Source: Candidatus Komeilibacteria bacterium
GTDB lineage: Bacteria > Patescibacteriota > Patescibacteriia > UBA1558
Assembly (NCBI GenBank): GCA_048538235.1
Contig: JBLYPX010000001.1
Span: forward strand, 72,013-136,012
Length of the DNA: 64,000 nucleotides
Direction: 5' to 3'
Part shown: piece by piece, positions 1 through 64,000 of the stretch
How the letters are laid out: each line of letters begins with the position of its first letter
How positions within the stretch are numbered: position 1 is the first letter of the stretch
Notes under the pieces: generated by a model
The model's database searches: none
What the model was told of the DNA's origin: nothing
The model's input: the letters and a program-made list of their open reading frames with translations, nothing else
Program-made: the position numbers and the translations under genes

Positions 1-109
1 TTACTCAGATAATGGTAAAAAAGCACATTGGTTTTCTGGTAAGAACATTGTAATGGTCGCAAAGAAGGTTTAATTTTGCTATAATATTATCTTATTATTA
101 AAATATACT

Positions 110-1225
110 ATGAAGAAAATTTTATTAAGTCTAGCATTGGTATTATTACTTGTTTTACCTTTTGCAATTTATGCTAGTAATGATTTGTATTCTTTAGCAT
201 CAGGTGAAGAACATAATGCCAATATTTATTGGGCAGGAGAGCGAATGATTATTAATGGTGATGTAAATGGAGACATTTATGTTGCTGCTCAAGATATTGA
301 AATTAATGGTACTGTTAAGGGTGATGTAATATTATTGGCTAATAAGTCGGCAATCATTAATGGAATAATTGATGGTAATGTTAGGGGTGCTGTTACAGAG
401 AAGATTTCTATTAATGGAGATATTAAAAGACAATTATCTGTAGCTGCTCAGAATGTATATATAAACGAAGAGGCTAAGGTTGGAGCTACTGCGATTATTT
501 TTGGTTCTAATGTTGAAATGAGAGGAGATATATCTGGTAATTTAGATGGTGGTGCTGAATCATTGTTTATTAGCGGTAAATTAACCCATACTAATGTTAA
601 GGTAGATACTTTAGTTATATCTGAGGCAGCTGAGATTAGAGGTAATGTAAATTATGAGGCTGTGATTGAAGCAGATATTCAAGAGGGTGCAAATATTGCT
701 GGAGAGGTTAATTTTACAGAATCTCAAATTAAAGATTGGTCTAAGTATGAAAAGCCAGGATATTTTGCAGGTAAGTTTTTAAAACTATTATCTCTATTCA
801 TTTTAGGTTTAGTAATATTAAGCTTCTTTAAAAAGCCTACCGTAATGGTAATAAAGAAGATGAAGGATGATCCTGTTAAAGCAATGCTTTGGGGATTGGT
901 TGGATTCTTTGCAATTCCACTGTTAGCAATAGCTTTCGCAATTACAATTGTTGGTTTGCCATTAACTGTTATTCTTATTTGTTCATATATTGTTATTCTA
1001 TACATTTCTACAATATATTCTGCATTACTTATTGGTAGATGGGTAACTGCTAAATTAAAATGGAAAATAACTTGGCCTTGGGCATTATTATTAGGACTTG
1101 TTATTTTAATAATTTTAGTTGCTTTACCATTTATTGGTGGTCTATTCTTCTTTGTAGCAATGTGGTGGGGAATGGGTGGTATTTTACAAGTTAAGAAAGA
1201 ATATCTTCAGATTAAAAAAGATTAA
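110..1225 (+). CDS. Membrane-anchored protein with tandem beta-helix-like repeats (bactofilin/DUF342-like) and a C-terminal multi-pass TM region
   Basis: The N-terminal half has a repeated INGDV/INGTVKGDV/INGIIDGNV/INGDIK periodicity typical of polymer-forming beta-helix (bactofilin-like) folds. The C-terminal 150 aa form about 4 hydrophobic helices. A TATAAT-like -10 lies at about 84-89. Confidence 0.5.
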   Translation: MKKILLSLALVLLLVLPFAIYASNDLYSLASGEEHNANIYWAGERMIINGDVNGDIYVAAQDIEINGTVKGDVILLANKSAIINGIIDGNVRGAVTEKISINGDIKRQLSVAAQNVYINEEAKVGATAIIFGSNVEMRGDISGNLDGGAESLFISGKLTHTNVKVDTLVISEAAEIRGNVNYEAVIEADIQEGANIAGEVNFTESQIKDWSKYEKPGYFAGKFLKLLSLFILGLVILSFFKKPTVMVIKKMKDDPVKAMLWGLVGFFAIPLLAIAFAITIVGLPLTVILICSYIVILYISTIYSALLIGRWVTAKLKWKITWPWALLLGLVILIILVALPFIGGLFFFVAMWWGMGGILQVKKEYLQIKKD

Positions 1226-1275
1226 TTTCTAATATAAAAACAGAGGCGTTGATACGCCTCTGTTTTTGTTTTAAC

Positions 1276-2271
1276 CTATTTTAGTAATCCTACTATATTT
1301 CTAATCTCTGCAATATTTTTATCTGCGATTGCTTGAGCTTTTTTAGCACCTCTAGCTAGTATTGCTTCAACCTTTTTTGGTTTCTTTTCAAGTTTCTTTA
1401 TTCTTTCTTGAATTGGTTTTAATGTTTCAATAATTGCTTCAGCTAATTCTTCTTTCATCTCAGAGTATTTAATAGTACCACTGTCATATTGCTTCTCATA
1501 TCTTTCTACTGTTTCGCTATCTTTAAATAGATGGAGTAGTTCAAAAAGATTATGTACACCTAGAGATTTTTTATCTGCTTGAGCAGGGCCTGTGTCTGTA
1601 ACAGCTTTAGCTACCTTTGCTTTAATTGTCTCAGGATCGTCTCTTAAGGCAATGTAGTTACTTTCCCCTAAAGACTTACTCATTTTCTTTTCTGGTTTAG
1701 TGAGTGACATTATTCTAGCACCTTTGGTAAGTAGTGGTTTTACAGGACTAAAGAATAAACCATATTTGTTATTGAACTTTCTTAAAATAGTATTAGCTAA
1801 TTCAATATGTTGAACTTGATCTTCACCAATCGGTACAACCTCAGCTTTGTAGATTAGAATGTCAGCTGCTTGTAAAACAGGGTAGTCAAATAGTCCAACA
1901 TTAATATTGTTCTTATTCTGTTTAGACTTATCTTTATACTGGGTCATTCTTTCTAATTCAGACATCGGTGTTAAAGTATTAAAGATCCAATTAAGATCTG
2001 TATGTCCTTTAACCTGCGATTGTACAAATAGAATAGATTTCTTTGGATCAACACCAATAGCAAGTAGATCAATAGCTGTTTCTATTACTCTTTGTTTATA
2101 CTCTTTAGGATCTTGATCAATTGTTAAGGCATGCCAGTCTACAATAGAATAAATAGCAGTGTATTTATCTTGCAGGTCTACCCAGTTTTTTAATGCACCT
2201 AAATAGTTCCCAATGTGTATATTACCGGTTGGTTGTATGCCTGAGAATAGTGTTTTTTTATCTTCTGTCAT
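1276..2271 (-). CDS. trpS: Tryptophan--tRNA ligase
   Basis: Class I aaRS HIGH motif (TGNIHIGNYLGA) near the N-terminus and KMSKS motif (KMSKSLG). The length of 331 aa is typical of bacterial TrpRS. Confidence 0.88.
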   Translation of the reverse strand: MTEDKKTLFSGIQPTGNIHIGNYLGALKNWVDLQDKYTAIYSIVDWHALTIDQDPKEYKQRVIETAIDLLAIGVDPKKSILFVQSQVKGHTDLNWIFNTLTPMSELERMTQYKDKSKQNKNNINVGLFDYPVLQAADILIYKAEVVPIGEDQVQHIELANTILRKFNNKYGLFFSPVKPLLTKGARIMSLTKPEKKMSKSLGESNYIALRDDPETIKAKVAKAVTDTGPAQADKKSLGVHNLFELLHLFKDSETVERYEKQYDSGTIKYSEMKEELAEAIIETLKPIQERIKKLEKKPKKVEAILARGAKKAQAIADKNIAEIRNIVGLLK

Positions 2272-2306
2272 ATTTGTATTTTAACATATTTTGTTAAAAC
2301 TATCAC

Positions 2307-4085
2307 TTAGACTTCAATTAACACTGGCAGAACCATTGGCCTACGTTGTGTTTTTGTGAATAAGAATTGTCCAATTTCATTACGTATTTTGTCTTTTAGA
2401 TAAGTATCATTAGCAGGTTGTTTTGGATCATTATCTTTAAGTATAGACTTTATCTTAGATCTTGTTTGTTCAACCAGTTTCTTATTCTCTTTCATATATA
2501 TGAAACCACGAGAAATAATATCTGGTGATTGAATTAATTTGCCAGTTTTGGCATCAATAGTAGCAATAACAACTAACATGCCGTCACCAGCCATTACTTG
2601 TCTATCTCTTAAAACAACATTAGAAACATCACCAACACCAAGTCCATCTACAAAGACATAATCTGAAGGCACTCTATTATTTGTTAGCCTACCACCAGTC
2701 TTGGTGAACTCCATTACTTGTCCATTGTCTGCAACAAAAATCTTTTTAGGATCTACACCAGCTTCCTCAGCAATTTTAGCGTGAATCTTTAGGAAAGAAT
2801 GATTACCTTCAATTGGAATAAAGTATTGAGGTCTAACTAAATTAATTATTAACTTCAAATCTTCTTTACGAGCGTGACCACCAGCGTGAATATCCATCAT
2901 TTTATAGTGAACAACATTAGCTCCTAGTCTGTACATTGAGTCTTTTAATTTTTGAACAGATCTTTCATTACCAGGAATAACAGATGATGAAAAGACTACT
3001 GTGTCAGATTTTTCAATTCTAATTGTACGATGTTCTCTATTAGCTATTCTCATTAAAACAGCTCTACCTTCACCTTGAGCACCAGTACATAAAACTAGAA
3101 TTTTATCTGAAGGATAGTTTTTCATCTGTTCAGCTGTAATTAAAGTGCCTTTGTTTGCTTTAATGTATCCAAGCTCTTTAGCAATTTCAACATTAGATTT
3201 CATACTATAACCTTCAATTACAACTTTCTTATCAAACTTTTCTGCAGCCCAAATAATTTGTTGGATTCTTCCTAATAGGGAAGCAAATGTTCCAACAATA
3301 ATTCTACCCGGTGCACTACGAATAATTTCATCTAAGTTTCCTTGAATTTCAAGTTCAGATAATTGGTGACCTGGTTGAGGTGCATTAGTTGAGTCAGAAA
3401 GAAGTGCTAAAACCTTTTTGTCTGCTAGTCTGGCAATCTTACCAATCTCAGCTGGAGTATCTCCACTAACGTCCATATCTAGTTTAAAGTCACCAGTGTG
3501 AACAATTAAACCTAAGGGTGTTTTAATAATTACACCCATAGAAGTTGGAATATTGTGAGAAACACCAAAGAATTCTAGTTCAAAGATACCTAGTTTAATC
3601 TTATCGTCTGTTGTTACCATTTTAGAGTTTAACTTAGGCGCATCCTTAAAATCTAATTGTCTTTTTTCAATCATAGCGATTGAAAGGTCAGAAGAGAAGA
3701 TAGGTGGATTACCTAGTTTTTTCATCATGTGAGGTATGCCACCAATATGATCATAGTGAGCGTGAGTAATAATTACACCTCTAATATTCTTTTCTTTACC
3801 TTTTAAGTAGTCAATATTTGGAATAATGTAATCTACACCTGGCATGTCTTCTTCAGGAAACTGCAAGCCCATATCTATAATAATAATGTCTTGTCCATAT
3901 TCAAGAATAGTCATGTTTCTACCGACTTCTTCATTTCCACCCATAACAATAACCTTTAGCTTATTAGCACCAAAGGTTGGTTGCTTTTTAGCAGTGTTTG
4001 TTTGTTTTGAGTAGTTCTTTGCGCGGGCTGTTGTTCTACGCCCGGCTCTGTAAGCTCCTCTTTTAGGAGCAGTTTTCTTAATCAT
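2307..4085 (-). CDS. rnj: Ribonuclease J (metallo-beta-lactamase/beta-CASP RNase) with a basic N-terminal extension
   Basis: HxHxDH zinc motif (THAHYDHIGG) and beta-CASP architecture at about 590 aa. The first roughly 45 aa are K/R/A-rich low complexity. Confidence 0.85.
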   Translation of the reverse strand: MIKKTAPKRGAYRAGRRTTARAKNYSKQTNTAKKQPTFGANKLKVIVMGGNEEVGRNMTILEYGQDIIIIDMGLQFPEEDMPGVDYIIPNIDYLKGKEKNIRGVIITHAHYDHIGGIPHMMKKLGNPPIFSSDLSIAMIEKRQLDFKDAPKLNSKMVTTDDKIKLGIFELEFFGVSHNIPTSMGVIIKTPLGLIVHTGDFKLDMDVSGDTPAEIGKIARLADKKVLALLSDSTNAPQPGHQLSELEIQGNLDEIIRSAPGRIIVGTFASLLGRIQQIIWAAEKFDKKVVIEGYSMKSNVEIAKELGYIKANKGTLITAEQMKNYPSDKILVLCTGAQGEGRAVLMRIANREHRTIRIEKSDTVVFSSSVIPGNERSVQKLKDSMYRLGANVVHYKMMDIHAGGHARKEDLKLIINLVRPQYFIPIEGNHSFLKIHAKIAEEAGVDPKKIFVADNGQVMEFTKTGGRLTNNRVPSDYVFVDGLGVGDVSNVVLRDRQVMAGDGMLVVIATIDAKTGKLIQSPDIISRGFIYMKENKKLVEQTRSKIKSILKDNDPKQPANDTYLKDKIRNEIGQFLFTKTQRRPMVLPVLIEV

Positions 4086-4123
4086 AAAATTTTTAAATTA
4101 TTTTGTAATAAATTTTTAATGCA

Positions 4124-4210
4124 TGGTGCCAGAGGTGGGAGTTGAACCCACATGCTTGTTTAAGCACACGAACCTGAATCGTGCGTGTCTACCAATTTCA
4201 CCACTCTGGC
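4124..4210 (-). tRNA. tRNA-Leu (anticodon CAG)
   Basis: Reverse complement reads GCCAGAGTGGTGAAATTGGTAGACAC...CACGA-TTCAGGT-TCGTG...GGTTCAACTCCCACCTCTGGCACCA. It has a long variable arm and an encoded CCA end. Anticodon loop TTCAGGT gives CAG. Confidence 0.8.
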
Positions 4211-4220
4211 TTGTATTAAT

Positions 4221-6062
4221 TTATTGAACCTCTTGTTTTTGCCAAGAGAATTCACGTTGAGTCTTAATATACCAGTTTGTGATATTATTGAACCTATCTG
4301 CTGGGGTAGTGATATGTTCAGTATTAATATCTTTTATCTTTTTTGTAACAGGATAAATATGTATAGGGTTATACAGGAAAATAGCTGGAACATGATCTGT
4401 TAAGATTTGTTGGAATTCTACATACTTAGTAGCTCTGTCTGTTTCATCTGTAATTGTTCTAGCTTGTTCTAATAGATCGTCTATGCCTTTGTGACCCCAA
4501 ACGCTTAAGTTTACACCGGGGCTAGTAATCTGTGATGAGTGCCAGAAAGGAAATGGATCTGATTTTATAATCTGACCAAATAGTAGTGCCTCATAATTAC
4601 GTGTTTCTATAGCACTAGACTTTATTCTATCTTTAGGAATAATTTCTAAACTTGTTTTTACACCAACTGCTTCCCAGTTTTGTTTAACAATCTCTACCAC
4701 CCCTTCATATTCTGGATTAGCAACAGTAGCTAGAGCAATTGTTAATTCAGTTCCGTTCTTTGTTCTGTACCTACCATTCTCTGGAATTAACCAACCAGTT
4801 TTGTCCAGTAGTTCATTAGCTTTAGCTTGATCATAGGTATAATGTGTTAAATCTTCTGTATAGCCTAGATATCCAGGGAGAATAGGACCATCGATCAACT
4901 TACCCTCTTGGTGTAATGATTCATCCAATACTCTTTGTCTATCTATGGCATAAGCTAACCCTTGTCTTAAAGCTTTATCTTTTAATAGATCATTCTTCTG
5001 TGTATTAAAAAATATTGCTGTATATTGTGGCAAACTTAAATTATTGAAAACAATATTTTTATTCTTAGCTAGCTCATCTCTATTTTCTTTTGGTAATAGA
5101 TTTAAACCTTCAACATTATCGTTCTTAAGAGCTTGTACTCCTGTTTCATAATCTCCATAAAACTTAAAAGAAATAGTATCTAAATATGGTGGCTTATTAT
5201 GGTAATCCTCATATCTAGAAAATTCCATGGTACGGATATTACCATTCTTATCTTTAGTTAAAGAAGTAAATTTAAACGGTCCAGTACCAATTGGTTTTTT
5301 ATTAAGCTCAACCAAAGTAACATTATTACTTGGTACAGCCAGCCATAAATGCTCTGGAATAATACCCACTGTTAAACTACTTAAGAAATTAGCAAGTGGT
5401 TCAGAGATTGTAAACTTAACAATATATTCATCTAGCTTTTCTACTTTAACATTAGCAAAGACAAGTCTATGTGGACTTTGCCAATTAGGATCTTGAATAC
5501 TAATAATGGTAAAGACAACATCATCAGCTGTCATTGGTTCACCATCGTGCCAATAAATATTCTCCTTTAATGTAAAAGTATATTCTTTTTGATCAGGACT
5601 AATAGTTAAAGCTTTTGCTAAATCTAATTCTAAACTTCCTAAATCGTCATATTTTAAAAGTCCATTAAAGACCAACTTTGTTAAATCTCTATCTACGTCA
5701 TTATATTGAGACAAGAGAGGATTGATATAGTTTGGTGAACCAACCAGTCCTTCTGTATAATCTCCACCATTAGTTGGTATTAATATAGTGTGTGACCAAT
5801 AAAAACTAAACAGTAATAATATGACAGCAAAACCAATCACAAAAGAACTAATCTTAACGATTTTCTTTTCAGATTCGTTTAAGTATTTGTTTACATGACG
5901 AAGTTGTTGCCAAGTAGGAAATTGAGTCTTCTTAAGCTTTTGAATAGCTTGTTTATCTAATTGCTCAAAATCCGGTGATTCTTCATCGGATGAAACACTA
6001 TTATTATTTGCGTTGTTTTTTTTCTTAGCTCGTGCTAAAAAATCTAACTTTGGCTTAAGCAC
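4221..6062 (-). CDS. ABC transporter substrate-binding protein, family 5 (oligopeptide/dipeptide-type), N-terminally membrane-anchored
   Basis: A 613-aa protein with a K-rich N-terminus followed by one TM helix. Overall architecture and conserved segments match extracellular solute-binding protein family 5 (OppA/DppA-like). Confidence 0.65.
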   Translation of the reverse strand: MLKPKLDFLARAKKKNNANNNSVSSDEESPDFEQLDKQAIQKLKKTQFPTWQQLRHVNKYLNESEKKIVKISSFVIGFAVILLLFSFYWSHTILIPTNGGDYTEGLVGSPNYINPLLSQYNDVDRDLTKLVFNGLLKYDDLGSLELDLAKALTISPDQKEYTFTLKENIYWHDGEPMTADDVVFTIISIQDPNWQSPHRLVFANVKVEKLDEYIVKFTISEPLANFLSSLTVGIIPEHLWLAVPSNNVTLVELNKKPIGTGPFKFTSLTKDKNGNIRTMEFSRYEDYHNKPPYLDTISFKFYGDYETGVQALKNDNVEGLNLLPKENRDELAKNKNIVFNNLSLPQYTAIFFNTQKNDLLKDKALRQGLAYAIDRQRVLDESLHQEGKLIDGPILPGYLGYTEDLTHYTYDQAKANELLDKTGWLIPENGRYRTKNGTELTIALATVANPEYEGVVEIVKQNWEAVGVKTSLEIIPKDRIKSSAIETRNYEALLFGQIIKSDPFPFWHSSQITSPGVNLSVWGHKGIDDLLEQARTITDETDRATKYVEFQQILTDHVPAIFLYNPIHIYPVTKKIKDINTEHITTPADRFNNITNWYIKTQREFSWQKQEVQ

Positions 6063-6079
6063 AGGATAATGTGAGTTAA

Positions 6080-6298
6080 TTAACTAATGAAAAGATTAGC
6101 TAAAGATAATCCTAAAAATAGTATTGCTAGTATTATTGTTGCTGTGAAGATTGTTTTTTCTGCACCACGTTTTGTACGGTAACCAGAACTTTCACCACCA
6201 AAGGCAGAACCTAAACCAGAACTGCTACTTTGCATTAGCACAGCAATAATAAGTAAGATCGAAACTACAATTTGTGATATCTGTATTATTTGTTGCAT
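6080..6298 (-). CDS. secG: Preprotein translocase subunit SecG
   Basis: A 72-aa two-TM protein with a glycine/serine-rich central loop (SSSSGLGSAFGGESSG) characteristic of SecG. Confidence 0.65.
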   Translation of the reverse strand: MQQIIQISQIVVSILLIIAVLMQSSSSGLGSAFGGESSGYRTKRGAEKTIFTATIILAILFLGLSLANLFIS

Positions 6299-6347
6299 AG
6301 TTTTTTATAATAGAATGATAACAGATTAACAGAAGATTATCAAACTG

Positions 6348-8033
6348 TCAAGCCTTCTTGATTATATCTGTTTTATGTTTACCAATAAGCTTAATTAGCT
6401 CTTTTTCATTAGCTGTCTGTATTTTATGCCAAGAGCCGTATTTATCTTTAAGTATTTTCTTTGTTTTAGGACCAATACCTGTTAAATTGTCTAATTGGGA
6501 GCTAGTACTAATATTTTGATGAGTTTTTCTGTAAAAACTAATAGCAAATCTATGAGCTTCATCTCTCATTCTTTGCAAAAGGAAATATCCTTCAGAACCT
6601 GGTTTAAACCGTATTACTTCTTGTTCGGGAGTATGTATTAACTCTTCTTTTTTAGCCAGTGCTACAATTCTGTCTCTAGGTACTTCTTTTATCTTTAGTA
6701 CTGTAGATAGTTGTGGTTTACCACCATCTAAGATTATGAGGTCGGGATTAGGCCAATCTTTGTGAGCTAGTCTTCTTTTAACAACCTCCTGCATCATATG
6801 ATGATCATCTGGTCCCGTAATACTTTTAATCTTAAACTTTCTATACTGGCTTTTATTTGGTTTACCATCTGTAAATACAACCATAGAACCAACTGCATAA
6901 ACACCTTGTATATTAGAGATATCATAAGTTTCAATTCTCTTAAGCTTATGTTTTAAATTCAAACCTTTTTGTAATTGGTTTAAAGCTTTAGAAATTTTAC
7001 TGTCATCTTTTTCCCAAGAGTGTAGTTGTTTACTAGCATAGTCTTTAGCATTAACCAATCCTAATTTTAATAGTTTTAACTTATCTCCTTTTTTAGGAAT
7101 AATGTTCTTAATTTCAGTATTTAATTTGTAATTACTAATAACGCTTTTTGGTATATCTGTTGTTTGAGAATAGTATTGTAAACAAAACTCATTTAAAACA
7201 TCTACTTCTTTTAACTCTTCTTTATGATTAATAGTAAAGTTTCTTTGTTCAATTAATTTACCACTTCTAACTTTAAAGAGATTAATGACCGAAGTTTTAT
7301 CTTTTAAGTAAATAGTTAAATAATCTTCATTGTTTTTGTTATTAGAAACAACTCTTTGTTTTGTTTGCAGACTTTTAATAGCTAGGATGTAATCTCTGTA
7401 GGTTGCTGCTAGCTCATAATTCTTTTCATTAGAAGCTATTTCCATCTTCTCTGTTAAGCTTTTAATAATATCTGCATTATGACCAGAAAGTAACTGTATT
7501 ACTTGTTTAATAATATTATTGTATTTAGTTTTGCTAATTTTAGACTTACTAATGTTCTTTTGATGTTGCCAATATTTATCCCAACCTATTTCTCCAGCAA
7601 TTATCTTTTTAATTAACTTAACAGTTCTATGTACAGCTGTGCCAGAAGTATATGGACCAAAGTATTTTACCTTATTATTCAATTGAAAATTTCTAGTTGT
7701 TTGTATATTTGGATAATCTTCATTAAAATCTATCTTAATGTAGAGAAAATATTTATCGTCTTTAAGATCAATATTAAATGGCGGTTGATGTTTTCTAATT
7801 AAAGTTCTTTCTAAAAGTAATGCCTCTGTTTCATTATCTACAATAGTATATTTAATATGCTTAATATTATTTACCATTGTTCTTTTAGCAGGGGATAGAT
7901 CAGCACTCCTGCTAAAATATGATTTCACTCTATTACTCAAATTCTTAGCCTTACCAATGTAAAGAATGTCCTTGTTTTTATCTAAGAATTGGTAAATGCC
8001 CGGTTTTTTAGGAATAGTACATAATTTAATCAT
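6348..8033 (-). CDS. uvrC: Excinuclease ABC subunit C
   Basis: N-terminal GIY-YIG motif (PGIYQFLDKNKDILYIGKAKNLSNRVKSY), UvrBC-interacting middle region and C-terminal RNase H-like/HhH region. Length 561 aa. Confidence 0.9.
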   Translation of the reverse strand: MIKLCTIPKKPGIYQFLDKNKDILYIGKAKNLSNRVKSYFSRSADLSPAKRTMVNNIKHIKYTIVDNETEALLLERTLIRKHQPPFNIDLKDDKYFLYIKIDFNEDYPNIQTTRNFQLNNKVKYFGPYTSGTAVHRTVKLIKKIIAGEIGWDKYWQHQKNISKSKISKTKYNNIIKQVIQLLSGHNADIIKSLTEKMEIASNEKNYELAATYRDYILAIKSLQTKQRVVSNNKNNEDYLTIYLKDKTSVINLFKVRSGKLIEQRNFTINHKEELKEVDVLNEFCLQYYSQTTDIPKSVISNYKLNTEIKNIIPKKGDKLKLLKLGLVNAKDYASKQLHSWEKDDSKISKALNQLQKGLNLKHKLKRIETYDISNIQGVYAVGSMVVFTDGKPNKSQYRKFKIKSITGPDDHHMMQEVVKRRLAHKDWPNPDLIILDGGKPQLSTVLKIKEVPRDRIVALAKKEELIHTPEQEVIRFKPGSEGYFLLQRMRDEAHRFAISFYRKTHQNISTSSQLDNLTGIGPKTKKILKDKYGSWHKIQTANEKELIKLIGKHKTDIIKKA

Positions 8034-8103
8034 GATCTAATTTTACTATATACATTATTAATAGCAAATATGGCTAATATTAGCTAAATAATACATAAAT
8101 CCC

Positions 8104-8132
8104 TTGACAAAATGTTAAATATGGTGTATAGT
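8104..8132 (+). promoter_or_regulatory. Sigma-70-like promoter (TTGACA -17- TATAGT)
   Basis: TTGACA at 8104-8109, a 17-nt spacer, and TATAGT at 8127-8132. It points into a roughly 300-nt non-coding stretch. Confidence 0.45.
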
Positions 8133-8139
8133 ACTATAT

Positions 8140-8439
8140 TAACATAGTTAATTAGTCGTTTGAAAAGGAGAGAGTTAATTGCTATTTATCTGGTTTGCCC
8201 CAGGTTATAGCTTCAGATAATTACTTAAGACTAATCTGGTCTAACTAGATTGCTCCTATGGTATTTATCCCTAGTTTAAGCGGATAATCTATTATCCATA
8301 ACTTAAACCCAACTCTCTTGCTTTTAAACGATTAATTACAAATAAGTCCAGAGTATGGCGGAGGTTTGTGCAATGTACTGACAAGGCTAAAAATAACAAT
8401 TGGGCTTAAAAAGGGACAGAAACTGTTCCTTTTTATTTT
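8140..8439 (+). ncRNA. Candidate structured small RNA (about 300 nt) of unknown class, bounded by a promoter and an intrinsic terminator
   Basis: No ORF is present. There is a long-range complementarity (AAGGAGAGAGTT at about 8160 with AACTCTCTTGC at about 8312) and a 3' hairpin GGGACAG-AAA-CTGTTCC followed by TTTTTATTTT (8413-8439). I could not match RNase P, tmRNA, SRP or 6S consensus by eye. Confidence 0.3.
8413..8439 (+). terminator. Rho-independent terminator
   Basis: Hairpin GGGACAG/CTGTTCC (one G-U pair) followed by a T-run. Confidence 0.5.
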
Positions 8440-8512
8440 GCATTGACAATTTGTCTTTTATTTGTTAATTTCAATTTAATCATTCATTTAAAACAAACAA
8501 AGAGGAGGCTAT

Positions 8513-8755
8513 ATGAGTGCAAGAGTAAGGCCCAAAGGAATAAAGTCAACGGATTTTCCTTTATTTCGCAAGATTGAAGATCTCATTGTTGCTGGAGGAA
8601 CTTACGATGGGATGCGACCTTTTGGTATCACTTGGGGGCACGAAAGGGGTGATGTGCCCGTAGTGCTTCTTCACAATCCAGGCACTGATCCGTGGACCAC
8701 CAAGGTTCCTTTTTCCAAGATCAATACATCTTTGATCAACACAACAGCGGCCTGA
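8513..8755 (+). CDS. Small G+C-rich ORF (80 aa) of unknown function with a strong SD, its own promoter and its own terminator
   Basis: GAGGAGG lies 4 nt upstream of the ATG, and TTGACA is at 8443-8448. The region is visibly higher in G+C than its flanks and uses codons (GGG, CAC, CCC, GTG) that are rare elsewhere in the window. A perfect terminator hairpin lies at 8767-8797. It could alternatively be a structured RNA. Confidence 0.3.
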   Translation: MSARVRPKGIKSTDFPLFRKIEDLIVAGGTYDGMRPFGITWGHERGDVPVVLLHNPGTDPWTTKVPFSKINTSLINTTAA

Positions 8756-8766
8756 CAACCTTAACC

Positions 8767-8797
8767 GAGGGACGAACAATTCGTCCCTCTTTTATTT
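8767..8797 (+). terminator. Rho-independent terminator
   Basis: Perfect hairpin GAGGGACGAA-CAA-TTCGTCCCTC followed by TTTTATTT. Confidence 0.6.
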
Positions 8798-8871
8798 GTT
8801 TATCTTTTATCCTTGACAAGAACCTTTTTAGTATATATAATACGTGTTGATTTAATTTACCTCACATAATT

Positions 8872-11763
8872 ATGGCTACTAAAAAGAATAACGAAATCTT
8901 AAAGAGTCAGAATGAAAAAATAGTTATTCGTGGTGCGCGTGTACATAATTTAAAAAATATTGATGTTGAAATTCCTAGAGATAAGCTCGTTGTAATAACT
9001 GGGCTATCTGGTTCAGGAAAATCTTCACTTGCTTTCGATACCATCTATGCTGAAGGTCAACGTCGTTATGTAGAATCACTGTCTGCTTATGCTAGGCAGT
9101 TTTTAGGTTTAATGGATAAACCAGATGTAGATCAAATAGATGGTTTATCTCCAGCTATATCTATTGATCAAAGAACAACTTCACATAATCCTAGATCTAC
9201 TGTTGGTACTGTTACCGAGATCTACGATTACCTTCGTTTACTTTATGCTCGCATTGGTGTACCTCATTGTCCAGAATGTGGTGATGTAGTTTCACAACAA
9301 TCTACTAAACAAATGATGGAGATAATCTTTAATTTCAAAGAAAAAGATTTTATTCTTTTACTCGCTCCTGTTATTAGAGATAAAAAAGGTGAACACAGGG
9401 GTATGATTGCTGAGGTTGAAAGAGCTGGTTATACCAAGTTAAGAATTGATGGATTAATATATACAGTTGAAGAAGCAATTGAACTTAATTTAGATAAACA
9501 AAAGAAGCACGATATTGAAATAGTTGTAGATAGATTAGAAGTTAGTAAAACAAATAAAGATAGAATAGCTGACTCTTTAGAAAAGTGTTTAGAGCTTGGT
9601 GATGGTTTAATAATCATCCACAATTCTTCAGAAGAGAAAGACTATATCTTATCTCAACATTTTGCTTGTCCTAAGTGTAGTGTTAATTTACCACCACTTG
9701 AGCCAAGAAACTTTTCTTTTAATAGTCCGCATGGAGCCTGCCCTGCTTGTACAGGACTTGGTACTAAATTAGAAGTGGATCCAGAATTAATTATTCCAAA
9801 CAAGAAACTAACTTTAGCACAAGGTGCTATTCGTCCTTGGTCAAGAACTGCTTCTAACCAAACCTGGTATTACCGTATGTTAGATATTGTTGCTAAGACC
9901 AATAAATTCTCTACAGATACACCAGTAGATAAACTTACTAAAAAACAACTAGAGACTGTTCTTTATGGTACAGGAGATAAAAAATACAAAGTAGATTACA
10001 ATACAGAGAAATTTGAAGGTGGTTTTTCTACAACCTTTGAGGGTGTAATACCTAATTTAGAGAGAAGGTATAAAGAAACGGATTCAGACTATATCCGTAC
10101 AGAGATAGAGAAGTATATGCGTATTTATCCTTGTCCAGAATGTGAGGGAAACCGTTTAAGACCAGAATCTGTAGCTGTGACAGTTGCAGAGAAGAATATT
10201 ATAGATTTAACAGCTAGTACTATCTCAGATGCTATTACTTTCTTTGAAGAATTAGGATCAGATAAAGCAAAAGGTGCTATGCAATTAACTAAACGTGAAT
10301 TAACAATAGCTCACCAAGTATTAAAAGAGATAAGAGTAAGACTTAAGTTTTTAAATAATGTTGGTTTAAACTATTTAACATTATCTCGTAATGCCTCAAC
10401 CTTATCTGGCGGTGAAGCACAACGTATACGTTTGGCTACCCAAATAGGTTCTTCTTTAACTGGGGTTATATATATCTTAGATGAACCTTCAATAGGCTTG
10501 CACGCTAGAGATAATACTAGGTTAATAGATACGTTAAAAGAGTTAAGAGATTTGGGTAATACAGTGATTGTGGTTGAACATGATGCAGATACAATGATGG
10601 CTGCAGATTATTTGGTAGATATTGGACCAGGAGCAGGAGCCTTAGGTGGAGAAGTAGTGTCTATTGGTACACCAGAAGAAGTAGCTAAAGATAAGAATTC
10701 ATTAACTGGACAATATTTAACTGGTAAGAAAGAAATAGCTGAACCTAAGAAATACCGTAAAGGTAGTGGTAAGAGTATTAAGATAATTGGAGCAGAAGAA
10801 TTCAACCTTAAAAAAGTAGATGCAGAAATACCACTTGGTAAATTAGTTTGTATAACCGGTGTCTCAGGTTCTGGTAAATCCACCTTAATGCAAGAGATTT
10901 TAGCCAAAGCTTTATCTCATCACTTCCACAGAGCTAAAGATATGCCAGGTAAGCATAAAGAAATTAAAGGTTTAGAAAATCTAGATAAAGTTATTGCTAT
11001 TGATCAATCTCCAATTGGTAGAACGCCAAGATCTAATCCAGCAACCTATACAGGAGTATTTACATACATTAGAGATCTATTTACTCAATTACCAGAAGCT
11101 AAGATTAGAGGTTATAAAGCGGGTAGATTTTCTTTTAATGTAAAAGGTGGCAGATGTGAGGCTTGTCAGGGCGATGGACTTGTTAAAATTGGTATGAACT
11201 TTTTACCAGATGTATATGTAGACTGTACAGAGTGTCATGGTAAAAGATTTAACCCACAAACATTAGAAATACATTACAGGAACAAAAACATTGCAGATAT
11301 TTTAGAAATGAGTGTTAGTGAAGCAATGGCCTTCTTTAGTAATATTCCAAATATATCTCAGAAATTACAAACATTATATGATGTTGGCTTAGGATATATT
11401 AAGTTAGGACAATCTGCTACTACTTTATCTGGAGGAGAGGCTCAACGTGTAAAATTAGCCACAGAGTTATCTCGTAGAGCTACTGGTAAAACATTATATA
11501 TTTTAGATGAACCAACTACTGGTCTTCACTTTGATGATGTTAAAAGATTATTACAGGTTCTTAATAAACTAGTAGATAAAGGTAATTCAGTTTTAATAAT
11601 TGAACATAATTTAGATGTTATTAAATCTTCAGATTGGCTTATAGATTTAGGACCGGATGGAGGAGACAAGGGTGGTGAAATTGTAGCAGCTGGTACTCCT
11701 AGAGATATTGCTAAAGAAAAGAGAAGTTTCACCGGTAAGTATTTAAAACCTTTACTTAAATAA
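8872..11763 (+). CDS. uvrA: Excinuclease ABC subunit A
   Basis: A 963-aa protein with two ABC ATPase modules: Walker [10 protein letters not shown] and GVSGSGKST, signature LSGGEAQR twice, and zinc-finger cysteines (CPECGD, CPKC, CPAC, CEAC, CTEC). Confidence 0.95.
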
Positions 11764-11776
11764 ATATTATATACTT

Positions 11777-11806
11777 GACCCCCACTTTTTGTGGGGGTTT
11801 TTTATT
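11777..11806 (+). terminator. Rho-independent terminator after uvrA
   Basis: GACCCCCAC-TTTTT-GTGGGGG followed by a T-run. Confidence 0.7.
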
Positions 11807-11827
11807 TCTTGAAAATAAGTAGTGTAA

Positions 11828-12757
11828 ATGGTACTATTTAGGTGCTTTATGCTTAAAAATAACATATTAAATACAATTAAATACTTTGATATCTTTGAAT
11901 ATCCTTTGACAGCCTGGGAATGCTATCATTGGCTTTATGGTGGTGAAAAAACTACTTTTGAAGATATTAAAAGAGAACTTGAGACATTAATAGAAAATAA
12001 AGAGGTTGAAACTCTTGATGGTTTTTACTTTTTACCCGGTAAAGATAAACATGTTGAAACAAGACAAAGAAGATATTTAATAGCTCAGCTGAAATATAAT
12101 ATTGCGTTAAGGGCGGTTAAAATGATTAGAGCTCTACCATTTATTCGCTATGTCGCAATCTGTAATTCACTAGCTTACAATAATGCAGCAGATAGTTCAG
12201 ATATAGACTTATTCATAATAGCTAAGAAAGGTAAATTATGGAGAGCTAGGTTTGTAGTAGCAACCATCATGCAACTTCTACACCGTAGGCCAAATAGTAA
12301 AACATCTAAAGATAAAATTTGTTTAAGCTTTTTAGTTTCAGACGATAATTTAAATCTTCAGTCTCTAGCTGTTGATGACGATATTTATTTAAAATATTGG
12401 ATTACACAATTAGTACCACTCTATGATCCAGATAATCTGCAGACAAAGTTAATTAAAGCAAATAGTTGGATAGATAAAGATTTGCCAAATCATTTAGAGT
12501 ATAAGACAAATAGATTTAGATTAGTAACAGATACTAAAACATCAAAGTTTTTTAAGAAATTGTTGGAAATAAAATTTGGATTAAATTTCTTAGAATCTTT
12601 ATTAAGAAGATTACAGTTTGCAATCCTATCTAATGATTTAAAAACTATTGCAAATAAAGATACTAGGGTGGTAATGACAGATCAGATATTGAAATTCCAT
12701 TCACTAGATAGAAGAGAAGAGTATAGGGATAAATTTAAAGAAAGAATTAATGAATAA
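11828..12757 (+). CDS. Nucleotidyltransferase-fold (Pol-beta-like NTase) domain protein
   Basis: Minimal NTase motif [GS]x9-13 D-x-D: CNSLAYNNAADSSDIDLFII. It overlaps the start of the downstream O-antigen-ligase-like gene by 8 nt, which suggests an operon. Confidence 0.5.
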   Translation: MVLFRCFMLKNNILNTIKYFDIFEYPLTAWECYHWLYGGEKTTFEDIKRELETLIENKEVETLDGFYFLPGKDKHVETRQRRYLIAQLKYNIALRAVKMIRALPFIRYVAICNSLAYNNAADSSDIDLFIIAKKGKLWRARFVVATIMQLLHRRPNSKTSKDKICLSFLVSDDNLNLQSLAVDDDIYLKYWITQLVPLYDPDNLQTKLIKANSWIDKDLPNHLEYKTNRFRLVTDTKTSKFFKKLLEIKFGLNFLESLLRRLQFAILSNDLKTIANKDTRVVMTDQILKFHSLDRREEYRDKFKERINE

Positions 12758-14087
12758 GTTGTACAAAATAATTGAATATTTATTCTACATATTTGTTTTT
12801 CTGTTACCTTTACAAACCAGGTGGTTATACAATGAAGGATTGTTAAATAATGGTCATTGGGAATATGGCACCTTCTCGTTATATGCAACAGAAATATTAC
12901 TTGGTTTAATATTTCTTTTGGTTATTATTTTAGCTGGCCTGCAAATAAAGAAAAATGGTTCCAAATTAAATATGCAGAAATTAGATGTATTATTAATTAG
13001 CTTTTTAATATTTATTGGCCTTTCTATTATTTGGAGTATTAATTCATATATTAGCTGGCAAGTTTGGCTAGTTGTGATTGAAGCAATAGCTTTGCTATAT
13101 TTAGCTTCCCGTATAGGTTGGAACTATATTAAACTAGGCATAGCTTTTGTTTTAAGTGGTTTAATACAATCTGTATTAGCTATTTACCAATTTAGTGTCC
13201 AATCTGTATTTGCTAACAAATGGCTGGGCATGTCAGAACAAATGGTGGGGGATGGAGGAGTTTCTGTTATTGAAGGAGCGGGCAGATGGTTAAGAGCTTA
13301 TGGTAGCTTACCACACCCTAATATGTTGGGAGGATTTTTAGCAATTGTTTTAATAATATTATTCGGACTTTTATTCCATTACCGTACTAAGTACTATAAT
13401 CCACCATGGAAAATATCTAAGGGGTTAATTCTTAGCGCTGTTTTCTTATTCAGCTCTTTGGTAATTATTACCTATGGAATATTATTATCTTTTTCTCGTT
13501 CTGCGTGGTTGGGATTAGTAATTGCTTTAATATTCCTTTGGATAATATTCATATTACAGCAAGATAAAAAAAGATTATTATTCTTTTTTAAATTAAATAT
13601 TATACTATTGCTAGTAGTAGTTTTCTTTTCAGTAAGCTACGGTAATTTGTTAAGTAATAGAGTGAAGGTAGATTCTAGATTAGAAGCTCAGTCTATCTCT
13701 GAGAGACAGACAGGTTATGCAGAAGCTGTTGAGATAATTAAAACTAATCCTTTCTTGGGCGTTGGTTTGGGAGCTTACACTCAAGCTCTATATGATAAAG
13801 ACAATACTTTAGCATCCTATGCTTACCAACCAGTACATAATGTAGATTTACTAGTTATGGCAGAACTAGGAATTATTGGGTGGTTAATTTTAACTATCAC
13901 TATTATATATTTAATATATCTTGGCTTTAGAAAATTACGTACAGCAGATAATGAATTTTTAATGTTAATGGCTGCCTTTTTAGTAATATTAGTAATAGGT
14001 TTCTTTGATCATTATCTTTGGTCATTATACTTTGGGCTTATCTTAAGTTTCTTAATTACAGGTATATACATTAAACGTCTGAGTTAA
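12750..14087 (+). CDS. O-antigen ligase (Wzy_C) family polytopic membrane protein
   Basis: About 10-12 TM helices. The SFSRSAWLGLVIALIF segment matches the conserved O-antigen ligase/Wzy_C core. There is a large periplasmic loop. Confidence 0.65.
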   Translation: MNKLYKIIEYLFYIFVFLLPLQTRWLYNEGLLNNGHWEYGTFSLYATEILLGLIFLLVIILAGLQIKKNGSKLNMQKLDVLLISFLIFIGLSIIWSINSYISWQVWLVVIEAIALLYLASRIGWNYIKLGIAFVLSGLIQSVLAIYQFSVQSVFANKWLGMSEQMVGDGGVSVIEGAGRWLRAYGSLPHPNMLGGFLAIVLIILFGLLFHYRTKYYNPPWKISKGLILSAVFLFSSLVIITYGILLSFSRSAWLGLVIALIFLWIIFILQQDKKRLLFFFKLNIILLLVVVFFSVSYGNLLSNRVKVDSRLEAQSISERQTGYAEAVEIIKTNPFLGVGLGAYTQALYDKDNTLASYAYQPVHNVDLLVMAELGIIGWLILTITIIYLIYLGFRKLRTADNEFLMLMAAFLVILVIGFFDHYLWSLYFGLILSFLITGIYIKRLS

Positions 14088-14147
14088 TTTACAATAAGTT
14101 AGAAATATCATATAATTAAGCTAGAATTAATAATAATTAAGCATAAA

Positions 14148-14477
14148 ATGGTAGATCAAAAAGATACAAATTATAACGAGAAAAAAGATATTAGAGATAA
14201 TTCTTTTTTAGCCGCTATAGGATATATTTGGATACTATGTTTTATCCCACTATTCCTAAAGCGTAATTCCCAGTTTGCTCAGTTTCATGCTAAGCAAGGT
14301 TTAATCCTATTCATTGTAGAAATTTTAGGATGGCTAGTTTTCTGGATTCCTTTAATTGGTTGGCTTCTATTCTTAGCTATTCTAGTATTAGCTATTATGG
14401 GTATTATGAACGCCTTACAAGGAGTTTGGTGGGAGATGCCTTATTTAGGCAAGTATGCTAAGAAGATTAACCTGTAG
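14148..14477 (+). CDS. Small membrane protein (DUF4870/TM2-like)
   Basis: A 109-aa protein with two or three TM helices and a FHAKQG motif between helices. Confidence 0.45.
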   Translation: MVDQKDTNYNEKKDIRDNSFLAAIGYIWILCFIPLFLKRNSQFAQFHAKQGLILFIVEILGWLVFWIPLIGWLLFLAILVLAIMGIMNALQGVWWEMPYLGKYAKKINL

Positions 14478-14491
14478 GTAAATTTAACATT

Positions 14492-15907
14492 ATGGCAAAT
14501 ACAAAAATAGTGGCTACTTTAGGGCCGGCTTCAGAAAATTTAACTACAATAAAAAAATTAGCTAAAGCGGGCATAGATGTTGTCCGTCTTAATTTTTCAC
14601 ACGGCACGTATGCTAATCATGCGATGCTAATTTCTAATGTAAGAAAAGCAAGTAAGTCAGAAAAGAAAACAATTGCAATCTTGCAAGACTTACAAGGACC
14701 TCGTATCCGTATTGGAGATATTCCAGCTAAGGGGATTGAATTAAGAAGTGGTAAAAAAGTAACCTTAAGATTCAACCAAAAGAAATACAAGGAAGATAAT
14801 ATTATTCCAATAGATTTAAAAGTACCACCACATTTTAAAAAGAATGATCGTATTTTAATGCATGATGGCTTGGTGGAAATGAAAGTAGTGTCACAAGATA
14901 AAGAATTAGTACATTGTAAGGTTGTCCGTTCTGGCATGATACTATCACACAAAGGTGTAAATATTCCAAATATTAAAATAACCACTCCGGTTATTACAGC
15001 AAAAGATAAAAAAGATATTCAATTTGGTCTTAAGCATAATGTAGATTGGATAGCTTTATCTTTTGTTGGTTCTGCTCAAGATATTATAGATTTAAGGAAG
15101 TTAATAAAGAGATACGATAAATCTGCTAATGTTAAGATAATGGCTAAGATTGAAAGACCACAAGCTGTTAAGAATATAGATAGTATTATTGAAGAAGTAG
15201 ATGGTATTATGATTGCTCGTGGAGATTTAGGCGTAGAAATGTCACCACATAAGGTACCAATTATACAAAAGAAGATTATTAAAAAATGTATGGCTGCTTC
15301 TAAGCCAGTATTGGTTGCAACTCAGATGTTAGATTCTATGATCAATACACCAATGCCAACTAGAGCAGAGGTTTCAGATGTAGCTAATGCTGTAATTGAC
15401 CACACCGATGCAGTCATGCTTTCTGGAGAAACAGCTTTTGGTAAATATCCGGTACAAACAGTCAGGATGATGAGTAGTATTGTTAGAGAAACAGAAAAAT
15501 CTCCTTTTGACGATATGCCTAGAGGACACATTGTTGTTAAAAAAGACACTCATTACCAAGCTGTAGCAGAATCTGTATTTGAACTAGTAGAAGCAACAAG
15601 TGCTAAAGCTATTGTTGTTTTAAGTAGATCAGGCTTTTCTGCTCAGTTAATAGCTCGTCACAGACCAGATACAAAGATTATTGCCCTGGTTGCTGAAGAT
15701 TCTGTTAAAAGGCAGTTAAATATTGTTTGGGGAGTACATGCTTACAGAGTATCTGTTAAAAAGAGTTTAGATGGACTAATTAAACAAACCGTACAACTTA
15801 TTAAAAAATATAAATTAGTAAATAAAGGTAGTAATATTGTTATTGTTACTGGTCAACCAGTTGGTAGATCAAAACATGCTAATTTAATGGAAGTATATAA
15901 AATCTAA
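14492..15907 (+). CDS. pyk: Pyruvate kinase
   Basis: N-terminal KIVATLGPASE, MIARGDLGVE active-site region, and an alpha/beta barrel plus C-terminal regulatory domain. Length 471 aa. Confidence 0.9.
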   Translation: MANTKIVATLGPASENLTTIKKLAKAGIDVVRLNFSHGTYANHAMLISNVRKASKSEKKTIAILQDLQGPRIRIGDIPAKGIELRSGKKVTLRFNQKKYKEDNIIPIDLKVPPHFKKNDRILMHDGLVEMKVVSQDKELVHCKVVRSGMILSHKGVNIPNIKITTPVITAKDKKDIQFGLKHNVDWIALSFVGSAQDIIDLRKLIKRYDKSANVKIMAKIERPQAVKNIDSIIEEVDGIMIARGDLGVEMSPHKVPIIQKKIIKKCMAASKPVLVATQMLDSMINTPMPTRAEVSDVANAVIDHTDAVMLSGETAFGKYPVQTVRMMSSIVRETEKSPFDDMPRGHIVVKKDTHYQAVAESVFELVEATSAKAIVVLSRSGFSAQLIARHRPDTKIIALVAEDSVKRQLNIVWGVHAYRVSVKKSLDGLIKQTVQLIKKYKLVNKGSNIVIVTGQPVGRSKHANLMEVYKI

Positions 15908-15917
15908 CTTCAAATAA

Positions 15918-18347
15918 ATGAAAAAACAAAACCGTACTAAAAAGAATATCCTTTGGTTTAATGAAATAGGTAATAAGGATGTAGGATTAGTTGGTGGTAA
16001 AAATGCATCTTTAGGAGAGATGTATTCTAATTTAGTTAAAAAAGGAATAAATATTCCTAATGGTTTTGCTGTTACAGCAGCTGCTTACAGGTATATATTA
16101 AAAAACGCTAAGGCAGAAAAAAAAGTTAAAGATATTTTAAAGAATGTTAATACTAGAAATATTAAAGACTTAAGTAAAAAAGCTAGAGCGGTTAGAGAAT
16201 TAATACTTAGTATAGAATTCCCACAAGATTTACAAGAAGAAATATTTGAGGCATATGCTAAATTAAGTAAATTATACAAAGTAAATAATTTAGATGTAGC
16301 AGTTAGATCTTCAGCTACTGCTGAGGATTTACCATCTGCATCATTTGCTGGTCAACAAGAATCATATTTAAATATTAGAGGTAAACAAGAATTACTGGAC
16401 ACTGTTCGTAAGTGTATGGCTTCTTTGTTTACAGATAGAGCAATCTCTTACAGAGAAGATAAAGGTTTTGATCATTTTAAAATAGCTTTATCTGTTACTG
16501 TTCAGAAAATGGTAAGATCAGATAAAGCATCAGCTGGTGTTATGTTTTCCATAGATACAGAAACAGGTTTTCCTGGAGTGGTAGTTATTAATGCTGCTTG
16601 GGGTTTGGGAGAAATGGTAGTTAAAGGTTCAATTACACCAGATGAGTATTTTGTTTTTAAAGAAACTTTAGATAAAAAAAGTAAACAAGGTAAGATATAT
16701 AAACCAGTTATTGGTAAAGAAGTTGGTGCTAAAGAAAAAAGAATGGTTTACAGTAATACTGGTAAACCAACTAAGATTATTGCTAATACTGTTAAAGAAA
16801 AAAAACAGTATGTTTTACAAGATAAAGAAATACTACAATTAGCACGTTGGGCTAAGATGATAGAACAGTACTATAAAAGGCCAATGGATATGGAATGGGC
16901 TAAAGATGGTACAGATAATAAACTATACATAGTACAAGCTAGACCAGAAACTGTTGAATCACAAGAGAATAGGAATGTATTAACAGAATATATATTACAA
17001 GCTAGGAGTAAAGTACTTTTAACAGGTGCTGCAGTTGGCTCAAAAATAGGGCAAGGAATGGTTCAAATTGTTAAAGATGTAAAAGCTATAGATAAGTTTA
17101 AAGCAGGGCAAGTACTTGTTACTGAGATGACAGATCCAGACTGGGAACCAGTTATGAAAAAAGCAGCTGCTATTATTACTAACTCTGGTGGTAGAACTTG
17201 TCACGCTGCTATTGTTTCCAGAGAACTTGGTATTCCTTGTATTGTAGGCACAGGTAATGGAACAGATGTATTAAAGAATAGTCAAAAAGTAACAGTTTCT
17301 TGTGCAGAAGGTGAGAAAGGATATATTTACCAAGGATTGTTAAAGTACAAAGTTAAAAAAACTAATCTAAAAAAGGTTGGTAAACCAAAGACTAAGATAA
17401 TGATGAATGTTGGTGAACCAAGAGCTGCCTTTTTAGATTCTTTCATTCCCAATGATGGTGTTGGACTTGCTCGTGAAGAGTTTGTAATAAATAATTACAT
17501 TAAAGTTCATCCTTTAGCACTGCTTAACTTTAACAAGTTAGAAAGTAAAACAGCCAGGAATAAAATTGAAGAATTAACCTTTAACTATTCATCTAAGCCA
17601 CAGTTCTTTGTAGATAAATTAGCTGAAGGTATTGGTAGAATAGCATCTGCTTTTTATCCAAAGGATGTTATTGTTAGACTTTCAGATTTTAAATCTAATG
17701 AGTATGCTAATTTAATCGGTGGTAAACAATTTGAACCAGTAGAAGATAATCCAATGATTGGTTGGCGTGGTGCTAGTAGATATTATGATCCTAAATATTT
17801 ACCAGCTTTTAAATTAGAATGTAAAGCTCTTAAAAAAGTAAGAGAAGAATTTGGTTTAACCAATGTTAAAATAATGGTCCCATTCTGTAGAACTATTACT
17901 GAAGGTAAGAAGGTTTTAGAAATAATGGCTAAGGAAGGATTAAAACAAGGCGTTAATGGTTTAGAAGTATATGTTATGTGTGAAATACCATCTAATGTTA
18001 TTCTAGCTGAAGACTTTGCTAAACTATTTGATGGCTTTTCAATTGGTTCAAATGATTTAACACAATTAACATTAGGTGTAGATAGAGATTCAGAAATAGT
18101 TAGCCATGTTTATGATGAAAGAAATGAAGCTATTAAGAAACTATTAGAACAGGTTATTAAAACAGCACATAAGTATAAAACAAAGGTTGGTATCTGTGGT
18201 CAAGCACCTTCAGATTTTCCAGACTTTGCTCAAATGCTTGTTAAACTTGGTATAGATAGTATTTCTTTAATACCAGATACAGTTATTGGTACTACCTTGA
18301 AAGTATTACAAACAGAGAAGAAAATTAAAGAAATAATAGTTAAGTAA
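15918..18347 (+). CDS. ppsA: Phosphoenolpyruvate synthase (pyruvate, water dikinase)
   Basis: An 809-aa protein with the PEP-utilising mobile domain carrying the catalytic His (GGRTCHAAIVSRELGIPCIVG) and a C-terminal PEP/pyruvate-binding TIM barrel. Confidence 0.9.
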   Translation: MKKQNRTKKNILWFNEIGNKDVGLVGGKNASLGEMYSNLVKKGINIPNGFAVTAAAYRYILKNAKAEKKVKDILKNVNTRNIKDLSKKARAVRELILSIEFPQDLQEEIFEAYAKLSKLYKVNNLDVAVRSSATAEDLPSASFAGQQESYLNIRGKQELLDTVRKCMASLFTDRAISYREDKGFDHFKIALSVTVQKMVRSDKASAGVMFSIDTETGFPGVVVINAAWGLGEMVVKGSITPDEYFVFKETLDKKSKQGKIYKPVIGKEVGAKEKRMVYSNTGKPTKIIANTVKEKKQYVLQDKEILQLARWAKMIEQYYKRPMDMEWAKDGTDNKLYIVQARPETVESQENRNVLTEYILQARSKVLLTGAAVGSKIGQGMVQIVKDVKAIDKFKAGQVLVTEMTDPDWEPVMKKAAAIITNSGGRTCHAAIVSRELGIPCIVGTGNGTDVLKNSQKVTVSCAEGEKGYIYQGLLKYKVKKTNLKKVGKPKTKIMMNVGEPRAAFLDSFIPNDGVGLAREEFVINNYIKVHPLALLNFNKLESKTARNKIEELTFNYSSKPQFFVDKLAEGIGRIASAFYPKDVIVRLSDFKSNEYANLIGGKQFEPVEDNPMIGWRGASRYYDPKYLPAFKLECKALKKVREEFGLTNVKIMVPFCRTITEGKKVLEIMAKEGLKQGVNGLEVYVMCEIPSNVILAEDFAKLFDGFSIGSNDLTQLTLGVDRDSEIVSHVYDERNEAIKKLLEQVIKTAHKYKTKVGICGQAPSDFPDFAQMLVKLGIDSISLIPDTVIGTTLKVLQTEKKIKEIIVK

Positions 18348-18355
18348 ATAAAAAA

Positions 18356-18384
18356 GGCTCAACATTGTTGAGCCTTTTTTATTT
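18356..18384. terminator. Bidirectional rho-independent terminator between convergent ppsA and the T9SS-CTD gene
   Basis: AAAAAA-GGCTCAACA-TT-GTTGAGCC-TTTTTT: a perfect hairpin flanked by A- and T-runs. Confidence 0.7.
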
Positions 18385-18398
18385 GTCTATTTTATAAG

Positions 18399-19676
18399 CT
18401 ACTTAATGTAAGATAGCTTACGCGTAGCTTGGTAGTCAGGCGTTACCAACCGATACAAATAGATACCACTGGACAAGTTTTTTTGTCCAAGATCTATCAA
18501 TATCGAATGATTTCCGGCCGGTTGTTCATCGCTTACGATAGTCTTTATGGTCTCACCGGTCATGGAAAAGATTGTCAATTCCACAGGACCGTTTGAGGGA
18601 AGAAAATAACTGATCGTAGTAGATGGATTGAAAGGATTGGGATAATTCTGATTCAACCTGAATTCACTGGGCGATAATTGCCCCTCTTCATCTGTTGCCA
18701 GGGCGGAGTTCAGTTGAACAGCTGTTACCTCATATTCCAGGCTTGGATTAGGAATTATTATTGTAGCGTGTTCATTTGCTACAAATTGTTGTTCTGACCA
18801 CATGGTGCCATCTGGCAATATTGTTTTTACGCATACTGCATAGGCATCCGTCTCGATCGTCAGTTCATTCCCAGATAATGATGATACAGAAGGAACCACA
18901 AATGGGGGTTGAACCTCACTCATCAATTCACCAATCCCAAGTTCATAATTTGAAAACATTGGGTGATTGGGGTCGACGACGTATAGATTCACAAGGAATA
19001 GATCAACCAATCCAATGTTCGATACAAACAGAATTGAACCGCGGCCATAATTCAATCCTTCGTTGGTAAACCATTCACTCGATGGTTGGATTTGGCTGTA
19101 CGGGGTTAATAATTCAACGTCAGTCATGTCAACCATGCCATCACCTGATATATCACCCAGAATTCCATCTTGAGAGATAATGTGCTTGGTGTTGTGGATG
19201 TAAGTAGTTGCCAGGTCCGAGTTCAGAACAGTGAGTTGATTCTCTATTCTGAGTTCATGACCAACTGGTTGAAGGTTTTGGTAGTTCACAGTACCGATAG
19301 TATGCCAGGCAAGCCAATTTTGCGTCAGCACTATTTGGTAGCGCCAGAAGGGGTCATTTTCTGTGTAATAACTGGCGCCGGGAATTGCAGGATAACCATT
19401 CTCCTCAATATTCCAATTGTAGACTGGCATAGACAAAAGCTCACCTTGCCAGTATGCATAGGAATGGTATTCCAGTGCAACAATGTTTTGAACCCAGTTC
19501 ACCTGATTAACATGTATGTTGTACGAGAGTTGTTGCTGAGGTAGCATGTATAGCGTATCAACACCATTGACAGGATAGAATGCAAAAGTGTATTCTTCCT
19601 GATCATTGTTTTGTGAATATACACTTCCAAGGGCTATCAAGGTTAGCAATGTTGCAGTTAAAAACTTCACTTTCAT
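18399..19676 (-). CDS. Secreted protein with a dockerin-like Ca-binding motif and a C-terminal T9SS (Por) type-A sorting domain; compositionally foreign
   Basis: It has a signal peptide and the motif DISGDGMVDMTDVE. The last roughly 80 aa (NYPNPFNPSTTISYFLP...SGIYLYRLVTPDYQATRKLSYIK) match the Por_Secre_tail/T9SS C-terminal domain consensus closely. G+C of the gene is visibly much higher than the flanks. Confidence 0.7.
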   Translation of the reverse strand: MKVKFLTATLLTLIALGSVYSQNNDQEEYTFAFYPVNGVDTLYMLPQQQLSYNIHVNQVNWVQNIVALEYHSYAYWQGELLSMPVYNWNIEENGYPAIPGASYYTENDPFWRYQIVLTQNWLAWHTIGTVNYQNLQPVGHELRIENQLTVLNSDLATTYIHNTKHIISQDGILGDISGDGMVDMTDVELLTPYSQIQPSSEWFTNEGLNYGRGSILFVSNIGLVDLFLVNLYVVDPNHPMFSNYELGIGELMSEVQPPFVVPSVSSLSGNELTIETDAYAVCVKTILPDGTMWSEQQFVANEHATIIIPNPSLEYEVTAVQLNSALATDEEGQLSPSEFRLNQNYPNPFNPSTTISYFLPSNGPVELTIFSMTGETIKTIVSDEQPAGNHSILIDLGQKNLSSGIYLYRLVTPDYQATRKLSYIK

Positions 19677-19881
19677 TTTTGTTTCCTCTATACTGAAATT
19701 TACTTACAGCTACAATTTATCCCATGATAAATTGCATCAATATTTTCCTCCTTTCTTCGATCTCGCTGTTTTTAAGGTTCTGTTTATAATAAAGTAAAAT
19801 AGCATAAAGGTTTATTATTGTCAATATTTATAGAAAAACATTTGCTTTTTTAAGCTATTTTGTTATACTTTTCACACTTCT

Positions 19882-19969
19882 GGAGAGGTCGCATAGTGGT
19901 CTAGTGCGCCTGCTTGGAGTGCAGGTATACCGCAAGGTATCGCGGGTTCAAATCCCGCCCTCTCCGCCA
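19882..19969 (+). tRNA. tRNA-Ser (anticodon GGA)
   Basis: GGAGAGGTCGC...CCTGC-TTGGAGT-GCAGG, a long variable arm, then GGGTTCAAATCCCGCCCTCTCCGCCA. It has the class II long arm and an encoded CCA. Confidence 0.85.
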
Positions 19970-20076
19970 CATCGTGCTAGCACGAGGATATTAAAAAACA
20001 GCTTATTTATTAAGGTGTTTTTTATTGCAAAATAACCAAAATTAGGATAAGGTTTAGAGGTGTAAGACATATTTTT

Positions 20077-21156
20077 ATGAATTATTATAATTACATTTTT
20101 ACAATAGCAATTTTCGTTTTATATACCTTTATATTTTCTATTTTTATAATTCCACCCTTAAAGGATTTAAGGAGAATTAGAACCAAACTAAGAGGGTTAG
20201 TAAAGCCAAAGTCACTATTTAAGAGCGAGGATAGTAATAATAGGGAAAATCAAATTAAAGAAATAACGGATAGTTTGAAAGATTATAAATTAAGATATCA
20301 AGAAATAGAACAATCGACCTGGTTTCTTATTGCTGGGATAATCATAACTGTCTTAACAGCACTAGCTTTGTTTTTGTGGACCATCTCTAATCATCAGAAA
20401 ATTTTAAAGTATATCTTTGTTGATCATATAGATTATTTAATTTTAATGATTTATGTGATAATAATGTCTACTCTAATGGTTTGGGCATTTAAAATGAACA
20501 CCCCATCATCTAAGAAAATAACTAGGTGGGAATATTTAAGCAAAAACTATGGCTTGAGTCCATCGGGATTAGCAGAATGCGCCAATTTTCGTGCAGACTT
20601 TAATCCCAAAACGATATCAACGTTCGAAAGTGGTGACTCAAGAGGATTAAGACAGATTCAAATTTTTTCAGATATTGAATTAAGGGGTTATAAGTACTGG
20701 TTCTTCATATATAGTTTAGATGATCAGCGTCATATCTTCAATTTGACGGGGGCTGTTAACGATAAAACATCTTTGAAAGAACGGTTTTTTGATATAGAAG
20801 ACATACATGGTTGGTCTGTTAATATTGCAAGCTTTGATTTTGACAAATATAAAAATAAAGAATTATATTTATTTCTATTTATTTTCGACCCAATTCTTTA
20901 TGGTGATGTGGGAGCCCCTTATTGGGGCTATAAAAAATTTACCTACGAAGGAGAGGTAATATCTTCCAGCGAATATAATGTTCCCGCAAACAGTACACAT
21001 AAGAACATAAAATATTTTGGTAGTGGTTTAAAGTTTAAAAAATATACATGGCAAGACTCCGAGCAGTCCACTGAAGTTGATGAAATAGTTAAAAAAGTAT
21101 TTAATAATACATATATAGAGGTGACTAGTAGGCTGAAAAACGTTTCTATTAAATAA
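20077..21156 (+). CDS. Hypothetical membrane protein
   Basis: A 359-aa protein with an N-terminal TM helix and two more TM helices at about 75-135, plus a soluble C-terminal domain. No recognisable motifs. Confidence 0.45.
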   Translation: MNYYNYIFTIAIFVLYTFIFSIFIIPPLKDLRRIRTKLRGLVKPKSLFKSEDSNNRENQIKEITDSLKDYKLRYQEIEQSTWFLIAGIIITVLTALALFLWTISNHQKILKYIFVDHIDYLILMIYVIIMSTLMVWAFKMNTPSSKKITRWEYLSKNYGLSPSGLAECANFRADFNPKTISTFESGDSRGLRQIQIFSDIELRGYKYWFFIYSLDDQRHIFNLTGAVNDKTSLKERFFDIEDIHGWSVNIASFDFDKYKNKELYLFLFIFDPILYGDVGAPYWGYKKFTYEGEVISSSEYNVPANSTHKNIKYFGSGLKFKKYTWQDSEQSTEVDEIVKKVFNNTYIEVTSRLKNVSIK

Positions 21157-21220
21157 TTTTACACCTTTTCACACCATTATTAATATTGTTTACTAATAGG
21201 ATGTATTTTATACTATAGGT

Positions 21221-21652
21221 ATGGGATTTTATCAAAATACAAGATGCTCAAAATGTGGTTATAGTCTTTCTGGTGGCTACAACAGGGTTGGTGTTGATAG
21301 TAATTTAGGATTACCATTTTTAAAATGTCCAAATTGTAAAACTGTATGCAAGACGGGTAGGAATATTTATTCTTTAATGACAGATGAGGAGAGAGTAACC
21401 TATAAATTTGGTAGGATTAAACAAACGCTAATCAATGCATTTGGTATCGCGATTGGATTGATGGGTTTAAGCATAATAACTGGCGTCGTTGATGAGGATA
21501 AAATGGAACCATATCCCCACCTTGTAATTATCGGGGTTTTGGGTATTTTATTAAGTGCACTCATATCATATGCTAATGATAAGAGTTGTATTGATAACCT
21601 TGAAAAGGCGTATAGGAATAAGGACAAAAATTATTACGCCGATATAGATTAA
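21221..21652 (+). CDS. Zinc-ribbon membrane protein
   Basis: N-terminal C-x2-C...C-x2-C (CSKCGY...CPNCKTVC) followed by two TM helices. Confidence 0.45.
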   Translation: MGFYQNTRCSKCGYSLSGGYNRVGVDSNLGLPFLKCPNCKTVCKTGRNIYSLMTDEERVTYKFGRIKQTLINAFGIAIGLMGLSIITGVVDEDKMEPYPHLVIIGVLGILLSALISYANDKSCIDNLEKAYRNKDKNYYADID

Positions 21653-21683
21653 AAATATTTATGATCTAATCTGGTTTTAAAAA

Positions 21684-21710
21684 AACAACTTCATTTCGAA
21701 GCTGTTTTTT
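21684..21710 (+). terminator. Terminator-like hairpin
   Basis: AACAACTTC-ATTTC-GAAGCTGTT followed by T7. Confidence 0.4.
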
Positions 21711-21757
21711 TACTCTTTTATTCAGTTAATAGAGTTGCTACTGATTTTATATAAAAA

Positions 21758-21955
21758 TTATCTACCAAATTCCTTAAAGCATAATTCTGACTTAGTCCCG
21801 TACAAGCTATTGTCGTTGCCATATAATGACCACATAGAATCTAAACATGAATCCAGTTTATTCTCTCGTCTAACTTCTACTAAATAATATGATATACCGA
21901 CAATCATTCCCGCCAAAACTATACTAATTGAAATTGTTAAAATTTTCTTATTCAT
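21758..21955 (-). CDS. Small single-TM protein
   Basis: A 65-aa protein with an N-terminal hydrophobic helix. Confidence 0.3.
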   Translation of the reverse strand: MNKKILTISISIVLAGMIVGISYYLVEVRRENKLDSCLDSMWSLYGNDNSLYGTKSELCFKEFGR

Positions 21956-21972
21956 ATTTATATTAACATTAC

Positions 21973-22647
21973 TTAATAAATCCCGTTTGGAAATTCATTC
22001 TTAGAGTCCCATTCACCCCAAGAACCTAAATCTTTAAGTTCGCTACCGTTATTATGATCAATAATATAATAATTATCATAAGAGCCACCATCTGGATCGT
22101 CGTAATATTTATGTTTCAACGTTATGAGATTTCCTTTATATTCGCCATTTTTAACAATGTCTAGATAATTCCCGTCAGATATAAAATTAATTTTCCCCGA
22201 ATCAATGTTAACGGAAAATATAGCATTTGATGTGGTCCAAGATTGTGTTAGAAAGTATACATTTTTATCATCTAAAGAAAAAATGGGATTCATTATATTG
22301 ATAATCTCATGACCTTCATCATCTGCTTGTCCAGATTTAACTAATATAGTTTCCTGACCTGTTTCAATATTTCTCAACACAAGATCATTAAGTTTACCAC
22401 CCCAACCATCACCCGTTTGATAATTTGAGTCTACGGATCCATAATCACGTAATGCCAGTTCCAATACACCATCTTTAGAAGTCGTTTTATAGTCATCAAC
22501 TATTTTCTTCTCACTACTATCCAAAATGTTTTCGTCCACCACCTCAGTATCAATATCATTTTGATTTTTATCTACAAGAAAAAACATTGTCGCTATAATA
22601 ATAACGCCCACAACAAGTAAAGCTTTTTTGTATTCTTTATAACTCAT
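21973..22647 (-). CDS. Hypothetical membrane-anchored protein
   Basis: A 224-aa protein with an N-terminal TM anchor and a D/G/Y-rich extracytoplasmic domain. Confidence 0.45.
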   Translation of the reverse strand: MSYKEYKKALLVVGVIIIATMFFLVDKNQNDIDTEVVDENILDSSEKKIVDDYKTTSKDGVLELALRDYGSVDSNYQTGDGWGGKLNDLVLRNIETGQETILVKSGQADDEGHEIINIMNPIFSLDDKNVYFLTQSWTTSNAIFSVNIDSGKINFISDGNYLDIVKNGEYKGNLITLKHKYYDDPDGGSYDNYYIIDHNNGSELKDLGSWGEWDSKNEFPNGIY

Positions 22648-23041
22648 TTATTATATCCGTGAGTTGATTAGGGTTCTTAACTAAGTCTATATTAATCAAT
22701 TTGTTTTCACAATTACGTTCTTTCAACGCAGCGTGTTCCAATCTATATACATCATCATCTAACCACCTAAAATCTTTTGAAAAATCTATGCCCTCTGTCT
22801 TCCAAGTGCCCCAAGTAGTTGGTTTTATTAGTCTTGCGTATTCCATTGCTTCGACTGAAATCCTATCTCTCAAATATTCTAATAAATGCTCTGTATCACC
22901 CTTGCAATGAGTAGTTAGCCAATAAACATCATGGTTGTTTGTAATATACTTTAGAAATTCAACCAGCCCATCAGCTGGTTGTTGATACTTATCTAAGGCA
23001 TCATGAATCAAAACGCCGTCTATGTCTAAGTAAATGTTCAT
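22637..23041 (-). CDS. HAD-superfamily-like small hydrolase
   Basis: HAD motif I DIDGVL at residues 6-11. At 134 aa it resembles the small HAD-like proteins common in phage and defence islands. Confidence 0.45.
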   Translation of the reverse strand: MNIYLDIDGVLIHDALDKYQQPADGLVEFLKYITNNHDVYWLTTHCKGDTEHLLEYLRDRISVEAMEYARLIKPTTWGTWKTEGIDFSKDFRWLDDDVYRLEHAALKERNCENKLINIDLVKNPNQLTDIINEL

Positions 23042-23050
23042 TTTATAATT

Positions 23051-23338
23051 TTATTTTTTGCCTTGTCTTTTTTTTGCTCTTTCTGTGTGATTAATATCTT
23101 CGACTAGGGCAATCTTTGCTCTTTTCATTAGTTCTTTAATTGCTCTTGGAATATCATCCATATAATTAAATACCTCCGAATCTGATGAAATCTTCTTTGT
23201 TTTATTAGCCTCAATAATAGCAACCCCACTAGACCAGCAAGGGGTTTGTTTGTGATCTTTGCCAACACGTCCAGGTAGCTCATTTGTCCAGAACCTGAGT
23301 TTAATGGCGAGTGTTTTGTTATCCTCTTTTTTTGTCAT
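23051..23338 (-). CDS. Hypothetical basic protein
   Basis: A 95-aa protein that immediately precedes the methyltransferase gene on the same strand. Confidence 0.35.
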   Translation of the reverse strand: MTKKEDNKTLAIKLRFWTNELPGRVGKDHKQTPCWSSGVAIIEANKTKKISSDSEVFNYMDDIPRAIKELMKRAKIALVEDINHTERAKKRQGKK

Positions 23339-23356
23339 AAATAAAATTGTTAATAA

Positions 23357-26300
23357 TTATAGTGAACTTGCTTTGTTTATTCTATTCCAAACTAAACGAC
23401 AAACAACACGATACACCTCCTTACGCTCCTCACTAGACAGATTTAACGAGTCAAATATAATACTATCCAACTTAGCCCTGTCAGATAATGGTTTTGGGTT
23501 TTGTTTTTCTATTGAGATGTCTAATTTCGGATCAATACCACATTCGTCAAAAATAGATTTTATGTCTCTATTTTTAAATAAAGTTAGAGTGTCATTCAGT
23601 TCCTTTTGTCTATCTTTTAGATCGGGAAGTAATAAATTTTTTACCTCATAAACTTTCACATCAACAGGCCCGCCTCCACCACCGTATCCGCGTGCCATTA
23701 ATTCTAATTGGAGTAACGTAATTGTAGAATTACACAACGCGCCTACATAATTATCGCAATACATATCATACATTCTAGCATCAGCTAAAAATCCTGTATT
23801 AGCAACAACAAAGAATCTTTCCCTATACGTCATTGTCCATAGGAAGTTACTAGGAATGTGTTCGCCCAGATCCCACCACCTTTTTCTCCCCTTTATGGTT
23901 GGTATGTTCTGAAATCCAATAATAACCTTGCCCTTGTTGGCACCCTGTTTTATTGTAATTTTTTCTTTTTCGCCCCACTCGATATATTTCAACGCATTAC
24001 TCCCACACAGCTCATCTTTATTTTTATTGCAAACAAAAAGCCTATATTTCAGATCATTTGGCCTAATTAATATACTCTTGCATTCACGTGGGCTTTTTAC
24101 AACAGGTATTAAGAACTCATCTTCTATATTTAATTTTTTAGCTTCCTCTTCTGTTAAGTAAAAAAAATCATTTGCTCCAGTTTTAATTCCAAATTTTATA
24201 TCGGCCATACCACCAAGTTTTACAAGCTTATTCTCTCCCTTATTTAAAATAGTGAAAAAGATATCAGGTGCTCGTAAATATTTACCACCCCATTTATCAC
24301 CAATGTATTTACCACCCAATTTTTTTTGTTCATCATTTTCATATTCAATTCCTGGCTCTCTTAAATTCTCTGCCGTAATAGGATATATTCTATAAGAATC
24401 ATTTGAAACAATTTTTTTTGTTTTTTCGATATGTAAAAGATTTTCGGTAAAAATAGTTTCTTCGAAAGGTTTTTTAAATACCACAAATTTAGTTAAACGA
24501 TCTTCTTCAACTTTCTTCTGTGGCGCATTGATGACAGAAATAACAGTATTAACATCTGCTTCTTTAAAGCTTCGCCTGTTGTTATTATCTATAATAAACT
24601 CTATAGGGCAACGTTTTAATAAAAAATCCTGTAACCATGAACCATAAGCTACGTCGAGCCAGGAACTAGAACATATATAAGTATGTATGCCATTGGGATT
24701 TAACAACCTTAAACCACGTATATAAAAATAAGTATAAAGGTCTGATTGGGCGTTAATTTTTGTCTTATTAGAAAAATCGTTTGGGAAATCCAACCTAACC
24801 ATCTCTTGAAGAAAATTTTTATAATCCTTTTGATTTTTAACATTTCCTGTTGGATCACTTATTGATTCTTGTCTAACATATGGTGGATTACCGATTACAA
24901 TATCAAAACCCTCTTTTTCAACAAATATTTCAGCAAATTCAATATTCCAAACTAATGGTTTATTGTCTTTCAATGAAGATTTTTGACTTTCCAACTCTTT
25001 AATATCATCTTCTAAACATTTGATTTTTTCTTTGTCTATAGAGTTTTTTTTGATAATTTTATCATCTTTTTCTTCACGGCTAAATGAAAAAGGTTGCTGG
25101 CTAGATTCTTTAATATTTTTCTCATTTTTTATTTCTTCTGATAAAATTTTTATTTCATCATCTAAAATATCGCGATAAATTTGTAATTCACTTTGTTCTA
25201 TTTTCCATTTCTTTAAAGCTTCTTTTTTATTATAAAAATAGTCTATTTTTAAATTTTTTAACTCTGTAACCTGCCTTTTAATTTTTTGAGATACAAAAGC
25301 ATGCCCTGTTACAGGAAATGTTTTATTGCCAACTCTTTGTACTAAAGAATCGCCAGGACGTATCTTGAAATCTAAACTTGGTAAAATAGGTTCTATTGAG
25401 TTTTTCATCTCATCAGGCGCATCAATAAAAAGAGTGATCCACAATCTTAGTTGAGTAATCCAAACAGCCCACTCTTTTACTTCAACACCATAAAGCGACT
25501 TTCCTATAATTCTTTTTTTTCGTTCAAATGTGTTAAATTTATCTTCTCCTAGTTTATTATATATATGCTCTTCAATTTCATTGATGACTTGCAACATTCC
25601 CACAGGAAAAGCTCCTGATCCTACCGCAGGATCACAAATTGTTATTTTTTCTAAACAATCTAATATATTTTCATATTGTTCTTTAGAGAATGAGCCATAT
25701 TTTTGTTGGTCTGCATATTCTTCGCTTGTACCGCCCTCAATAAAAAATAACTCATACAAATCACGAATGTCTATATTGCTGGTATTGTTTTTGTGGAGCC
25801 ATTTTACGAGTGATATGCGACACATCAAATCAACTTCAGTTTTTGGAGTATATATAGCACCATCTTCTTTATTAACCAAACGCTCAAATATAATACCTAA
25901 AAATTCAGGATTTAATTCTAATTCTTCATCATAGCGGGTATTTTCTTCTATAGTAAAATTATAAGAAAATAAAAAATCAAAGAAGTCAATTATATTTTTG
26001 TCTGGAATGAATAAATCTTCTTTATCTATATCCTTCTCACGAAACAACCCACCATTTAAATAAGGAGCTGCTTCTAATGCAGCTTTCGTGTCGGCGGGGA
26101 CAAAACTATCTTCTCCGTCAATTTTTTTTCCAGGTGCAGAGTTGAGCGTTTGAAAAAAGAGTGGTTTTAACCAATGAGAATAAAATGTATCATTTTCATT
26201 TGATACATCTAAATATTCTTTCAAATAATTCTGTAAGAATTTTATATTGCCAGCAAGCCAGCCACGTTTTTGAATAAAACCGAGAAAAATTATGCGAATA

Positions 26301-26920
26301 ATAAATAGAAGAGTAAAATCATCCTTCTTCTCTGTCGAGGCTTTATGTGATCCCTCAATTGATTTAGATATTTCCTTAAATCTTGGATAAAAGTCTTGAT
26401 AGAAATCTCTAGTTACTTTAGATAGAGAAAATGCTTCTTTTATATCTTCAATATTATTGAAACTATTATTTCCTATTTGTTGCAAGAACGTTTTATTATT
26501 AAAATCCTCACTAACGAAATATGTGTATCTTTTAAAATTATTCCAAACCCTTTTAGCGCCAGAATATTGAGGATAGATTAAAGAAAATCGGAAGTTGCCA
26601 GCGCTGTCATAGAAAATAAAAATCCCTGCTTCATATTTATCTTCTTGTTTTAATAGTGATTTTGCAAAATCATATTGCGCTTTTTTGTTTAATCTCTCAG
26701 TGACATCTTTATTACTTTGTACCCCTATTACGCAAACATCTTTTAACCTGCCACCAAAATCTATATAACCAATCCTCTTAGTTGATTTAAAAAAATCTTT
26801 ATCATACTTTTCTAAATTTTCATCTAAGTCTTTGTATCTCGTTGATTTTTCACGAAAGAAAACATCAAATTTTTCTAGTGAAAAATCTGTAATAATATTT
26901 TTTAAAATTTCTTTTGACAT
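23357..26920 (-). CDS. Large gamma-class N6-adenine DNA methyltransferase (PglX / Eco57I / Type IIG-like), 1187 aa
   Basis: AdoMet motif I DPAVGSGAFPVG upstream of motif IV IVIGNPPYVRQE (NPPY), a long N-terminal region and a C-terminal Eco57I-like target-recognition region. The start lies 4 nt downstream of the stop of the PLD-SNF2 gene, consistent with an operon. Confidence 0.8.
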   Translation of the reverse strand: MSKEILKNIITDFSLEKFDVFFREKSTRYKDLDENLEKYDKDFFKSTKRIGYIDFGGRLKDVCVIGVQSNKDVTERLNKKAQYDFAKSLLKQEDKYEAGIFIFYDSAGNFRFSLIYPQYSGAKRVWNNFKRYTYFVSEDFNNKTFLQQIGNNSFNNIEDIKEAFSLSKVTRDFYQDFYPRFKEISKSIEGSHKASTEKKDDFTLLFIIRIIFLGFIQKRGWLAGNIKFLQNYLKEYLDVSNENDTFYSHWLKPLFFQTLNSAPGKKIDGEDSFVPADTKAALEAAPYLNGGLFREKDIDKEDLFIPDKNIIDFFDFLFSYNFTIEENTRYDEELELNPEFLGIIFERLVNKEDGAIYTPKTEVDLMCRISLVKWLHKNNTSNIDIRDLYELFFIEGGTSEEYADQQKYGSFSKEQYENILDCLEKITICDPAVGSGAFPVGMLQVINEIEEHIYNKLGEDKFNTFERKKRIIGKSLYGVEVKEWAVWITQLRLWITLFIDAPDEMKNSIEPILPSLDFKIRPGDSLVQRVGNKTFPVTGHAFVSQKIKRQVTELKNLKIDYFYNKKEALKKWKIEQSELQIYRDILDDEIKILSEEIKNEKNIKESSQQPFSFSREEKDDKIIKKNSIDKEKIKCLEDDIKELESQKSSLKDNKPLVWNIEFAEIFVEKEGFDIVIGNPPYVRQESISDPTGNVKNQKDYKNFLQEMVRLDFPNDFSNKTKINAQSDLYTYFYIRGLRLLNPNGIHTYICSSSWLDVAYGSWLQDFLLKRCPIEFIIDNNNRRSFKEADVNTVISVINAPQKKVEEDRLTKFVVFKKPFEETIFTENLLHIEKTKKIVSNDSYRIYPITAENLREPGIEYENDEQKKLGGKYIGDKWGGKYLRAPDIFFTILNKGENKLVKLGGMADIKFGIKTGANDFFYLTEEEAKKLNIEDEFLIPVVKSPRECKSILIRPNDLKYRLFVCNKNKDELCGSNALKYIEWGEKEKITIKQGANKGKVIIGFQNIPTIKGRKRWWDLGEHIPSNFLWTMTYRERFFVVANTGFLADARMYDMYCDNYVGALCNSTITLLQLELMARGYGGGGGPVDVKVYEVKNLLLPDLKDRQKELNDTLTLFKNRDIKSIFDECGIDPKLDISIEKQNPKPLSDRAKLDSIIFDSLNLSSEERKEVYRVVCRLVWNRINKASSL

Positions 26921-26924
26921 AATT

Positions 26925-29900
26925 TTATTTTATATTTTCTATAGCTACAATAACTTCTTTCTGTGGGGCACCTTTTTGTTTAATATCTTCTAAATAATTA
27001 TCCTTGCCAAGCTCCATCTTCATTTGATCTAATGATTTCTTAGTGCGCTCAATATCTGCTTCTTCTTTCGCATCTAATTTTAAATCAATAATCTTACGAA
27101 GTGTGGATTTGGGAAGTGTTTGATAATCTGTGACATCTTGTAAAAGATTGGATAAGAGCCTAGAATAACGACTAAAAATTTTATTTGGATTACTGTCAAA
27201 ACCCTGAAGAACCGTTAATGCTTTACGTTCAATGCTGTTTTCCCCAGATGGAATTCTTGATTTATCATCATAATCTCTTATTTCTACATATTGATCCCAG
27301 AAATTATCCGACAGTTTTAAACTTTTTTCTGAAAAATCACATTTAATCATTTCGAGAACATTTTCAAAATTTATATATTCTATAACTTCCTTCTTGTCAT
27401 TATTATAACTGCGCGAATATAGATTGCCCGCTTTTTTAATAAAAACCAACAAATTATTATCTTTATACTTTTTAGCCGTTTTCACTCTTGATGGAGCCTC
27501 TTCAATTTTAATAGATACTTCTGGATATTCTTTCTTGATTTCATTGAGCATTTTTCTGGTCTTAGTATGAAAACTTTCTTTTTCCATATCGTCGGGATTA
27601 GCTTTCAATTTTTTAAATAGACCAGCTGGTGATGGCTGTTCATCAACATCAAATATTTTAGAATCTTCTCCTAAGGCATTGTGAATCAAAAACATTTTTT
27701 GTTGTGCAATTTCTCTACTGCGCACCTGCGTTGCACCTTTTTCAGTAGGAAAAAAATTAAAAATAAACAATTCATTAAAAACTTTTTTCCCGATCCTATT
27801 AATACGTCCGACTCTTTGTATGACTCTGGTTGGATTCCAGGGTATGTCATAATTCAGAACCGTACCAGCGCGGTTCAAATTAAAACCTTCAGATATTTTA
27901 TCGGTAGCTAACAATACATCATATTTATTATTCTTCTTCTTATAGCTAGCATCAAAATCTTTTAGTATTTCTTCCTTTTTTGAGGTTGATAAACCATTGG
28001 CGATAGACAATAGTCTGCCAGGAAATCTGGCTTCTAATTTATCCTCTAGGTATTTAGCAGTATCTACGTACTCGGTAAAAATAACAACTTTTCGCGTGGG
28101 TTGGTTGATAGCAGTTTTTTTTACTTGTTTTTTAATAGTTTTAACCAAAGCTTCAAATTTAGGATCGTGGCTGGATAGGTTAAGTTCGGTTAATTCTTTT
28201 TTTATTTTTGCAAAAAGCTTTTTATCACTTTCTATGTCTTTTAAAAACTTATCTTTATGTTTAAAATCGTTTATATTGTATATTTTATAATTTTTTGGAT
28301 AATTACCCTCACCCAAACGTTCTTCATATTTAGATAATTCATTATCAATGTCATCCAAATCCAGATTATAAATATCTTCCATTAATTTTCTATCTAAAAT
28401 AAATTGTCCTTTAGAATTTTTAACAAATTCTGAAACTTTTTCATGAACTCTTAAAAAATTATTTATGCTTTGTTCAAAAGCACCAAAAGAGCTTTCAAAC
28501 CTTTTTACTAATAGACGACGCATGAAATCGAACAAATTCTTCTGAGAAAAATATTCAAAGTTGTCTTTTTCTCCCTTGATGCTTTCTGATTCGCTTATAC
28601 CTGATTCATATGAAAATGGTTGATAAATAGCTCCCTTAAATTCGCGTCCGTCATCGCCAAAATAATTTGTAACAATTTTTTCATAAAAATCTAATTGATT
28701 TTTGTTTAGCTCAAAAAATATTTCTTCTGGATCTCTTGTGTCTGATAAATTGTAAACTTCTTTACTATACACAGGATCATTTTTCAAATCTAAACGATTT
28801 CTGCGAATCATTATTGGTTCAATAATACTACGTATTTCACCGGCTAATCTATTGCTTCTTTCCTGAACTTTGCCTAAATCAATTTTTTTACTATCAAAAA
28901 TATTTTGATAGTCTCTAGTCGCTTTATCTTTTTTTCTTTTAGTGGGAGAATTGTAGTTCTTGCTAATGTTTGACAGTTTTTTATACAATTCATTATAAGA
29001 TCTGAATTTATCTTTTAAATTATTATCTAATGTAATTGTTGATTTGCCAGGGACTATAAACAATTGCAAAAGCGAGAAAATATCAGCTGGAGAATTATTG
29101 AAAGGAGTCGCTGTTAATAAAATAACCTTTTTATTTCTACATATATTCTTTAACAATTCGTAGGCTCTAGTGTCTTCATTGCGAAACCTATGTACCTCGT
29201 CAATTATCACAACCTCTATATCTGGGTTATTATGAACAAAATTTAGAGCCTTTTCTAAAGTTTCAACGCCACAAGACATGACACGCCAATCATTAATATC
29301 AAAATTTGATTGATATTCTTTCCATCCAGAATCATCATCTCCGACTAGCCCTGGAGGACTAATTATAATTCCTCTACGGTTTAAAATTCTACCCAGAGCT
29401 CCAGCAATAACACTTTTACCAAGACCAACAACATCAGAAACCATTACACCTCCATGATCATCAATAATACCTAAAGCCTGAATAATAGCGTCTATTTGAT
29501 AGTCGTATGGTTTGTATCCGGCGCTTGTTAAAATATTACTCACTTTTTGTCGAGTGGTTTTAGATGAATAACGATCCAAATAATTTCTAAGAACTAGGGC
29601 AAAAGCTTCAAAAGGGGTGAACTCGGCTGCCATTGTTTTGTTTTCAACCAAGTCTAATAATCTTGTTTTAAATTCTTCAACTTCAGTAATCCTATCAGCA
29701 GTTTCCCACAAATCTTTAAAATATTTTTTTGCCTCATCAACTCCAGAATCCGAAATTTCAACATTAAACTCATGCTGGCCAGCTAATCCAGCACTTGTTA
29801 AATTACTACTACCTGTGATAAAAATATCTCTACTACCAATACCAGCTTGTTCGTTCAATCTAAATAAATACAATTTAGCATGATTGGGCTCTCTAGTTTT

Positions 29901-30278
29901 TCTAATTCTTATTTTATTTTCCTTGATTAATTTTAAGAAGAAATTTACTTGTTCGTAGAAATTTGCATTGTCTAAATCTTGATCCGTTAAACTTTTGTGT
30001 ATAGAGTTTAAAAATCGATCAAAAGATTCCTCTCTTGATAATCCCTTGTCTTTATCACCATATTCTACTAATCCATATACCTGCCTATCAACATTTAACC
30101 CCACAAGTATATCTATCTGACTTTTCGGATTTTTTTTAATAGACTCGTATAATTCTTTAATGCCTGAAAAATAAAAAAATCCTACCAAAAAACGCATCTC
30201 TTCACTGTGCTCAATTAGACGGCTAATTCTTTTTTTAAGGTTTTGTTCCTTATCATTAGTAATGAATTTTGATGACAT
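26925..30278 (-). CDS. PLD-family nuclease domain fused to an SNF2-family (SF2) helicase, 1117 aa
   Basis: The N-terminal HKD-type motif NHAKLYLF...GSSNLT indicates a phospholipase-D-like nuclease. SF2 motifs follow: I VVGLGKSVIAG, II VIIDEVHRF (DExH), III LLTATP, and VI QRVGRINRIG in the helicase-C domain. Confidence 0.8.
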   Translation of the reverse strand: MSSKFITNDKEQNLKKRISRLIEHSEEMRFLVGFFYFSGIKELYESIKKNPKSQIDILVGLNVDRQVYGLVEYGDKDKGLSREESFDRFLNSIHKSLTDQDLDNANFYEQVNFFLKLIKENKIRIRKTREPNHAKLYLFRLNEQAGIGSRDIFITGSSNLTSAGLAGQHEFNVEISDSGVDEAKKYFKDLWETADRITEVEEFKTRLLDLVENKTMAAEFTPFEAFALVLRNYLDRYSSKTTRQKVSNILTSAGYKPYDYQIDAIIQALGIIDDHGGVMVSDVVGLGKSVIAGALGRILNRRGIIISPPGLVGDDDSGWKEYQSNFDINDWRVMSCGVETLEKALNFVHNNPDIEVVIIDEVHRFRNEDTRAYELLKNICRNKKVILLTATPFNNSPADIFSLLQLFIVPGKSTITLDNNLKDKFRSYNELYKKLSNISKNYNSPTKRKKDKATRDYQNIFDSKKIDLGKVQERSNRLAGEIRSIIEPIMIRRNRLDLKNDPVYSKEVYNLSDTRDPEEIFFELNKNQLDFYEKIVTNYFGDDGREFKGAIYQPFSYESGISESESIKGEKDNFEYFSQKNLFDFMRRLLVKRFESSFGAFEQSINNFLRVHEKVSEFVKNSKGQFILDRKLMEDIYNLDLDDIDNELSKYEERLGEGNYPKNYKIYNINDFKHKDKFLKDIESDKKLFAKIKKELTELNLSSHDPKFEALVKTIKKQVKKTAINQPTRKVVIFTEYVDTAKYLEDKLEARFPGRLLSIANGLSTSKKEEILKDFDASYKKKNNKYDVLLATDKISEGFNLNRAGTVLNYDIPWNPTRVIQRVGRINRIGKKVFNELFIFNFFPTEKGATQVRSREIAQQKMFLIHNALGEDSKIFDVDEQPSPAGLFKKLKANPDDMEKESFHTKTRKMLNEIKKEYPEVSIKIEEAPSRVKTAKKYKDNNLLVFIKKAGNLYSRSYNNDKKEVIEYINFENVLEMIKCDFSEKSLKLSDNFWDQYVEIRDYDDKSRIPSGENSIERKALTVLQGFDSNPNKIFSRYSRLLSNLLQDVTDYQTLPKSTLRKIIDLKLDAKEEADIERTKKSLDQMKMELGKDNYLEDIKQKGAPQKEVIVAIENIK

Positions 30279-30407
30279 AGTGTTAAAATTAACTTAAAAT
30301 CCCTTTAATTATCCCTTTTTTTAGCCAAAAAGTCAAAGGAATCGGTCAAATAAGATAATACTTATTCACAACACAAAACACAATCATTAAAAACCCCTTT
30401 AGTTGCA

Positions 30408-31535
30408 GTGTCTTGTTCATATGATATATTTTCCTTTATAATTATAGGCGTTAGATATAAAAACATTCTATTAATTAAACAAAAAAATATGGACAATAGT
30501 ATAGAGCTAAAAAAACCATGGTATAAGAAATGGTGGGGAGTGCTGTTAATTATAATTGCCGTTATATATATTCCACCTTTAATAAATTCTAAGAATATGT
30601 CAGATAGTACAAATACCGATAGTCAAAATATTCTAGAAATGAATAAGGTGGGAAACGATATACAAATTGATGGATTTTCAAGGTTTACTTCTAAAGACTG
30701 GGGGTTTTCTGTTCTTTTTCCAGAGGAACCAAAAGAAAACACTTTAGATTTACCAGAAATGACAATTCATAATTTCCAGGCACATAAATTAATTAGTGAA
30801 AATGAACCAATCCAATATAATATTTTTTACAGTGATATTAAAAATGGAAAAATTATGGACAGCGATTCTATCTCTGCTTATTTAAGCAACTACGCTTCTG
30901 GTAAAGCTTCTGCAAGTAACGGCAAGTTAATAAGTAAAAAAGACATAAACTTCCAAGAATTCCCAGCAAACGAATATTCATATATGGATACGGTACTGAA
31001 TATAGAAATGGTGCATAAAGGGGTAATCTTAATTGTTGACGGAGATGCTGTTGAATTGTCGGTTGTATACCCTAGTACACTTAATTCAGACACTGCGAAG
31101 TATGAAGATTTTAAACAATCGTTTGAACTTGAGGCAATTCAGAAGCCGCTATCTTCTGAATATTGGTCTAATGGCATTTTGAAATTTAAACCTCCTGTTA
31201 ATTGGGAAAAAAAAGATTCATCACAAGAAAATAGGATATTAACATATGTAAATGAAGCCGGTCATTCCATTGAATTATATGAATCAAAATTTAATAATCA
31301 AAAAATTTCCTGTAATGATTTACAAAAAGAAGTGGGCGATAAAAACATAGATGATAAAGGTTATATGTATAGAACCTTTCCTAATCCTGACTATAATATT
31401 GATATGGGAATGGTTTTCAAGTGTATTGAAAACAACAATCAAAGTTTTATTCTATCAGGAAAGGCACCAGTAAATACTTTTTTCAGATCTCAACAAATTT
31501 TTCAAGACCTATTGGATTCATTCACTTTTCAATAA
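30408..31535 (+). CDS. Hypothetical membrane-anchored secreted protein
   Basis: The likely true start is the internal Met at about 30489 (MDNSIELKKPWYKKWWGVLLIIIAVIY, a single TM helix). It has a roughly 320-aa extracytoplasmic domain. Confidence 0.45.
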   Translation: MSCSYDIFSFIIIGVRYKNILLIKQKNMDNSIELKKPWYKKWWGVLLIIIAVIYIPPLINSKNMSDSTNTDSQNILEMNKVGNDIQIDGFSRFTSKDWGFSVLFPEEPKENTLDLPEMTIHNFQAHKLISENEPIQYNIFYSDIKNGKIMDSDSISAYLSNYASGKASASNGKLISKKDINFQEFPANEYSYMDTVLNIEMVHKGVILIVDGDAVELSVVYPSTLNSDTAKYEDFKQSFELEAIQKPLSSEYWSNGILKFKPPVNWEKKDSSQENRILTYVNEAGHSIELYESKFNNQKISCNDLQKEVGDKNIDDKGYMYRTFPNPDYNIDMGMVFKCIENNNQSFILSGKAPVNTFFRSQQIFQDLLDSFTFQ

Positions 31536-31547
31536 GAAGTCAATCAT

Positions 31548-32876
31548 TTATTCAACGTATACTTTTTTATTTTTAATGCTAATTAAGCTTTTAAAAGATG
31601 ATATTATTTGCCTCTGTTCTTCAATATTTCCATTAGCTATTAAGAACTTAACGTATTTCTTAACATCAACGTCAGAAATAGTTATATTTGTTTTCTGACC
31701 TAATAAATAACTATTAAACTTTTTATACCTTATAACTTCATCACTTATCTGTTTCTTAATAGCTAAGTTGTTTATATTAACATTATCAATTAGATTGGTC
31801 AGCTGTTTGATTAAATCTGTTTCACTTATATAACCGCACTTACAGTTTTTATCTCTAGATTTTGTGCAACCGTAATAAACATGGCGGGTATAACCACCAT
31901 TCTTTAGTTTCTTAAATTTCTCAGTTGCAGATATACCAGAACCGCACAAACCGCACTTCATTATTTTAGTAAATGCAAATTCTATATTTTCTCTTCTAAC
32001 CAAATCGGATTTTTTAATTTGTTCTTGAACTTGATCGTATAGTTCCTTGCTAACTATTGGTTCGTGTTTTCCTTTGTACCAATTACCCGATCCCCGAGGA
32101 TATTCAAATGAACCATAATAAAATGGAGTACTTAAAGCTCTATATATATTACCAAGACTGAAATGTTTCTTACCCGCTACTGTTCTAAAATTTAGATCAA
32201 ATTTCAGCCAGTGATATAGTTTTCTGCCTGACCATTTTTCATAAGCTACTTTTTCAAACATTTGTTTAATAATTGGTGCACGATCAGGATCTAGTAAACA
32301 TTCTCCTTTATGATCCATACGCTTATCTTTAAAATATCCAGTTGGAGGACAGGTTGGCCATAAACCCATTTCACATCTAGTTCTAAGTCCTCGTTTCACA
32401 TTAATACCTCTATTATCATTTTCTAGTTTAGCTTGAGAACAAAGTATCATTAATAAGAACTTTTCATTTGGTGAATTGCTAAAGGTTTGTCCGTAAGTTC
32501 TAATGCCTAACAATTTTTTAGCATCCATTAGATCAACCAACGATCCAAGATCGCCGGCATTTCTTGAAAGTCTATCTGGTGCCCATGTAAGAATAGCATT
32601 GAATCTATTTTCTGCTATGTCTTGCAATAGCTCCTTAAATATAGGACGTTTATCTGAATCTTTAGCTGACTTCGCCTCTCTTTTTATGTTAATGATTTCT
32701 AAATTTTCACGCTCTGCTATTTGTAGCATTTCTTTAACTTGTGATTCTATTGATAGGGCTTGTCTCTCGTCTGATTCAGTACTTTTTCTAGCATACAAGC
32801 AATACCTTAATTTAACGTCTGGAGCTATTCCAAACTTGGTTTGTTGTGACATATTCATGCCTCCATGATGACACAT
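31548..32876 (-). CDS. Large serine recombinase (resolvase/integrase family)
   Basis: N-terminal catalytic domain motif YARKSTESDERQALSIESQ (the R-x-S-T...Q pattern of serine recombinases). It is followed by a recombinase domain and a C-terminal zinc ribbon (CGLCGS...YYGC). The true start is probably one of the Met residues at positions 7 to 9. Confidence 0.8.
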   Translation of the reverse strand: MCHHGGMNMSQQTKFGIAPDVKLRYCLYARKSTESDERQALSIESQVKEMLQIAERENLEIINIKREAKSAKDSDKRPIFKELLQDIAENRFNAILTWAPDRLSRNAGDLGSLVDLMDAKKLLGIRTYGQTFSNSPNEKFLLMILCSQAKLENDNRGINVKRGLRTRCEMGLWPTCPPTGYFKDKRMDHKGECLLDPDRAPIIKQMFEKVAYEKWSGRKLYHWLKFDLNFRTVAGKKHFSLGNIYRALSTPFYYGSFEYPRGSGNWYKGKHEPIVSKELYDQVQEQIKKSDLVRRENIEFAFTKIMKCGLCGSGISATEKFKKLKNGGYTRHVYYGCTKSRDKNCKCGYISETDLIKQLTNLIDNVNINNLAIKKQISDEVIRYKKFNSYLLGQKTNITISDVDVKKYVKFLIANGNIEEQRQIISSFKSLISIKNKKVYVE

Positions 32877-33047
32877 TTTTTAGACCTTGCTAAGAACTTA
32901 ACTGTCGATAACGTGTTGGCAACTAACCTTAACAAAAGCCTAGATTAGCTATATGATTTATGGACTTATATAGATAAAATCTGTATAATTTAGTTAACAA
33001 TTAGATTGACCTAACCCTCGTAATCTCTATGAGGTATGGTCATAAAT

Positions 33048-33093
33048 CCTCAACTATAGAAATGGTCTTCCGACCAGTATTTCGTAGTTGAGG
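33048..33093. promoter_or_regulatory. 46-bp imperfect dyad (CCTCAACTA ... TAGTTGAGG, with an inner GAAATGGTC/GACCAGTATTTC symmetry) next to the recombinase gene; candidate recombination (att) site
   Basis: The outer arms are perfect 9-bp inverted repeats. The inner arms are near-symmetric around a central TTCC. The size and partial symmetry are typical of large-serine-recombinase att sites. A second GC-rich hairpin (TGATAGC-ACCGCAAGGG-GCTATCA) follows at 33115-33138. Confidence 0.35.
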
Positions 33094-33199
33094 TCTACAT
33101 TCGAAAGGGTGTAGTGATAGCACCGCAAGGGGCTATCAGCTGGTTCGGGGGACCTTTTTTATTTCCTGTGCTAGCCGTAAGATTATTAATTATAAATAT

Positions 33200-34363
33200 A
33201 TGGGATCAACAATTTGTCCATTCTGTAAAGAGGAAATCAAAGAGGATGCAGTCGTTTGTAAACACTGTAATCAAGACCTTTCCAATTTTAGAAAACAAGA
33301 AGTAAATCAGGTAGAAGCTGAAAACAATCTTAAAAAAGAAAAGAACAAAAAGGCTTTGAAAATAGTAGGTATAGTTTTGCTGGTAGCAGTATGTATTAGG
33401 CTTTGGTTTATTTCTATTCCAATTATCGGAATGTGGTATGTGTGGAGTAAAACAAAATGGAATAAAAAACAAAAATATATAGCCTTGGGAGCACTTTGTG
33501 TTCTGGCTATTATTCTTATTAGTATGAATAGTTATATCTCTCAACCACCAACAATTACTATTTTAGAACCAACGAACAATTTTACTACTGATGCCGATAG
33601 TGTAACTATTAAGGGCTTTGTTAAGCCTATTGATGTAGAGTTATTGTTTAATAATCAACCGATTGTAATTCAATCTGACGGTAGTTTCAGCAAAGACATA
33701 GCTTTGGGTAACGAGGTGAATACCGTTTCGTTTAAAGCTACAGATAACGATAAAGTTACAGAACAAACATTAACAATAAATCGTACTTTTACGGAAGAAC
33801 AAAAAGCTGAATTAGAAAAAACAAGAAAAGAAGCAGCCGAGAAAGCTAAGACTGATCAAATTACTAAAGATAAAGAACAGTTACAACGTGAATTGGATTC
33901 TTTCAATACTCCATTTGATAGCTCTGCCTACAGGGGCAGTGCTGATGCTTTAACTATGGAGGCGGTAATATTTAATGTGTGGGCTCAACTGATTAATGAA
34001 TATAAAGAGAGTTCTGACTTGGAATTAAAATCTATGGCTAATCAGCTTGAACAGAAGGTTTCACAACTACAGGTCAAAGAATTTCCCTTAATGAGAAAAA
34101 ACTATGCCGATATGCTTGCCGAAAAATTATGGGAGGAAAATTTAGAAGTTGTAATCAAAGGAAGTAGTAATGATACGCTAGAATTGATCTCTGGAGTTTT
34201 TGCAAGTAACAAAAACATAGCTGATATACAATCAACCATTGAAAGCATGTTAGAATTATTGCGTTTTAGTAGAGTTAATTATAAATGGTATAAGTATGAT
34301 TCAGACTACACCCATTATACTATTGACAGTGAATATGATAGTGAGGTGGTTTTTACAAACTAA
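33200..34363 (+). CDS. Zinc-ribbon membrane protein with an extracytoplasmic domain and a coiled-coil region
   Basis: CPFCKEE...CKHCNQ zinc ribbon at the N-terminus and two TM helices. The C-terminal region is coiled-coil prone (EEQKAELEKTRKEAAEKAK). Confidence 0.45.
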   Translation: MGSTICPFCKEEIKEDAVVCKHCNQDLSNFRKQEVNQVEAENNLKKEKNKKALKIVGIVLLVAVCIRLWFISIPIIGMWYVWSKTKWNKKQKYIALGALCVLAIILISMNSYISQPPTITILEPTNNFTTDADSVTIKGFVKPIDVELLFNNQPIVIQSDGSFSKDIALGNEVNTVSFKATDNDKVTEQTLTINRTFTEEQKAELEKTRKEAAEKAKTDQITKDKEQLQRELDSFNTPFDSSAYRGSADALTMEAVIFNVWAQLINEYKESSDLELKSMANQLEQKVSQLQVKEFPLMRKNYADMLAEKLWEENLEVVIKGSSNDTLELISGVFASNKNIADIQSTIESMLELLRFSRVNYKWYKYDSDYTHYTIDSEYDSEVVFTN

Positions 34364-35856
34364 AAGAAAAATACTCTTGGAACGCAGGGTCTGTGTTCAG
34401 ATACACTGAGGACAAGATTGGAAAAAGCGTCGGCTAAATCATCATGTTTTTCTACTCCGAAGTGAATGATTTGCTGTATAAGTTGTTCAGCTCCATGTCT
34501 GGGAAACAATATTTGCCCTGTTTTAATCAGATTAGCAGTTAAGACCAATCTACTACGTTTATCTTGAAGACCAGGTCTAGTTGTCATAACATTAACTATT
34601 CCTTCACTTTTTAATTGTTGAGGTAGTGCTTTTTGATAAGCCACATCTTCAATAATAAATGTAGGGTGCGTGCCTTTACCTTTATAACTTTCATCTAACA
34701 ATTTGCAGACATCTACAGTCTCGGGAAAATTCATCCGTTTATTTATTATTTTAGGTAAGATATATATCTTATAGTCGGTTTTAGTTTCATATAAAAGTCC
34801 CGGAACCATAGCAGTATAATCTGCTATATTGCTTTTAGAAATGGCCGGGTCAATGCCAATCCTTACCTCGGTGTGAGAAGTGAAGATGTCATCAAATTTC
34901 ATTGGTGGTGGTATCTCGTCATAGTAATGAATCCATTCTGGAAATATAGCTTGATCTTCATCTGGAACAATATTAAGTAAGTACTCACGTTGCCAAGCAA
35001 TATCATTACCTATCTTTTTTCTCTCATTATCTAAGTCTTGTGTAGTTGGATATTTGCCAGGCCACAAACACTTTCCTTTATTATCAACTAAAGGGAAAAA
35101 TAGAAATTTGCCATCAATCCATTGTTTATCTATTTCGTCCTTTAATCTCATTAAAAGTGAATCTTCGTGAAGTAGGTTACCAACCACAATTAACCTCGTG
35201 TTAATATCTCCAGCTGGTAAGACCTCTCCTTTTAGCCATTGGTGTGTTTTGTTTCTACTTTCACGCGTCTTAGTTGATGCCATATTCTCAACATCATCGC
35301 ATATGATTAAATCTGGCCTATGTTCATGATGTCTAAGCCCGCGGATACTTTGTTCTGCAGATGCTACAGTAATTCTTGCACCTGTATTGGAAAAGACAAG
35401 CGATTGAGAACCCCATTCATCTTTATCTTCTTGAAAAGGGCCGAGGTCTTTTTTAAGTAAGTCATTATCTTCTAATTCGTTTCGTAAATTCATCATGTGC
35501 TGTTTTGCTTGAGCTTGTGTTTGGCAAAAAACAATAACAAATTTCTTTTGCTGTTTTCCCAGTATTGCCCAAATTGGATAGGCTGTAGTAACCATTGTAG
35601 ATTTACCAGAGCCTCTGAAGGCAACAATAAATAAATTGCTTTTATCGTCTGATTCAACCAAGTGAATTATTTCCTTTTGGAAATCAGCTGTTGCATATTT
35701 AACATAATGAGCATAGTAAAAGTGGAAAAAGTAGGAAAAGCTTTCTTTGGTTATTGCTGTTCTTACTTTTTTATCTTTTGTCATTTGATCTACAAGATCT
35801 TGTGGTATTATTTTATTTATCATCTTTTTTATCGGGTAATGGTAAAATTTGTGCAA
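34360..35856 (-). CDS. Phage terminase large subunit (PBSX/Terminase_6-like)
   Basis: Walker A AFRGSGKST, Walker B LIICDDVEN, and a C-terminal RNase-H-like nuclease with IGIDPA and DDLADAF acidic motifs. It overlaps the upstream TerS-like gene by 44 nt. Confidence 0.7.
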   Translation of the reverse strand: MHKFYHYPIKKMINKIIPQDLVDQMTKDKKVRTAITKESFSYFFHFYYAHYVKYATADFQKEIIHLVESDDKSNLFIVAFRGSGKSTMVTTAYPIWAILGKQQKKFVIVFCQTQAQAKQHMMNLRNELEDNDLLKKDLGPFQEDKDEWGSQSLVFSNTGARITVASAEQSIRGLRHHEHRPDLIICDDVENMASTKTRESRNKTHQWLKGEVLPAGDINTRLIVVGNLLHEDSLLMRLKDEIDKQWIDGKFLFFPLVDNKGKCLWPGKYPTTQDLDNERKKIGNDIAWQREYLLNIVPDEDQAIFPEWIHYYDEIPPPMKFDDIFTSHTEVRIGIDPAISKSNIADYTAMVPGLLYETKTDYKIYILPKIINKRMNFPETVDVCKLLDESYKGKGTHPTFIIEDVAYQKALPQQLKSEGIVNVMTTRPGLQDKRSRLVLTANLIKTGQILFPRHGAEQLIQQIIHFGVEKHDDLADAFSNLVLSVSEHRPCVPRVFFF

Positions 35857-36217
35857 GTTTTAAGGCTTTTTGCACTATTTCAGCCTGAGCGGAGGTAAGC
35901 TCACCTGAATCCTCAATTTTAGATGTAACCTCCATTTTGTCTTTAAATTTAGGATTCCTATGATTAAGCCAAAATCTTATAGCAGAAAAGTTCTTTTCTT
36001 TTATAAGCGTAAGTAATTGGCTTTCTGACATATCATTAACAAGAGCTTCTCCTTCGGCGATTGCTTCATCCACAGCTTTGGAAAACTTTTTATCTTCTCT
36101 CTTCCACCTATAAATACTATTTCTAGATATACCTGTTTTTTCGCAAGCAACTTGTACTATGGGAACTTTTTTAAGTTCTGCTAAAAATATATTTTTAACT
36201 CTATTTTTCTTAGACAT
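35813..36217 (-). CDS. Terminase small subunit-like HTH protein
   Basis: A 134-aa protein with an N-terminal HTH (VACEKTGISRNSIYRWK). Its position immediately upstream of and overlapping TerL is typical of TerS. Confidence 0.5.
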   Translation of the reverse strand: MSKKNRVKNIFLAELKKVPIVQVACEKTGISRNSIYRWKREDKKFSKAVDEAIAEGEALVNDMSESQLLTLIKEKNFSAIRFWLNHRNPKFKDKMEVTSKIEDSGELTSAQAEIVQKALKLAQILPLPDKKDDK

Positions 36218-37487
36218 CGTGTTTAACCACCGCCTTTCTGCCAGTTAATTTTTCATATCTTCTGATAATCAAATCACAAAATATGGGTTCTAGCTCCATG
36301 GCATAAACCTTTCTTTTTAATTGTTCACCAGCGATTATAGTACTACCTGAACCAGCAAAAGAATCCAAAATTATATCTCCTGGTTTTGTACACCTACGAA
36401 TTGCCTTTTCGTGAAGTTTAGGAGGTTTACTCGTCGCATGCTCATAGCTTTGACCTGATAATCTTTTTACAAACCAAGTATCAAGGTTGTCAAAGGCTTC
36501 ATCAAGTAGACTATTACCAGTAGTCATCTCCTTATTCAGTACTTCATTAAGATTTTGAATTTGTGGTGCTATGTATGGCTTTCCAATTGTTCCATACACA
36601 TTTGGTTCATAACACTTATTAAAAGCTATTTTAGGGGTAGGGCTTTGAGAATTCTTCAACCACAGACAAACACGCTTGTTAACTATATTAAGTTCCCTAT
36701 ATAGTTCTTGAAATAAACCAATGAAACTTTGGTCACACCAATAGAACACGTGACAATCTGACTTAATTGTTAATAGGGCAGTAGTTAGACTATCTCTTAT
36801 AAAGTTTTTGTACTCTTCATAAGTACGATTGTCCTTTACGTTCCCACCGTAGTCGTTTTTGCCACCTATGCCCTTAGAATAGTTTAAATTTATATTATAA
36901 GGGGGGTCAGAATAGATCATTGAGGCTTTTTTGTTTCCAAATAATCTCTTGATGTTCTTAAGGTCGGTACAACTACCACACAGTAATCTATGTGGTCCTA
37001 AATAAATTAAGTCACCCAGTTTAGTTTTAGGTTTCTTGATTTTCTTAAGTTCTTCTTCAACACTAAAATCCTCATCTTTAATCTCAAGCTCCTCGTCCCA
37101 TATTTTAGATAAATCAACATCGTCAAATCCAATGTCTGTCAAAAGATCTAATTCAAACGACTTGAGCTTAGCAAAATCCCAATCACCACCTAGAGCATTA
37201 CTAGCAATAAGGTAGCGTTCAGATTCTTGTTTGGTAAGTTTTCTGTTAGGAATTCTTACGTCTATAAGCTCATTACCTCGACCAAGTAATTGCAAAGCCT
37301 TGATCCTTTGATGGCCTGCTAGTATTTTGCCATTTGAATCAATGGCTGGGATTTCCACTAAATTGAACTTTTTTAAGTTCTTTTTTAAGTCCGACATTTG
37401 CTTATCGGAAATAGTACGAGGATTAATGTCTTGTGGAATAAGATCGTTAACTCGTTTTTGCACTGTGTGCCATTTCAGTTTTTCCAT
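36210..37487 (-). CDS. ParB-like nuclease domain fused to an N6/N4 DNA methyltransferase (phage-type)
   Basis: An N-terminal ParB/Srx-like region, then methyltransferase motif IV SDPPY (MIYSDPPYNINLNY) preceding motif I DSFAGSGSTIIAGEQL (beta-class order). This gene arrangement is common beside phage terminase genes. Confidence 0.75.
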   Translation of the reverse strand: MEKLKWHTVQKRVNDLIPQDINPRTISDKQMSDLKKNLKKFNLVEIPAIDSNGKILAGHQRIKALQLLGRGNELIDVRIPNRKLTKQESERYLIASNALGGDWDFAKLKSFELDLLTDIGFDDVDLSKIWDEELEIKDEDFSVEEELKKIKKPKTKLGDLIYLGPHRLLCGSCTDLKNIKRLFGNKKASMIYSDPPYNINLNYSKGIGGKNDYGGNVKDNRTYEEYKNFIRDSLTTALLTIKSDCHVFYWCDQSFIGLFQELYRELNIVNKRVCLWLKNSQSPTPKIAFNKCYEPNVYGTIGKPYIAPQIQNLNEVLNKEMTTGNSLLDEAFDNLDTWFVKRLSGQSYEHATSKPPKLHEKAIRRCTKPGDIILDSFAGSGSTIIAGEQLKRKVYAMELEPIFCDLIIRRYEKLTGRKAVVKHDV

Positions 37488-37532
37488 TTCGATTGCATTT
37501 ACTTATTAAATGGATGTACGGAAAAACAAAAA

Positions 37533-37600
37533 ATGCCTATTCCGCACACAAAATAGATAAGACTAAGTCTTTGTTCTATTTCTTGCGCGGAATAGGCATG
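37533..37600. repeat. 68-bp imperfect inverted repeat with a nested palindrome
   Basis: Arms ATGCCTATTCCGCACACAAAATAGA and TCTATTTCTTGCGCGGAATAGGCAT match 22 of 25 positions. The loop contains AGACT-A-AGTCT. It lies between the stop of the 129-aa gene and the start of the ParB-methyltransferase gene. Confidence 0.5.
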
Positions 37601-37666
37601 TTTCCTAAAAAAGATACACTATTCTTCTTTTTACTACGCTTATATTTAGCTGTTAAAGGTATTGTA

Positions 37667-38056
37667 TCATATTTTCGACCCTTTGGCAATCCCCCTGACT
37701 ATTCTTTTACCTTTTTTACTGCTAATAAACTGCTTAGTATCTTCGCTTGGGTATATAGGAATTTCTTTTGGTACTTGTATAAAGACACGTTTTCCTTGTT
37801 TTTCATATTCTGCAATCATTGATTTTAAATCAGGATCATTCTTTATTAATTCTAAAAATGATTCATTTTTACCCAATTCTTCTATATTTCTATAAATTCT
37901 ACCAGGTTCTTTATTATCTATATATTTTTTAATAGTTTTAGAAGTAGAGCTTTGTCTTTTATAGGCTGTATGTAATTTAATATCCGTAATTGATAAAACA
38001 ATATCATTTTTATTCGGACCCTTTTTAGGTTTTTTTATCCTTAATTCGTATTCCAT
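37667..38056 (-). CDS. Hypothetical basic protein
   Basis: A 129-aa K-rich protein heading the ParB-methyltransferase/TerS/TerL gene string. Confidence 0.35.
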   Translation of the reverse strand: MEYELRIKKPKKGPNKNDIVLSITDIKLHTAYKRQSSTSKTIKKYIDNKEPGRIYRNIEELGKNESFLELIKNDPDLKSMIAEYEKQGKRVFIQVPKEIPIYPSEDTKQFISSKKGKRIVRGIAKGSKI

Positions 38057-38096
38057 AGCTTGATTTTCCCATTTTTTAGAGGTAAAGTAAAGTCAT

Positions 38097-38771
38097 ATGG
38101 AATTATCTGATAAAACAATTAAAGAATTTAAGAATATCTACAAAAAAGAATATAATAAGGATATTTCTGATAAAGACGCTCGTGAAAGTGCTCATAATTT
38201 AGTTCATTTCGTAGAACTTTTACGCGATCAGGCAATTTTAGACTATAAACGCACAGAAAAGTTAAAAGAAAATCCTAAAGGATTTCATTTAGAGGGTATT
38301 GGATATACTTGTTTTATTTGTAGGGATTCTATTTCAAATGAAGAAACTTGGTATGACAAATGGGGTATAAAATGTTTAACTTGCCAAAAAGCTATCGATA
38401 AAAAGATTATTCCTGCATCTGTGGCTAAAAATGAAAATAGTTGGTATTCAAAATATGATTTAGAGAGTAGATTTAATATAGATAGACATGCGATGAACAA
38501 ACTCATTAAGGCAGAGATATTAATTCCTCGTATAGTACCAAATCACCTAGGAGGAGCCCACGTTCATTTATTTTTGATTAAAGATAATGAAGATATATTG
38601 CCACCAAAAGAATTGACTCAATCACAGCTAGTGAAGGAAGTGGGAGAAGACGGTAAAGAATGGTTTCACTCTGAACCATGGTATAAGTTTGTAGACCCTT
38701 TTAAACATTTGGAGGGTTATAAGATAATGAATTATTTAAGACTTAAAGAATATGATAAAACAAAAAAATGA
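38097..38771 (+). CDS. Zinc-finger protein (C-x2-C-x17-C-x2-C)
   Basis: CFICRDS...CLTCQKA. It is the first gene of a three-gene overlapping operon. Confidence 0.4.
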   Translation: MELSDKTIKEFKNIYKKEYNKDISDKDARESAHNLVHFVELLRDQAILDYKRTEKLKENPKGFHLEGIGYTCFICRDSISNEETWYDKWGIKCLTCQKAIDKKIIPASVAKNENSWYSKYDLESRFNIDRHAMNKLIKAEILIPRIVPNHLGGAHVHLFLIKDNEDILPPKELTQSQLVKEVGEDGKEWFHSEPWYKFVDPFKHLEGYKIMNYLRLKEYDKTKK

Positions 38772-39378
38772 AAAATTAGTCGATGAAAATAATATATCAG
38801 TTATTGCAGAATCTCCCTATTTGATAAAATCAAATAAAGAAAAGTGTAAAAAAATTATAGGTAAAGAACCTGATGTCAGTCCAAATTCTCGGGCAGATTT
38901 TCTTATAAGTTTGCATTTAGTTCTGGAATTGAGCTTGAATGCTTTGTTGCGTGAAATTATAGTTAATAACCTGCAGAAAAAAATTGACAAATCCAAAATT
39001 GTAAATAATTTAGATAAAATATCTTTTATAGAAAAAATCACATTGTTTGTATATATGGAAAAATATAAGTTTGATTATGATGAAATTGAAAAAGCTGATG
39101 AGTATCACAGTATAATTGGAAAAATGAAAGAATTTTCTAAAACTAGAAATTTATTGATGCATGGTAGCATGATCGGATCTTTCCTTGATGATCATTCAAG
39201 TCCGACAACAGCTACAAGCGTACTTACACCTGAGCACATGAATGAACAAATAGAAAATTTTAAATATATACTCGAGGGAGTAAAGTTTTATTTGAATCAT
39301 TTGAAAAATTGTACTTTCAATAAAAAAGAGTTAATAGATAAATTTTTAAATACTGATTTTTTGTCTAAACAAATATGA
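38752..39378 (+). CDS. Helical protein with an Rx4H motif (possible HEPN-like)
   Basis: KTRNLLMHGS gives R-x4-H in a predicted helical context. It overlaps both neighbours (20 nt and 4 nt). Confidence 0.3.
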   Translation: MIKQKNEKLVDENNISVIAESPYLIKSNKEKCKKIIGKEPDVSPNSRADFLISLHLVLELSLNALLREIIVNNLQKKIDKSKIVNNLDKISFIEKITLFVYMEKYKFDYDEIEKADEYHSIIGKMKEFSKTRNLLMHGSMIGSFLDDHSSPTTATSVLTPEHMNEQIENFKYILEGVKFYLNHLKNCTFNKKELIDKFLNTDFLSKQI

Positions 39379-39950
39379 CCGCGACAATGAATAAGGAAGA
39401 ATTTGATTTTAAAAAACAAGGAGTAGCAATAGTAACTATTTCCAGTTGTCTAGATATATTGAATTTAATAGTTGAAGGTTCTTTCAGGAAGGGTACGCCT
39501 TATTTTTTGGAAAGTTTATTCGTGCGACTTAGGCATCTGTCATACTTTTTTTCTAGCAAAAAGTCACCTTTGATCAAATATAGAGATAAGTTTAGCCAGC
39601 AAGAATTGGATATTATAGACAAAATTATTAATGCGCGTGGGGCTGCCGCTCACCCAGAATCAGAATCTCATTGGTTGAATGGTTATATAATGATTAGTGG
39701 AGCAATGAATTTTAACAATGGGGATGTTGGTGTTCAATATGGTTCCAATATTATTTTTTTAAAAAAAGAGATTATTCCTGTGTATAAGAAATTTAGAGAG
39801 ATTTTTTCTCAAGCACCAGAACTATCTGACTCTATAAATCGTCTTAGTTGGGAAATGGATGATAAAAAGTTTGAAAAGTTGGAAAAAGAAATTACTGATT
39901 TATTAAAAGAACCAACTAAACTTTTTAAGGATAGACTGGATTACACGTAG
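39375..39950 (+). CDS. Helical protein with an Rx4H motif (possible HEPN-like)
   Basis: INARGAAAHPES gives R-x4-H. It is translationally coupled to the preceding gene by an ATGA overlap. Confidence 0.3.
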   Translation: MTATMNKEEFDFKKQGVAIVTISSCLDILNLIVEGSFRKGTPYFLESLFVRLRHLSYFFSSKKSPLIKYRDKFSQQELDIIDKIINARGAAAHPESESHWLNGYIMISGAMNFNNGDVGVQYGSNIIFLKKEIIPVYKKFREIFSQAPELSDSINRLSWEMDDKKFEKLEKEITDLLKEPTKLFKDRLDYT

Positions 39951-40213
39951 TTGTAACATTAATAATCTATTTGTGTCACTTTTGTCACTTTTATAGTGCA
40001 CGAGGATCTTATTTATCAAAGTTATAAAATATAGTAAAATAACCTTACTGGGCTTGAAAAACCAACGGTTCCAGCACGAAGTAGCCCGCCAGTTTGTATT
40101 GATTGATTATAGCTAAACATTCAATTAATGGGTGTTTTTTTGTTTGTGCTAGCTTGATTTTATAGGCTCTGAGGTGTATTTTATATTCGTATTAAAAGAA
40201 ATTAATTTTTAAA

Positions 40214-43200
40214 ATGATCGAAGTAAAGATAGTAGATACAAATAATAGCTTATTAAATGAGGACCAGTCTGAGGTTGTTGGAAAGATTGAAAGTCCAGCT
40301 CAGCAAAAATTATATAAACAATTAAAAAAATATAATAATGAAGTCGCCAACACTTATAGGGGGGCTTTAATTGTTTTAATGTCTAAAGATAATCCTGATC
40401 GTTTTAAACAATCTGCTCATTCGTTGAGGCTATTAAGTGGATTAATAGTGAGAGATATAATTGTTGAGGATAAGAGTGACAATAGAGCTGTCACAGATAT
40501 TGTTTTGGACTGGCTTAATAGTTACTCAAAAAACAATCCGCCAACATATGAAGAAATTGATTCGTTTAAGAAAAAGTTAGAAATTTTTACATTAAATCAT
40601 ATTAAAAAAATGATATTAATGATAAGGAAAGACGATCCTATGGGTGGTCCACCAGAACACGTAATTAGACAAATAACTAGAGAGTGGAATGATCTACATA
40701 ATTTTTTTAATAGAGTCGCTAAAACTGGAAATACAACAGAATCAGATTTTAAAAACCATCTTTCTGAGATGGAATTGATTTTATTTAACATCACAAGTAG
40801 TTATTATGATAATAGAGACCAAATAGAAAAAGTATTAAATAAAAAGCCATCAGTTAGACTCGCAAAAGAATTATCTAAAATGATAGTCTCTTATAGGAGT
40901 TATGAGTATTTGTTTGAACGTGCTTCATCAGACTGGTTGACGCCGTTAAGAGGTGTTGGCTTTTTTGTCTTGCCAGAGCAAAGCTTAAGAATATGGCCCC
41001 CTTCTAAATATCTATTAAGAATAATTGCTGAAAAGCCTGAGGAAATTGTTGGTATAGTTAATTCTTTCTCCGACACTTCAAATCCAGCCATTATTGATGA
41101 TATTATCAACATGGCTTTAAACGTAGATATCAAATATACGCTAGAAATAATTAAAATAATTTTTCAGAAGAAATGGGTTATAAATGGTTTTTTTGGAGAT
41201 AATTATTGGTCTGGACATAATGTATATAAATTAATAGATTATCTAGTAAAAAACAATAAGGCTGATGCTGCTTTAAAATTATTTCAAAATTTTTTATCTT
41301 TTGATAAGGAAACAGAAGGAGTTGGTCTAAGATCTGCCAAACCTCACATAAGGGTTCATGACTATAGGGACTTGTTGGATAAGCATATAGATAGTCTAGT
41401 AGAGATTAAACCAACAGAAACGATTGAGGTTATTGCAAAATTTTTAAACGCAACATACTTAAAAATCTATACGGATGCAGGAGGTAAAAGGGTTTATTCG
41501 AGAAAAGAAGACTATTCTTATTTAGATTATAAGGACATTGAAGAAGGTATGTACCATTTGGATAGCGCTACTATCATTTTGTTAAGATCTCTAATTAATT
41601 TACTTGAAAATGTCGCCACAAATAATCACGGTATAATATTTGACTGTATGGATAAATTAAATTATCCACTTTATATTTTTAGAATGATTAAGTTAAGGAT
41701 GTATAATAAATTTCCATCTTTATTTAAAGGAGAAATCAAAAGTAGTTTGTTAAAATCAGAAAACTATGAGGATATTAATGATATCGGTGAAGTCTTTTCA
41801 GAATTAGTTGTTAATAATTTTAAATTATTAAATAACGCTGAAAAAGAAAAAGTATTTAAAATCACTGAGAAGTGCCCAAAGTATATTTTAGAATTACGAG
41901 ATATAACCCAAGAACAAATAGACGAATTTTTTGAGCGGTGGAGATATAAAAATTTATATTTAGTGAAGGCCTTTTTAAATGGAGACAGCAAAGTGTGGTT
42001 TGATTCTGTAAAAGATAAATATTCTCCTCCAGACTTTACGAAAGGTTTATCAACTACATGGGTTGGACCGACTAGTGATATTACTGTAACAGATTTTAAC
42101 AGTATGGATCCAGACGTAATAATAAGGGAGCTTGATGAATGGATTCCGCCAAAAGGATCAATGGTAGACACGCCGGAGGGTAGAGGTCGTAATTTGAGTG
42201 AATCGATTAAATTTAACCCCAATAAATATTTTCCCCTTGCGTTAGAGTTTATTAAAAAAAAGCTTCGCTTTACATACATTCATCATTTATTTTGGGGTTT
42301 TGAATTAGCACACAGAGAAAAACATCCAATGGATTGGGATAAAATTATTGACGCCGGAATTAACTTGGTTAGGCTAGATAAGGATAATATAGATAAGTTT
42401 CCTAAAACAAGTAATGATGATTTTGAATATGATCACGATGGTGCAGTGAGGTCGTTATTGAGTTTAATCGATCAGGGGTTGGGTCAAAAGGAAATAGATA
42501 TGCCTGTGAGTAGAAGGGGTGATATATGGGAAATAATAAAAAAAGGTACTAAAAGCACTTACCCTGATTTGGAACATGAAAAAGAGTATGGAGGCAACAA
42601 CATGGATCCGTTTACTATGTCTATCAACACAACTAGGGGCGAGGCCATGCACGCCTTAATAAGATATGCTTCTTGGATTGTTCAGCAATCTAAAGAAAAA
42701 AGAGGTTTACCAAAAGAGGTTCTTCAAGTATTAAATTATCATTTGGATTATAAAAATGATCCAACAGAAACTATTCATTGTATTTATGGAAGATATCTAC
42801 CATTTCTTTCGCACCACGAGCCTGAGTGGGTTAAAAAAAATATGAAGCTAATATTTCCAGACGAAAAGGAAAAGTTTTTGGTTTGGAAAGCGACTTTTGG
42901 GACTTATTTAAGAGGTAATATGTATATTGATCTTTTCTCAGAACTTTTTGGGCAATATAGTAAAGCTATAGAATATGTTTCAACAATTGAAGATGAGAAA
43001 AATGAACATGATCATTTTGTAGAAGCGCTTGCGAACCATATAGCTTTAGCACTGGTTTACAACGCAGAAAATGCGACAAGTATTGCAGAAAAATTATTTA
43101 AAGCCAAAAACGATAGATTAAAAAAGCATATTGTATTTTATATAGGCGCTAATATATTGAAGCCAGATTTGAGAAATATGAGGGATAAAAAATACGCAGA

Positions 43201-43612
43201 TCCAGAAAAAGTAAAATGGATTTGGGAAAAAATAATTAATGAGTTATCACCAGATGTGGCTGAAGGTTTTGGTTATTGGTTTATTAATAGCCCGTTTGAT
43301 AAGAGATTTACTATCGATCAGCTTGTAGAAACATTAAGAATTACTAGGGGGCAATTAGATGGTGAATATCAAATTCATAATAAATTAAATGATTACGTGG
43401 ATGATTATCCAACAGAGGTTTTTGAATGTATAGAATTAATAATTAGGGGAGACCCTCATAAGGGACGTTTGTTTTATCGTATTACTGAATATGTGGGGTT
43501 GATGCGAAAAATTAAAGATAGAGCTGATAAAGAATTGATTATAAAAATGAGCAAATTAGCAGATTATCTTGGAAAGAATGGTTTCGAGAATGAATTTGAA
43601 GAGTTTAAATAG
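40214..43612 (+). CDS. Orphan large protein (1132 aa), no recognisable catalytic motifs
   Basis: A long uninterrupted ORF. It is predicted to be mostly alpha-helical and has no Walker or nuclease motifs. A tandem TGTCACTTTT direct repeat lies upstream at 39974-39993. Confidence 0.55.
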   Translation: MIEVKIVDTNNSLLNEDQSEVVGKIESPAQQKLYKQLKKYNNEVANTYRGALIVLMSKDNPDRFKQSAHSLRLLSGLIVRDIIVEDKSDNRAVTDIVLDWLNSYSKNNPPTYEEIDSFKKKLEIFTLNHIKKMILMIRKDDPMGGPPEHVIRQITREWNDLHNFFNRVAKTGNTTESDFKNHLSEMELILFNITSSYYDNRDQIEKVLNKKPSVRLAKELSKMIVSYRSYEYLFERASSDWLTPLRGVGFFVLPEQSLRIWPPSKYLLRIIAEKPEEIVGIVNSFSDTSNPAIIDDIINMALNVDIKYTLEIIKIIFQKKWVINGFFGDNYWSGHNVYKLIDYLVKNNKADAALKLFQNFLSFDKETEGVGLRSAKPHIRVHDYRDLLDKHIDSLVEIKPTETIEVIAKFLNATYLKIYTDAGGKRVYSRKEDYSYLDYKDIEEGMYHLDSATIILLRSLINLLENVATNNHGIIFDCMDKLNYPLYIFRMIKLRMYNKFPSLFKGEIKSSLLKSENYEDINDIGEVFSELVVNNFKLLNNAEKEKVFKITEKCPKYILELRDITQEQIDEFFERWRYKNLYLVKAFLNGDSKVWFDSVKDKYSPPDFTKGLSTTWVGPTSDITVTDFNSMDPDVIIRELDEWIPPKGSMVDTPEGRGRNLSESIKFNPNKYFPLALEFIKKKLRFTYIHHLFWGFELAHREKHPMDWDKIIDAGINLVRLDKDNIDKFPKTSNDDFEYDHDGAVRSLLSLIDQGLGQKEIDMPVSRRGDIWEIIKKGTKSTYPDLEHEKEYGGNNMDPFTMSINTTRGEAMHALIRYASWIVQQSKEKRGLPKEVLQVLNYHLDYKNDPTETIHCIYGRYLPFLSHHEPEWVKKNMKLIFPDEKEKFLVWKATFGTYLRGNMYIDLFSELFGQYSKAIEYVSTIEDEKNEHDHFVEALANHIALALVYNAENATSIAEKLFKAKNDRLKKHIVFYIGANILKPDLRNMRDKKYADPEKVKWIWEKIINELSPDVAEGFGYWFINSPFDKRFTIDQLVETLRITRGQLDGEYQIHNKLNDYVDDYPTEVFECIELIIRGDPHKGRLFYRITEYVGLMRKIKDRADKELIIKMSKLADYLGKNGFENEFEEFK

Positions 43613-43815
43613 TTGCTGCATGTTACTGTGTTAATTAATTTTTATAATTGTAATTGTAGTATAAACATTATGAGATTTGTGTATGGAAAGACAAGAGTTA
43701 TTTATAATTTTTTTCGGCTTACTGACGCTAAACTTATTTATGATGAATCTAGTTAAGTAGCCCAACAGGCTATTTTTTGTTAAAATAATATAGTATTAAA
43801 TAACAATTATTACAT

Positions 43816-44199
43816 ATGAAAACTATTTTAGTAGACGCAATACATGCGTTCGTGATAAAAGGAGAGGGAATTTTTGAGGATATGCACAAGCTCTTAGAAG
43901 AATATCCAAATAAAAAAATAATCTTAACAAATGCTGACGATGAAGAGATGCTTAAGTTTGGATTAGATCAAATGCCTTATGAGGTTTTTACATTAAAGCA
44001 TAATCCAGACAAAACAGATAAAGAATACTATAATAAAATGCTTAGTTTATTAAATTTAGACGTTAATGATGTTATATATTTTGAGCATAGTGCTGAAGCT
44101 GTTGAAAATGCTAAGTCTGTTGGAATTAAAACCTTTTATTATGATAGTGAAACTAAAGATTTAGTTTCATTAAAAAAGTTTATTGACGATAATTTATAA
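43816..44199 (+). CDS. Small HAD-like fold protein
   Basis: A 127-aa protein with weak similarity to the HAD phosphatase C-terminal part (ILTNADDEE...IYFEHSAEAVENAKSVGIKT). Confidence 0.35.
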   Translation: MKTILVDAIHAFVIKGEGIFEDMHKLLEEYPNKKIILTNADDEEMLKFGLDQMPYEVFTLKHNPDKTDKEYYNKMLSLLNLDVNDVIYFEHSAEAVENAKSVGIKTFYYDSETKDLVSLKKFIDDNL

Positions 44200-44228
44200 T
44201 ATTTATATATTTAATTGATTCAGTGCTA

Positions 44229-44906
44229 TTAATTCTTAGCTATAACTAGCGCCCATACTTTGTGGGCGTTATTTTTTTTGAGAAGTTTCGCTTGTTCATT
44301 TAAAGTAGAGCCAGTGGTTATTACGTCGTCTATTAATAATATATTCTTATTCTGTATTTCTTTTATGTTTTGTATAGTAAAACAATCTTTAATGTTTTTT
44401 AATCTTTGTTTTTTATTAAGCTCAGCTTGGTGTTTAATATTCTTTTTTCTATACAAAACATTTAGAAGTGTTGGTAAATTAAGATTATTGGCTATTAATA
44501 TACTTTGGTTAAAGCCCCTTTCTAATTCTCTTTTCTTGTGAAGGGGAGTAGGTATTATTAATATATCTTTTGGTAATTTAATACTTTCTAGCTTATTAAG
44601 CATTAATTTACTTAAAGGTTTGTTCAAATCTTTAATATATTTGTATTTATAGTAATGGATTGTTTTTTGCAGTATCTCATTACTATAATCTGCACAGATT
44701 ATTACTTCATCTAAATATGATTTAGATTTACAGGTATTACATAATTTATCTGTTGTTTGTTCTTTATTACACAATGGACATTGTTTAACAGTTCTTAGGT
44801 TAATGGTATTAAAACAATCTGAGCATAAAAATTTACCCTCTTTGTTACAATGAATGCATTCAATGGGAAAGATAAAGTCTAGGATTAATTTAAATATTTT
44901 TTTCAT
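44229..44906 (-). CDS. comFC: ComF family protein (ComFC; phosphoribosyltransferase domain)
   Basis: N-terminal Cys4 zinc finger (CIHC...CSDC, CPLC...CNTC) and C-terminal PRTase motif ILLIDDVITTGSTL. Confidence 0.75.
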   Translation of the reverse strand: MKKIFKLILDFIFPIECIHCNKEGKFLCSDCFNTINLRTVKQCPLCNKEQTTDKLCNTCKSKSYLDEVIICADYSNEILQKTIHYYKYKYIKDLNKPLSKLMLNKLESIKLPKDILIIPTPLHKKRELERGFNQSILIANNLNLPTLLNVLYRKKNIKHQAELNKKQRLKNIKDCFTIQNIKEIQNKNILLIDDVITTGSTLNEQAKLLKKNNAHKVWALVIAKN

Positions 44907-44956
44907 ATAAAAAAGAGTCGTAAATAAACGACCCTTTAATATATATAATGCATTAT

Positions 44957-47458
44957 TTAACTAATAGTTATCTTATCTTTAGTTACACCAATCTTTAATA
45001 CTTTTTCTTCTGTTATTTCTTCACTTAGTAGTTTGTTAGCAAGTGGTGCTTCTATTTGGTTCTGAATAGCTCTGCGTATACCTCTAGCACCTTGGTCTGG
45101 AGAAAATCCTTGCGAGACAATTAGATCAAAAGCTTTAGTAGAAATTTGTGCTTTTAATTTTTGAGCAAGTAATCTCTTTAATAGTTCACTAGTTTGTAAT
45201 TTAGCTATCTGTAGAAGAGCAGCTTTATTTAATGGTTGGAAAATAATATTTTCATCTATTCTATTAATAAACTCTGGTCTGAAATGATCTTTCATACCAT
45301 TAACAATTCTTTGACTTAATTCTGCAAACTTAGATTTTTCTACAGCTTCATCTGTTTCTTCTTCACCAAAACCAATAGCAGCTTGTCTGTTAAATTCTTG
45401 TAAGCCAATATTTGATGTCATTATTATAATACTATTTTTAAAGTTAATAGTTTTACCAGTAGCATCTGTTATTTGACCATCTTCTAGGATAGGTAAGAGT
45501 AAATTGTATACATCTGGATGAGCTTTTTCAATTTCATCAAATAATACTACAGAGTATGGTTGGTGTTTAATGGCATCTGTTAATTTACCAGTTTCTTTGT
45601 AACCAACATAACCAGCAGGAGCACCAATTAATTTAGAGATATTAAAGCTCTCAGAGAATTCTGACATATCTATTCTAATTAAGGCATCGTCTCTACCAAA
45701 GAATTCTTTAGCTAGCACCTTAGCTGTCTCTGTTTTACCTACCCCCGATGGCCCTAAGAAGATAAATGAACCAATTGGTCTGTTTGGATTAGCTAAGCCT
45801 GTTCTTGATCTTCTAATGCTTTGAGCTAAAGCGTGTAAGGCCTGATCTTGCCCTATAATATGCTTTTTAAGGTCATTCTCAAGCTCTAGGAGCCTTTCTT
45901 TCTCAGGTAGGGCTAAATCCCTAACTGGAACCCTAGCCATCTTAGAAACAACCTCAGCAATGTGTTGACGAGTAATTTTACCTAATATTTTACTAGGAGC
46001 TTCTTCAGATTTTTTTAATTGATCTAATCTTTCTTGTAATTCATTCTCTTTTTCTTTCAAAGCCATAGCGTGTGAGAATTCTTCATTAGTAATAGCTGCT
46101 TCTTTATCTGTAATAATCTTTTTTAAATTATTCTCATAATTTCTAATCGCTTTATTACGACCATCTTTAGTAGTCTCAACTTTTAATTTAGCAGCCGCTT
46201 CATCTACTAGATCAATAGCTTTATCTGGTAAGAATTTATCTTGTAAATAACGGATACTATAATCTACAGCTGCTTCAATAGCTTCATCTGTAATTTTAAC
46301 ATTGTGGTATTTCTCATAATTCTTTTTAAGCCCCTGAATAATTTGAATGCTTTCGTCTCTAGTAGATTCTTTAACTTGAATAGGTTGAAATCTTCTTTCA
46401 AAAGCTGCATCAGATTCAATGTACTTTTTAAATTCTTCAGGAGTCGTTATACCTATACATCTTAAACTGCCACGAGCAAGGGCTGGCTTTAATAGATTAG
46501 CAGCATCTAATGAACCGGTCGCAGAACCAGCACCCATTAAATTATGTATTTCATCAATAAAGAGAATAATGTTTTTATCTTGTTTAACTTCGTCAATTAT
46601 TTTTTTTATTCTGTTTTCAAACTCACCTCTGTAAATAGTACCAGCCACAGTAGAGCCAAGATCTAGACTCATTATCTTTTTATTAGCCAGTACATCTGGA
46701 ACTTTACCCGACATTATTCTTTTAGCTAACCCTTCAATAATAGCTGTTTTACCAACACCAGGATCTCCTAAGAGAATAGGGTTATTTTTTGTACGACGAG
46801 ATAATATTTGTATTAGTCTATCTATTTCTACTTCTCTACCAATAACAGGATCAATATTTTTTTGAATTTCTTCATCTGTTAAATCTATAGTGTAGTAAGA
46901 AAGAGCAGAGCCTTCATCCATAGCATGTGGGCTCATTATTCTTTCCATTTCATTACCAGGTATTGAGTTATCTTTATTAGTAGCTGTGAGGTCAGAGAAC
47001 TTACTAGTACTTTGTAAAACAGTTTCTAATTGTTTACGAATAGCTTGCAAGTCTACTGCTTTACTGTTTAAGAATTTCAATAACCCACCATCTTGGCTTT
47101 TAAGAAGGCTAGCTAGTAAATGTTCAGTACCAATATATTTATGTCCATATTCAAAAGCAACTGAAACAGATTTTTCAATTATCTTTTGGGTAATAGTAGA
47201 TAGGGTAGGAACTTCATTAGCATCACCCATACTACCAGTATTTAGAACGGCTAATATATCTTTAGCTTCTTCAGCTGTAAATCTATTCTTAGCTAAAATA
47301 TCTGCTCCAATACAGCCTTTTTCTGCTGTAATAGCATAAAGTAGGTGTAGAGGCTTAACACTATCATTTCTAAGGCTAATAGCTAATTCTTGCGCTGTAC
47401 TCAGCGTTTTCTTAAAATGATTAGTAAATTTGTCAAAAGTTGAATCTAGAGAATTCAT
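44957..47458 (-). CDS. clpC: ATP-dependent Clp protease ATP-binding subunit (ClpC/ClpB family, two AAA+ modules)
   Basis: N-terminal Clp_N repeats. Walker A motifs GDPGVGKTAI and GPSGVGKTETAK, sensor/arginine-finger regions and a short M-domain. Length 833 aa. Confidence 0.85.
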   Translation of the reverse strand: MNSLDSTFDKFTNHFKKTLSTAQELAISLRNDSVKPLHLLYAITAEKGCIGADILAKNRFTAEEAKDILAVLNTGSMGDANEVPTLSTITQKIIEKSVSVAFEYGHKYIGTEHLLASLLKSQDGGLLKFLNSKAVDLQAIRKQLETVLQSTSKFSDLTATNKDNSIPGNEMERIMSPHAMDEGSALSYYTIDLTDEEIQKNIDPVIGREVEIDRLIQILSRRTKNNPILLGDPGVGKTAIIEGLAKRIMSGKVPDVLANKKIMSLDLGSTVAGTIYRGEFENRIKKIIDEVKQDKNIILFIDEIHNLMGAGSATGSLDAANLLKPALARGSLRCIGITTPEEFKKYIESDAAFERRFQPIQVKESTRDESIQIIQGLKKNYEKYHNVKITDEAIEAAVDYSIRYLQDKFLPDKAIDLVDEAAAKLKVETTKDGRNKAIRNYENNLKKIITDKEAAITNEEFSHAMALKEKENELQERLDQLKKSEEAPSKILGKITRQHIAEVVSKMARVPVRDLALPEKERLLELENDLKKHIIGQDQALHALAQSIRRSRTGLANPNRPIGSFIFLGPSGVGKTETAKVLAKEFFGRDDALIRIDMSEFSESFNISKLIGAPAGYVGYKETGKLTDAIKHQPYSVVLFDEIEKAHPDVYNLLLPILEDGQITDATGKTINFKNSIIIMTSNIGLQEFNRQAAIGFGEEETDEAVEKSKFAELSQRIVNGMKDHFRPEFINRIDENIIFQPLNKAALLQIAKLQTSELLKRLLAQKLKAQISTKAFDLIVSQGFSPDQGARGIRRAIQNQIEAPLANKLLSEEITEEKVLKIGVTKDKITIS

Positions 47459-47535
47459 TATGTAAATTATTATTGTTTAAGGTATATATAAATGTAGCAA
47501 AATACGGGGTTTTGTCAAGAAAAAAATACCACTTC

Positions 47536-47564
47536 TTGACATTTTCTTAAATATATGCTATCAT
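47536..47564 (+). promoter_or_regulatory. Sigma-70-like promoter (TTGACA -17- TATCAT) for the G+C-rich 178-aa gene
   Basis: TTGACA at 47536-47541 and TATCAT at 47559-47564. Confidence 0.45.
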
Positions 47565-47600
47565 ATATTATTAATATTTAGCACATTTATAAAGGGTTAA

Positions 47601-47650
47601 TAGTCATAGCTAAAAGAAGGTTAATAGTAGTCTTTTTCTAGCTATGACTA
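47601..47650 (+). promoter_or_regulatory. 50-nt near-perfect hairpin in the 5' leader (TAGTCATAGCTA... / ...TAGCTATGACTA)
   Basis: The arms TAGTCATAGCTAAAAGAAGG and TCTTTTTCTAGCTATGACTA share 12 perfect base pairs plus partial pairing, and the loop is 10 nt. It sits between the promoter and the RBS (AAGGAGA at about 47710). Confidence 0.45.
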
Positions 47651-47721
47651 TATAGGATAGAATAGCTCCTACCTCGGATTAGAGGAAGTATGACGGCTCA
47701 ATTTAGAGCAAGGAGATTATT

Positions 47722-48258
47722 ATGAGTAAAAGTTTTGCATCAGCAGATTACACCATGGGTCAGATGAATGCTGTGGCTAAGATGATGCAACAGCAGTTTG
47801 GTGATGACGCAGTGGATCGTTTCCTTCGTGGCAACGTTGAACTCACTGTCAAAACCCACACCATCGATTGCGACGCAGATCCATTCGTTCCAGATGGTTG
47901 GAAGGTGGAAGAACACACCAAAAGCAGACAGTTTGAATGGAATACAGACAAGGTAGAGCTTTACCTTTCTGATGAGCAGAAAAAAGGTTTTATTGAGGGC
48001 AACAAAATTCGTAAGCTTCTCAAAGATAAGCATGCTCTCAACGCCAATGTTTTGGACTACCTCTTAGCTCATCCTGAGCTTATTCCCGAAGAGTGGAAAG
48101 GAAAAGCTATTTGCTTCTGGGGTACCATTTATCGCAACTCGGACGGTATTCTGTGTGTTCGTTATCTCTACTGGGATGGCCACAGGTGGCACTGGTGCGG
48201 CGATTGGCTCGATGACTACTTCGACAACGGCGGTCTTGCTGTTCTGTCTCGCAAGTAG
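47722..48258 (+). CDS. Hypothetical Trp-rich protein (178 aa), compositionally foreign
   Basis: It has a good SD and visibly elevated G+C, and it uses CTC/GGC/CGC codons atypical for the window. The C-terminus is W/Y-rich (YLYWDGHRWHWCGDWLDDYFDNGG). It is monocistronic, with its own promoter and terminator. Confidence 0.5.
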   Translation: MSKSFASADYTMGQMNAVAKMMQQQFGDDAVDRFLRGNVELTVKTHTIDCDADPFVPDGWKVEEHTKSRQFEWNTDKVELYLSDEQKKGFIEGNKIRKLLKDKHALNANVLDYLLAHPELIPEEWKGKAICFWGTIYRNSDGILCVRYLYWDGHRWHWCGDWLDDYFDNGGLAVLSRK

Positions 48259-48320
48259 TTAGTCCTTGAACTTAGGTTCTTTGTGCTTAACACTTGAACC
48301 TTAGCCCTTTGAACTAAAAC

Positions 48321-48356
48321 AATCCTCCGTTTAACGAAGTTAAACGGAGGATTTTA
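48321..48356 (+). terminator. Rho-independent terminator
   Basis: Perfect 15-bp stem AATCCTCCGTTTAAC-GAAG-TTAAACGGAGGATT followed by a T-rich run. Confidence 0.7.
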
Positions 48357-48398
48357 ATTATGGTATACTAGAGTTGGTATTCACTGTATAATGTTTCT

Positions 48399-49616
48399 AT
48401 GAATAAACAATACTTCTATATACTCGGGAATAATCCTGAGTTATCTATTGCTGAGATAATATCTCAGCTTCAAATTAAGCAGATAGATTATACTGTAGAT
48501 TTAGCAATCAGCAGTGTTTTAATAATATCTGCACCAGATTTAGACAACGCCTTTTTTAACAGTCTAGGTGGTAGTAAAAAGTTTGGTGAGATAAAACAAA
48601 AGCTATCCTCTTTAGATAAGCTATCCTTAGAAGATTTAGAAATAGGGGAAGATAAATTTAGATTTGGTTTTTCTTTATACAACTTTTCTAAATCTGAATT
48701 AAAGAAAAATATTCCAGTTTTAAGAAGAATGGGACTTACCTTTAAAAAAGAATTAAGAGCAAAGGGTGTTAAGTCAAGACTAGTTGAATCTAAAGAAGAT
48801 GAATTATCTTCAGTTATTGTGCATAAAGAAAAGATGGTGGAGAGTGGAGCAGATATTGTATTAATTAAATACAAAGAAGAAATATTCTATGGTAGAACAT
48901 CAGCTGTGCAAGATTATGATTCTTTTTCTAAAAGAGATTATGGTAAACCAGGTAGAGATTCTACTTCTGGAATGTTACCACCAAAGCTTGCTAGGATAAT
49001 GTTAAACCTAACTGGTAAGGATAGTAGTGATATAATCCTAGATCCGTTTTGTGGATCAGGTACAGTTATTCTAGAAGCATTAGCATTAGGTTATACAAAT
49101 ATATTAGGATCAGATAAAAGTGAAGTCGCAGTAGAGGATAGTAGTCGTAATTTAATATGGTGGCAACAACACCATGTTTTAAACAATATCCCTGAAGTTA
49201 AAAGAGTGAGAGTTGAAGAGTTGTCTAATTTTTACGACAATGATTCAGTAGACGCTATTGTAACAGAACCATATTTAGGGCCACCACTACGTGGTAAGGA
49301 AAGTCCTGCACAGATAATTAGTATGCAGAAGCAATTACAAGAACTATATTCTGTTACTCTTACACAGTTTAATAAAGTATTAAAACCAGGTGGGATTATT
49401 GTTATGGTCTGGCCAGTATTTGTAGATAAAAAAGATAATAGACTGTATTTAAACTTAAAAGATAAAGTTGAAAGTCTAAATTTAGAGTTTAAAGATTATT
49501 TAAAGAATATAGATTTATCTATTGAACGTTTAACTGCACATAGAAAAACTTACTATTATTACCGTGTTGGACAAAGAGTTGGTCGTGAAATAGTAATTTT
49601 AGAGAAGAAAAATTAG
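48399..49616 (+). CDS. THUMP-domain RNA (guanine-N2) methyltransferase (Trm14/TrmN/RlmL-like)
   Basis: An N-terminal THUMP-like region and a class I methyltransferase motif I LDPFCGSGTVILEA, with a DPPY-like motif (VTEPYLGPP). Confidence 0.65.
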   Translation: MNKQYFYILGNNPELSIAEIISQLQIKQIDYTVDLAISSVLIISAPDLDNAFFNSLGGSKKFGEIKQKLSSLDKLSLEDLEIGEDKFRFGFSLYNFSKSELKKNIPVLRRMGLTFKKELRAKGVKSRLVESKEDELSSVIVHKEKMVESGADIVLIKYKEEIFYGRTSAVQDYDSFSKRDYGKPGRDSTSGMLPPKLARIMLNLTGKDSSDIILDPFCGSGTVILEALALGYTNILGSDKSEVAVEDSSRNLIWWQQHHVLNNIPEVKRVRVEELSNFYDNDSVDAIVTEPYLGPPLRGKESPAQIISMQKQLQELYSVTLTQFNKVLKPGGIIVMVWPVFVDKKDNRLYLNLKDKVESLNLEFKDYLKNIDLSIERLTAHRKTYYYYRVGQRVGREIVILEKKN

Positions 49617-49667
49617 TTGTTCATTACATGAATTTATGTTATAATTTGGTATATAACAACATTTTTT

Positions 49668-50774
49668 ATGGACGATTTTATCGTTAAAGAATACGCTGTC
49701 AAAGATAAGGACGGCAAATTCAAAATTTGGCAAGAAGGTAAGCTAGTAAACTACCAACAATGGCTAGCAAGTAAGGCTATTGCTAGTACAACTAGTAGGT
49801 TGCAAAGATCTCAAGCAATGGTAGACACTGGTATGGAAGAGCCTGTTTTAGCACCACCAGCTCCTACTATTTACAAACAGCCACCAAAATTTGGATTAGA
49901 AAAGATAATAACAAGATTAGTAGAAGAATTCTCTTTGCAATTAACTCAAGAAGCAAGAGATAGATTTGCTAGACTATTATTATCTTTTTTTAGAGGAGCA
50001 AGAACGGCTGTAGATTTAAGAACTAGCCTACAAGGAGATTGGAAATTTGGTGATGTTGGGTTAAAAGAAGTAGATATGGATGGATTATTAAAAGCTGTTA
50101 AAGAAATAGACAAGAAAATTAAAGAAAATGGTGGTGAAGTTGTTAGTTTGCAGATAGATGAAAAGAAGTTAAAGGATAAGCCACATATTGCTAAAGAAAT
50201 TGCAGATGCTGAAGTAGCTGCTAAGAATGAGATAAAGGATACAATAGATAAACAAGCCAGTATTATTCAGCAGGCAAATGCTGCTAGTTCTGGTGGGATA
50301 GCAAATATTGGTAAAGAAGAAAAGGCAGACGATTTTGTAGTTAAGAAACAAGAGCCGGTAGAGAAAAAGGGAATGTTTTCTTGGCACAAAAGATCACATA
50401 CTGTACCAGCTGGTAAAGTAGCTATGGATGAAGTAAAGAATTTTACAAAACTTGTAGGTCCGGTTGATGAATTACAACAATTAGATTTGAATATGTTTAG
50501 AAGATTGGGTTCAACTCCAACTTCTATTATAGATAAGATTAAAGAAAGAATAGATTCATTGTCTAATGGTTCTGTTGCTGAAAGAGATAGAGTAATTAAA
50601 GCCTGGCAAGCAAGTCCTGTTTATGGATTGTATGTAAGATTAGGCAGAGCAAGTTTAGAAGATGGTTTACCAGTAGATACAATTATTAAGCAACAGACAA
50701 ATGCTGGACAACCATCATTAACAGTTGAAGAGTTTGATGCTATTTCAGATTTAAATGCTAAGTTTAGATTTTAA
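49668..50774 (+). CDS. Hypothetical soluble protein at the head of the VirB4 cluster
   Basis: A 368-aa protein with no TM helices and a coiled-coil-prone middle region. Confidence 0.45.
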   Translation: MDDFIVKEYAVKDKDGKFKIWQEGKLVNYQQWLASKAIASTTSRLQRSQAMVDTGMEEPVLAPPAPTIYKQPPKFGLEKIITRLVEEFSLQLTQEARDRFARLLLSFFRGARTAVDLRTSLQGDWKFGDVGLKEVDMDGLLKAVKEIDKKIKENGGEVVSLQIDEKKLKDKPHIAKEIADAEVAAKNEIKDTIDKQASIIQQANAASSGGIANIGKEEKADDFVVKKQEPVEKKGMFSWHKRSHTVPAGKVAMDEVKNFTKLVGPVDELQQLDLNMFRRLGSTPTSIIDKIKERIDSLSNGSVAERDRVIKAWQASPVYGLYVRLGRASLEDGLPVDTIIKQQTNAGQPSLTVEEFDAISDLNAKFRF

Positions 50775-50776
50775 TT

Positions 50777-51262
50777 ATGCAGAAGTTTATTGTTCCACAA
50801 TTTATTGACGTTGAAAGTAAAATATTTGGACCAATTACAACCAGACAGTTTTTAATAATGTTAGTTGGTTTAATGTTTGGTTTTGTAGCATATAAATTAT
50901 CTGACATATCATTATTCGCAGTAGAGGCAGCTATTATTGCGGTTGTAACTATAGCCTTTGCCTTTGTTAAAGTTAATTCAGCCCCTTTTCATGTTTTTCT
51001 TTTAAACTATATTAAAACAATGAAGTCAGCTAAGATTAGAATTTGGAAAAGACAACCATATATTCAACAAACAAAGAAACAGGAAGAGGAAAATATTAAT
51101 AATAATGAGCCAGTGGTAAACAAGAGACAGGTTAGTGCTTCAAGATTATCTGAGCTGTCATTAATAATAGACACGGGTGGAGCATACCAAGGAGAAGATC
51201 CATTACAAAATACATTAGATACACAACCAATAAATATAGATAAAGAATTAGGAGAAAATTAA
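50777..51262 (+). CDS. Small two-TM protein (PrgI/VirB3-like position)
   Basis: A 161-aa protein with two adjacent TM helices. It lies directly upstream of VirB4, as in Gram-positive T4SS operons. Confidence 0.4.
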   Translation: MQKFIVPQFIDVESKIFGPITTRQFLIMLVGLMFGFVAYKLSDISLFAVEAAIIAVVTIAFAFVKVNSAPFHVFLLNYIKTMKSAKIRIWKRQPYIQQTKKQEEENINNNEPVVNKRQVSASRLSELSLIIDTGGAYQGEDPLQNTLDTQPINIDKELGEN

Positions 51263-51945
51263 TGAAAAATAAAAAAGCAAAAAATCAAGGAATACAATCA
51301 ACTGAGAAATATTTATTTGTTTCTACTATTCGTGATGATACAGTTGTTTTAAAAACAGGCGGTTTAAGAGCTGTATTATTAACTTCTTCAATAAACTTTG
51401 CTTTAAAGAATGAAGATGAACAGCAGGGTATAGTACAGGGTTATGTAGCCTTACTTAATTCTGTAGATTTTCCATTACAAATATGTGTACAGTCTAGAAA
51501 GCTTAATATTGATTCATATCTTTTGAGAATAGATGAACAGTATAAGAAAACTACTAATGATTTAATGAAGATACAATTACAAGAGTATAAAAAATATATT
51601 GTAGAGCTATTAGATTTGGGAGATATCATGAGTAAAAAGTTTTATGTAATTATTCCTTATGAACCGGGTTCATCAAGTACTAAGAAAAGTTTTACAACTC
51701 AAATGTCAGAGGTATTTTCACCAACTAAGTCTATAAATTTAAGTAAGAAACAGTTTGCAGAGTATAAGAATGAATTAGAAAGAAGAGTAGCTTTAGTAGA
51801 GGCTGGTTTCAGAGGTATGGGATTGTCTTCTGTTAGATTGGATACTCAAGGCTTAATAGAGTCTCTATACAATACATATAATCCAATGGTGTCACAATTT
51901 GAAAAGATAAAAGATATTAATGACTTAAATATTGAGAATCAATGA
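51262..51945 (+). CDS. VirB4-family N-terminal domain protein (split from the ATPase)
   Basis: FVSTIRDDTVVLKTGGLRAVLLTSSINFALKNEDEQQGIVQGYVALLNS resembles the N-terminal region of Gram-positive VirB4 homologues (Tn916 Orf16 / TcpF-like). It ends in an ATGA overlap with the next ORF. Confidence 0.45.
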   Translation: MKNKKAKNQGIQSTEKYLFVSTIRDDTVVLKTGGLRAVLLTSSINFALKNEDEQQGIVQGYVALLNSVDFPLQICVQSRKLNIDSYLLRIDEQYKKTTNDLMKIQLQEYKKYIVELLDLGDIMSKKFYVIIPYEPGSSSTKKSFTTQMSEVFSPTKSINLSKKQFAEYKNELERRVALVEAGFRGMGLSSVRLDTQGLIESLYNTYNPMVSQFEKIKDINDLNIENQ

Positions 51946-53801
51946 TAAAAGTAGATTCAGGACAAATAGTTGCTGCACCAAAGCCAATTCCAGCAAAAGA
52001 GGTAGATAATATGAAAGCTAAAGAAGCTTTGGAAGCGGAAAAGAAATACCGTGAAGGTGTTACTTCGGTAAGAGAGTTAATTGCACCTTCAAGTATGCAA
52101 ATAACAAATGACTATTTAAGGTTGGGACAAAAGTTTGTTCGAACATTATTTGTATTTACTTTTCCTAGATATATTTCCTTAGGTTGGTTTGCTCCAGTTA
52201 TTAATTTAAATGCACCAATAGATATTTCAATGTATTTCTATCCTGTACCAGCTAAAGTTGTTTTAAAACAGCTAAAAAATAAGGTTGGTACATTAGAAGC
52301 AGAAATATATGCAGAGGCTGAAAAAGGAGCGCCACGTGATCCAATTAAGGAAACAGCTTTAAGAGATGTTGAAGGTTTAAGAGATAATTTAACACAAGGT
52401 ATTGAGAAGTTTTTCCAATATGCTTTATATATTACAATTTATGCAGACGATAAAGAAGAATTAGATAAATTAACAGATAGCGTAGAATCTATTATTGGTG
52501 CAAAGTTAGTTATGTCTAAAAGAGCTCTTTACCAAGCAGAGCAAGGGTTTAATTCAACCTTGCCACTTGGTAATGATGAAATTATGGTGTCAGTTAATAT
52601 GAACTCATCACCAGCTGCTTCTTCATTCCCATTTATCTCTTCAGATTTAACATCTGATGATGGTATTCTATATGGTATTAATAGACATAATAATAGTTTA
52701 ATTATTTTCGATAGATTTACATTACAGAATGCAAATGCTTGTGTATTCGCAACCTCTGGTGCTGGTAAAAGTTATACAGTTAAGTTAGAAGTTCTAAGAA
52801 GTTTAATGATGGGTACAGAGGTTATTATTATTGACCCAGAAAATGAGTATAAATATTTAGCAGAAGCTACTAATGGAACATATGTAAATGTTTCTTTAAA
52901 CTCAGAAAGTAAGATTAATCCTTTTGATTTGCCAAGAGGTGTTGGTGGCGATTCTAAGCCAGCAGATATTTTACGTTCAGCTGTTATTACCATTAAAGGA
53001 CTTCTTAAGATTATGCTTGGTGAATTTTCTCATCAAGAAGATTCTTTAATAGATAGAGCTATACTTGAGACTTATGCTAAAAAAGATATTGGGCCAGATA
53101 GTGATTTGTCTAAAGTTGAGCCTCCAATTATGAGCGATTTAGAACAAGTATTAGCTGGTATGGAAGGCGGAGAAGATCTAGCTTTACGTTTACAAAAATA
53201 TACCAGTGGTACATTTTCAGGACTACTTAATAACCAAACTAATGTAGATATGGATAATCAATTGGTAGTATTTTCTGTTCGTGATCTAGAAGATGAATTA
53301 AGACCAATTGGTATCTATACAATTGTAAACTATATTTGGAATGTAGTTAGGTCTCAAATGAAAAAGAGATTGCTTGTTATTGATGAGGCTTGGTGGTTGA
53401 TGCAACATGATGACTCAGCTAAGTTTATCTTTGCTCTTGTCAAACGTTGTCGTAAATATTATTTGGGAGTTACTACTATTACTCAGGATGTTAATGACTT
53501 TTTAAATAATAAATATGGTAGGGCGATTGTAACCAACTCAGCTATGCAGATATTATTAAAACAGTCTGCAGCTGCTATAGATAATGTTCAAAAAACATTT
53601 ATGTTAACAGAAGGGGAGAAGTATCTATTATTAGAAGGTAAAGTTGGTACAGGAATATTTTTTGCAGGCACAAAGCATGCCGCTATTCAAGTGGTAGCTT
53701 CTTATGCTGAGGATCAAGTTATTACATCTGATCCAAAGCAATTATTAGAAATAGAAGAAGCTAAAAAAGAGTTTGCTGAAGAGCAAGCAGCTAATGAGTA
53801 A
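51942..53801 (+). CDS. VirB4/TrbE/CagE-family type IV secretion ATPase
   Basis: Walker A FATSGAGKSYTVK and Walker B LLVIDEAWWLM. The conserved region SVRELIAPSS...YLRLGQKFVRTLFVFTFPRYISLGWF is typical of VirB4 homologues. Confidence 0.75.
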   Translation: MIKVDSGQIVAAPKPIPAKEVDNMKAKEALEAEKKYREGVTSVRELIAPSSMQITNDYLRLGQKFVRTLFVFTFPRYISLGWFAPVINLNAPIDISMYFYPVPAKVVLKQLKNKVGTLEAEIYAEAEKGAPRDPIKETALRDVEGLRDNLTQGIEKFFQYALYITIYADDKEELDKLTDSVESIIGAKLVMSKRALYQAEQGFNSTLPLGNDEIMVSVNMNSSPAASSFPFISSDLTSDDGILYGINRHNNSLIIFDRFTLQNANACVFATSGAGKSYTVKLEVLRSLMMGTEVIIIDPENEYKYLAEATNGTYVNVSLNSESKINPFDLPRGVGGDSKPADILRSAVITIKGLLKIMLGEFSHQEDSLIDRAILETYAKKDIGPDSDLSKVEPPIMSDLEQVLAGMEGGEDLALRLQKYTSGTFSGLLNNQTNVDMDNQLVVFSVRDLEDELRPIGIYTIVNYIWNVVRSQMKKRLLVIDEAWWLMQHDDSAKFIFALVKRCRKYYLGVTTITQDVNDFLNNKYGRAIVTNSAMQILLKQSAAAIDNVQKTFMLTEGEKYLLLEGKVGTGIFFAGTKHAAIQVVASYAEDQVITSDPKQLLEIEEAKKEFAEEQAANE

Positions 53802-53818
53802 TTATTAATTTTGTATAT

Positions 53819-54379
53819 ATGGAATTAAATTTAACAAGAAGGCAGATGATGATCATTGGGATTGTTGTATTGCTTTTGGTAATTATAGTAGTTGCTCTAA
53901 CAATGTTTAATAAAGAGAGTGCTGTTCAAGATGAATTTGTACCACAGGTTTATGACTCTAACAACATGAATACAGACGTAGAAATTAAAGCAGATGTAAA
54001 ATTAGATGAAAAGGAATATTTAGCAACTGCTGTAGCTCGTAATTTTGTAGCTCGTTTCTTAAGCTATTCTAATGAGAATTGGGGTGAGAATATTGCAGTT
54101 TTGGAACCACAAATGACAGAAGGAATGATGCAATATGCTCAGCAAGATTTAATAAAGCTTAAGAATGAGTATCCTACAGATGAATTCTATGGTGTTTCAG
54201 CAAAAGCTTTAAGTCAGAAAATAGTTAATGAGCAAGATAATGGTTATAGTATTGAAGTATCTGTCCAGTTACAAAAAACTATTGGTAATACAGAAGAGAT
54301 TGAATACAAAAAGTACGAAGTTGGTTTAGTAGCTTCAGGTGATTCTTGGTTGATTAATAGTCTATATTTGATTGAATAA
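53819..54379 (+). CDS. Bitopic membrane protein (VirB8-like position)
   Basis: A 186-aa protein with an N-terminal TM helix and a roughly 150-aa extracytoplasmic domain. Confidence 0.4.
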   Translation: MELNLTRRQMMIIGIVVLLLVIIVVALTMFNKESAVQDEFVPQVYDSNNMNTDVEIKADVKLDEKEYLATAVARNFVARFLSYSNENWGENIAVLEPQMTEGMMQYAQQDLIKLKNEYPTDEFYGVSAKALSQKIVNEQDNGYSIEVSVQLQKTIGNTEEIEYKKYEVGLVASGDSWLINSLYLIE

Positions 54380-54825
54380 TGGTAGCAGAATTAATAACTG
54401 CAGAGGAGTTTGAAGAATCCGTAGATCAGGATAGGGCAGCAGCTATTAGAGAGGCTGCTAAGAAGAATGTTAGTGATGCTAAAGATAATGTAACTTCAGC
54501 TATAACTAGCGAAGCAAGTAAGAGAGTATTAGATAAGTTCTTTTTAAATGTTAATAATTCAATTTGGGGATTATCTTTTATGTTATTTCCATTACTTGGT
54601 TTAACCCTGTTAATGTCTGTAGTATTAATCTTGGCTTTATTTTTAAAAAAGATATTGGGTTCTGTATTAGAGACAAAAGGTTTTAGTTTAGACGTTGGAT
54701 TATTAGCTACTATGTATACCTGGGGTACATTTATTATACAATTACTTTTAACAGTTTTAGTTTATTCAATAATATATATGATTGCTAATCCAGTAGATTT
54801 CACACTTGATGCAATAGGTTTATGA
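54379..54825 (+). CDS. Small polytopic membrane protein
   Basis: A 148-aa protein with three predicted TM helices. Confidence 0.4.
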   Translation: MVAELITAEEFEESVDQDRAAAIREAAKKNVSDAKDNVTSAITSEASKRVLDKFFLNVNNSIWGLSFMLFPLLGLTLLMSVVLILALFLKKILGSVLETKGFSLDVGLLATMYTWGTFIIQLLLTVLVYSIIYMIANPVDFTLDAIGL

Positions 54826-56051
54826 CAATAGATCCAAAGTACAAAAAAATATTAGTGATAATTGGTTTTATAGCCGTAGTGTTTTTAATGGCTTGGTTTT
54901 TATATTCAATGTTTTTTGCACCAACTCCACCCCCAACAGTAATTGTACCGCCAGACCAACAACAACCAGGTGGTGGTTTACCAACAGTCGGTGAAGGAAC
55001 TGGTGACAGACCAGTGACTGTTGATCCAATAACTGGTTTACCTATTACTACACCGGACTTACCACGTGTAAGAACAGAAGATATAGCCTCTATTGAAGCA
55101 GATACAGTGGTTGAACAGAATGTAATGTCAGTAGAAAAAAGTAGTTTAGGATCTTTGGTTTATTATAATAAAGATGATGGTAAGTTTTATAGCTATGCTA
55201 ATGGCAATGTTACTGCTTTAAGCGATAAAGCTTTCCATAATGTAGAAAGTGTCGCTTGGTCAAGAAAAGGAGATAGGGCTGTTTTAGAATATCCAGATGG
55301 GCATAATATTTTTTATGATTTTAATAAAGAAAAACAAATATCCCTACCAAAGGAATTAACAGACTTTTCTTTTGATCAGAGTGGTGAAAAGTTTGCAGCT
55401 AAAGTTATTTCAGATTTTCCAGATAATAATTGGATAGTAACATCTAACTATGATGGATCAGGAGTGTATTTTGTAGAACATTTAGGTGAAAAAGAAAAAG
55501 ATGTACAAATAGATTGGTCACCAGCCGGTGAGATAGTAGCAACGTATAGAGAGGGAATAGATTTTGAAAGACAAGAAGTTTATCCTATTGGACAATCTGG
55601 TGGTAATATTAAATCACTAGTTACAGATGGTAGAGGTTTTGAGAGTTCTTGGTCTCCACAAGGTGACTATATTCTCTATAGTGTTTACAATACCAATTCT
55701 GGTTATCGTCCAACATTATACTTAGCAGATATGGGTGGAGACTGGACTGGTTCATATAAAATAGATATTGGAATTAATACTTGGTCAGATAAATGTACTT
55801 TTACTGACAATTCACAAAAAGTATATTGTGCAGTACCAGAAGAATTGCCAGAGCTATCTGGTATATTTAGAGATTTAGCAGCCGACCAACAAGATGTATT
55901 TTATGAGATTAATTTAGTTACAGGTAGTAAGCGTATAATAGCAGCACCAGAAGATGTTAGTGCTACTGGTTTGCAAATATCTTCAGATGGTAATACATTA
56001 TATTTTGTTAATGATTCAACTGGTAATTTAGAGGAAATTAATTTGAGATAA
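54822..56051 (+). CDS. Membrane-anchored protein with a Pro-rich linker and a beta-propeller-like (TolB/PD40-like) domain
   Basis: An N-terminal TM helix, a PTPPPTVIVPPDQQQPGGG linker, and W/D/G-rich repeats (WSRKGD, WSPAGE, WSPQGD). Confidence 0.45.
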   Translation: MTIDPKYKKILVIIGFIAVVFLMAWFLYSMFFAPTPPPTVIVPPDQQQPGGGLPTVGEGTGDRPVTVDPITGLPITTPDLPRVRTEDIASIEADTVVEQNVMSVEKSSLGSLVYYNKDDGKFYSYANGNVTALSDKAFHNVESVAWSRKGDRAVLEYPDGHNIFYDFNKEKQISLPKELTDFSFDQSGEKFAAKVISDFPDNNWIVTSNYDGSGVYFVEHLGEKEKDVQIDWSPAGEIVATYREGIDFERQEVYPIGQSGGNIKSLVTDGRGFESSWSPQGDYILYSVYNTNSGYRPTLYLADMGGDWTGSYKIDIGINTWSDKCTFTDNSQKVYCAVPEELPELSGIFRDLAADQQDVFYEINLVTGSKRIIAAPEDVSATGLQISSDGNTLYFVNDSTGNLEEINLR

Positions 56052-56068
56052 ATTATTATTTATATATT

Positions 56069-57235
56069 ATGTTTAAATTAACTAAAACAATTCCGCTATT
56101 AATATTTGTATTTAGCTTAGTGGTTTTAATTGCAACCCCAGCATTGGCTAGTAATAGTACACAAATACAATTTATTCCAAGTACTACTATTCCTGGCAGT
56201 GATTTTGTTGCTGGTAGTGCAATAGATATTAATTCAGGAAGTTTAGGGCAATATATATTAGCTATATATAATTATGGTATTGGTTTGGTAGCAGTCCTTG
56301 CTGTTGTTATGATAATGTTTGGTGGGTATAAATGGATATTTGCAGCTGGTAATGCTAGTAGTATAGGTTCAGCTAAGAGTACTATTATTAGTGCTTTAGT
56401 TGGTCTAGTATTAGCTTTAGGGTCATATTTGTTACTTAATACCATTAACCCAGCTTTAACTACTTTTGAACCTCTGTATACACCAACACCTAAGATTGGT
56501 TCATGCCCTGTTGCTATTAATAATTGTGCTCAGATTAGTAATTTTTTTACTTATGTTAAAAATGAGCAATCTACTGAAGCGGGCGTAGAGGATGCAAAAA
56601 AATATTATGCTACAAAACTTGGACTTACTGATGCGAAGGGCAATTATACTGATAACTTTAGCATGGCTAAACTCACAGAATTAATGTGTAAGAGTGAAGA
56701 CGTGCAAGCTGGTTGTGGGATTTATCCTGGAATGTGTATTTGGAATAGTAGCTCAACTTGTCAGAACATAACTGCGGTATCTTGTTCAAGCGATGCAGAT
56801 TGTACCGCTTTAAGTTCTAGCACATTATGTGAAACACAAACTAACCATTGTTCATTTGGGTTAAGAAATTCAGCCTGTGCAGATAGTACGGAGTGTAATA
56901 ATGGTTTAAATTGTGTAGATAATAAATGTTTTGCATTAGGTGAAGAAGGTGATGAGTGTGATAATAATAATGAATGCGCACCAGGACTTGTTTGTACTGA
57001 TGAAGCTGGCTATCCAGATGTTTGTAGACCACAGTCACCACAGTGTACGGCTGGGGATGATGATTTTTGTAGAAGTCAAAACGGTTGGGAAGATGATAAT
57101 TCTGCAGACTGTAATTATGATAGTTATTTTTACTTTAATTCGTGTGACTGTGATGGCGATTCTGCCTGTTCTCCAGGTTATAAATGTTTTGATACGAAGA
57201 ATGGTGCAAATGATGTTTGTTTACCAGCCGCATAA
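56069..57235 (+). CDS. Membrane protein with a signal peptide, two TM helices and a Cys-rich C-terminal domain
   Basis: The C-terminal roughly 230 aa contain more than 30 cysteines in repeated C-x-D-x3-C / C-x5-C modules (DSTECNNGLNCVDNKC, GDECDNNNECAPGLVC). Confidence 0.5.
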   Translation: MFKLTKTIPLLIFVFSLVVLIATPALASNSTQIQFIPSTTIPGSDFVAGSAIDINSGSLGQYILAIYNYGIGLVAVLAVVMIMFGGYKWIFAAGNASSIGSAKSTIISALVGLVLALGSYLLLNTINPALTTFEPLYTPTPKIGSCPVAINNCAQISNFFTYVKNEQSTEAGVEDAKKYYATKLGLTDAKGNYTDNFSMAKLTELMCKSEDVQAGCGIYPGMCIWNSSSTCQNITAVSCSSDADCTALSSSTLCETQTNHCSFGLRNSACADSTECNNGLNCVDNKCFALGEEGDECDNNNECAPGLVCTDEAGYPDVCRPQSPQCTAGDDDFCRSQNGWEDDNSADCNYDSYFYFNSCDCDGDSACSPGYKCFDTKNGANDVCLPAA

Positions 57236-57258
57236 ATAGTTTTAGATATAATAAAAAA

Positions 57259-57288
57259 GGCTCTCATTCTGAGAGCCTTTTCTTTTTG
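57259..57288. terminator. Bidirectional rho-independent terminator
   Basis: AAAAAA-GGCTCTC-ATTCT-GAGAGCC-TTTTCTTTTT between convergent genes. Confidence 0.65.
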
Positions 57289-57309
57289 AAAGATTTTCCT
57301 GTCCTGCAG

Positions 57310-57714
57310 TTAAATCTTTTTTTCTTTGCATGGAACACATTTGGTAGTTGATGGTACGCTCATCAAACGACCGAATGGTATAATCTCCCCACATTCAGTA
57401 CAATGATCGTCATATTCGCCTTTACGGATATTTATGATTGTCTCCGTAAGTTTGTTGACTAAATGACAATGATTGTCAGCTCTGATTGTAGCTATCTGAT
57501 TGTCTGGACAACGCTGAGCTCTTTCAGCAATTTCACCGGAATTTGGACTACTTCCATCATCCTGTACTTTGAAACTGGAAACAAGACTTTCAACATCTTG
57601 TCCTTTTCGTTCTAGTTCTGTAAAAGCTTCGCTCATAAGAGAGCTAAGCTGTTCTACATTGAGTGTTGACTTTGGCGATTCCGGTATTTCAACCAGAGTT
57701 GTGTTCATTTCCAT
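57310..57714 (-). CDS. DksA/TraR-family C4 zinc-finger protein
   Basis: C-terminal CTECGEIIPFGRLMSVPSTTKCVPC (C-x2-C-x17-C-x2-C) preceded by a helical region. Length 134 aa. Confidence 0.55.
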   Translation of the reverse strand: MEMNTTLVEIPESPKSTLNVEQLSSLMSEAFTELERKGQDVESLVSSFKVQDDGSSPNSGEIAERAQRCPDNQIATIRADNHCHLVNKLTETIINIRKGEYDDHCTECGEIIPFGRLMSVPSTTKCVPCKEKKI

Positions 57715-57998
57715 TTGAGCTCCAATCTATTTGACTCTTACAAGTTAATGTTAACATCCCGATTTTTTGGAATGTTAAAGTCAAGTAGGTTGAGCTGAGA
57801 TAAGGGATCTGTTGCTCATTAGTCCTCCTCTAATAATGAGTTTTGGGTTGTCAAAGAAAGTTTTGACCCATCATACTTTTTTACCGTTTTGTTTTGGTGA
57901 AATTTTTGATGGGTCTTTAATGGAAACTCCGGGATGTTAGGTCTAGAGTCCAATAATATGATATATTATACCATAAAATATTTTTTGTCAAGATTTAT

Positions 57999-60080
57999 TT
58001 ATTCCATGTGCGTTTTTTCTAGTATTTTGTCCATTTTTTTCTTTAATTTAGGGAAATGCTCTAATTTAGGATCTAGCTTTAATATTTCTTGAGCTGCAGT
58101 CTGTGCTTGTTTTAATAGTACAACATTTTGTAAAGCGTTAATTATAAACTGATTATCAAAACCAGATTGAGCAGTGCCATATATATTACCACCACCTCTA
58201 AATTTTAAATCTCTTTCTGCTAGTGCAAAGCCATCATAATTGTCTACCAAAGCTTTTAATCTGGAGATGGTTTTTGGAGTATCACTATCTGTAAATAGAT
58301 AACAGTATGATTGGTATTCACCTCTACCAACCCTACCTCTAAATTGATGCAATTGAGCAAGCCCGAATCTATCTGCACCTTCGATCATCATGACGGTTGC
58401 ATTAGGAACATCCACACCTACTTCAACCACAGAGGTTGAAACCAGTATTTTGATTTCATTGTTTTTAAATTGTTCCATTATGTGTGTTTTTTCTTCAGGT
58501 TTTAATTTACCATGAAGAAGTCCAATATTTAAATGGGGGAATACTTCTTTATCTAAATGTTCATATTCTTCAGTAACAGATTTAACACCAAGTTTATCTG
58601 ATGGATCAATTAGGGGGCAAATAACAAAAACCTGTCTACCTTCTTCAATTTGAGAGTTTATGAACTCATATGATTTAGTTCTATCTACAGGAGGAATAAT
58701 TTTAGTAATTATCTTTTGTCTGCCAGAAGGAAGAGATTTTATTAAGGATATGTCTAAATCTCCATAAAGTGCTAAAGCTAAAGTTCTTGGTATTGGTGTG
58801 GCGGTCATAGATAAGAAGTGAGGCATTGTGGCTGGATCACCAGATTTATCTCTTAAAGCTTTTCTTTGATCTACTCCAAATCTATGCTGTTCATCAATTA
58901 TTACTAATCCTAAATTATTATACTCTACAGTTTTTTGTATTAAAGCGTGAGTGCCAACAATAAAATCTACTTTACCTTCTTTAATGTATTCTAATAATTC
59001 CTTCTTTTTCATTTCTATTTCTTCACCATCTTTGTAGAGAATAGAATCTTTTAGTGTTAATAGACAGTATGTTATTTTTTTATCTGGTAATAGTTTTTTA
59101 ATTGTTTGAATGTGTTGTTGAGCTAGAATAGTAGTAGGTGCCATTAAAGCAACTTGGAAACTATTAATAATAGCGCTATAGGCGGCGAGGATAGCAACTA
59201 CTGTTTTACCAGAGCCAACATCTCCATCTAATAGTCTGTTCATAGGGCTTTTACTTTCCATGTTTTGTATAATTTCCCAACCTGCTTTTTTTTGGTCAGG
59301 TGTTAGAGTAAAAGGCAGGCTATTAACAAACTCTTGAATCTCATCTTTTTTAAAAGGAAGGCTTGGAGCATTATTTTCTTGCAATGCATTTTTAATCATT
59401 TGCTGCTGTAATTGTAAAAGAAATATCTCATTGAATTGTAATCTTTCTTGAGCAGCTTTTAAGGCTAATTCGTTTTCTGGAAAATGGATTTGTTCAAGCG
59501 CTTCTGCTAAATCTATTAATTCATTATCTTCTCTTATCTTTTCTGGTAACCAATCTGTCATTTTTTCTAAAGCAGGTAGACAAGATTGAGCAATAAATCT
59601 AATTTGTTTTTGAGTAAGCTTTTCTGTAGTTGAATAGATGGGAACTAATCTACCAGTGTGAGTAGTTATTTCTTTTACTTTCTCATAGGAAGGGTTACTC
59701 ATTTGTTGCGCTAATAATTCACCAGTTACTTTACCAGCTAATATTATTTGATCACCCTTTTTGAACATTTTAGATATATATGGTTGATTAAACCAAATAA
59801 CTTTAATAGATCCAGTGTCATCTGTAACTAGTGCTTCTGTAAGAGTTAGTTTTCTGTTTCTAGCTCTACGACTGGATAGAAGTTCAATTGTGCCTTGAAT
59901 AGTAGCTGGTTGATCTGGTATAAGCTCATCTATTTTAGCCATATTACTAAAGTCATCGTATCTAAAAGGTAAGTGCCATAAAATATCCTCAACTGTTTTA
60001 ATATTAAGTCTACGTAAACGGCCAGCAACAGCCATACCAATTCTATTTATTTCATTAACCTTTGTCTTAAGTGTAATCAT
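57999..60080 (-). CDS. recG: ATP-dependent DNA helicase RecG
   Basis: A 693-aa protein with an N-terminal wedge/OB domain, SF2 motifs GDVGSGKT and DEQHRFG, and helicase-C motifs. Confidence 0.9.
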   Translation of the reverse strand: MITLKTKVNEINRIGMAVAGRLRRLNIKTVEDILWHLPFRYDDFSNMAKIDELIPDQPATIQGTIELLSSRRARNRKLTLTEALVTDDTGSIKVIWFNQPYISKMFKKGDQIILAGKVTGELLAQQMSNPSYEKVKEITTHTGRLVPIYSTTEKLTQKQIRFIAQSCLPALEKMTDWLPEKIREDNELIDLAEALEQIHFPENELALKAAQERLQFNEIFLLQLQQQMIKNALQENNAPSLPFKKDEIQEFVNSLPFTLTPDQKKAGWEIIQNMESKSPMNRLLDGDVGSGKTVVAILAAYSAIINSFQVALMAPTTILAQQHIQTIKKLLPDKKITYCLLTLKDSILYKDGEEIEMKKKELLEYIKEGKVDFIVGTHALIQKTVEYNNLGLVIIDEQHRFGVDQRKALRDKSGDPATMPHFLSMTATPIPRTLALALYGDLDISLIKSLPSGRQKIITKIIPPVDRTKSYEFINSQIEEGRQVFVICPLIDPSDKLGVKSVTEEYEHLDKEVFPHLNIGLLHGKLKPEEKTHIMEQFKNNEIKILVSTSVVEVGVDVPNATVMMIEGADRFGLAQLHQFRGRVGRGEYQSYCYLFTDSDTPKTISRLKALVDNYDGFALAERDLKFRGGGNIYGTAQSGFDNQFIINALQNVVLLKQAQTAAQEILKLDPKLEHFPKLKKKMDKILEKTHME

Positions 60081-60162
60081 ATATTTATTGTAGCAGATAG
60101 GGGGATAAAAAAATAGCTATTAAGGGTATAAAAAACCCCCACTTATACAAGTGAGGATTTTT

Positions 60163-60252
60163 TGGCGGAGAGAGTGGGATTCGAACCCACGGGACCCGTG
60201 AAGGCCCAACAGTTTTCAAGACTGTCGCATTCGACCACTCTGCCATCTCTCC
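60163..60252 (-). tRNA. tRNA-Ser (anticodon TGA)
   Basis: Reverse complement GGAGAGATGGCAGAGTGG...ACAGT-CTTGAAA-ACTGT, a long variable arm, then GGGTTCGAATCCCACTCTCTCCGCCA. Confidence 0.85.
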
Positions 60253-60253
60253 G

Positions 60254-60346
60254 TGGCGGAGAGAGAGGGATTCGAACCCTCGCGCCGGCATATACCGACC
60301 TAACGGTTTAGCAAACCGTCCCCTTCAGCCTCTTGGGTACCTCTCC
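60254..60346 (-). tRNA. tRNA-Ser (anticodon GCT)
   Basis: Reverse complement GGAGAGGTACCC...ACGGT-TTGCTAA-ACCGT, a long variable arm, then GGGTTCGAATCCCTCTCTCTCCGCCA. It is in tandem with the previous tRNA, 1 nt apart. Confidence 0.8.
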
Positions 60347-60460
60347 GCAAGTCAATAATATTCATTGACTAAGTCTATATATTGTTAAAAAGCCTAAAAA
60401 GTATAATAGATTTTTAATCTATTGTCAATTGTTAAGAATAATACTATAATTTAAGTATAT

Positions 60461-60970
60461 ATGGCAAATACAGATAAAATATATATGGATGGTGAATATG
60501 TTGGAACTGTTAAGTTTGTATGGGAAGTTCCAGAGTTTCAAGACTACACCAGAGGTAAAAGATGGTATTTAACAGCAGCTATTATTGGTTTGCTATTATT
60601 AGTTTATGCCGTTTATACTGCCAATCTATTATTTGGTATGATTATTATTATTGCCGCTGTTACACTTGTTAAGATAGATAAATCTAAACCAGGTAATTTA
60701 CAGTTTGCTATTACTACTAAAGGAATAGTATTAGGAGATAAATATTATGAATACGGGGATGTTCATAGTTTCTATATTGTCTATGATCCACCAGAGGTGA
60801 GCAATCTATTTATTGAATTTAATAATGTTTTAAGACCTCGTATTAATATTCCTTTATTTGATCAAGATCCAATTGAATTAAGAAAATATTTGAAAAAATA
60901 TATTAATGAAGATATAGACAGGGAGGGGGAACCCATTTCCGAAGCTATTGGTAAGATATTGAAGCTCTAA
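60461..60970 (+). CDS. Hypothetical membrane protein
   Basis: A 169-aa protein with two TM helices after a short N-terminal segment. Confidence 0.45.
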   Translation: MANTDKIYMDGEYVGTVKFVWEVPEFQDYTRGKRWYLTAAIIGLLLLVYAVYTANLLFGMIIIIAAVTLVKIDKSKPGNLQFAITTKGIVLGDKYYEYGDVHSFYIVYDPPEVSNLFIEFNNVLRPRINIPLFDQDPIELRKYLKKYINEDIDREGEPISEAIGKILKL

Positions 60971-61033
60971 TCATTGACAGATAGTAGATTTTAAAGTAAA
61001 CTTCCATATGTTTATTGGAAGTTTGTTTATTAT

Positions 61034-61108
61034 GTCCTCGTAGTTCAATGGATAGAACACAAGATTGCGGTTCTTGTAATCCAGGTTCGAATCCTGGCGA
61101 GGGCACCA
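61034..61108 (+). tRNA. tRNA-Arg (anticodon read as GCG)
   Basis: GTCCTCG-TA-GTTC...CAAGA-TTGCGGT-TCTTG-TAAT-CCAGGTTCGAATCCTGG-CGAGGGC-ACCA. The cloverleaf is 75 nt. The anticodon is unusual for bacteria, so its identity is moderately confident. Confidence 0.65.
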
Positions 61109-61251
61109 GGATAGAATAAAAACCGCGTGGTTTCACCAGCGGCTTTTTTAATTATTTTATCCTCCTAAAGATGTGGGCTCGACCTTGCCCTAAAAAGGAA
61201 CGACAAGCATAAGATAACAACTTAGCACGGTATATATATTTTGTAAAGTAA

Positions 61252-61283
61252 AAGTCAGCTCCATTTGGAGCTGACTTATTTTT
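61252..61283. terminator. Bidirectional terminator hairpin
   Basis: AAGTCAGCTCC-ATTT-GGAGCTGACTT, a perfect 11-bp stem, with a T-run on the + side and an A-run on the - side. Confidence 0.6.
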
Positions 61284-61288
61284 CAGCG

Positions 61289-61546
61289 TTAATAACTAAA
61301 ACCCTCCTTGGTTAGTCGCCCGAGAGCTGCTAGAGCAATGCCCACGTTAATACAGCCCAAACCTATAGTAGATAAGTTTTGTATATTTCTGGTATTTTCT
61401 AGCATATGGTTAATTCCCAGAACACTAAAGAAGATGGTCATTAAGCAGATAGCTGCTAAAATTACAGCATCTCTTTTCATTTTTCCCTCCTTTTGTTCTA
61501 TTATGTACAATATATTAGTTTTAACAGAGAGATCATTAACTGTCAA
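61289..61546 (-). CDS. Small membrane protein (uncertain)
   Basis: An 85-aa ORF, with one predicted TM helix from an internal Met (MKRDAVILAAICLMTIFFSVLG). It is followed on its strand by the 61252-61283 terminator. A competing + strand ORF (61308-61586) looks less protein-like. Confidence 0.3.
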   Translation of the reverse strand: MTVNDLSVKTNILYIIEQKEGKMKRDAVILAAICLMTIFFSVLGINHMLENTRNIQNLSTIGLGCINVGIALAALGRLTKEGFSY

Positions 61547-61592
61547 TAATATATTGTCTAAAGTAATGTTTTATGCTACAACTTAAGGAGTT

Positions 61593-63377
61593 ATGTTAAA
61601 CCAAACAGAAGAAGTAAAAGCAAGAATAGACCTGATTGAAATAATTCAGGAATATATTAAATTAACCCCAGCCGGTGTTAATAATTTTAGAGCACTTTGT
61701 CCATTCCATAATGAGAAGACTCCTTCTATGATGGTTTCTAAAGATAAACAGATCTGGCATTGCTTTGGTTGCGGTGAGGGCGGAGATGTTTTTACCTGGT
61801 TACAGAAAATGGAAGGTATGGACTTCCCAGAAGCTTTAAGAGTATTAGCTAAGAAAGCAAATATTAAATTGGAGTATCATCAACCAGAACTGTCTAATAA
61901 AAAGACAAAACTATTAGATATTAATAAGCAGGCAGTAGAGTATTGGCATAATCTATTATTAAAAGATCCAAACGCAGAACCTGTGAGAAAATATTTAGAG
62001 GGCAGAGGTTTAAAACAAGAAACAATTCTAGAATGGCAATTAGGTTGGGCTAAAGATTCTTGGGATGATTTATTAAAGCATTTAAAGTCTTTAGGTTATG
62101 AAGAGAAAGATATACAAGATGCGGGTGTGGTTAGTCAAAGCCAAAAAGATAATAAATTCTATGATAGATTTCGTAATAGATTAATCTTTCCAATTTGTAA
62201 TCACCATGGTCAATTTGTTGGTTGTTCTGCTAGAACAATGTCTGGTGAAGATGCAAAGTATATTAATACGCCACAGACTCAAGTGTATAACAAAAGCTTT
62301 ATACTATTTGGTTTAGATAAGGCTAAGCAATATATTAAGAGACAAGACTATACAATTTTGGTAGAGGGTAATATGGATGTAATTGCAGTATCACAAGCTG
62401 GTACTAAAAATGTTGTTGGTGTTTCTGGCACAGCTTTAACTTTAGAACAAATACATTTACTAAAAAGATATTCAAAGAATGTTATGATAGCCTTTGATGC
62501 TGATCAAGCTGGTCAAAGAGCTGCTTTAAGAGGACTTGATCTTGCTTGGCAAGAAGGTTTAAATGTTAAGATAATTGTTCTTAAGGCAGGTAAAGATCCA
62601 GATGAATGTATAAAACAAGATAAACAATTGTGGTTAGATTCTATTAAAGGTGCAGTTAATATTATAGATTACTATTTTGACATTACTTTGAAAGATTTAG
62701 ACTTAACTAGAGCAGATCATAAGAAAAAAGCAGCCGCTGCTCTATTACCAATTATTGCTAAGTTGCCAGATGCTATTGATCGTACTCACTATATTCAAAA
62801 GTTAGCAAACTTTATTGCTGTAGATGATAAAGTCTTAGAAGATAAAATTAATTCATTGAAAACAGACAAAAGTTCTGTTAGTAAAGAAAAACCAGCTCCT
62901 GCAGTTGTTAAAACCGTAGATGCTATGGATATGTTAACTGAGAGAATATTAGCTTTATTATTGTCTGACATTAAATTACTTGCAGATGTAGAACAAAGAT
63001 TAATGCCAGAAGACTTTCATGAAGAGGTTGCTAGTATGATTTACAAGGAGTTGATTATCCAGTATAATAAAGGCACTTTTGTGAATAATACAGTAGATAT
63101 TGAGAATATATTTAAAGCTGAACCAAAGGCTTTAGATAGAGCTAATGTACTATTTTTACTAGCTGGTAGTGAGTTTAGTGACTTAACAGAACTGGCTAAA
63201 AAAAGAGAGCTCGAACAATTAGTAGATAGATTTAAAGTAGAAGGACTTAAAGCGAAAGCTTTAAAACTAGACGATGCTATTAAAATGGCAGAAGCATCTG
63301 GAGATGATGCTAAGGTTAATGAATTGCTTCAACAGAAGGATAAGTTGAATCAAGATATTAATCGTTTGTTACATTAA
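61593..63377 (+). CDS. dnaG: DNA primase
   Basis: N-terminal CHC2 zinc finger (CPFHNEKTPSM...WHCFGCGEGGDVF), a TOPRIM domain (ILVEGNMDV...AFDADQAG) and a C-terminal helicase-interaction region. Confidence 0.9.
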   Translation: MLNQTEEVKARIDLIEIIQEYIKLTPAGVNNFRALCPFHNEKTPSMMVSKDKQIWHCFGCGEGGDVFTWLQKMEGMDFPEALRVLAKKANIKLEYHQPELSNKKTKLLDINKQAVEYWHNLLLKDPNAEPVRKYLEGRGLKQETILEWQLGWAKDSWDDLLKHLKSLGYEEKDIQDAGVVSQSQKDNKFYDRFRNRLIFPICNHHGQFVGCSARTMSGEDAKYINTPQTQVYNKSFILFGLDKAKQYIKRQDYTILVEGNMDVIAVSQAGTKNVVGVSGTALTLEQIHLLKRYSKNVMIAFDADQAGQRAALRGLDLAWQEGLNVKIIVLKAGKDPDECIKQDKQLWLDSIKGAVNIIDYYFDITLKDLDLTRADHKKKAAAALLPIIAKLPDAIDRTHYIQKLANFIAVDDKVLEDKINSLKTDKSSVSKEKPAPAVVKTVDAMDMLTERILALLLSDIKLLADVEQRLMPEDFHEEVASMIYKELIIQYNKGTFVNNTVDIENIFKAEPKALDRANVLFLLAGSEFSDLTELAKKRELEQLVDRFKVEGLKAKALKLDDAIKMAEASGDDAKVNELLQQKDKLNQDINRLLH

Positions 63378-63400
63378 TAATTAGTTGTAATATATAATAA

Positions 63401-64000
63401 ATGGTAGCAAAAAAGGGGAGTAAGAAAAAACCTACTCCTAAGAAAACAACTAAAAAGAAACCAGCCAAAGCAGTGAAAAAGACTGCTAAGGCAAAATCAG
63501 CGGCTCGTGCTAAACGGGGCGCTTCCAAGAAAAAGGCAGTAAAGGCAAAACCAAAGCGTAAGCCTACTGCAAAAAAGAAACCAGCCAAAAAGGCTAAACC
63601 AAAAAAAGTTGCTAAGCCAAAAGCTAAAGCAAAACCAAAAAGAAAAGCTTCTCCTAAAAAAGTAGCCAAGAAAAAATCTTCAACCGTAGATGAGGTGGAA
63701 GAGATTTTTGTTCCTTCAACTGATCAGATAATACAGTTGTATAATAAAGGGCGTCTTCGTGGTTTTATTACAGAGGATGAAGTTTTGTATTTGTTTAAGA
63801 ATATTGAAGAGTATCCAGACACTTATGAAGGCTTCCTAGATGATTTAGATGACGCTGGTATTGCTATTGTGGTGCCAGAGGGTGGAATATTAGATAGAGA
63901 AATGAGCCAGGGTGCAGATAAAGTTATAGATTTAATAGATATGTCTGCAGATTCTATCCAAATGTATTTAAGAGAGATTGGTAGAGTACCATTACTTAAG
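63401..64000 (+). CDS. rpoD: RNA polymerase sigma factor RpoD (5' partial, runs off the window end) with a roughly 95-aa K/A/P-rich N-terminal extension
   Basis: ATG at 63401. After the lysine-rich low-complexity region comes the region 1.2 signature SIQMYLREIGRVPLL. The dnaG-rpoD adjacency is the conserved macromolecular-synthesis operon. Confidence 0.75.
   Translation, partial: MVAKKGSKKKPTPKKTTKKKPAKAVKKTAKAKSAARAKRGASKKKAVKAKPKRKPTAKKKPAKKAKPKKVAKPKAKAKPKRKASPKKVAKKKSSTVDEVEEIFVPSTDQIIQLYNKGRLRGFITEDEVLYLFKNIEEYPDTYEGFLDDLDDAGIAIVVPEGGILDREMSQGADKVIDLIDMSADSIQMYLREIGRVPLLK

Follow-up and report, generated by a model that had tools for sequence, protein, structure and literature searches.

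[quoted passage not shown] According to the literature, the system itself is confined to the FCB superphylum, with outer-membrane parts at its core (PMC12421860, PMC9170169), and Bacteroidetes typically have Gln as the first residue after signal-peptide cleavage (position +1; PMC5837995). In Candidatus Stygibacter (Cloacimonadota), an FCB-group organism, such a CTD occurs in a scaffoldin-like protein of 3,755 aa that also carries CBMs and cohesins in tandem; the CTD was proposed to keep the protein on the cell surface, and dockerin-bearing enzymes were described alongside (PMC8542988). CPR bacteria, in contrast, have been placed in a monoderm clade (10.1101/2021.05.31.446380), and our search of the literature on T9SS or CTDs in CPR/Patescibacteria returned nothing relevant.

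Here we analyze a gene for a CTD-bearing protein (CTD gene, CTD protein) in a 64-kb stretch of DNA, referred to as the window, from a Candidatus Komeilibacteria genome of 860 kb (Table 1). The exact CTD protein and its neighbor ppsA are both on record from Candidatus Komeilibacteria, each from an 860,445-bp contig. The account that we favor, and regard as reasonably probable, is that this is a genuine, expressed gene of a CPR family, encoding a protein that is exported by Sec and carries a T9SS-independent CTD, and that the copy present here was replaced or regained not long ago from a CPR relative of higher G+C.

Table 1. Features of the CTD gene, its product and the surrounding region. Nucleotide positions refer to the window.
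Feature	Position (nt)	Residues	Strand	Basis and remarks
ppsA (phosphoenolpyruvate synthase)	15918–18347		+	Conserved backbone gene; left edge of the variable region
Bidirectional intrinsic terminator	18346–18384			Common to ppsA and CTD gene; perfect 19-nt inverted repeat, A and T runs
CTD gene	18399–19676	1–425	−	ORF; 425-aa protein with predicted signal peptide; GC-rich
Signal peptide	19608–19676	1–23	−	Sec-type, predicted; sequence reading and model helix 2–17
Cohesin-like beta-sandwich		24–170		Foldseek cohesin matches, AlphaFold2 model
Dockerin-like helical module, one EF-hand repeat		171–256		Profile against PDB sequences
Small beta-sandwich		257–325		AlphaFold2 model
Linker		326–340		AlphaFold2 model
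T9SS type-A CTD	18399–18653	341–425	−	Motifs NYPNPFNPSTTISY, SGIYLYRL and KLSYIK at the extreme C-terminus
Promoter-like site of CTD gene	19796–19824		−	TTGACA, 17 nt, TG-n-TATTTT; consensus scan
tRNA-Ser(GGA)	19882–19969		+	ARAGORN; Rfam tRNA 57.4 bits
Remainder of lineage-specific variable region	19970–44228			From tRNA-Ser to backbone PRTase/ClpB genes
Large serine recombinase	31548–32876			Within the variable region (Pfam)

The C-terminal T9SS type-A domain named in the preliminary description was confirmed. Residues 345–421 score 39.3 bits against TIGR04183 (NCBIfam, cut-off 23) and 31.6 bits against PF18962 (Pfam, cut-off 27). The AlphaFold2 model of the complete protein has a pLDDT of 90.3; in its C-terminal part, strands between residues 352 and 423 form a beta-sandwich (pLDDT about 90–96), and the domain runs to the last residue of the protein, 425. 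A profile of the protein family described below matches the solved CTDs 8glj_D (E = 1e-5), 8glk_D and RgpB. The predicted signal peptide, MKVKFLTATLLTLIALGSVYS, followed by QNN, has a positively charged n-region, a hydrophobic helix and small residues at positions −1 and −3. The predicted signal peptidase I site lies between VYS and QNN, which would leave Gln as the mature N-terminus. With type-A cargo of Bacteroidota, such as RgpB of Porphyromonas gingivalis and the proteins of the Flavobacterium johnsoniae CTDs 8glj and 8glk, the CTD protein therefore shares a Sec signal peptide with Gln after the predicted cleavage site, as well as a CTD of ~80 aa that closes the chain and agrees in its motifs and its beta-sandwich fold. 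The FlgD Ig-like domain (PF13860) is alike in fold and matches the CTD in 26 of 60 family members; the CTD protein, however, reaches 16 bits against a threshold of 27, and a flagellar context is absent.

The differences from Bacteroidota cargo lie in the host and in the remainder of the protein. The host is a CPR bacterium, and the passenger domains of the CTD protein belong to a family in which every named member is CPR. As had been noted for the window before, Pfam scans of its 45 ORFs of at least 120 aa, covering 64 kb of the 860-kb genome, found no T9SS components, with none of the cognate genes (PorK/L/M/N, SprA/Sov, PorV, PorU) among them. Secretion, PorU cleavage and A-LPS attachment would not be expected to work here in the manner known from Bacteroidota.

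Within the passenger region, residues 24–170 may form a cohesin-like domain, an assignment of moderate strength made by fold only: an AlphaFold2 sub-model of residues 24–256 (pLDDT 92.3) matched cohesins in Foldseek with a moderate TM of 0.5–0.58 at about 9% identity, whereas the complete model returned generic multi-Ig matches only. The adjoining dockerin-like motif, also pointed out previously, holds at the level of the family and not of the single sequence. Taken alone, GDISGDGMVDMTD (residues 174–193) scores 13.6 bits against PF00404, under the Pfam threshold of 22.9, while the profile of the whole family reaches E values of 9e-7 to 1e-4 with dockerin repeats of solved structure, 9e-7 being that for the first repeat; a dockerin match at E < 1e-3 was obtained for 3 of 60 family members. 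A type I dockerin (PF00404) has two tandem repeats of ~22 residues above the Pfam cut-off, and here the one at residues 174–193 is recognizable. The Stygibacter protein likewise joins cohesin/dockerin-type modules to a T9SS-type CTD. In contrast to that protein, the present one has one cohesin-like and one dockerin-like module in a single 425-aa chain, without enzymes or CBM, and belongs to CPR. Non-cellulosomal cohesin- and dockerin-like modules, as far as PMC8542988 relates them from Peer et al. (2009, FEMS Microbiol Lett 291:1), share the cohesin-like fold, the dockerin EF-hand repeat and a non-cellulolytic organism; they differ in that a single dockerin repeat of the two is recognizable here and cohesin is assigned by fold. 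With its cohesin-like and dockerin-like modules, the CTD protein is a candidate surface or adhesion protein of CPR episymbionts.

The extent of the family became visible only by exhaustive search. A word index returned 3 matches to the passenger region, whereas an HMMER search of 1.84 billion proteins with the passenger-region profile gave 98 cluster representatives at E ≤ 1e-10. The family comprises roughly 80 clusters, and all homologs of residues 24–335 fall within it. The predicted architecture of this family comprises a signal peptide, a cohesin-like sandwich, a dockerin-like, putatively calcium-binding helical module, a small sandwich, a linker and a type-A CTD. The named members are CPR/Patescibacteria in 8 of 8 cases, and their contigs offer CPR-like surroundings, for example T4SS_pilin giant proteins, SecDF and FtsAZ on a 610-kb contig. 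Judged by these sequence matches, the family is CPR-only so far, as far as its members are named. A search of viral contigs yielded no member of the family, so carriage by phages is unsupported.

The CTD is the most conserved domain of the family and is not decaying. It matches Por_Secre_tail in 56 of 60 members, forms the C-terminal end in 84 of 100 sequences and shows the lowest dN (0.155, against about 0.5 for the other domains), with a mean identity across the family of 39% versus 18% elsewhere. This conservation, together with a consensus-like and conserved promoter, runs counter to the earlier description of the gene as non-functional for secretion. The CTD was also taken as a mark of Bacteroidota/FCB origin, a view that finds no support in the eight CPR members or in eight other loci, where the composition of the family gene matches its host. 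A family of ~80 clusters, so far CPR-only, thus keeps the CTD as its best conserved part although an outer membrane and a T9SS are believed to be absent from its hosts. Such conservation suggests that the CTD has a job independent of the T9SS translocon, and the case cautions against taking a CTD as grounds to call contamination or horizontal transfer in CPR bins.

As previously described, the CTD gene lies between a strong bidirectional terminator and tRNA-Ser(GGA), which is divergent from it and 205 bp upstream of its start codon. The tRNA is the only Rfam match above threshold over 18.3–20.1 kb. The promoter-like site agrees with the consensus at 10 of 12 positions and has an extended −10 element. 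An independent assembly from another sample (L001, a MEGAHIT-style contig) carries ppsA, the CTD gene and tRNA-Ser(GGA) in identical order, with homologous intergenic blocks on both sides of the CTD gene; the terminator hairpin GGCTCAACAATGTTGAG and the promoter block TTGACAATAATAAA..TTTATGCTA are both kept. PpsA is 85% identical between the two, with dS saturated, and the CTD proteins (P0001 in the window, P0002 in L001) are sisters in a neighbor-joining tree at an orthologous locus. The check for nearest relatives produced this orthologue at the same locus of a relative; it is 48% identical. GTDB representative genomes, which do not include that of the window, hold no close relative by ppsA (best 69%), and a ppsA scan of JGI metagenomes added one useful relative, L089.

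Apart from L001, no relative compared carries the CTD gene after ppsA: it is absent in L089, L169, L170, L171 and L172. The gene forms the margin of a hypervariable region of 26 kb that follows ppsA and in which every relative differs, including Komeilibacteria with ppsA 76–80% identical; in L171, the distance from ppsA to PRTase is only 1.8 kb. The orientation of tRNA-Ser(GGA) is inverted relative to other Komeilibacteria. The CTD gene, which combines atypical composition with absence at the same site in relatives, lies in accessory DNA, and the region downstream of ppsA by tRNA-Ser(GGA) emerges as a hotspot of gene turnover in Komeilibacteria. Integration of the CTD gene itself at the tRNA was considered and rejected, since neither att-like direct repeats around the gene nor a second copy of the tRNA 3' end was found and the tRNA faces the gene with its 5' side. 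The serine recombinases are located beyond the tRNA 3' end, on the side away from the CTD gene, with no integrase on its own side.

The elevated G+C content reported earlier was reproduced in a sliding-window analysis. At 41.9%, compared with 32.4% for the window, the CTD gene ranks above every other 1278-bp segment (z = 3.9), and both ends of the ORF coincide with a sharp G+C step. Its GC3 reaches 41.8%, whereas the 44 other ORFs average 22.7% (sd 5.6), its codon-usage likelihood is the lowest of the 45, and its four-fold-site GC is 39%, against 12% for the window (chi-square 114, p = 1e-24). The gene is compositionally foreign, with synonymous sites far from the equilibrium of the genome. 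Furthermore, G-ending codons are doubled alongside the rise in C-ending codons, which argues against translational selection. In the eight other loci examined, host and family gene differ by at most about 4 points of G+C.

In the account that we favor, the signal peptide would lead to export by the Sec translocon across the single membrane of the CPR cell, and signal peptidase I would cleave before the Gln that follows VYS. Once mature, the protein may remain at the cell surface or act on it, with a structural or adhesive role. There, the CTD would be a conserved Ig-like domain for interaction or retention and not a signal for an outer-membrane T9SS translocon. Membership in a family that is CPR-only as far as its members are named argues against an assembly error as well as a gene imported directly from Bacteroidota. 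Although the genome is very AT-rich, the copy shows the codon usage of a genome of ~40% G+C, so it probably arrived recently, as a replacement or re-acquisition, from a CPR relative with a higher G+C content. Of the recent horizontal acquisition proposed in the preliminary description, the arrival remains plausible given the foreign composition, the accessory location and the off-equilibrium synonymous sites, while the Bacteroidota/FCB source does not agree with a CPR family. As counterpoints to a replacement, the donor lineage was not found and the closest homolog is no more than 48% identical; the scenario also needs recombination within very short conserved flanks.

Alternatively, the gene may have been inherited vertically at this locus since the ancestor shared with L001, with its high GC3 maintained by selection, for example by codon optimization of a very highly expressed surface protein. 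The sister relationship of the two CTD proteins at an orthologous locus, the consensus-like, conserved promoter and the enrichment of C-ending codons for Tyr, Asn, Asp and Phe are in line with this view. We nevertheless consider it unlikely, because the doubling of G-ending codons and the shift in four-fold-site GC look like a different mutational background and not like tRNA-matched selection. Homologs in other AT-rich hosts also lack the bias, with a GC4 of 22% in L001 for both the orthologue and its flanks and a GC3 of 26.5% for the family gene of L086. Another GC-rich ORF in the window (47722–48258), unrelated to the CTD gene, is an insertion relative to L171.

A further possibility concerns the CTD itself, perhaps together with the Gln at +1, which may still be read as a signal, either by a CPR attachment pathway unrelated to the T9SS or through mimicry, by docking onto the T9SS attachment complex (PorV/PorU) of an FCB host. 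Both the position of this most constrained domain at the extreme C-terminus and the retention of Gln at +1 would be compatible with genuine sorting: 38 of 51 family members have an [ASG]-Q cleavage site, compared with 7 of 32 other signal-peptide-like ORFs from the same loci (p = 4e-6). If this were true, a CPR family would bear both hallmarks of Bacteroidota T9SS cargo, an invariant type-A CTD and Gln at +1. However, six different genomic contexts showed no conserved neighbor as a candidate processing partner. A six-frame scan of the window found no second CTD, the window contained no further member of the family, and 1.6 Mb of fetched loci held no CTD-bearing ORFs besides the family members for which they were fetched; a single family thus carries the domain, rather than a diverse set of cargo. 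The C-terminal position may, moreover, simply be inherited. We judge a signal role of this kind to be distinctly doubtful.

Recent direct transfer from Bacteroidota/FCB, leaving a gene without secretion function in a cell that lacks a T9SS, appears very improbable. The CTD is indeed indistinguishable from FCB type-A CTDs, at 45–54% identity to proteins of Ignavibacteria, Balneolales and Marinimicrobia, and both the Gln +1 habit typical of Bacteroidetes (PMC5837995) and the foreign composition would suit such an origin. Against it stand the passenger region, with homologs only in the CPR-resident family, the orthologue at the same locus of a relative, the purifying selection, which is strongest on the CTD, and the viral contigs free of family members. 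A GC-rich segment misjoined to a CPR contig by assembly or binning error, the chimera raised in the preliminary description, has a next to negligible probability despite the sharp G+C steps, as the independent L001 contig repeats the three-gene order with its promoter and terminator blocks, both flanks are part of the backbone seen in other Komeilibacteria, and the steps mark off a complete ORF equipped with a promoter of its own and a terminator in common with ppsA.

The remainder of the variable region encodes hypothetical proteins, an Eco57I-like methylase, an SNF2/PLD helicase and a DNA methylase according to Pfam. A reading of the genes at 23357–30278 as rpoB/rpoC was rejected, as their Pfam matches are those of the Eco57I-like methylase and the SNF2/PLD helicase.

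The open reading frame at 18399-19676 on the minus strand encodes a 425-residue protein, P0001, as read from the window sequence. The preliminary description assigned to its C-terminus a type-A T9SS C-terminal domain (CTD), and the last ~80 residues indeed score above both curated thresholds (TIGR04183, 39.3 bits, threshold 23; PF18962, 31.6 bits, threshold 27). NCBI's annotation already recognises the product as a CTD protein, the exact match on record being [quoted passage not shown], and its domains are of known kinds. An AlphaFold2 model built from a 60-sequence alignment reached a pLDDT of 90.3, and a sub-model of residues 24-256 a pLDDT of 92.3 and a pTM of 0.85. In a Foldseek search of this sub-model against the PDB, cohesin modules led the list (5nrm_A, 2vo8, 6kgf_A, 2vn5_C, 1g1k_A, 4fl4_L, 8ajy_A, 2zf9_A; E 1e-6 to 1e-4, target TM 0.5-0.58), and the first domain is predicted to be cohesin-like, by fold only. 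The dockerin-like character proposed for the DxDGxVD motif (residues 174-193) is borne out at the family level, where the profile hits numerous solved dockerins in their first repeat (4fl4_A, E = 9e-7), whereas P0001 alone stays under the Pfam Dockerin_1 threshold (13.6 versus 22.9 bits).

Homologues were collected with a profile of the passenger region ahead of the CTD (residues 160-335, CTD excluded), searched against 1.84 billion cluster representatives. This returned 98 proteins at E <= 1e-10, mostly of 400-600 residues and laid out as P0001. A local re-scan found the CTD at the end of 84 of 100 sequences, each matching at least 110 profile positions and some being near-identical cluster members; among 60 aligned members, Pfam reported Por_Secre_tail in 56 and CHU_C in 9. 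All organism-named members come from CPR: Komeilibacteria, Kuenenbacteria, Falkowbacteria, Parcubacteria GW2011_GWB1_42_6 and four "Patescibacteria group" entries. The fetched contigs show CPR-typical gene contexts, including a 610-kb contig with giant T4SS_pilin proteins, ClpP, SecD/SecF, prepilin peptidase and FtsA/FtsZ, a 274-kb contig with ribosomal and tRNA-modification genes, and a 127-kb contig with gyrA, FtsH and ValRS. In eight other loci, with hosts ranging from 34% to 46% G+C, the gene lies within ~4 points of its host. On this evidence the family is resident in CPR, and within it the CTD fails as a mark of FCB origin.

The suggestion that the gene is non-functional for secretion is not supported, its CTD being well conserved. 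Between P0001 and its nearest homologue, P0002 (48% identity over the full length), dN is 0.155 in the CTD, the lowest of the domains, versus 0.49-0.58 in the three passenger domains. Mean pairwise identity among 60 members is 39% for the CTD versus 18% for the cohesin-like domain, and invariant columns are concentrated in the motif PNPFNP.TTI. The CTD is thus not a relic. Of 51 members, 38 have signal peptides (family alignment A3; 19608-19676 in the window) ending in [ASG]-Q, against 7 of 32 other signal-peptide-like ORFs at these CPR loci (Fisher p = 4e-6); the scoring was crude, with a regular expression in place of a trained predictor. These ends resemble the Bacteroidetes "Q-rule", in which glutamine occupies +1 in ~71% of signal peptidase I substrates and which was reported as Bacteroidetes-specific (PMC5837995); they constitute a second Bacteroidota-like trait. 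Our literature search found no description of a family that combines three properties: known members from CPR alone to date, a T9SS-type CTD under strong conservation together with Gln+1 signal peptides, and hosts expected to lack a T9SS.

Published work presents the T9SS as a machine anchored in the outer membrane and unique to the FCB superphylum (PMC12421860, PMC9170169, PMC12398890), and CPR have been placed in a monoderm clade (10.1101/2021.05.31.446380). As noted previously, the window carries no T9SS components, none being found when its 45 ORFs of 120 or more residues were all scanned with Pfam; a six-frame scan with a purpose-built CTD HMM found no second CTD there. The gene encodes a signal peptide and a domain set of all-extracellular type, and it has a conserved consensus-like promoter. 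Sec export by itself would carry P0001 out of the cell. Its cohesin-like and dockerin-like modules could mediate calcium-dependent protein-protein contacts, and the CTD may be a conserved Ig-like module for interaction or retention that works independently of a T9SS. Among described architectures, the closest is that of a cohesin-plus-CTD scaffoldin-like protein of Ca. Stygibacter, a Cloacimonadota genus (PMC8542988). A continuing role of the CTD as a signal, whether for a separate CPR pathway or as mimicry toward a T9SS-bearing host, is improbable: no neighbour gene is conserved across six different genomic contexts of the family and no CTD-bearing ORF other than family members was seen in 1.6 Mb of fetched loci, so nothing points to a dedicated partner or to a varied range of CTD cargo.

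The gene is compositionally foreign, as had been proposed. Its G+C of 41.9%, versus 32.4% for the window, is the maximum among all windows of equal length (z = 3.9), and the G+C steps fall at the ends of the ORF. GC3 reaches 41.8%, where 44 other ORFs average 22.7% (sd 5.6) and the adjacent phosphoenolpyruvate synthase gene, ppsA, has 15.3%; codon-usage likelihood is the lowest among 45 ORFs, and GC at four-fold sites (GC4) is 39% versus 12% for the genome (chi-square 114, p = 1e-24). With GC1 and GC2 close to normal, the shift is a synonymous one. P0001 and P0002 are sisters in the tree, and synonymous divergence between their genomes is saturated (ppsA dS > 1.2). The P0002 gene is host-like, with a GC4 of 22% in both gene and flanks. 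A gene resident since this split should have equilibrated, yet the window copy has not; we infer that a higher-G+C CPR relative with the same locus architecture supplied its coding sequence fairly recently, by replacement or re-acquisition; our searches found no donor. Of the proposed horizontal acquisition, a recent arrival is plausible; direct transfer from an FCB bacterium is very unlikely, given the CPR-resident family and the orthologous P0002 locus. Expression-driven codon selection could also raise GC3, but codons ending in G are raised besides those in C, and homologues in other AT-rich hosts show no such bias.

An assembly or binning chimera is regarded as refuted by sequence comparison, since misassembly would take two false joins, within spacers homologous to those of an independent assembly, the ENA contig L001 that encodes P0002. 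There the P0002 gene is convergent with ppsA (85% identical to the window's), and tRNA-Ser(GGA) comes next, with its relative orientation as in the window; the spacers share the terminator hairpin GGCTCAACAATGTTGAG and the promoter block TTGACAATAATAAA..TTTATGCTA, which corresponds to the predicted -35/extended -10 site. The exact match of the window ppsA on record is labelled Candidatus Komeilibacteria, as is that of P0001. The described position between a bidirectional terminator and a tRNA is confirmed. The leader (19677-19795), ~115 nt from the predicted -10 to the start codon, matched no Rfam family and contains a block common to the window and L001 (TGGGATAAATTGTAGCTGTAAGTAA vs TGGGGCGAATTGCAGCTGGAAATAA).

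Relatives whose ppsA is 76-80% identical to the window's are Komeilibacteria wherever named. They share a backbone of UvrA, a hypothetical protein, Wzy_C, pyruvate kinase and ppsA on one side, and of tRNA-Ser(GGA)(-), PRTase(-), ClpB(-) and a methyltransferase on the other; the DNA between differs in every genome compared. It holds MscL and two small ORFs (L171, 1.8 kb between ppsA and PRTase), MscL and ProRS (L089), HisRS-like genes (L170), a dCache protein (L169) or, after ppsA, an ISL3 transposase (L172). In the window it spans 25.9 kb (18.35-44.2 kb) with the CTD gene, an inverted tRNA-Ser and an island-like gene set; among the relatives compared, L001 alone shares the CTD gene with the window at this site. 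From tRNA-Ser(GGA) to the backbone PRTase/ClpB, ~24 kb (19970-44228) are lineage-specific and include hypothetical membrane proteins. The tRNA shares the ppsA strand in the window and L001 but lies on the other strand in three further Komeilibacteria relatives, which points to inversion at this hotspot. In L001 the tRNA 3' end directly adjoins a large serine recombinase (33% identical); no att repeat of that end was found.

Features of the window, of P0001 and of relatives' ppsA loci
Sequence	Position	Strand	Feature	Remark
Window	15918-18347	+	ppsA	left edge of variable region
Window	18346-18384		terminator	perfect 19-nt palindrome
Window	19824-19796		predicted consensus -35 and extended -10 promoter site of CTD gene	consensus scan
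Window	19882-19969	+	tRNA-Ser(GGA)	divergent from CTD gene, 205 bp from start codon
Window	23357-26920		Eco57I-like R-M methylase	Pfam
Window	26925-30278		SNF2/PLD helicase	Pfam
Window	31548-32876		large serine recombinase
Window	36210-37487		DNA methylase
Window	within 19970-44228		DEAD helicase and HTH_Tnp protein
Window	50777-51262		PrgI-family protein
Window	51942-53801		TraG/VirB4-like P-loop ATPase
Window	56069-57235		T4SS_pilin protein
L089	5373-5462	opposite	tRNA-Ser(GGA)
L170	15680-15767	opposite	tRNA-Ser(GGA)
L171	10683-10772	opposite	tRNA-Ser(GGA)
P0001	N-terminal		signal-peptide helix	AlphaFold2 model
P0001	aa 24-170		beta-sandwich	AlphaFold2 model
P0001	aa 171-256		helical module with dockerin-like EF-hand loop	AlphaFold2 model
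P0001	aa 257-325		small beta-sandwich	AlphaFold2 model
P0001	aa 326-335		disordered linker	AlphaFold2 model
P0001	after linker		CTD sandwich	AlphaFold2 model, last domain

A second GC-rich outlier, a 178-aa ORF at 47722-48258 (+) with 46% G+C and 50% GC3, is inserted between ClpB and the methyltransferase, where L171 has a 115-bp spacer; it matched no family, and its first 42 residues resemble a 207-aa ORF of L169. This insertion indicates that the window genome has taken up other GC-richer DNA. Just upstream of ppsA, L171 encodes a 737-aa surface-type protein (4445-6658) with a faint Dockerin_1 match, a weak CARDB match and no CTD, and the ppsA of another close relative (L172 191-3847; JGI Ga0180007_10014074) is 1218 aa long and contains an intein with a LAGLIDADG domain. 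Elsewhere in the window, a cluster at 49668-57235 resembles a type IV secretion or conjugation system and includes several ORFs without a family, and two tRNA-Ser genes (anticodons TGA and GCT) lie head to tail, 1 bp apart, at 60163-60346 (-).

Follow-up and report, generated by a model that had tools for sequence, protein, structure and literature searches.

Within the window, by which we mean the whole 64-kb stretch of DNA that was analysed, a block of about 24 kb is flanked by core genes, namely those for pyruvate kinase, PEP synthase, ComFC and ClpC, and begins directly behind a tRNA-Ser(GGA) gene (Table 1). Comparison with two related genomes showed that this block is a real insertion beside the tRNA gene. 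The first of these, L181, is colinear with the window on both flanks (87% identity for pyruvate kinase, about 89% for ClpC and 70% for ComFC), and in it the stop codon of comFC adjoins the tRNA-Ser(GGA) 3' end, nothing lying in between. From this empty junction it follows that the insertion comprises positions 19970-44228, its last position immediately preceding the comFC stop codon at 44229. In the second relative, L184, whose ComFC is 85% identical to that of the window and whose tRNA differs by 1 nt, just two small genes, unrelated to the block, lie between tRNA-Ser(GGA) and comFC. The preliminary description of this DNA had proposed an accessory island at tRNA-Ser, had drawn its boundaries and had suggested that a relative might show the empty site, with tRNA-Ser followed directly by comFC and clpC; these proposals were borne out, the stretch 19970-44228 being missing from both related genomes and the empty site being found in L181. 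It had further treated the 24 kb as a single unit, which did not hold up: the block consists of an element proper of 20.1 kb (19970-40091) and a further 4.1 kb (40092-44228) beyond it.

Table 1. Features of the insertion and its tRNA target (window positions)
Feature	Position	Strand	Evidence and remarks
tRNA-Ser(GGA)	19882-19969	+	ARAGORN; Rfam tRNA 57 bits; integration target, 3' end towards element
tRNA-side element end, CATCGTGCTAGCACGAGGAT	19970-19989	+	near-perfect 18-bp palindrome with motif GCACGAGG inside
Terminator-like hairpin	19993-20023	+	inverted repeat (I4 arm); just inside tRNA-side end
Right-arm orphans: 359 aa (+), 143 aa (+, zinc-finger-like), 224 aa (-), 134 aa (-), 95 aa (-)	20077-23338		ORFs
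Eco57I/MmeI-type (type IIG-like) N6-adenine methyltransferase, 1187 aa; defence cargo	23357-26920	-	Pfam Eco57I E 3e-30; PADLOC REase_MTase_IIG E 4e-49
PLD(HKD)-SNF2 helicase, 1117 aa; partner of the methyltransferase	26925-30278	-	Pfam PLDc_2, SNF2-rel_dom, Helicase_C
Orphan, 375 aa	30408-31535	+	convergent with recombinase gene
Large serine recombinase, 442 aa; presumed integrase	31548-32876	-	Pfam, PHROG and PDB matches
LOOT RNA (Rfam RF03000)	33008-33137	+	69.9 bits, gathering score 46.4; model positions 1-121
Membrane-anchored protein, 387 aa, zinc ribbon and Ig-like domain; cargo after LOOT	33200-34363	+	Pfam Glucodextran_B, Zn-ribbon; TcaA-like N-terminus
TerL	34360-35856	-	phrog_38 E 9e-79, covering residues 27-482
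TerS	35813-36217	-	several PHROG small-terminase families; Pfam HTH_Tnp_1_2
ParB-like domain fused to N6/N4 DNA methyltransferase	36210-37487	-	phrog_498 E 5e-82; phrog_620 ParB-like E 2e-21; Pfam N6_N4_Mtase
Long conserved terminator-like hairpin	37529-37603	-	inverted repeat I7; between 129-aa gene and methyltransferase
Conserved core protein, 129 aa	37667-38056	-	family in 33 loci, always just upstream of methyltransferase
Left-arm cargo: 224 aa (CxxC...CxxC), 208 aa, 191 aa (each with Rx4H HEPN-like motif)	38097-39950	+
Conserved distal end segment (seg150, ~150 nt)	39939-40091	+	distal element end
Dsr1-like protein, 1132 aa	40214-43612	+	PADLOC Dsr1 E 2e-31; inside insertion, outside element
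HAD/NIF-like protein, 127 aa	43816-44199	+	weak matches; last gene of insertion

The conserved core and its packaging genes

A set of 97 fetched TerL-containing loci served for comparison, and it delineated a conserved core made up of the 129-aa protein, the ParB-methyltransferase, TerS, TerL and the large serine recombinase. The preliminary calls for the last four all passed profile searches. In the recombinase the Pfam domains Resolvase, Recombinase and Zn_ribbon_recom each score above cut-off (phrog_95, E 7e-65), and the catalytic serine motif YARKS is intact and aligns to that of SPbeta SprA, the best solved relative; in the window copy its gene lies in the middle of the element, 11.5 kb from the tRNA end. 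TerL, which in the public annotation starts at 35823 (487 aa), has intact Walker A (FRGSGKST) and Walker B (DLIICDDVE) motifs that align to T7 gp19. Its Pfam terminase matches, taken alone, fall slightly under cut-off. By homology the protein is a terminase large subunit with an N-terminal ATPase and a C-terminal RNaseH-like nuclease, the latter matching Pfam Terminase_6C weakly. The ParB-methyltransferase is found in 94 of the 97 loci and TerS in 87, and the recombinase lies downstream of TerL on the same strand in 62, most of the others being cut by contig ends; it is missing from just three loci that have the full 10 kb downstream of TerL.

The 129-aa protein has 12 database homologues, a search for domains in it found none, and its AlphaFold model is poor (pLDDT 63). 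An alignment of 64 loci showed compensatory stem changes and a U-run in the hairpin between its gene and the methyltransferase. In 31 relatives a LexA/CI-type S24 repressor is encoded divergently from the 129-aa gene; in the window copy the left-arm 224-aa CxxC protein occupies that position and no LexA/CI-type repressor was recognised there. Neither the window element nor the conserved families contain a recognisable replication gene or primase/replicase domain, and no excisionase or directionality factor was recognisable in the element.

Element ends and target tRNAs

The ends of the element hold family-specific sequences with a core matching the target tRNA. The tRNA-side sequence CATCGTGCTAGCACGAGGAT stands right after the tRNA-Ser 3' end in nine other loci, and L107, L119 and L096 have near-identical variants of it behind a tRNA 3' end; the palindrome is absent behind the tRNA in L181 and L184. 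An equivalent of the hairpin just inside this end is present behind the palindrome in all related loci. The motif GCACGAGG occurs only twice in the window, with 0.17 occurrences expected, its second copy (39998-40005) being in the distal end segment, which also contains a dyad TTACA-N6-TGTAA, an invariant GTGTCACTTTTGTCACTTTT (39973-39992) and the 3' half of a pseudo-tRNA, with GCCCGCCA (40084-40091) as its last bases. This segment was found in about 30 loci, invariably with one orientation and farthest out on the left arm, and its last 6-10 nt co-vary with the tRNA 3' end at the other end of the same element. A subterminal motif of about 15 nt is repeated at both ends, with a sequence that varies by element lineage.

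The nearest tRNA beyond the recombinase always has its 3' end towards the element; it is tRNA-Ser in 14 loci, with Gln, Glu, Asp and Trp tRNAs also in use. Recombinases at least 70% identical to that of the window go with one common att sequence and more distant ones with other tRNAs, and recombinase divergence follows change of target tRNA. Large serine recombinases do not usually have an att layout of this kind, with direct subterminal repeats and a tRNA as target. Twelve elements range from 14.9 to 20.1 kb. Neither the fetched contigs nor the viral collection yielded an excised circle or an attP junction.

Cargo, the LOOT RNA and the adjacent 4.1 kb

Exchangeable cargo is accommodated in both arms and in a slot between TerL and the recombinase. 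Across the family it consists mostly of defence genes or diversity-generating retroelements, the defence types including restriction-modification types I and IIG-like, ThsB-TIR, SduA, HEPN-like and Dsr1-like genes. In the window the cargo includes the type IIG-like methyltransferase with its PLD-SNF2 helicase partner, the latter also being matched by PADLOC DrmD, the 'HKD+Snf2' candidate and phrog_26785 (E 8e-91); homologous pairs serve as cargo in two other loci (L095, L195). An assignment of this pair to DISARM or BREX was rejected: the NCBIfam scores are 155 bits against a cut-off of 610 for DrmD and 48 against 900 for PglX, and the operon contains no partner genes (DrmA/B/C, BrxA/B/C/L, PglZ). 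The five right-arm orphans gave no significant match in Pfam, PHROG, PADLOC or NCBIfam and have no homologues in the other loci, and the 375-aa orphan had no match in the same four collections.

The orphan LOOT RNA is a leader of the cargo slot beside the recombinase: it is present in about 38 of the 97 loci, where a cargo gene follows 50-85 nt downstream and the recombinase gene is oriented divergently. In the window it precedes the 387-aa membrane protein, homologues of which are encoded in four other loci (L099, L141, L167, L190). The left-arm proteins had no profile matches in Pfam, PHROGs or NCBIfam; the CxxC...CxxC protein recurs in at least eight loci, and the 208-aa and 191-aa proteins may be HEPN-like, to judge from their motif. 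Beyond the distal end, the adjacent 4.1 kb encodes the Dsr1-like and the small HAD-like protein and constitutes a separate cargo that occupies the same hotspot. The N-terminal SIR2 effector domain that marks Dsr1 (defence-associated sirtuin 1) was not recognised in the 1132-aa protein: its PADLOC match covers only profile positions 424-1101 and none of the SIR2 part, and Pfam (SIR2 included), PHROG, NCBIfam and PDB yielded no match.

A widespread family without structural genes

TerL has 4267 database matches at E<=1e-10; the best 120 of its cluster representatives are 65-82% identical to it, and the named ones among these all come from CPR bacteria, many on contigs of 0.1-0.9 Mb. The gene string methyltransferase-TerS-TerL-(cargo)-recombinase recurs in the 97 loci, with TerL 43-83% identical. 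These observations indicate that 20 kb of the block is one copy of a widespread, apparently undescribed CPR mobile element, and such an element, expected beforehand to be unusual in a CPR genome, is in fact common there. L096 is instructive in this regard: its TerL, TerS and recombinase are 81%, 80% and 74% identical to those of the window, yet its host ClpC and ComFC are only 51% and 43% identical, a contrast in sequence identity that points to horizontal mobility. The element was chromosomal in every case seen, and some contigs carry two modules.

No protein of the island matched a portal, capsid or tail family in Pfam, PHROGs or NCBIfam, as had been surmised beforehand. The same PHROG search served as its own positive control: in the nearest true phages, whose TerL is 39-41% identical, it detected genes for portal (E 1e-96 to 1e-119), protease and major head protein right behind TerL. 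Structural genes were never found behind TerL in the 97 loci, across which there is also no conserved family of portal or capsid size; none appeared when five neighbourhoods were annotated with Pfam, and the 64-kb window and the annotated loci out to +/-10 kb were likewise free of them. The 1132-aa protein, once considered a possible cryptic capsid or portal, turned out to be a Dsr1-like defence protein encoded beyond the end of the element.

Interpretation

We consider it fairly probable that 19970-40091 is a site-specific integrative element representing a new, phage-satellite-like family of CPR bacteria. It lacks virion genes and brings its own functions for moving DNA into a capsid, TerS and TerL, as recognised by homology and with intact ATPase motifs. 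Given that it has a packaging motor without genes for a virus shell, it probably spreads in the capsids of another phage. The serine recombinase would integrate and excise the element at the tRNA; after induction, its own TerS-TerL complex would recognise a site on the element and pack the 15-20 kb of DNA into procapsids of a co-resident or infecting helper phage, while the cargo would shield the host, and hence the element, from other phages. The element would then be a phage satellite that brings a complete terminase and no shell. We infer the helper dependence, and the mechanism rests on analogy, because to our knowledge no satellite family has TerS and TerL without capsid genes.

The preliminary description had left open whether the element is satellite-like, which fits the comparative data, or a decayed prophage, i.e. 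a once complete temperate phage that lost its structural, lysis and replication genes and retained the terminase genes as leftovers. The prophage-like layout of repressor, terminase module, integrase and morons and the affinity of the TerL clade to true-phage TerLs at 39-41% identity are in keeping with such an origin. We reject it as extremely unlikely, because independent decay would not yield one conserved architecture: the identical 'truncation' behind TerL is shared by about 100 independent loci of many CPR lineages, in which the genes are intact and conserved and TerL identities are 43-83%, the ends are defined and conserved, the sizes keep to the narrow range given above, and no pseudogene remnants of structural genes were seen. 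The predominance of defence genes among the cargo, together with the fact that known satellites such as SaPIs and PLEs interfere with helper packaging, and the lack of any virion trace in the fetched contigs and viral collection, could instead suggest an integrative defence island in which TerS, TerL and the ParB-methyltransferase act against an infecting phage by disrupting its packaging, through procapsid competition or DNA cutting, and which moves rarely and by other means. We regard this as unlikely: hosts that are distant from each other have element genes far more alike than their own genes, the elements use five different tRNA targets, and presence or absence differs between close relatives, all of which implies frequent horizontal transfer, needing a vehicle; moreover, the complete conserved terminase and the narrow element size fit self-packaging.

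Strong conservation of the terminase genes, the two modules on some contigs and the consistently chromosomal location might also be expected of a host-domesticated packaging module, akin to a gene transfer agent or lateral-transduction engine, with capsid genes elsewhere and in situ packaging that mobilises the neighbouring chromosome. That the closest relatives of the window's organism lack the element, that its different tRNAs, element-specific att sequences and recombinase bespeak a selfish mobile element, and that structural genes are missing from the window and the annotated surroundings together make this very unlikely. In a further scenario the DNA of the element is driven by the motor not into a phage head but, for example, into vesicles or through a channel between cells. 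CPR bacteria, which live on the surface of host cells, possess genes for pili or secretion, and by homology the window itself has TraC-like, PrgI-like and TraG-like genes at 50-55 kb; the absence of shell genes and of any identified helper phage would likewise agree with it. However, we know of no terminase that functions without a portal-bearing procapsid, and this TerL is an ordinary member of the T4/T7-type fold whose close phage relatives adjoin portals, making such capsid-independent transfer highly improbable. Returning to the satellite-like element, a bolder generalisation of it, to which we accord a low probability, sees CPR-wide mobile DNA with a complete packaging motor and no shell, its serine recombinase being retargeted among tRNA 3' ends by changing the short pseudo-tRNA core in the end segment; in the radical version the motor would need no conventional helper capsid, moving DNA capsid-free or acting as a standing 'packaging engine' for defence cargo and neighbouring chromosome between ultra-small symbiotic bacteria.

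Implications

A large part of bacterial diversity is accounted for by CPR bacteria, whose genomes are tiny and mostly without CRISPR; very little is known of their phages and mobile elements. The elements described here reside at tRNA genes in many CPR lineages and bring with them restriction systems and further anti-phage genes as well as diversity-generating retroelements; if the satellite-like reading is true, one conserved element type would be a main route by which these bacteria acquire immunity and pass it among themselves. In CPR it would also be the first satellite-type element to be reported, with an unprecedented gene set of TerS and TerL without capsid genes. Beyond this, the orphan LOOT RNA gains a genomic home, and the family offers a natural series of serine recombinases whose target shifts with a short, readable core sequence, which is of practical interest for genome engineering.

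Comparison with known systems

PICIs and SaPIs resemble the window element in being integrated stretches of 10-20 kb without virion genes, with their own TerS, accessory or defence cargo and an integrase whose chromosomal site is fixed; most relatives of the window element moreover have a divergent layout under repressor control. They differ in having a tyrosine integrase and a primase/replicase with an origin, and in encoding only TerS (or Rpp) and taking the TerL of the helper, whereas the window element has a large serine recombinase, both TerS and TerL, a ParB-methyltransferase, tRNA 3' ends as targets and no recognisable replication module. An assignment to PICIs/SaPIs was rejected, given that the sole recombinase is of the large serine type, internal in the window copy, and that there is no primase/replicase domain. 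The cf-PICIs do encode both TerS and TerL, but in addition they have genes for capsid, portal, protease and head-tail connectors and take nothing but tails from the helper; the absence of such genes from the element led us to discard this class too. P4-like satellites are similarly integrative and have hotspots at which anti-phage systems are exchanged amid conserved genes, but they have a tyrosine integrase, a primase and capsid-size and transactivation genes, and with no terminase genes use the cos packaging of the helper. PICMIs and tycheposons are small tRNA- or site-specific cargo islands that need other elements for transfer, a resemblance in general plan, but as they have been described they have another recombinase, other core genes and no TerL. 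Finally, SPbeta with SprA and the skin element with SpoIVCA share the recombinase family and a prophage-derived layout; they are complete or idiosyncratically decayed prophages interrupting protein-coding genes, whereas the window element belongs to a conserved capsid-less family residing at tRNA genes.

Insertion at tRNA-Ser(GGA)

The block had been described in preliminary form as a 24-kb accessory island starting right after tRNA-Ser(GGA). Upstream of this tRNA lie genes for pyruvate kinase, PEP synthase and a Por-secretion-tail protein, downstream of the block those for ComFC and ClpC, and NCBI records on an 860-kb contig are identical to the window's TerL and ComFC proteins. The window itself belongs to a Candidatus Komeilibacteria genome bin. 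A scan of the genome collection with PEP synthase recovered no close relative (best match 69% identical); related genomes were located via ComFC homologues. One of these, L181 (GCA_041294325.1), matches the gene order of the window on either flank (protein identities: pyruvate kinase 87%, PEP synthase 72-81%, ClpC ~89%, ComFC 70%), has no match to window positions 19975-44228, and carries the anticipated empty site, with the comFC stop codon starting exactly where tRNA-Ser(GGA) ends. In a closer relative, L184 (ComFC 85% identical, tRNA different at 1 base), the tRNA-to-comFC interval contains only two small unrelated genes. These two genomes thus delimit an insertion of 24.3 kb and reveal a site that is polymorphic among relatives, so that the comparison which the preliminary description had itself offered as a possible refutation favours an insertion. 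The GC content of the island does not set it apart from its surroundings.

Two further features of the window were observed. The 425-aa Por-tail protein is missing from this position in L181. A 1389-aa protein adjoining ClpC in that genome has, at its C-terminus, a homologous Por_Secre_tail region instead; the difference is a second indel or rearrangement at the locus. At ~50300-55200, homology to annotated genes of L181 and L183 identifies a conserved cluster of secretion or DNA-transfer type, which encodes TraC-like, PrgI-like and DUF87/TraG-like ATPase proteins and adjoins a UPF0020/N6_N4 methyltransferase.

Features of the window discussed in the text
Feature	Position	Strand	Evidence or remark
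425-aa protein, Por secretion C-terminal sorting domain	18399-19676	-	between PEP synthase and tRNA-Ser
tRNA-Ser(GGA)	19882-19969		
Insertion	19970-44228		between tRNA-Ser(GGA) and comFC
Element	19970-40091		20,122 bp
Large serine recombinase	31548-32876		3 Pfam domains above cut-off; phrog_95, E 7e-65
LOOT RNA (RF03000)	33008-33137	+	69.9 bits (gathering score 46.4)
TerL	34360-35856		phrog_38, E 9e-79
TerS	35813-36217		profile searches
ParB-methyltransferase	36210-37487		phrog_498, E 5e-82
Hairpin followed by U-run	37529-37603	-	
208-aa and 191-aa Rx4H proteins	38752-39950	+	motifs RNLLMH, RGAAAH
Conserved distal segment	39939-40091		~150 nt
Segment outside the element	40092-44228		4.1 kb
Dsr1-like protein, 1132 aa	40214-43612	+	PADLOC Dsr1 profile, E 2e-31
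UPF0020/N6_N4 methyltransferase	48399-49616		
TraC/PrgI/TraG-like cluster	~50300-55200		
tRNA-Ser TGA, tRNA-Ser GCT, tRNA-Arg(GCG)	60163-60346 and 61034-61108		clustered

A conserved gene core across CPR genomes

Profile searches confirmed all gene calls of the preliminary description. The recombinase possesses the catalytic YxRxS motif, with SPbeta SprA as its best solved relative, and the Walker A and B motifs of TerL align with those of T7 gp19, the public record of this protein differing from the window call in its start codon. No repressor is recognizable in the window's copy, and for the 129-aa core protein AlphaFold gave a model too poor (pLDDT 63, pTM 0.38) for a fold search. A long hairpin separates the 129-aa gene from the methyltransferase-TerS-TerL operon. 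It is preceded by a conserved sequence, GCGTAGTAAAAAGTAGAATAG..., and has a stem that covaries through compensatory changes across loci; it may be a regulated terminator before the late genes or an antitermination site.

Database searches with TerL gave 4267 matches at E<=1e-10. Identity to it is 65-82% among the 120 top-ranking cluster representatives, and those that are named all come from Patescibacteria (CPR) lineages, namely Komeilibacteria, Paceibacteria, Gracilibacteria, Taylorbacteria and Giovannonibacteria, many lying on contigs of 0.1-0.9 Mb; phage TerLs in GenBank reach at most 24-30% identity. We fetched 100 loci around TerL relatives, 97 of which contained TerL, and 33 from a viral collection. 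The ParB-methyltransferase accompanies TerL in 94 of the 97 and TerS in 87, and a large serine recombinase follows downstream on the same strand in 62, while 32 of the 35 recombinase-less loci end early at a contig edge. The recombinase follows TerL directly, with a gap of ~125 bp, in ~30 loci, comes after one intervening opposite-strand gene in others including the window, and lies beyond 3-8 kb of cargo in a third arrangement. In 33 loci the methyltransferase gene is immediately preceded by a member of the 129-aa family, and in 31 loci a LexA/CI-type S24 repressor is encoded divergently from the 129-aa gene. Between distant hosts the element genes are far more similar than the host genes, judging from protein comparisons such as that with L096 (TerL 81% identical as against 51% for ClpC). 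The preliminary description had considered such an island unusual for a CPR-like genome; the spread of TerL relatives indicates that it is, on the contrary, common in and typical of these bacteria.

Ends and attachment sites

When the 19-48 kb interval was scanned generically for att repeats, only chance-level matches came up, and it was comparison with other loci that uncovered the ends. DNA comparison of the window with the fetched loci yielded two short matches in conserved non-coding sequence, both well away from the core. The first comprises tRNA-Ser and 20-70 nt beyond it. Here the 15-mer CGTGCTAGCACGAGG occurs once each in nine other loci, always directly 3' of a tRNA-Ser (isoacceptors GGA, GCT, TGA and CGA), with the junction ...CTCTCCGCAACAT|CGTGCTAGCACGAGG followed by a terminator hairpin; variants stand 3' of the tRNA in L096, L107 and L119. 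Neither L181 nor L184 has this sequence behind its tRNA, which places the sequence within the inserted DNA. The second match is the distal segment, present in ~30 loci. Its orientation is the same in all of them, and it invariably lies at the outer end of the divergent left arm, at a distance of 0-7 kb from the 129-aa gene. Reading outward, it contains a small dyad, then the invariant double box GTGTCACTTTTGTCACTTT and a motif of the GCACGAGG type, and finally a look-alike of a tRNA T-arm and acceptor 3' strand that ends in GCCCGC(C/A)A, beyond which nothing is shared among loci. In the 64-kb window GCACGAGG has exactly two copies (0.17 expected), one per end and on the same strand. A subterminal motif of ~15 nt, lineage-dependent in sequence, is likewise repeated near both element ends.

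A tRNA scan of 60 loci showed that the first tRNA encountered past the recombinase is in every case oriented with its 3' end towards the element. Apart from the window, 13 loci have a tRNA-Ser here, others one for Gln, Glu, Asp or Trp, and the final 6-10 nt of the distal segment co-vary with this tRNA, which is the signature of site-specific integration through a short core common to the element and the tRNA 3' end.

Co-variation of the distal segment end with the target tRNA
Target tRNA	tRNA 3' end	Distal segment end
Ser	..CTCCGC	..GCCCGC
Gln (L081)	CCCCAACCA	GCCCAACAA
Gln (L140, L152)	GCAGCCA	CCAGCA
Glu (L087)	AAGGTCACA	TAGGCTCACA
Trp (L129)	GTGGGCCCGC + 40 further nt	identical to tRNA end

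Recombinases at least 70% identical to that of the window share one common att sequence and more distant ones go with other tRNAs; since recombinase identity thus tracks the target, the serine recombinase is the presumed integrase. By the same end comparison the window's element occupies 20.1 kb of the insertion, so that the preliminary 24-kb extent holds for the insertion and not for a single element; the 12 elements with both ends span 14.9-20.1 kb. The remainder, with its genes for the Dsr1-like protein and for an HAD-like protein of 127 aa, is outside the element and has no recognizable ends of its own.

Other readings of these sequences were rejected or gained no support. As an att site, the sequence immediately following the recombinase stop codon was rejected, since it diverges straight away, even where the recombinase 3' ends of two loci are identical; RNAalifold found no consensus structure that would make the distal segment a structured RNA; and its right half is no host gene beside tRNA-Ser, being missing from L181 and L184. 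No fetched contig has terminal overlaps, no attP junction (expected to join ...GTAGCCCGC(C/A)A to ACATCGTGCTAGCACGAGG) was found in the fetched contigs or the viral collection, and a search of the latter with the tRNA-side palindrome gave four unrelated GC-rich chance matches.

On some contigs the methyltransferase-TerS-TerL module is present twice, or the distal segment is abutted by an additional, more distant serine recombinase (the IMG/VR contigs behind L198 and L200, L203 and L205, and L213; also L140, L146, L154 and L178), which suggests tandem or multiple occupancy and a hotspot common to several recombinase-bearing elements. The window's own Ser(TGA), Ser(GCT) and Arg(GCG) tRNAs lack the GCACGAGG motif and are hence unoccupied, making them potential further landing sites; a Ser(GCT)-Arg(GCG) neighbourhood also borders elements in L119 and L142.

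Exchangeable cargo and the LOOT RNA

Variable genes occupy three slots: the left arm, the TerL-recombinase gap and the recombinase-tRNA gap. Type I restriction systems are cargo in ~14 loci. The defence-like operon of the window pairs a type IIG/Eco57I-like methyltransferase (1187 aa) with a PLD-SNF2 helicase (1117 aa), a pair also carried by L095 and L195, and other members of the family encode ThsB-TIR, SduA, caspase-like, GIY-YIG and DUF5655 proteins. The left arm of the window's element encodes a CxxC protein and two HEPN-like proteins whose Rx4H motifs are typical of HEPN ribonucleases; the equivalent arm of L081 has a Hypoth_Ymh (HEPN-like) protein. Diversity-generating retroelements, with reverse transcriptase (PF00078) and bAvd (PF22296), are found in ~11 loci, and as cargo they may account for some of the abundance known for such retroelements in CPR genomes. 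The cassettes in L087, L089, L099, L113, L160, L164-L166 and L176 lie between TerL and the recombinase, each with a ~300-aa candidate target protein.

The LOOT RNA of the window is located between the recombinase and a 387-aa membrane protein. With a covariance model from six copies, LOOT was detected in ~38 of the 97 loci (including L081, L083, L101, L131, L146, L150, L158 and L171). Nearly without exception it precedes, by 50-85 nt, whichever cargo gene comes first beside the recombinase, and its distance to the start of the divergent recombinase gene is 130-165 bp. This orphan family is a regular component of the elements; the literature covered, which is incomplete, treats it only as a metagenome-derived RNA with no role assigned, and we found no function for it there.

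Absence of virion genes

The remaining orphans of the window matched no phage structural family in profile searches, and PDB and NCBIfam searches with the orphans and the 1132-aa protein were empty. The latter, which had been put forward as a possible hiding place of a capsid or portal fold, proved to be a defence-type protein matching the C-terminal two thirds of the Dsr1 profile; it has no recognizable SIR2 domain, and its residues 1-292, which match nothing, may hold a new effector domain. In L092 a relative of it (24% identical) is cargo. When all proteins of the loci were clustered, none of the conserved families had the size of a portal or capsid protein, and Pfam annotations of five neighbourhoods contain neither protein. 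Every TerL at least 43% identical to that of the window sits in the element architecture, whereas the three control loci (L215-L217), with TerLs 39-41% identical, are ordinary phage genomes in which TerL is directly followed by portal (phrog_2662, E 1e-96 to 1e-119), protease and major head protein genes. This control implies that the missing shell genes are a real, conserved feature. The alternative of a decayed prophage, raised in the preliminary description, is effectively excluded, as independent decay cannot explain a shell-less architecture conserved across loci.

Proposed mode of life and relationship to known satellites

Comparison across loci shows that the element is mobile and integrates site-specifically, and that its core is conserved while its defence cargo is exchangeable. 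The satellite-like interpretation of the preliminary description is supported, and a phage satellite of new design is the most likely reading. Under this scenario the serine recombinase would integrate and excise the element at tRNA 3' ends, and the repressor, where present, would hold it silent until induction, upon which its own terminase would pack the 15-20 kb genome into capsids from another phage. Packaging might start (pac/cos) near the GTGTCAC boxes or in terS, the GTGTCACTTTTGTCAC box being a candidate binding site for TerS or the ParB domain, and the 129-aa protein is a candidate directionality factor.

This mechanism has several weak points. The att layout is unusual for a serine recombinase, no helper phage was identified, the fetched contigs and the viral collection yielded no excised form and no virion evidence, and neither a replication gene nor a directionality factor is recognizable. 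Use of the terminase for interference only, a packaging engine domesticated by the host and capsid-independent transfer are each less well supported than a satellite packaged in foreign capsids.

We found no description of this family in the literature, of which our coverage was incomplete, so that one may exist elsewhere; the element is thus best regarded as an apparently undescribed variant of satellite-like integrative elements, which falls short of proof of novelty. With PICIs it shares TerS, but these have TerS only and no TerL; cf-PICIs combine TerS and TerL with capsid genes of their own, which the element lacks; and P4 has no terminase genes, whereas the element encodes both subunits.

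Follow-up and report, generated by a model that had tools for sequence, protein, structure and literature searches.

A two-gene PLD-Swi2/Snf2 nuclease and gamma-class methyltransferase pair, probably a split Type IIG-like restriction-modification system, in a mobile island of a Candidatus Komeilibacteria bacterium

The window, a 64,000-nucleotide stretch of a Candidatus Komeilibacteria contig, contains two large adjacent genes on the minus strand, gene A (26925..30278, 1117 aa) and, downstream of it, gene B (23357..26920, 1187 aa), both of which are uninterrupted open reading frames (ORFs). The A-B junction reads TAA-AATT-ATG, leaving a spacer of 4 nt, and the coordinates, lengths and intact frames reported in an earlier note on this DNA are confirmed. 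Identical versions of A and B are deposited from a single 860-kb contig of a Candidatus Komeilibacteria MAG. In the intergenic region upstream of A (30279..30407), a consensus scan alone detected a promoter-like TTGACT-17-GATAAT on the minus strand (30336-30308), which is weak evidence because such sites in this AT-rich region are not above shuffled expectation. A 95-aa ORF (23051..23338) lies on the same strand, 18 nt 3' of B. An ORF of 71% identity is found close to the pair only in the closest relatives (loci L083/L084), no counterpart was seen across the 80 related loci described below, and searches with Pfam, PADLOC and PHROG returned no match; this ORF is possibly a clade-specific accessory gene outside the conserved core. 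The small ORFs 3' of B have no Pfam match.

The pair lies in a recombinase-bearing island beside a phage packaging module, as the earlier note had proposed: a serine recombinase, an island gene 4.6 kb away, is found at 31548-32876, the terminase large subunit at 34360-35856 and a ParB-methylase at 36210-37487. Scanning the 30 other ORFs of the window, which include all those of at least 400 aa, revealed no DUF1998, DUF499, PglZ or BrxC, in agreement with the previously noted absence of DrmA/DrmB, BrxC and PglZ. BREX was considered as an assignment and rejected, as BrxC/PglY and PglZ are absent from the window ORFs scanned and are not conserved neighbours in the 80 related loci.

Gene A encodes a putative restriction subunit in which a PLD (HKD) nuclease is fused to a RapA-like Swi2/Snf2 ATPase, an assignment resting on Pfam, PADLOC and a predicted structural model, and which upholds the original reading of A as a PLD/HKD nuclease joined to an SNF2 ATPase. 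The nuclease domain (A aa 1-200, 29679..30278, minus strand) is present in a single copy and is detected by Pfam PLDc_2 at aa 87-191 (E 7e-10), with the Nuc-type PLD residues H133, K135, S157/N159 and E170 invariant across 23 homologues. Since each A chain carries one HKD copy, the active site would be formed by dimerisation, as in Nuc/BfiI and MtsD. The two-lobe ATPase motor (A aa 255-870, 27669..29516, minus strand) matches SNF2-rel_dom/ResIII at aa 324-534 and Helicase_C at aa 715-830 (E 4e-20), and contains motifs I (GLGKS, 285-289), II (DEVH, 360-363), III (TATP, 389-392) and VI (QRVGRINR, 821-828), with all ATPase motifs invariant across phyla. Sequence matches of the motor in the PDB are Snf2-family remodelers, and the best Foldseek match of the predicted model of whole A, a model of moderate confidence (pLDDT 71), is RapA, aligned over its full length; SauUSI, a solved PLD-helicase, is absent from the best 50 structural matches. 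The PADLOC 'HKD+Snf2' model PDLC01075, which we take to be derived from Gao_RL, matches A full-length (aa 108-1085, E 7e-36), a remote similarity of 122 bits spread across about 980 aa. The C-terminal alpha+beta and helical region (A aa 900-1117, 26928..27581, minus strand), delineated from predicted secondary structure and the conservation profile, is the least conserved stretch of A; here the full-length alignment to RapA fits the 'inactive REase + alpha/beta' C-terminus known from BR helicases. Among the Pfam matches of A there is no recognisable domain for target recognition or for reading modified bases.

Gene B encodes a putative subunit for modification and specificity. Pfam, PADLOC and profile searches identify it as a gamma-class N6-adenine methyltransferase of Type IIG-like build, carrying a target-recognition domain (TRD) at its C-terminus. 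Its helical domain (aa 160-330, 25931..26443, minus strand) matches HsdM, MmeI and PglX and carries the motif YLNGGLF (aa 287-293). The methyltransferase core follows (aa 331-830, 24431..25930, minus strand), defined by Pfam, invariant motifs and the gap profile, and contains motif I (DPAVGSGAF, 430-438) ahead of motif IV (NPPY, 678-681), which, with the TRD at the C-terminus, is the gamma-class order; motif I, motif IV and NGGLF are invariant across 41 A-linked homologues. The Eco57I methylase profile matches aa 475-785 (E 3e-30, 106 bits), its 171 positions spread across 311 residues of B, and MmeI_Mtase matches aa 413-498 only (45 bits). The core contains an insertion at aa ~545-655, which according to the gap profile is partly missing in about half of the homologues. 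By eye, this insertion has a coiled-coil-like appearance. The solved structures nearest to B by profile are CamA, M.BseCI, MmeI and M.TaqI, with the match to MmeI (5hr4) at E 0.003. The best PADLOC models for B are those of REase_MTase_IIG, and the scores (Type IIG 165 bits, DrmMI 75, PglX 41) run against the initial suggestion that B resembles PglX and DrmMI rather than a Type II enzyme; the DrmMI match points to a common superfamily rather than to specific membership. PglX was also tried directly with NCBIfam models and rejected, with 26-48 bits against cut-offs of 400-900.

An alpha/beta domain at the N-terminus of B (aa 1-140, 26501..26920, minus strand) occupies the position of the PD-ExK nuclease in Type IIG enzymes, but no D...(D/E)xK is conserved there, whether across 23 or 41 homologues. 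Type IIG models reach B from aa 161 onwards only, which leaves no nuclease domain within their coverage. The conserved residues of this domain are G51, R76, K79, Q82, D105, R111, S113, R131 and T133, among which Q82, D105, R111, S113 and R131 form a strongly conserved polar set, so that a non-canonical catalytic function of the domain is conceivable. The TRD at the opposite end (aa 831-1187, 23360..24430, minus strand), delineated from conservation profiles, has a hypervariable core (aa 1001-1120, 23561-23920) with conserved sequence on either side, and the alignment with M.BseCI spans aa 707-1113. Mean pairwise identity is 16% for the TRD, 38% for the B core and 52% for A. Divergence of A is correlated with that of the B core (r 0.52, Mantel p about 0.001), which is not the case for the TRD (r 0.08).

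The earlier note had suggested checking whether the genes co-occur elsewhere and whether an obligatory third partner accompanies them. Linkage was surveyed at 80 related loci spanning more than 20 phyla. Of these, 57 have a B-family gene on the same strand, and 60 of 61 B copies are on the A strand; most loci lacking B end at a contig edge near A on one side. Both gene orders occur among linked loci and a 4-nt overlap is frequent, with A and B being separate ORFs in all cases (57/57). No third conserved gene emerged from the 80 loci, other families each being present in at most 8. Tight same-strand linkage, stop/start overlaps and the correlated divergence of A and the B core are better explained by subunits of a single enzyme than by independent systems. 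Homologues number in the thousands in metagenomes, more than 570 species-level genomes match two short A motifs, and the hosts of the cassette include gut Bacteroidales, Dehalococcoides, Thermus-group plasmids and the candidate phyla radiation. Relatives with 78% identity occupy unrelated genomic contexts, which implies that the pair moves as a cassette, and thousands of full-length homologues for each protein combined with conserved linkage put the pairing far beyond chance. These data support A and B forming a conserved, mobile, RM-like defence module.

This architecture, which the earlier note took to be undescribed, has a precedent. In Blow et al. 2016 (PMC4752239, S4 Fig B), AchA6III is an MmeI-like methylase/TRD without a nuclease, encoded next to a fused PLD nuclease/translocase, and Milman et al. 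2023 (PMC9881135) listed the same two-gene layout. AchA6III is classed by REBASE as type IIG* and is documented for methylation only, with verified m6A at AGCCAG, 89% of sites being methylated (PMC4752239). Both defining features of that layout, a methylase/TRD lacking PD-ExK and an adjacent fused PLD nuclease/translocase, are found here. Homology between the AchA6III helicase and A extends through the PLD domain and the two ATPase lobes (27-28% identity; E 3e-24 and 1e-20), and the two loci share the gene order of helicase-nuclease then methylase (with a 4-nt stop/start overlap in AchA6III), a gamma-class methylase with YxNGGLF, DPAxGxGxF and NPP(Y/F), and one TRD for the entire system. B, in contrast, is of an Eco57I/TaqI-like lineage, is 230 aa longer and has the insertion in its methylase core; its similarity to the AchA6III methylase (BLASTP E 0.066) is at the motif level only, so the precedent shares effector and layout but belongs to a different methylase lineage. 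In the AchA6III locus, an overlapping 331-aa ORF follows, which has no counterpart here. The pair is a further example of a widespread, poorly studied layout catalogued in 2016, and in this window it is ordinary, already catalogued defence cargo of a mobile island. Judging from the PADLOC model matches, defence-annotation tools would probably call gene B alone ('RM type IIG') and leave its nuclease-motor partner unassigned; in genome annotation such pairs should be called as a single RM system.

We propose, with a probability of roughly 0.7, that the two genes encode the subunits of an ATP-dependent restriction-modification system of a split Type IIG-like kind (REBASE 'IIG*'). B would be the sole sequence reader, its C-terminal TRD recognising a short asymmetric site and its gamma-class methylase placing m6A on a single strand of host sites. 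B would have lost the PD-ExK nuclease that is canonical in single-chain Type IIG enzymes, with A cleaving in trans through the pairing of two PLD domains, one per chain, into one active site. On an unmethylated site, B may recruit or license the A dimer, whose RapA-like motor would then drive ATP-dependent movement along DNA. Cleavage would occur upon the meeting of complexes from two unmodified sites, most efficiently for inverted sites, and such a two-site requirement would keep daughter chromosomes safe while they are hemimethylated, as in Type III, Type ISP and MANTIS systems. We infer physical coupling of A and B, dimerisation and translocation of A, site-orientation dependence and anti-phage activity; in the searchable literature, we found no demonstration of restriction by this two-gene architecture.

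B might instead be a self-sufficient Type IIG enzyme with a non-canonical N-terminal nuclease, leaving A as an accessory or separate defence, such as a SauUSI-like Type IV enzyme acting on modified DNA, or a motor whose sole effect is to enhance B. The conserved polar residues of the B N-terminal domain leave room for this, but the missing D...(D/E)xK and the start of Type IIG models at aa 161 speak against it, as does the reading by REBASE curators of the AchA6III methylase as lacking a nuclease motif (PMC4752239). An independent SauUSI-like A is disfavoured by the absence of a recognisable reader domain in that protein, and same-strand linkage, overlapping stop/start codons and co-divergence suit one enzyme better, making self-sufficiency of B unlikely in our assessment. 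Action of the pair without DNA cleavage, either by exclusion in the manner of BREX or mostly as a phase-variable, epigenetic regulator, would be in keeping with reports that related Eco57I-like methylases often undergo programmed inversions (PMC9881135) and that certain Type IIG-like systems have no detectable cleavage (PMC4752239). No inverted TRD cassettes or invertase adjoin the pair, however, the serine recombinase being a gene of the island at a distance, and the cross-phylum invariance of the Nuc-type PLD residues and ATPase motifs of A speaks for selection acting on both the nuclease and the motor. We consider a non-cleaving role quite improbable.

Reduction from a larger system was also weighed. 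Loss of the DUF499 AAA+ loader and DUF3780 partner from a MANTIS, Gao_RL or BREX-related type 2 system could explain the full-length match of A to the PADLOC 'HKD+Snf2' model, and the HKD plus RapA-like Swi2/Snf2 architecture of A is as described for type 2 BR helicases. Yet genes for DUF499 and DUF3780 are absent both from the window and from all 80 loci, which implies that the two-gene state is stable and not a decay product, and the MANTIS methylase MtsC is alpha-class with a central TRD, whereas B is gamma-class with a C-terminal one. Such a reduced origin thus appears very improbable. The proposal of a minimal or degenerate class 1 DISARM, in which A would be a DrmC-DrmD fusion and B would be DrmMI, drew on a true likeness: in DISARM of this class, DrmC is a PLD nuclease, DrmD an Snf2 helicase and DrmMI a large gamma-class adenine methylase. 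DrmD models are the top partial matches for A (PADLOC 123 bits, NCBIfam 155 bits), and DrmMI models match B as noted above. Against this, the 155 bits of A to the DrmD equivalog NF038317 compare with a cut-off of 610 and come from the C-terminal half only (best stretch aa 578-934), B suits Type IIG models above DrmMI, DISARM encodes DrmC and DrmD as two proteins, and DrmA/DrmB (DUF1998) are absent from the window ORFs scanned and from all 80 related loci. The DISARM reading is consequently hardly credible.

A two-subunit restriction-modification system of this kind can be placed among other PLD-associated and methylase-directed systems. SauUSI (Type IV) and CglI/NgoAVII likewise combine a PLD nuclease with an SF2 helicase-like ATPase; they dimerise to create one PLD site, as A would. 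SauUSI has its own TRD and targets methylated DNA, and in CglI the nuclease and ATPase reside on separate proteins with the nuclease subunit reading the site; here, the site reader would be the methylase subunit. In MANTIS (Gao_RL, GAO_29; BREX-related type 2), the effector MtsD, an HKD nuclease with a Swi2/Snf2-type ATPase, is a distant relative of A, and the methylase steers modification and restriction alike, as B would here. MtsD forms a dimer in which one PLD site is shared, and MANTIS restriction requires this protein (bioRxiv 10.64898/2026.09.23.753747; PMC12839542); a cryo-EM structure exists, while nuclease activity in vitro is not yet shown (bioRxiv 10.64898/2026.09.23.753747). MANTIS requires the DUF499 AAA+ loader MtsA and the small partner MtsB, both of which are missing here; the MtsB domain is called DUF3780 in PMC12839542 but DUF3870 in the MANTIS preprint. 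With two proteins and no AAA+ loader, the pair could be a simpler model than MANTIS, BREX or DISARM for the question of how a methylase-bound site activates an Snf2-type nuclease.

The parallel with Type ISP enzymes (LlaGI, LlaBIII), which the earlier note had drawn as a split Type ISP, is a fair functional analogy, although the Mrr-like nuclease and the single chain of that class are absent. Type ISP enzymes comprise a nuclease, an SF2 ATPase motor, a gamma-class m6A methylase and a C-terminal TRD, and the operon order A-B mirrors how the domains are arranged along the Type ISP chain. According to the literature, they hemimethylate their sites and cleave inverted sites after long-range ATP-driven communication, which would also be expected of the pair. 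They are, however, one polypeptide, where a stop codon and 4 nt intervene here, and their nuclease is an Mrr-like PD-(D/E)xK (PMC2790908) as opposed to the PLD/HKD of A. The motor of A is RapA-like Swi2/Snf2, B has the extra N-terminal alpha/beta domain, and the solved Type ISP structure did not come up as a sequence-level match in the PDB searches. More tentatively, and with less than even odds in our judgement, the two-gene form might be a class with a mechanism of its own, a 'Type ISP in trans', where a gamma-class methylase/TRD directly loads and licenses a dimeric RapA-like HKD-Snf2 nuclease without an AAA+ loader, with the B N-terminal domain and its five strongly conserved polar residues as the coupling module, a reused relic of the Type IIG nuclease. 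If so, this would be the simplest known system in which methylase-directed recognition is coupled to an Snf2 translocase nuclease, and it would offer a tractable model for the switching-on of BREX-related and DISARM effectors.

Gene A (26925–30278, minus strand; 1117 aa), encoding a PLD/HKD nuclease joined to a Swi2/Snf2 ATPase, and gene B (23357–26920, minus strand; 1187 aa), encoding a gamma-class N6-adenine methyltransferase with a C-terminal TRD, were both recovered as open reading frames at the coordinates and on the strand given by an earlier note on this DNA, and all motifs quoted there were located in the two proteins. Neither gene is a pseudogene, and the junction between them reads TAA-AATT-ATG. 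Pfam domains cover PLDc_2 (aa 87–191), SNF2-rel_dom/ResIII (324–534) and Helicase_C (715–830) in A, and Eco57I methylase (475–785) and MmeI_Mtase (413–498) in B. Scans for promoters and terminators yielded nothing above shuffled expectation. Database entries for a Candidatus Komeilibacteria MAG include identical copies of A and B, both from one 860-kb contig.

Our analysis suggests that A and B together constitute a two-subunit, ATP-dependent, Type IIG-like split restriction-modification system, a reading to which we assign a probability of roughly 0.7. While a genome scan with the single protein A as query gave no confirmed relative, a scan with an alignment of A, using one genome per species, matched more than 570 relatives, from which 80 loci were kept; these span more than 20 phyla and include the isolates Anaerolinea thermolimosa, Neotamlana nanhaiensis, Flavobacterium celericrescens and Thermodesulfobacterium thermophilum. 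Clustering of all ORFs in these loci to find shared neighbours revealed a B-family gene in 57 of the 80, with 60 of 61 copies lying on the strand of A; 40 copies follow A and 21 precede it. For 39 of the 61 copies no more than 200 nt separate the two genes, and overlaps of 4 nt are frequent. Among the 23 loci lacking B, most are truncated by a contig edge near A on one side, at a distance of about 2.5 kb or less in 20 of them. The next commonest neighbour, a Schlafen/AlbA_2, HATPase_c_4 and wHTH protein, occurs in only 8 of the 80 loci, its gene lying beside or between A and B (for example at L033 13333–14985, L037 91–1749 and L082 6439–7983). It also accompanies the pair on a Parabacteroides plasmid, and the same type of accessory gene has been reported adjoining BREX and BR systems. 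Genes for DUF1998, DUF499, DUF3780, PglZ or BrxC are neither conserved in the 80 loci nor present among the 30 other ORFs scanned in the window, all those of at least 400 aa included. Relatives with 78% identity adjoin either sugar-biosynthesis genes or rpoBC, and these differing neighbourhoods show the pair to travel as a cassette. Plasmids of Allomeiothermus, Thermus and Parabacteroides also carry it, and none of the phage records encodes a relative of A.

In an alignment of A with 22 homologues (52–78% identity), the Nuc/BfiI-type PLD residues H133, K135, S157/N159 and E170 are invariant, as are helicase motifs I, II, III and VI. Each A chain holds a single HKD copy, suggesting that the active site needs two chains. 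Such a PLD active site, built from two chains, is established for Nuc and BfiI. Cryo-EM also shows it directly for a relative, the dimeric MANTIS effector MtsD of HKD-Snf2 type (bioRxiv 10.64898/2026.09.23.753747). A full structural model of A, of moderate confidence (pLDDT 71), resembles RapA most closely, along its entire length, with Snf2 remodelers next; RapA and these remodelers dominate the top 50 structural matches, among which the expected SauUSI does not appear. BREX-related helicases have been described as RapA-like, those of type 2 with an N-terminal HKD domain, and the predicted fold of A fits this description.

In the main rival explanation, B by itself makes up a full Type IIG enzyme, with A acting separately or as an accessory. 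Motif I (DPAVGSGAF), motif IV (NPPY) and YLNGGLF of B are invariant in 41 homologues adjoining an A-family gene, and the N-terminal domain of B is conserved; a model of aa 1–350 (pLDDT 86) consists of two parts, with an alpha/beta domain at aa 1–140. No PDB entry matched B in a sequence search, and a profile search matched in the methylase core only. We infer that B is without a canonical nuclease and that cleavage is supplied by A, and we regard the rival as improbable. Pairwise identities of A are correlated with those of the B core (aa 1–800; r 0.52, Mantel p ~0.001) and uncorrelated with those of the TRD segment (aa 1000–1120; r 0.08), which is hypervariable, mean identity being 16% for the TRD, 38% for the B core and 52% for A. 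This pattern would be as expected if B holds the specificity module and A is the constant effector, consistent with the split-system reading.

Inside the methylase core of B, between motifs I and IV, lies a charged insertion (24956–25288; aa 545–655), coiled-coil-like by eye only; roughly half of the A-linked homologues show gaps over part of it (aa 601–640). On plasmid pMESIL02 of Allomeiothermus silvanus (L081 3831–7161), the B homologue is split over two ORFs, a 787-aa methylase corresponding to B aa 60–830 and a 327-aa 'hypothetical protein' corresponding to aa 834–1186, so the TRD can exist as a separate specificity subunit.

Immediately downstream of B, at a distance of 18 nt, is a 95-aa ORF (23051–23338, minus strand) with no family match, which is missing from the 80 wider loci. 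In the closest relatives (L083 and L084), a 71%-identical counterpart occurs in the vicinity of the pair, with a Trypsin_2 gene between it and the methylase. On the other side of the pair, a serine recombinase (31548–32876), a terminase large subunit (34360–35856; phrog_38, E 9e-79), an HTH protein that is possibly the small terminase subunit (35813–36217) and a ParB-fused N6/N4 methylase (36210–37487) form a module with no recognised capsid or tail genes, which looks like a prophage remnant or satellite-like island. Att-type direct repeats around the island and tRNA-Ser (19882–19969) amounted to AT-rich chance matches only. A 1132-aa ORF (40214–43612, plus strand) has no Pfam match, but its residues 293–1012 fit the PADLOC Dsr1 model (E 2e-31). 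This stretch corresponds to the C-terminal portion of the defence-associated sirtuin, with no SIR2 domain recognised, and the ORF, some 10 kb from the pair, is possibly another defence gene. Further downstream of the island, a same-strand gene run (48399–56051, plus strand) holding a methylase-like gene (48399–49616; UPF0020/N6_N4_Mtase) and a TraG/VirD4-like P-loop ATPase (51942–53801) is suggestive of a module for conjugation or DNA transfer. An ORF at 18399–19676 (minus strand) contains a Por_Secre_tail domain for type IX secretion sorting (E 2e-7), unexpected for a Patescibacteria genome, which could reflect a weak or spurious match, gene transfer or mis-binning.

With core genes missing and scores below cut-offs, we reject membership of the pair in DISARM, including the minimal form proposed in the earlier note, and likewise in BREX and MANTIS. 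The alternative proposal of a split Type ISP enzyme remains a good functional analogy, but with two chains and a PLD rather than an Mrr-type nuclease the pair is not a member. MANTIS, for which genetics and structure of the distantly related MtsD are available in the preprint, differs in its additional need for a DUF499 loader, together with a small partner and a methylase of the alpha class. An Acinetobacter plasmid match, considered as a candidate MANTIS locus in tracing the presumed Gao_RL origin of the PADLOC 'HKD+Snf2' model PDLC01075, was rejected as a different system. On pMsp65 of Acinetobacter sp. NEB149 (L087 8467–18436), a distant relative of A heads a four-gene system of helicase-related protein, DUF4391, site-specific Type III-like methylase and second DEAD/DEAH helicase; this helicase match recurs on many Acinetobacter plasmids.

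The finding is real and was correctly described, but its architecture, contrary to what had been supposed, is not new: the pair belongs to a kind that is already catalogued, widespread and mechanistically unstudied, and our literature search found no paper demonstrating restriction by the two-gene form. Its interest lies in this mechanistic gap and in the absence of any AAA+ loader, rather than in a novel layout. Milman et al. 2023 (PMC9881135) listed Cj0031 homologues of Type II RM kind that adjoin a gene encoding both a PLD (cd09178) and an SNF helicase domain, these loci being targets of programmed inversion. The methylase AchA6III, typed IIG* in REBASE, places m6A at AGCCAG, with 89% of sites methylated, and was scored active (Blow et al., PMC4752239). 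Its locus on plasmid pACHL02 encodes a 1098-aa helicase-related protein and, after a 4-nt overlap, the 955-aa methylase; a 331-aa ORF that follows (L086 12726–13721) has no similarity to B. Homology between the helicase of this locus and A extends over the PLD domain and the two ATPase lobes; the AchA6III methylase has only motifs in common with B.
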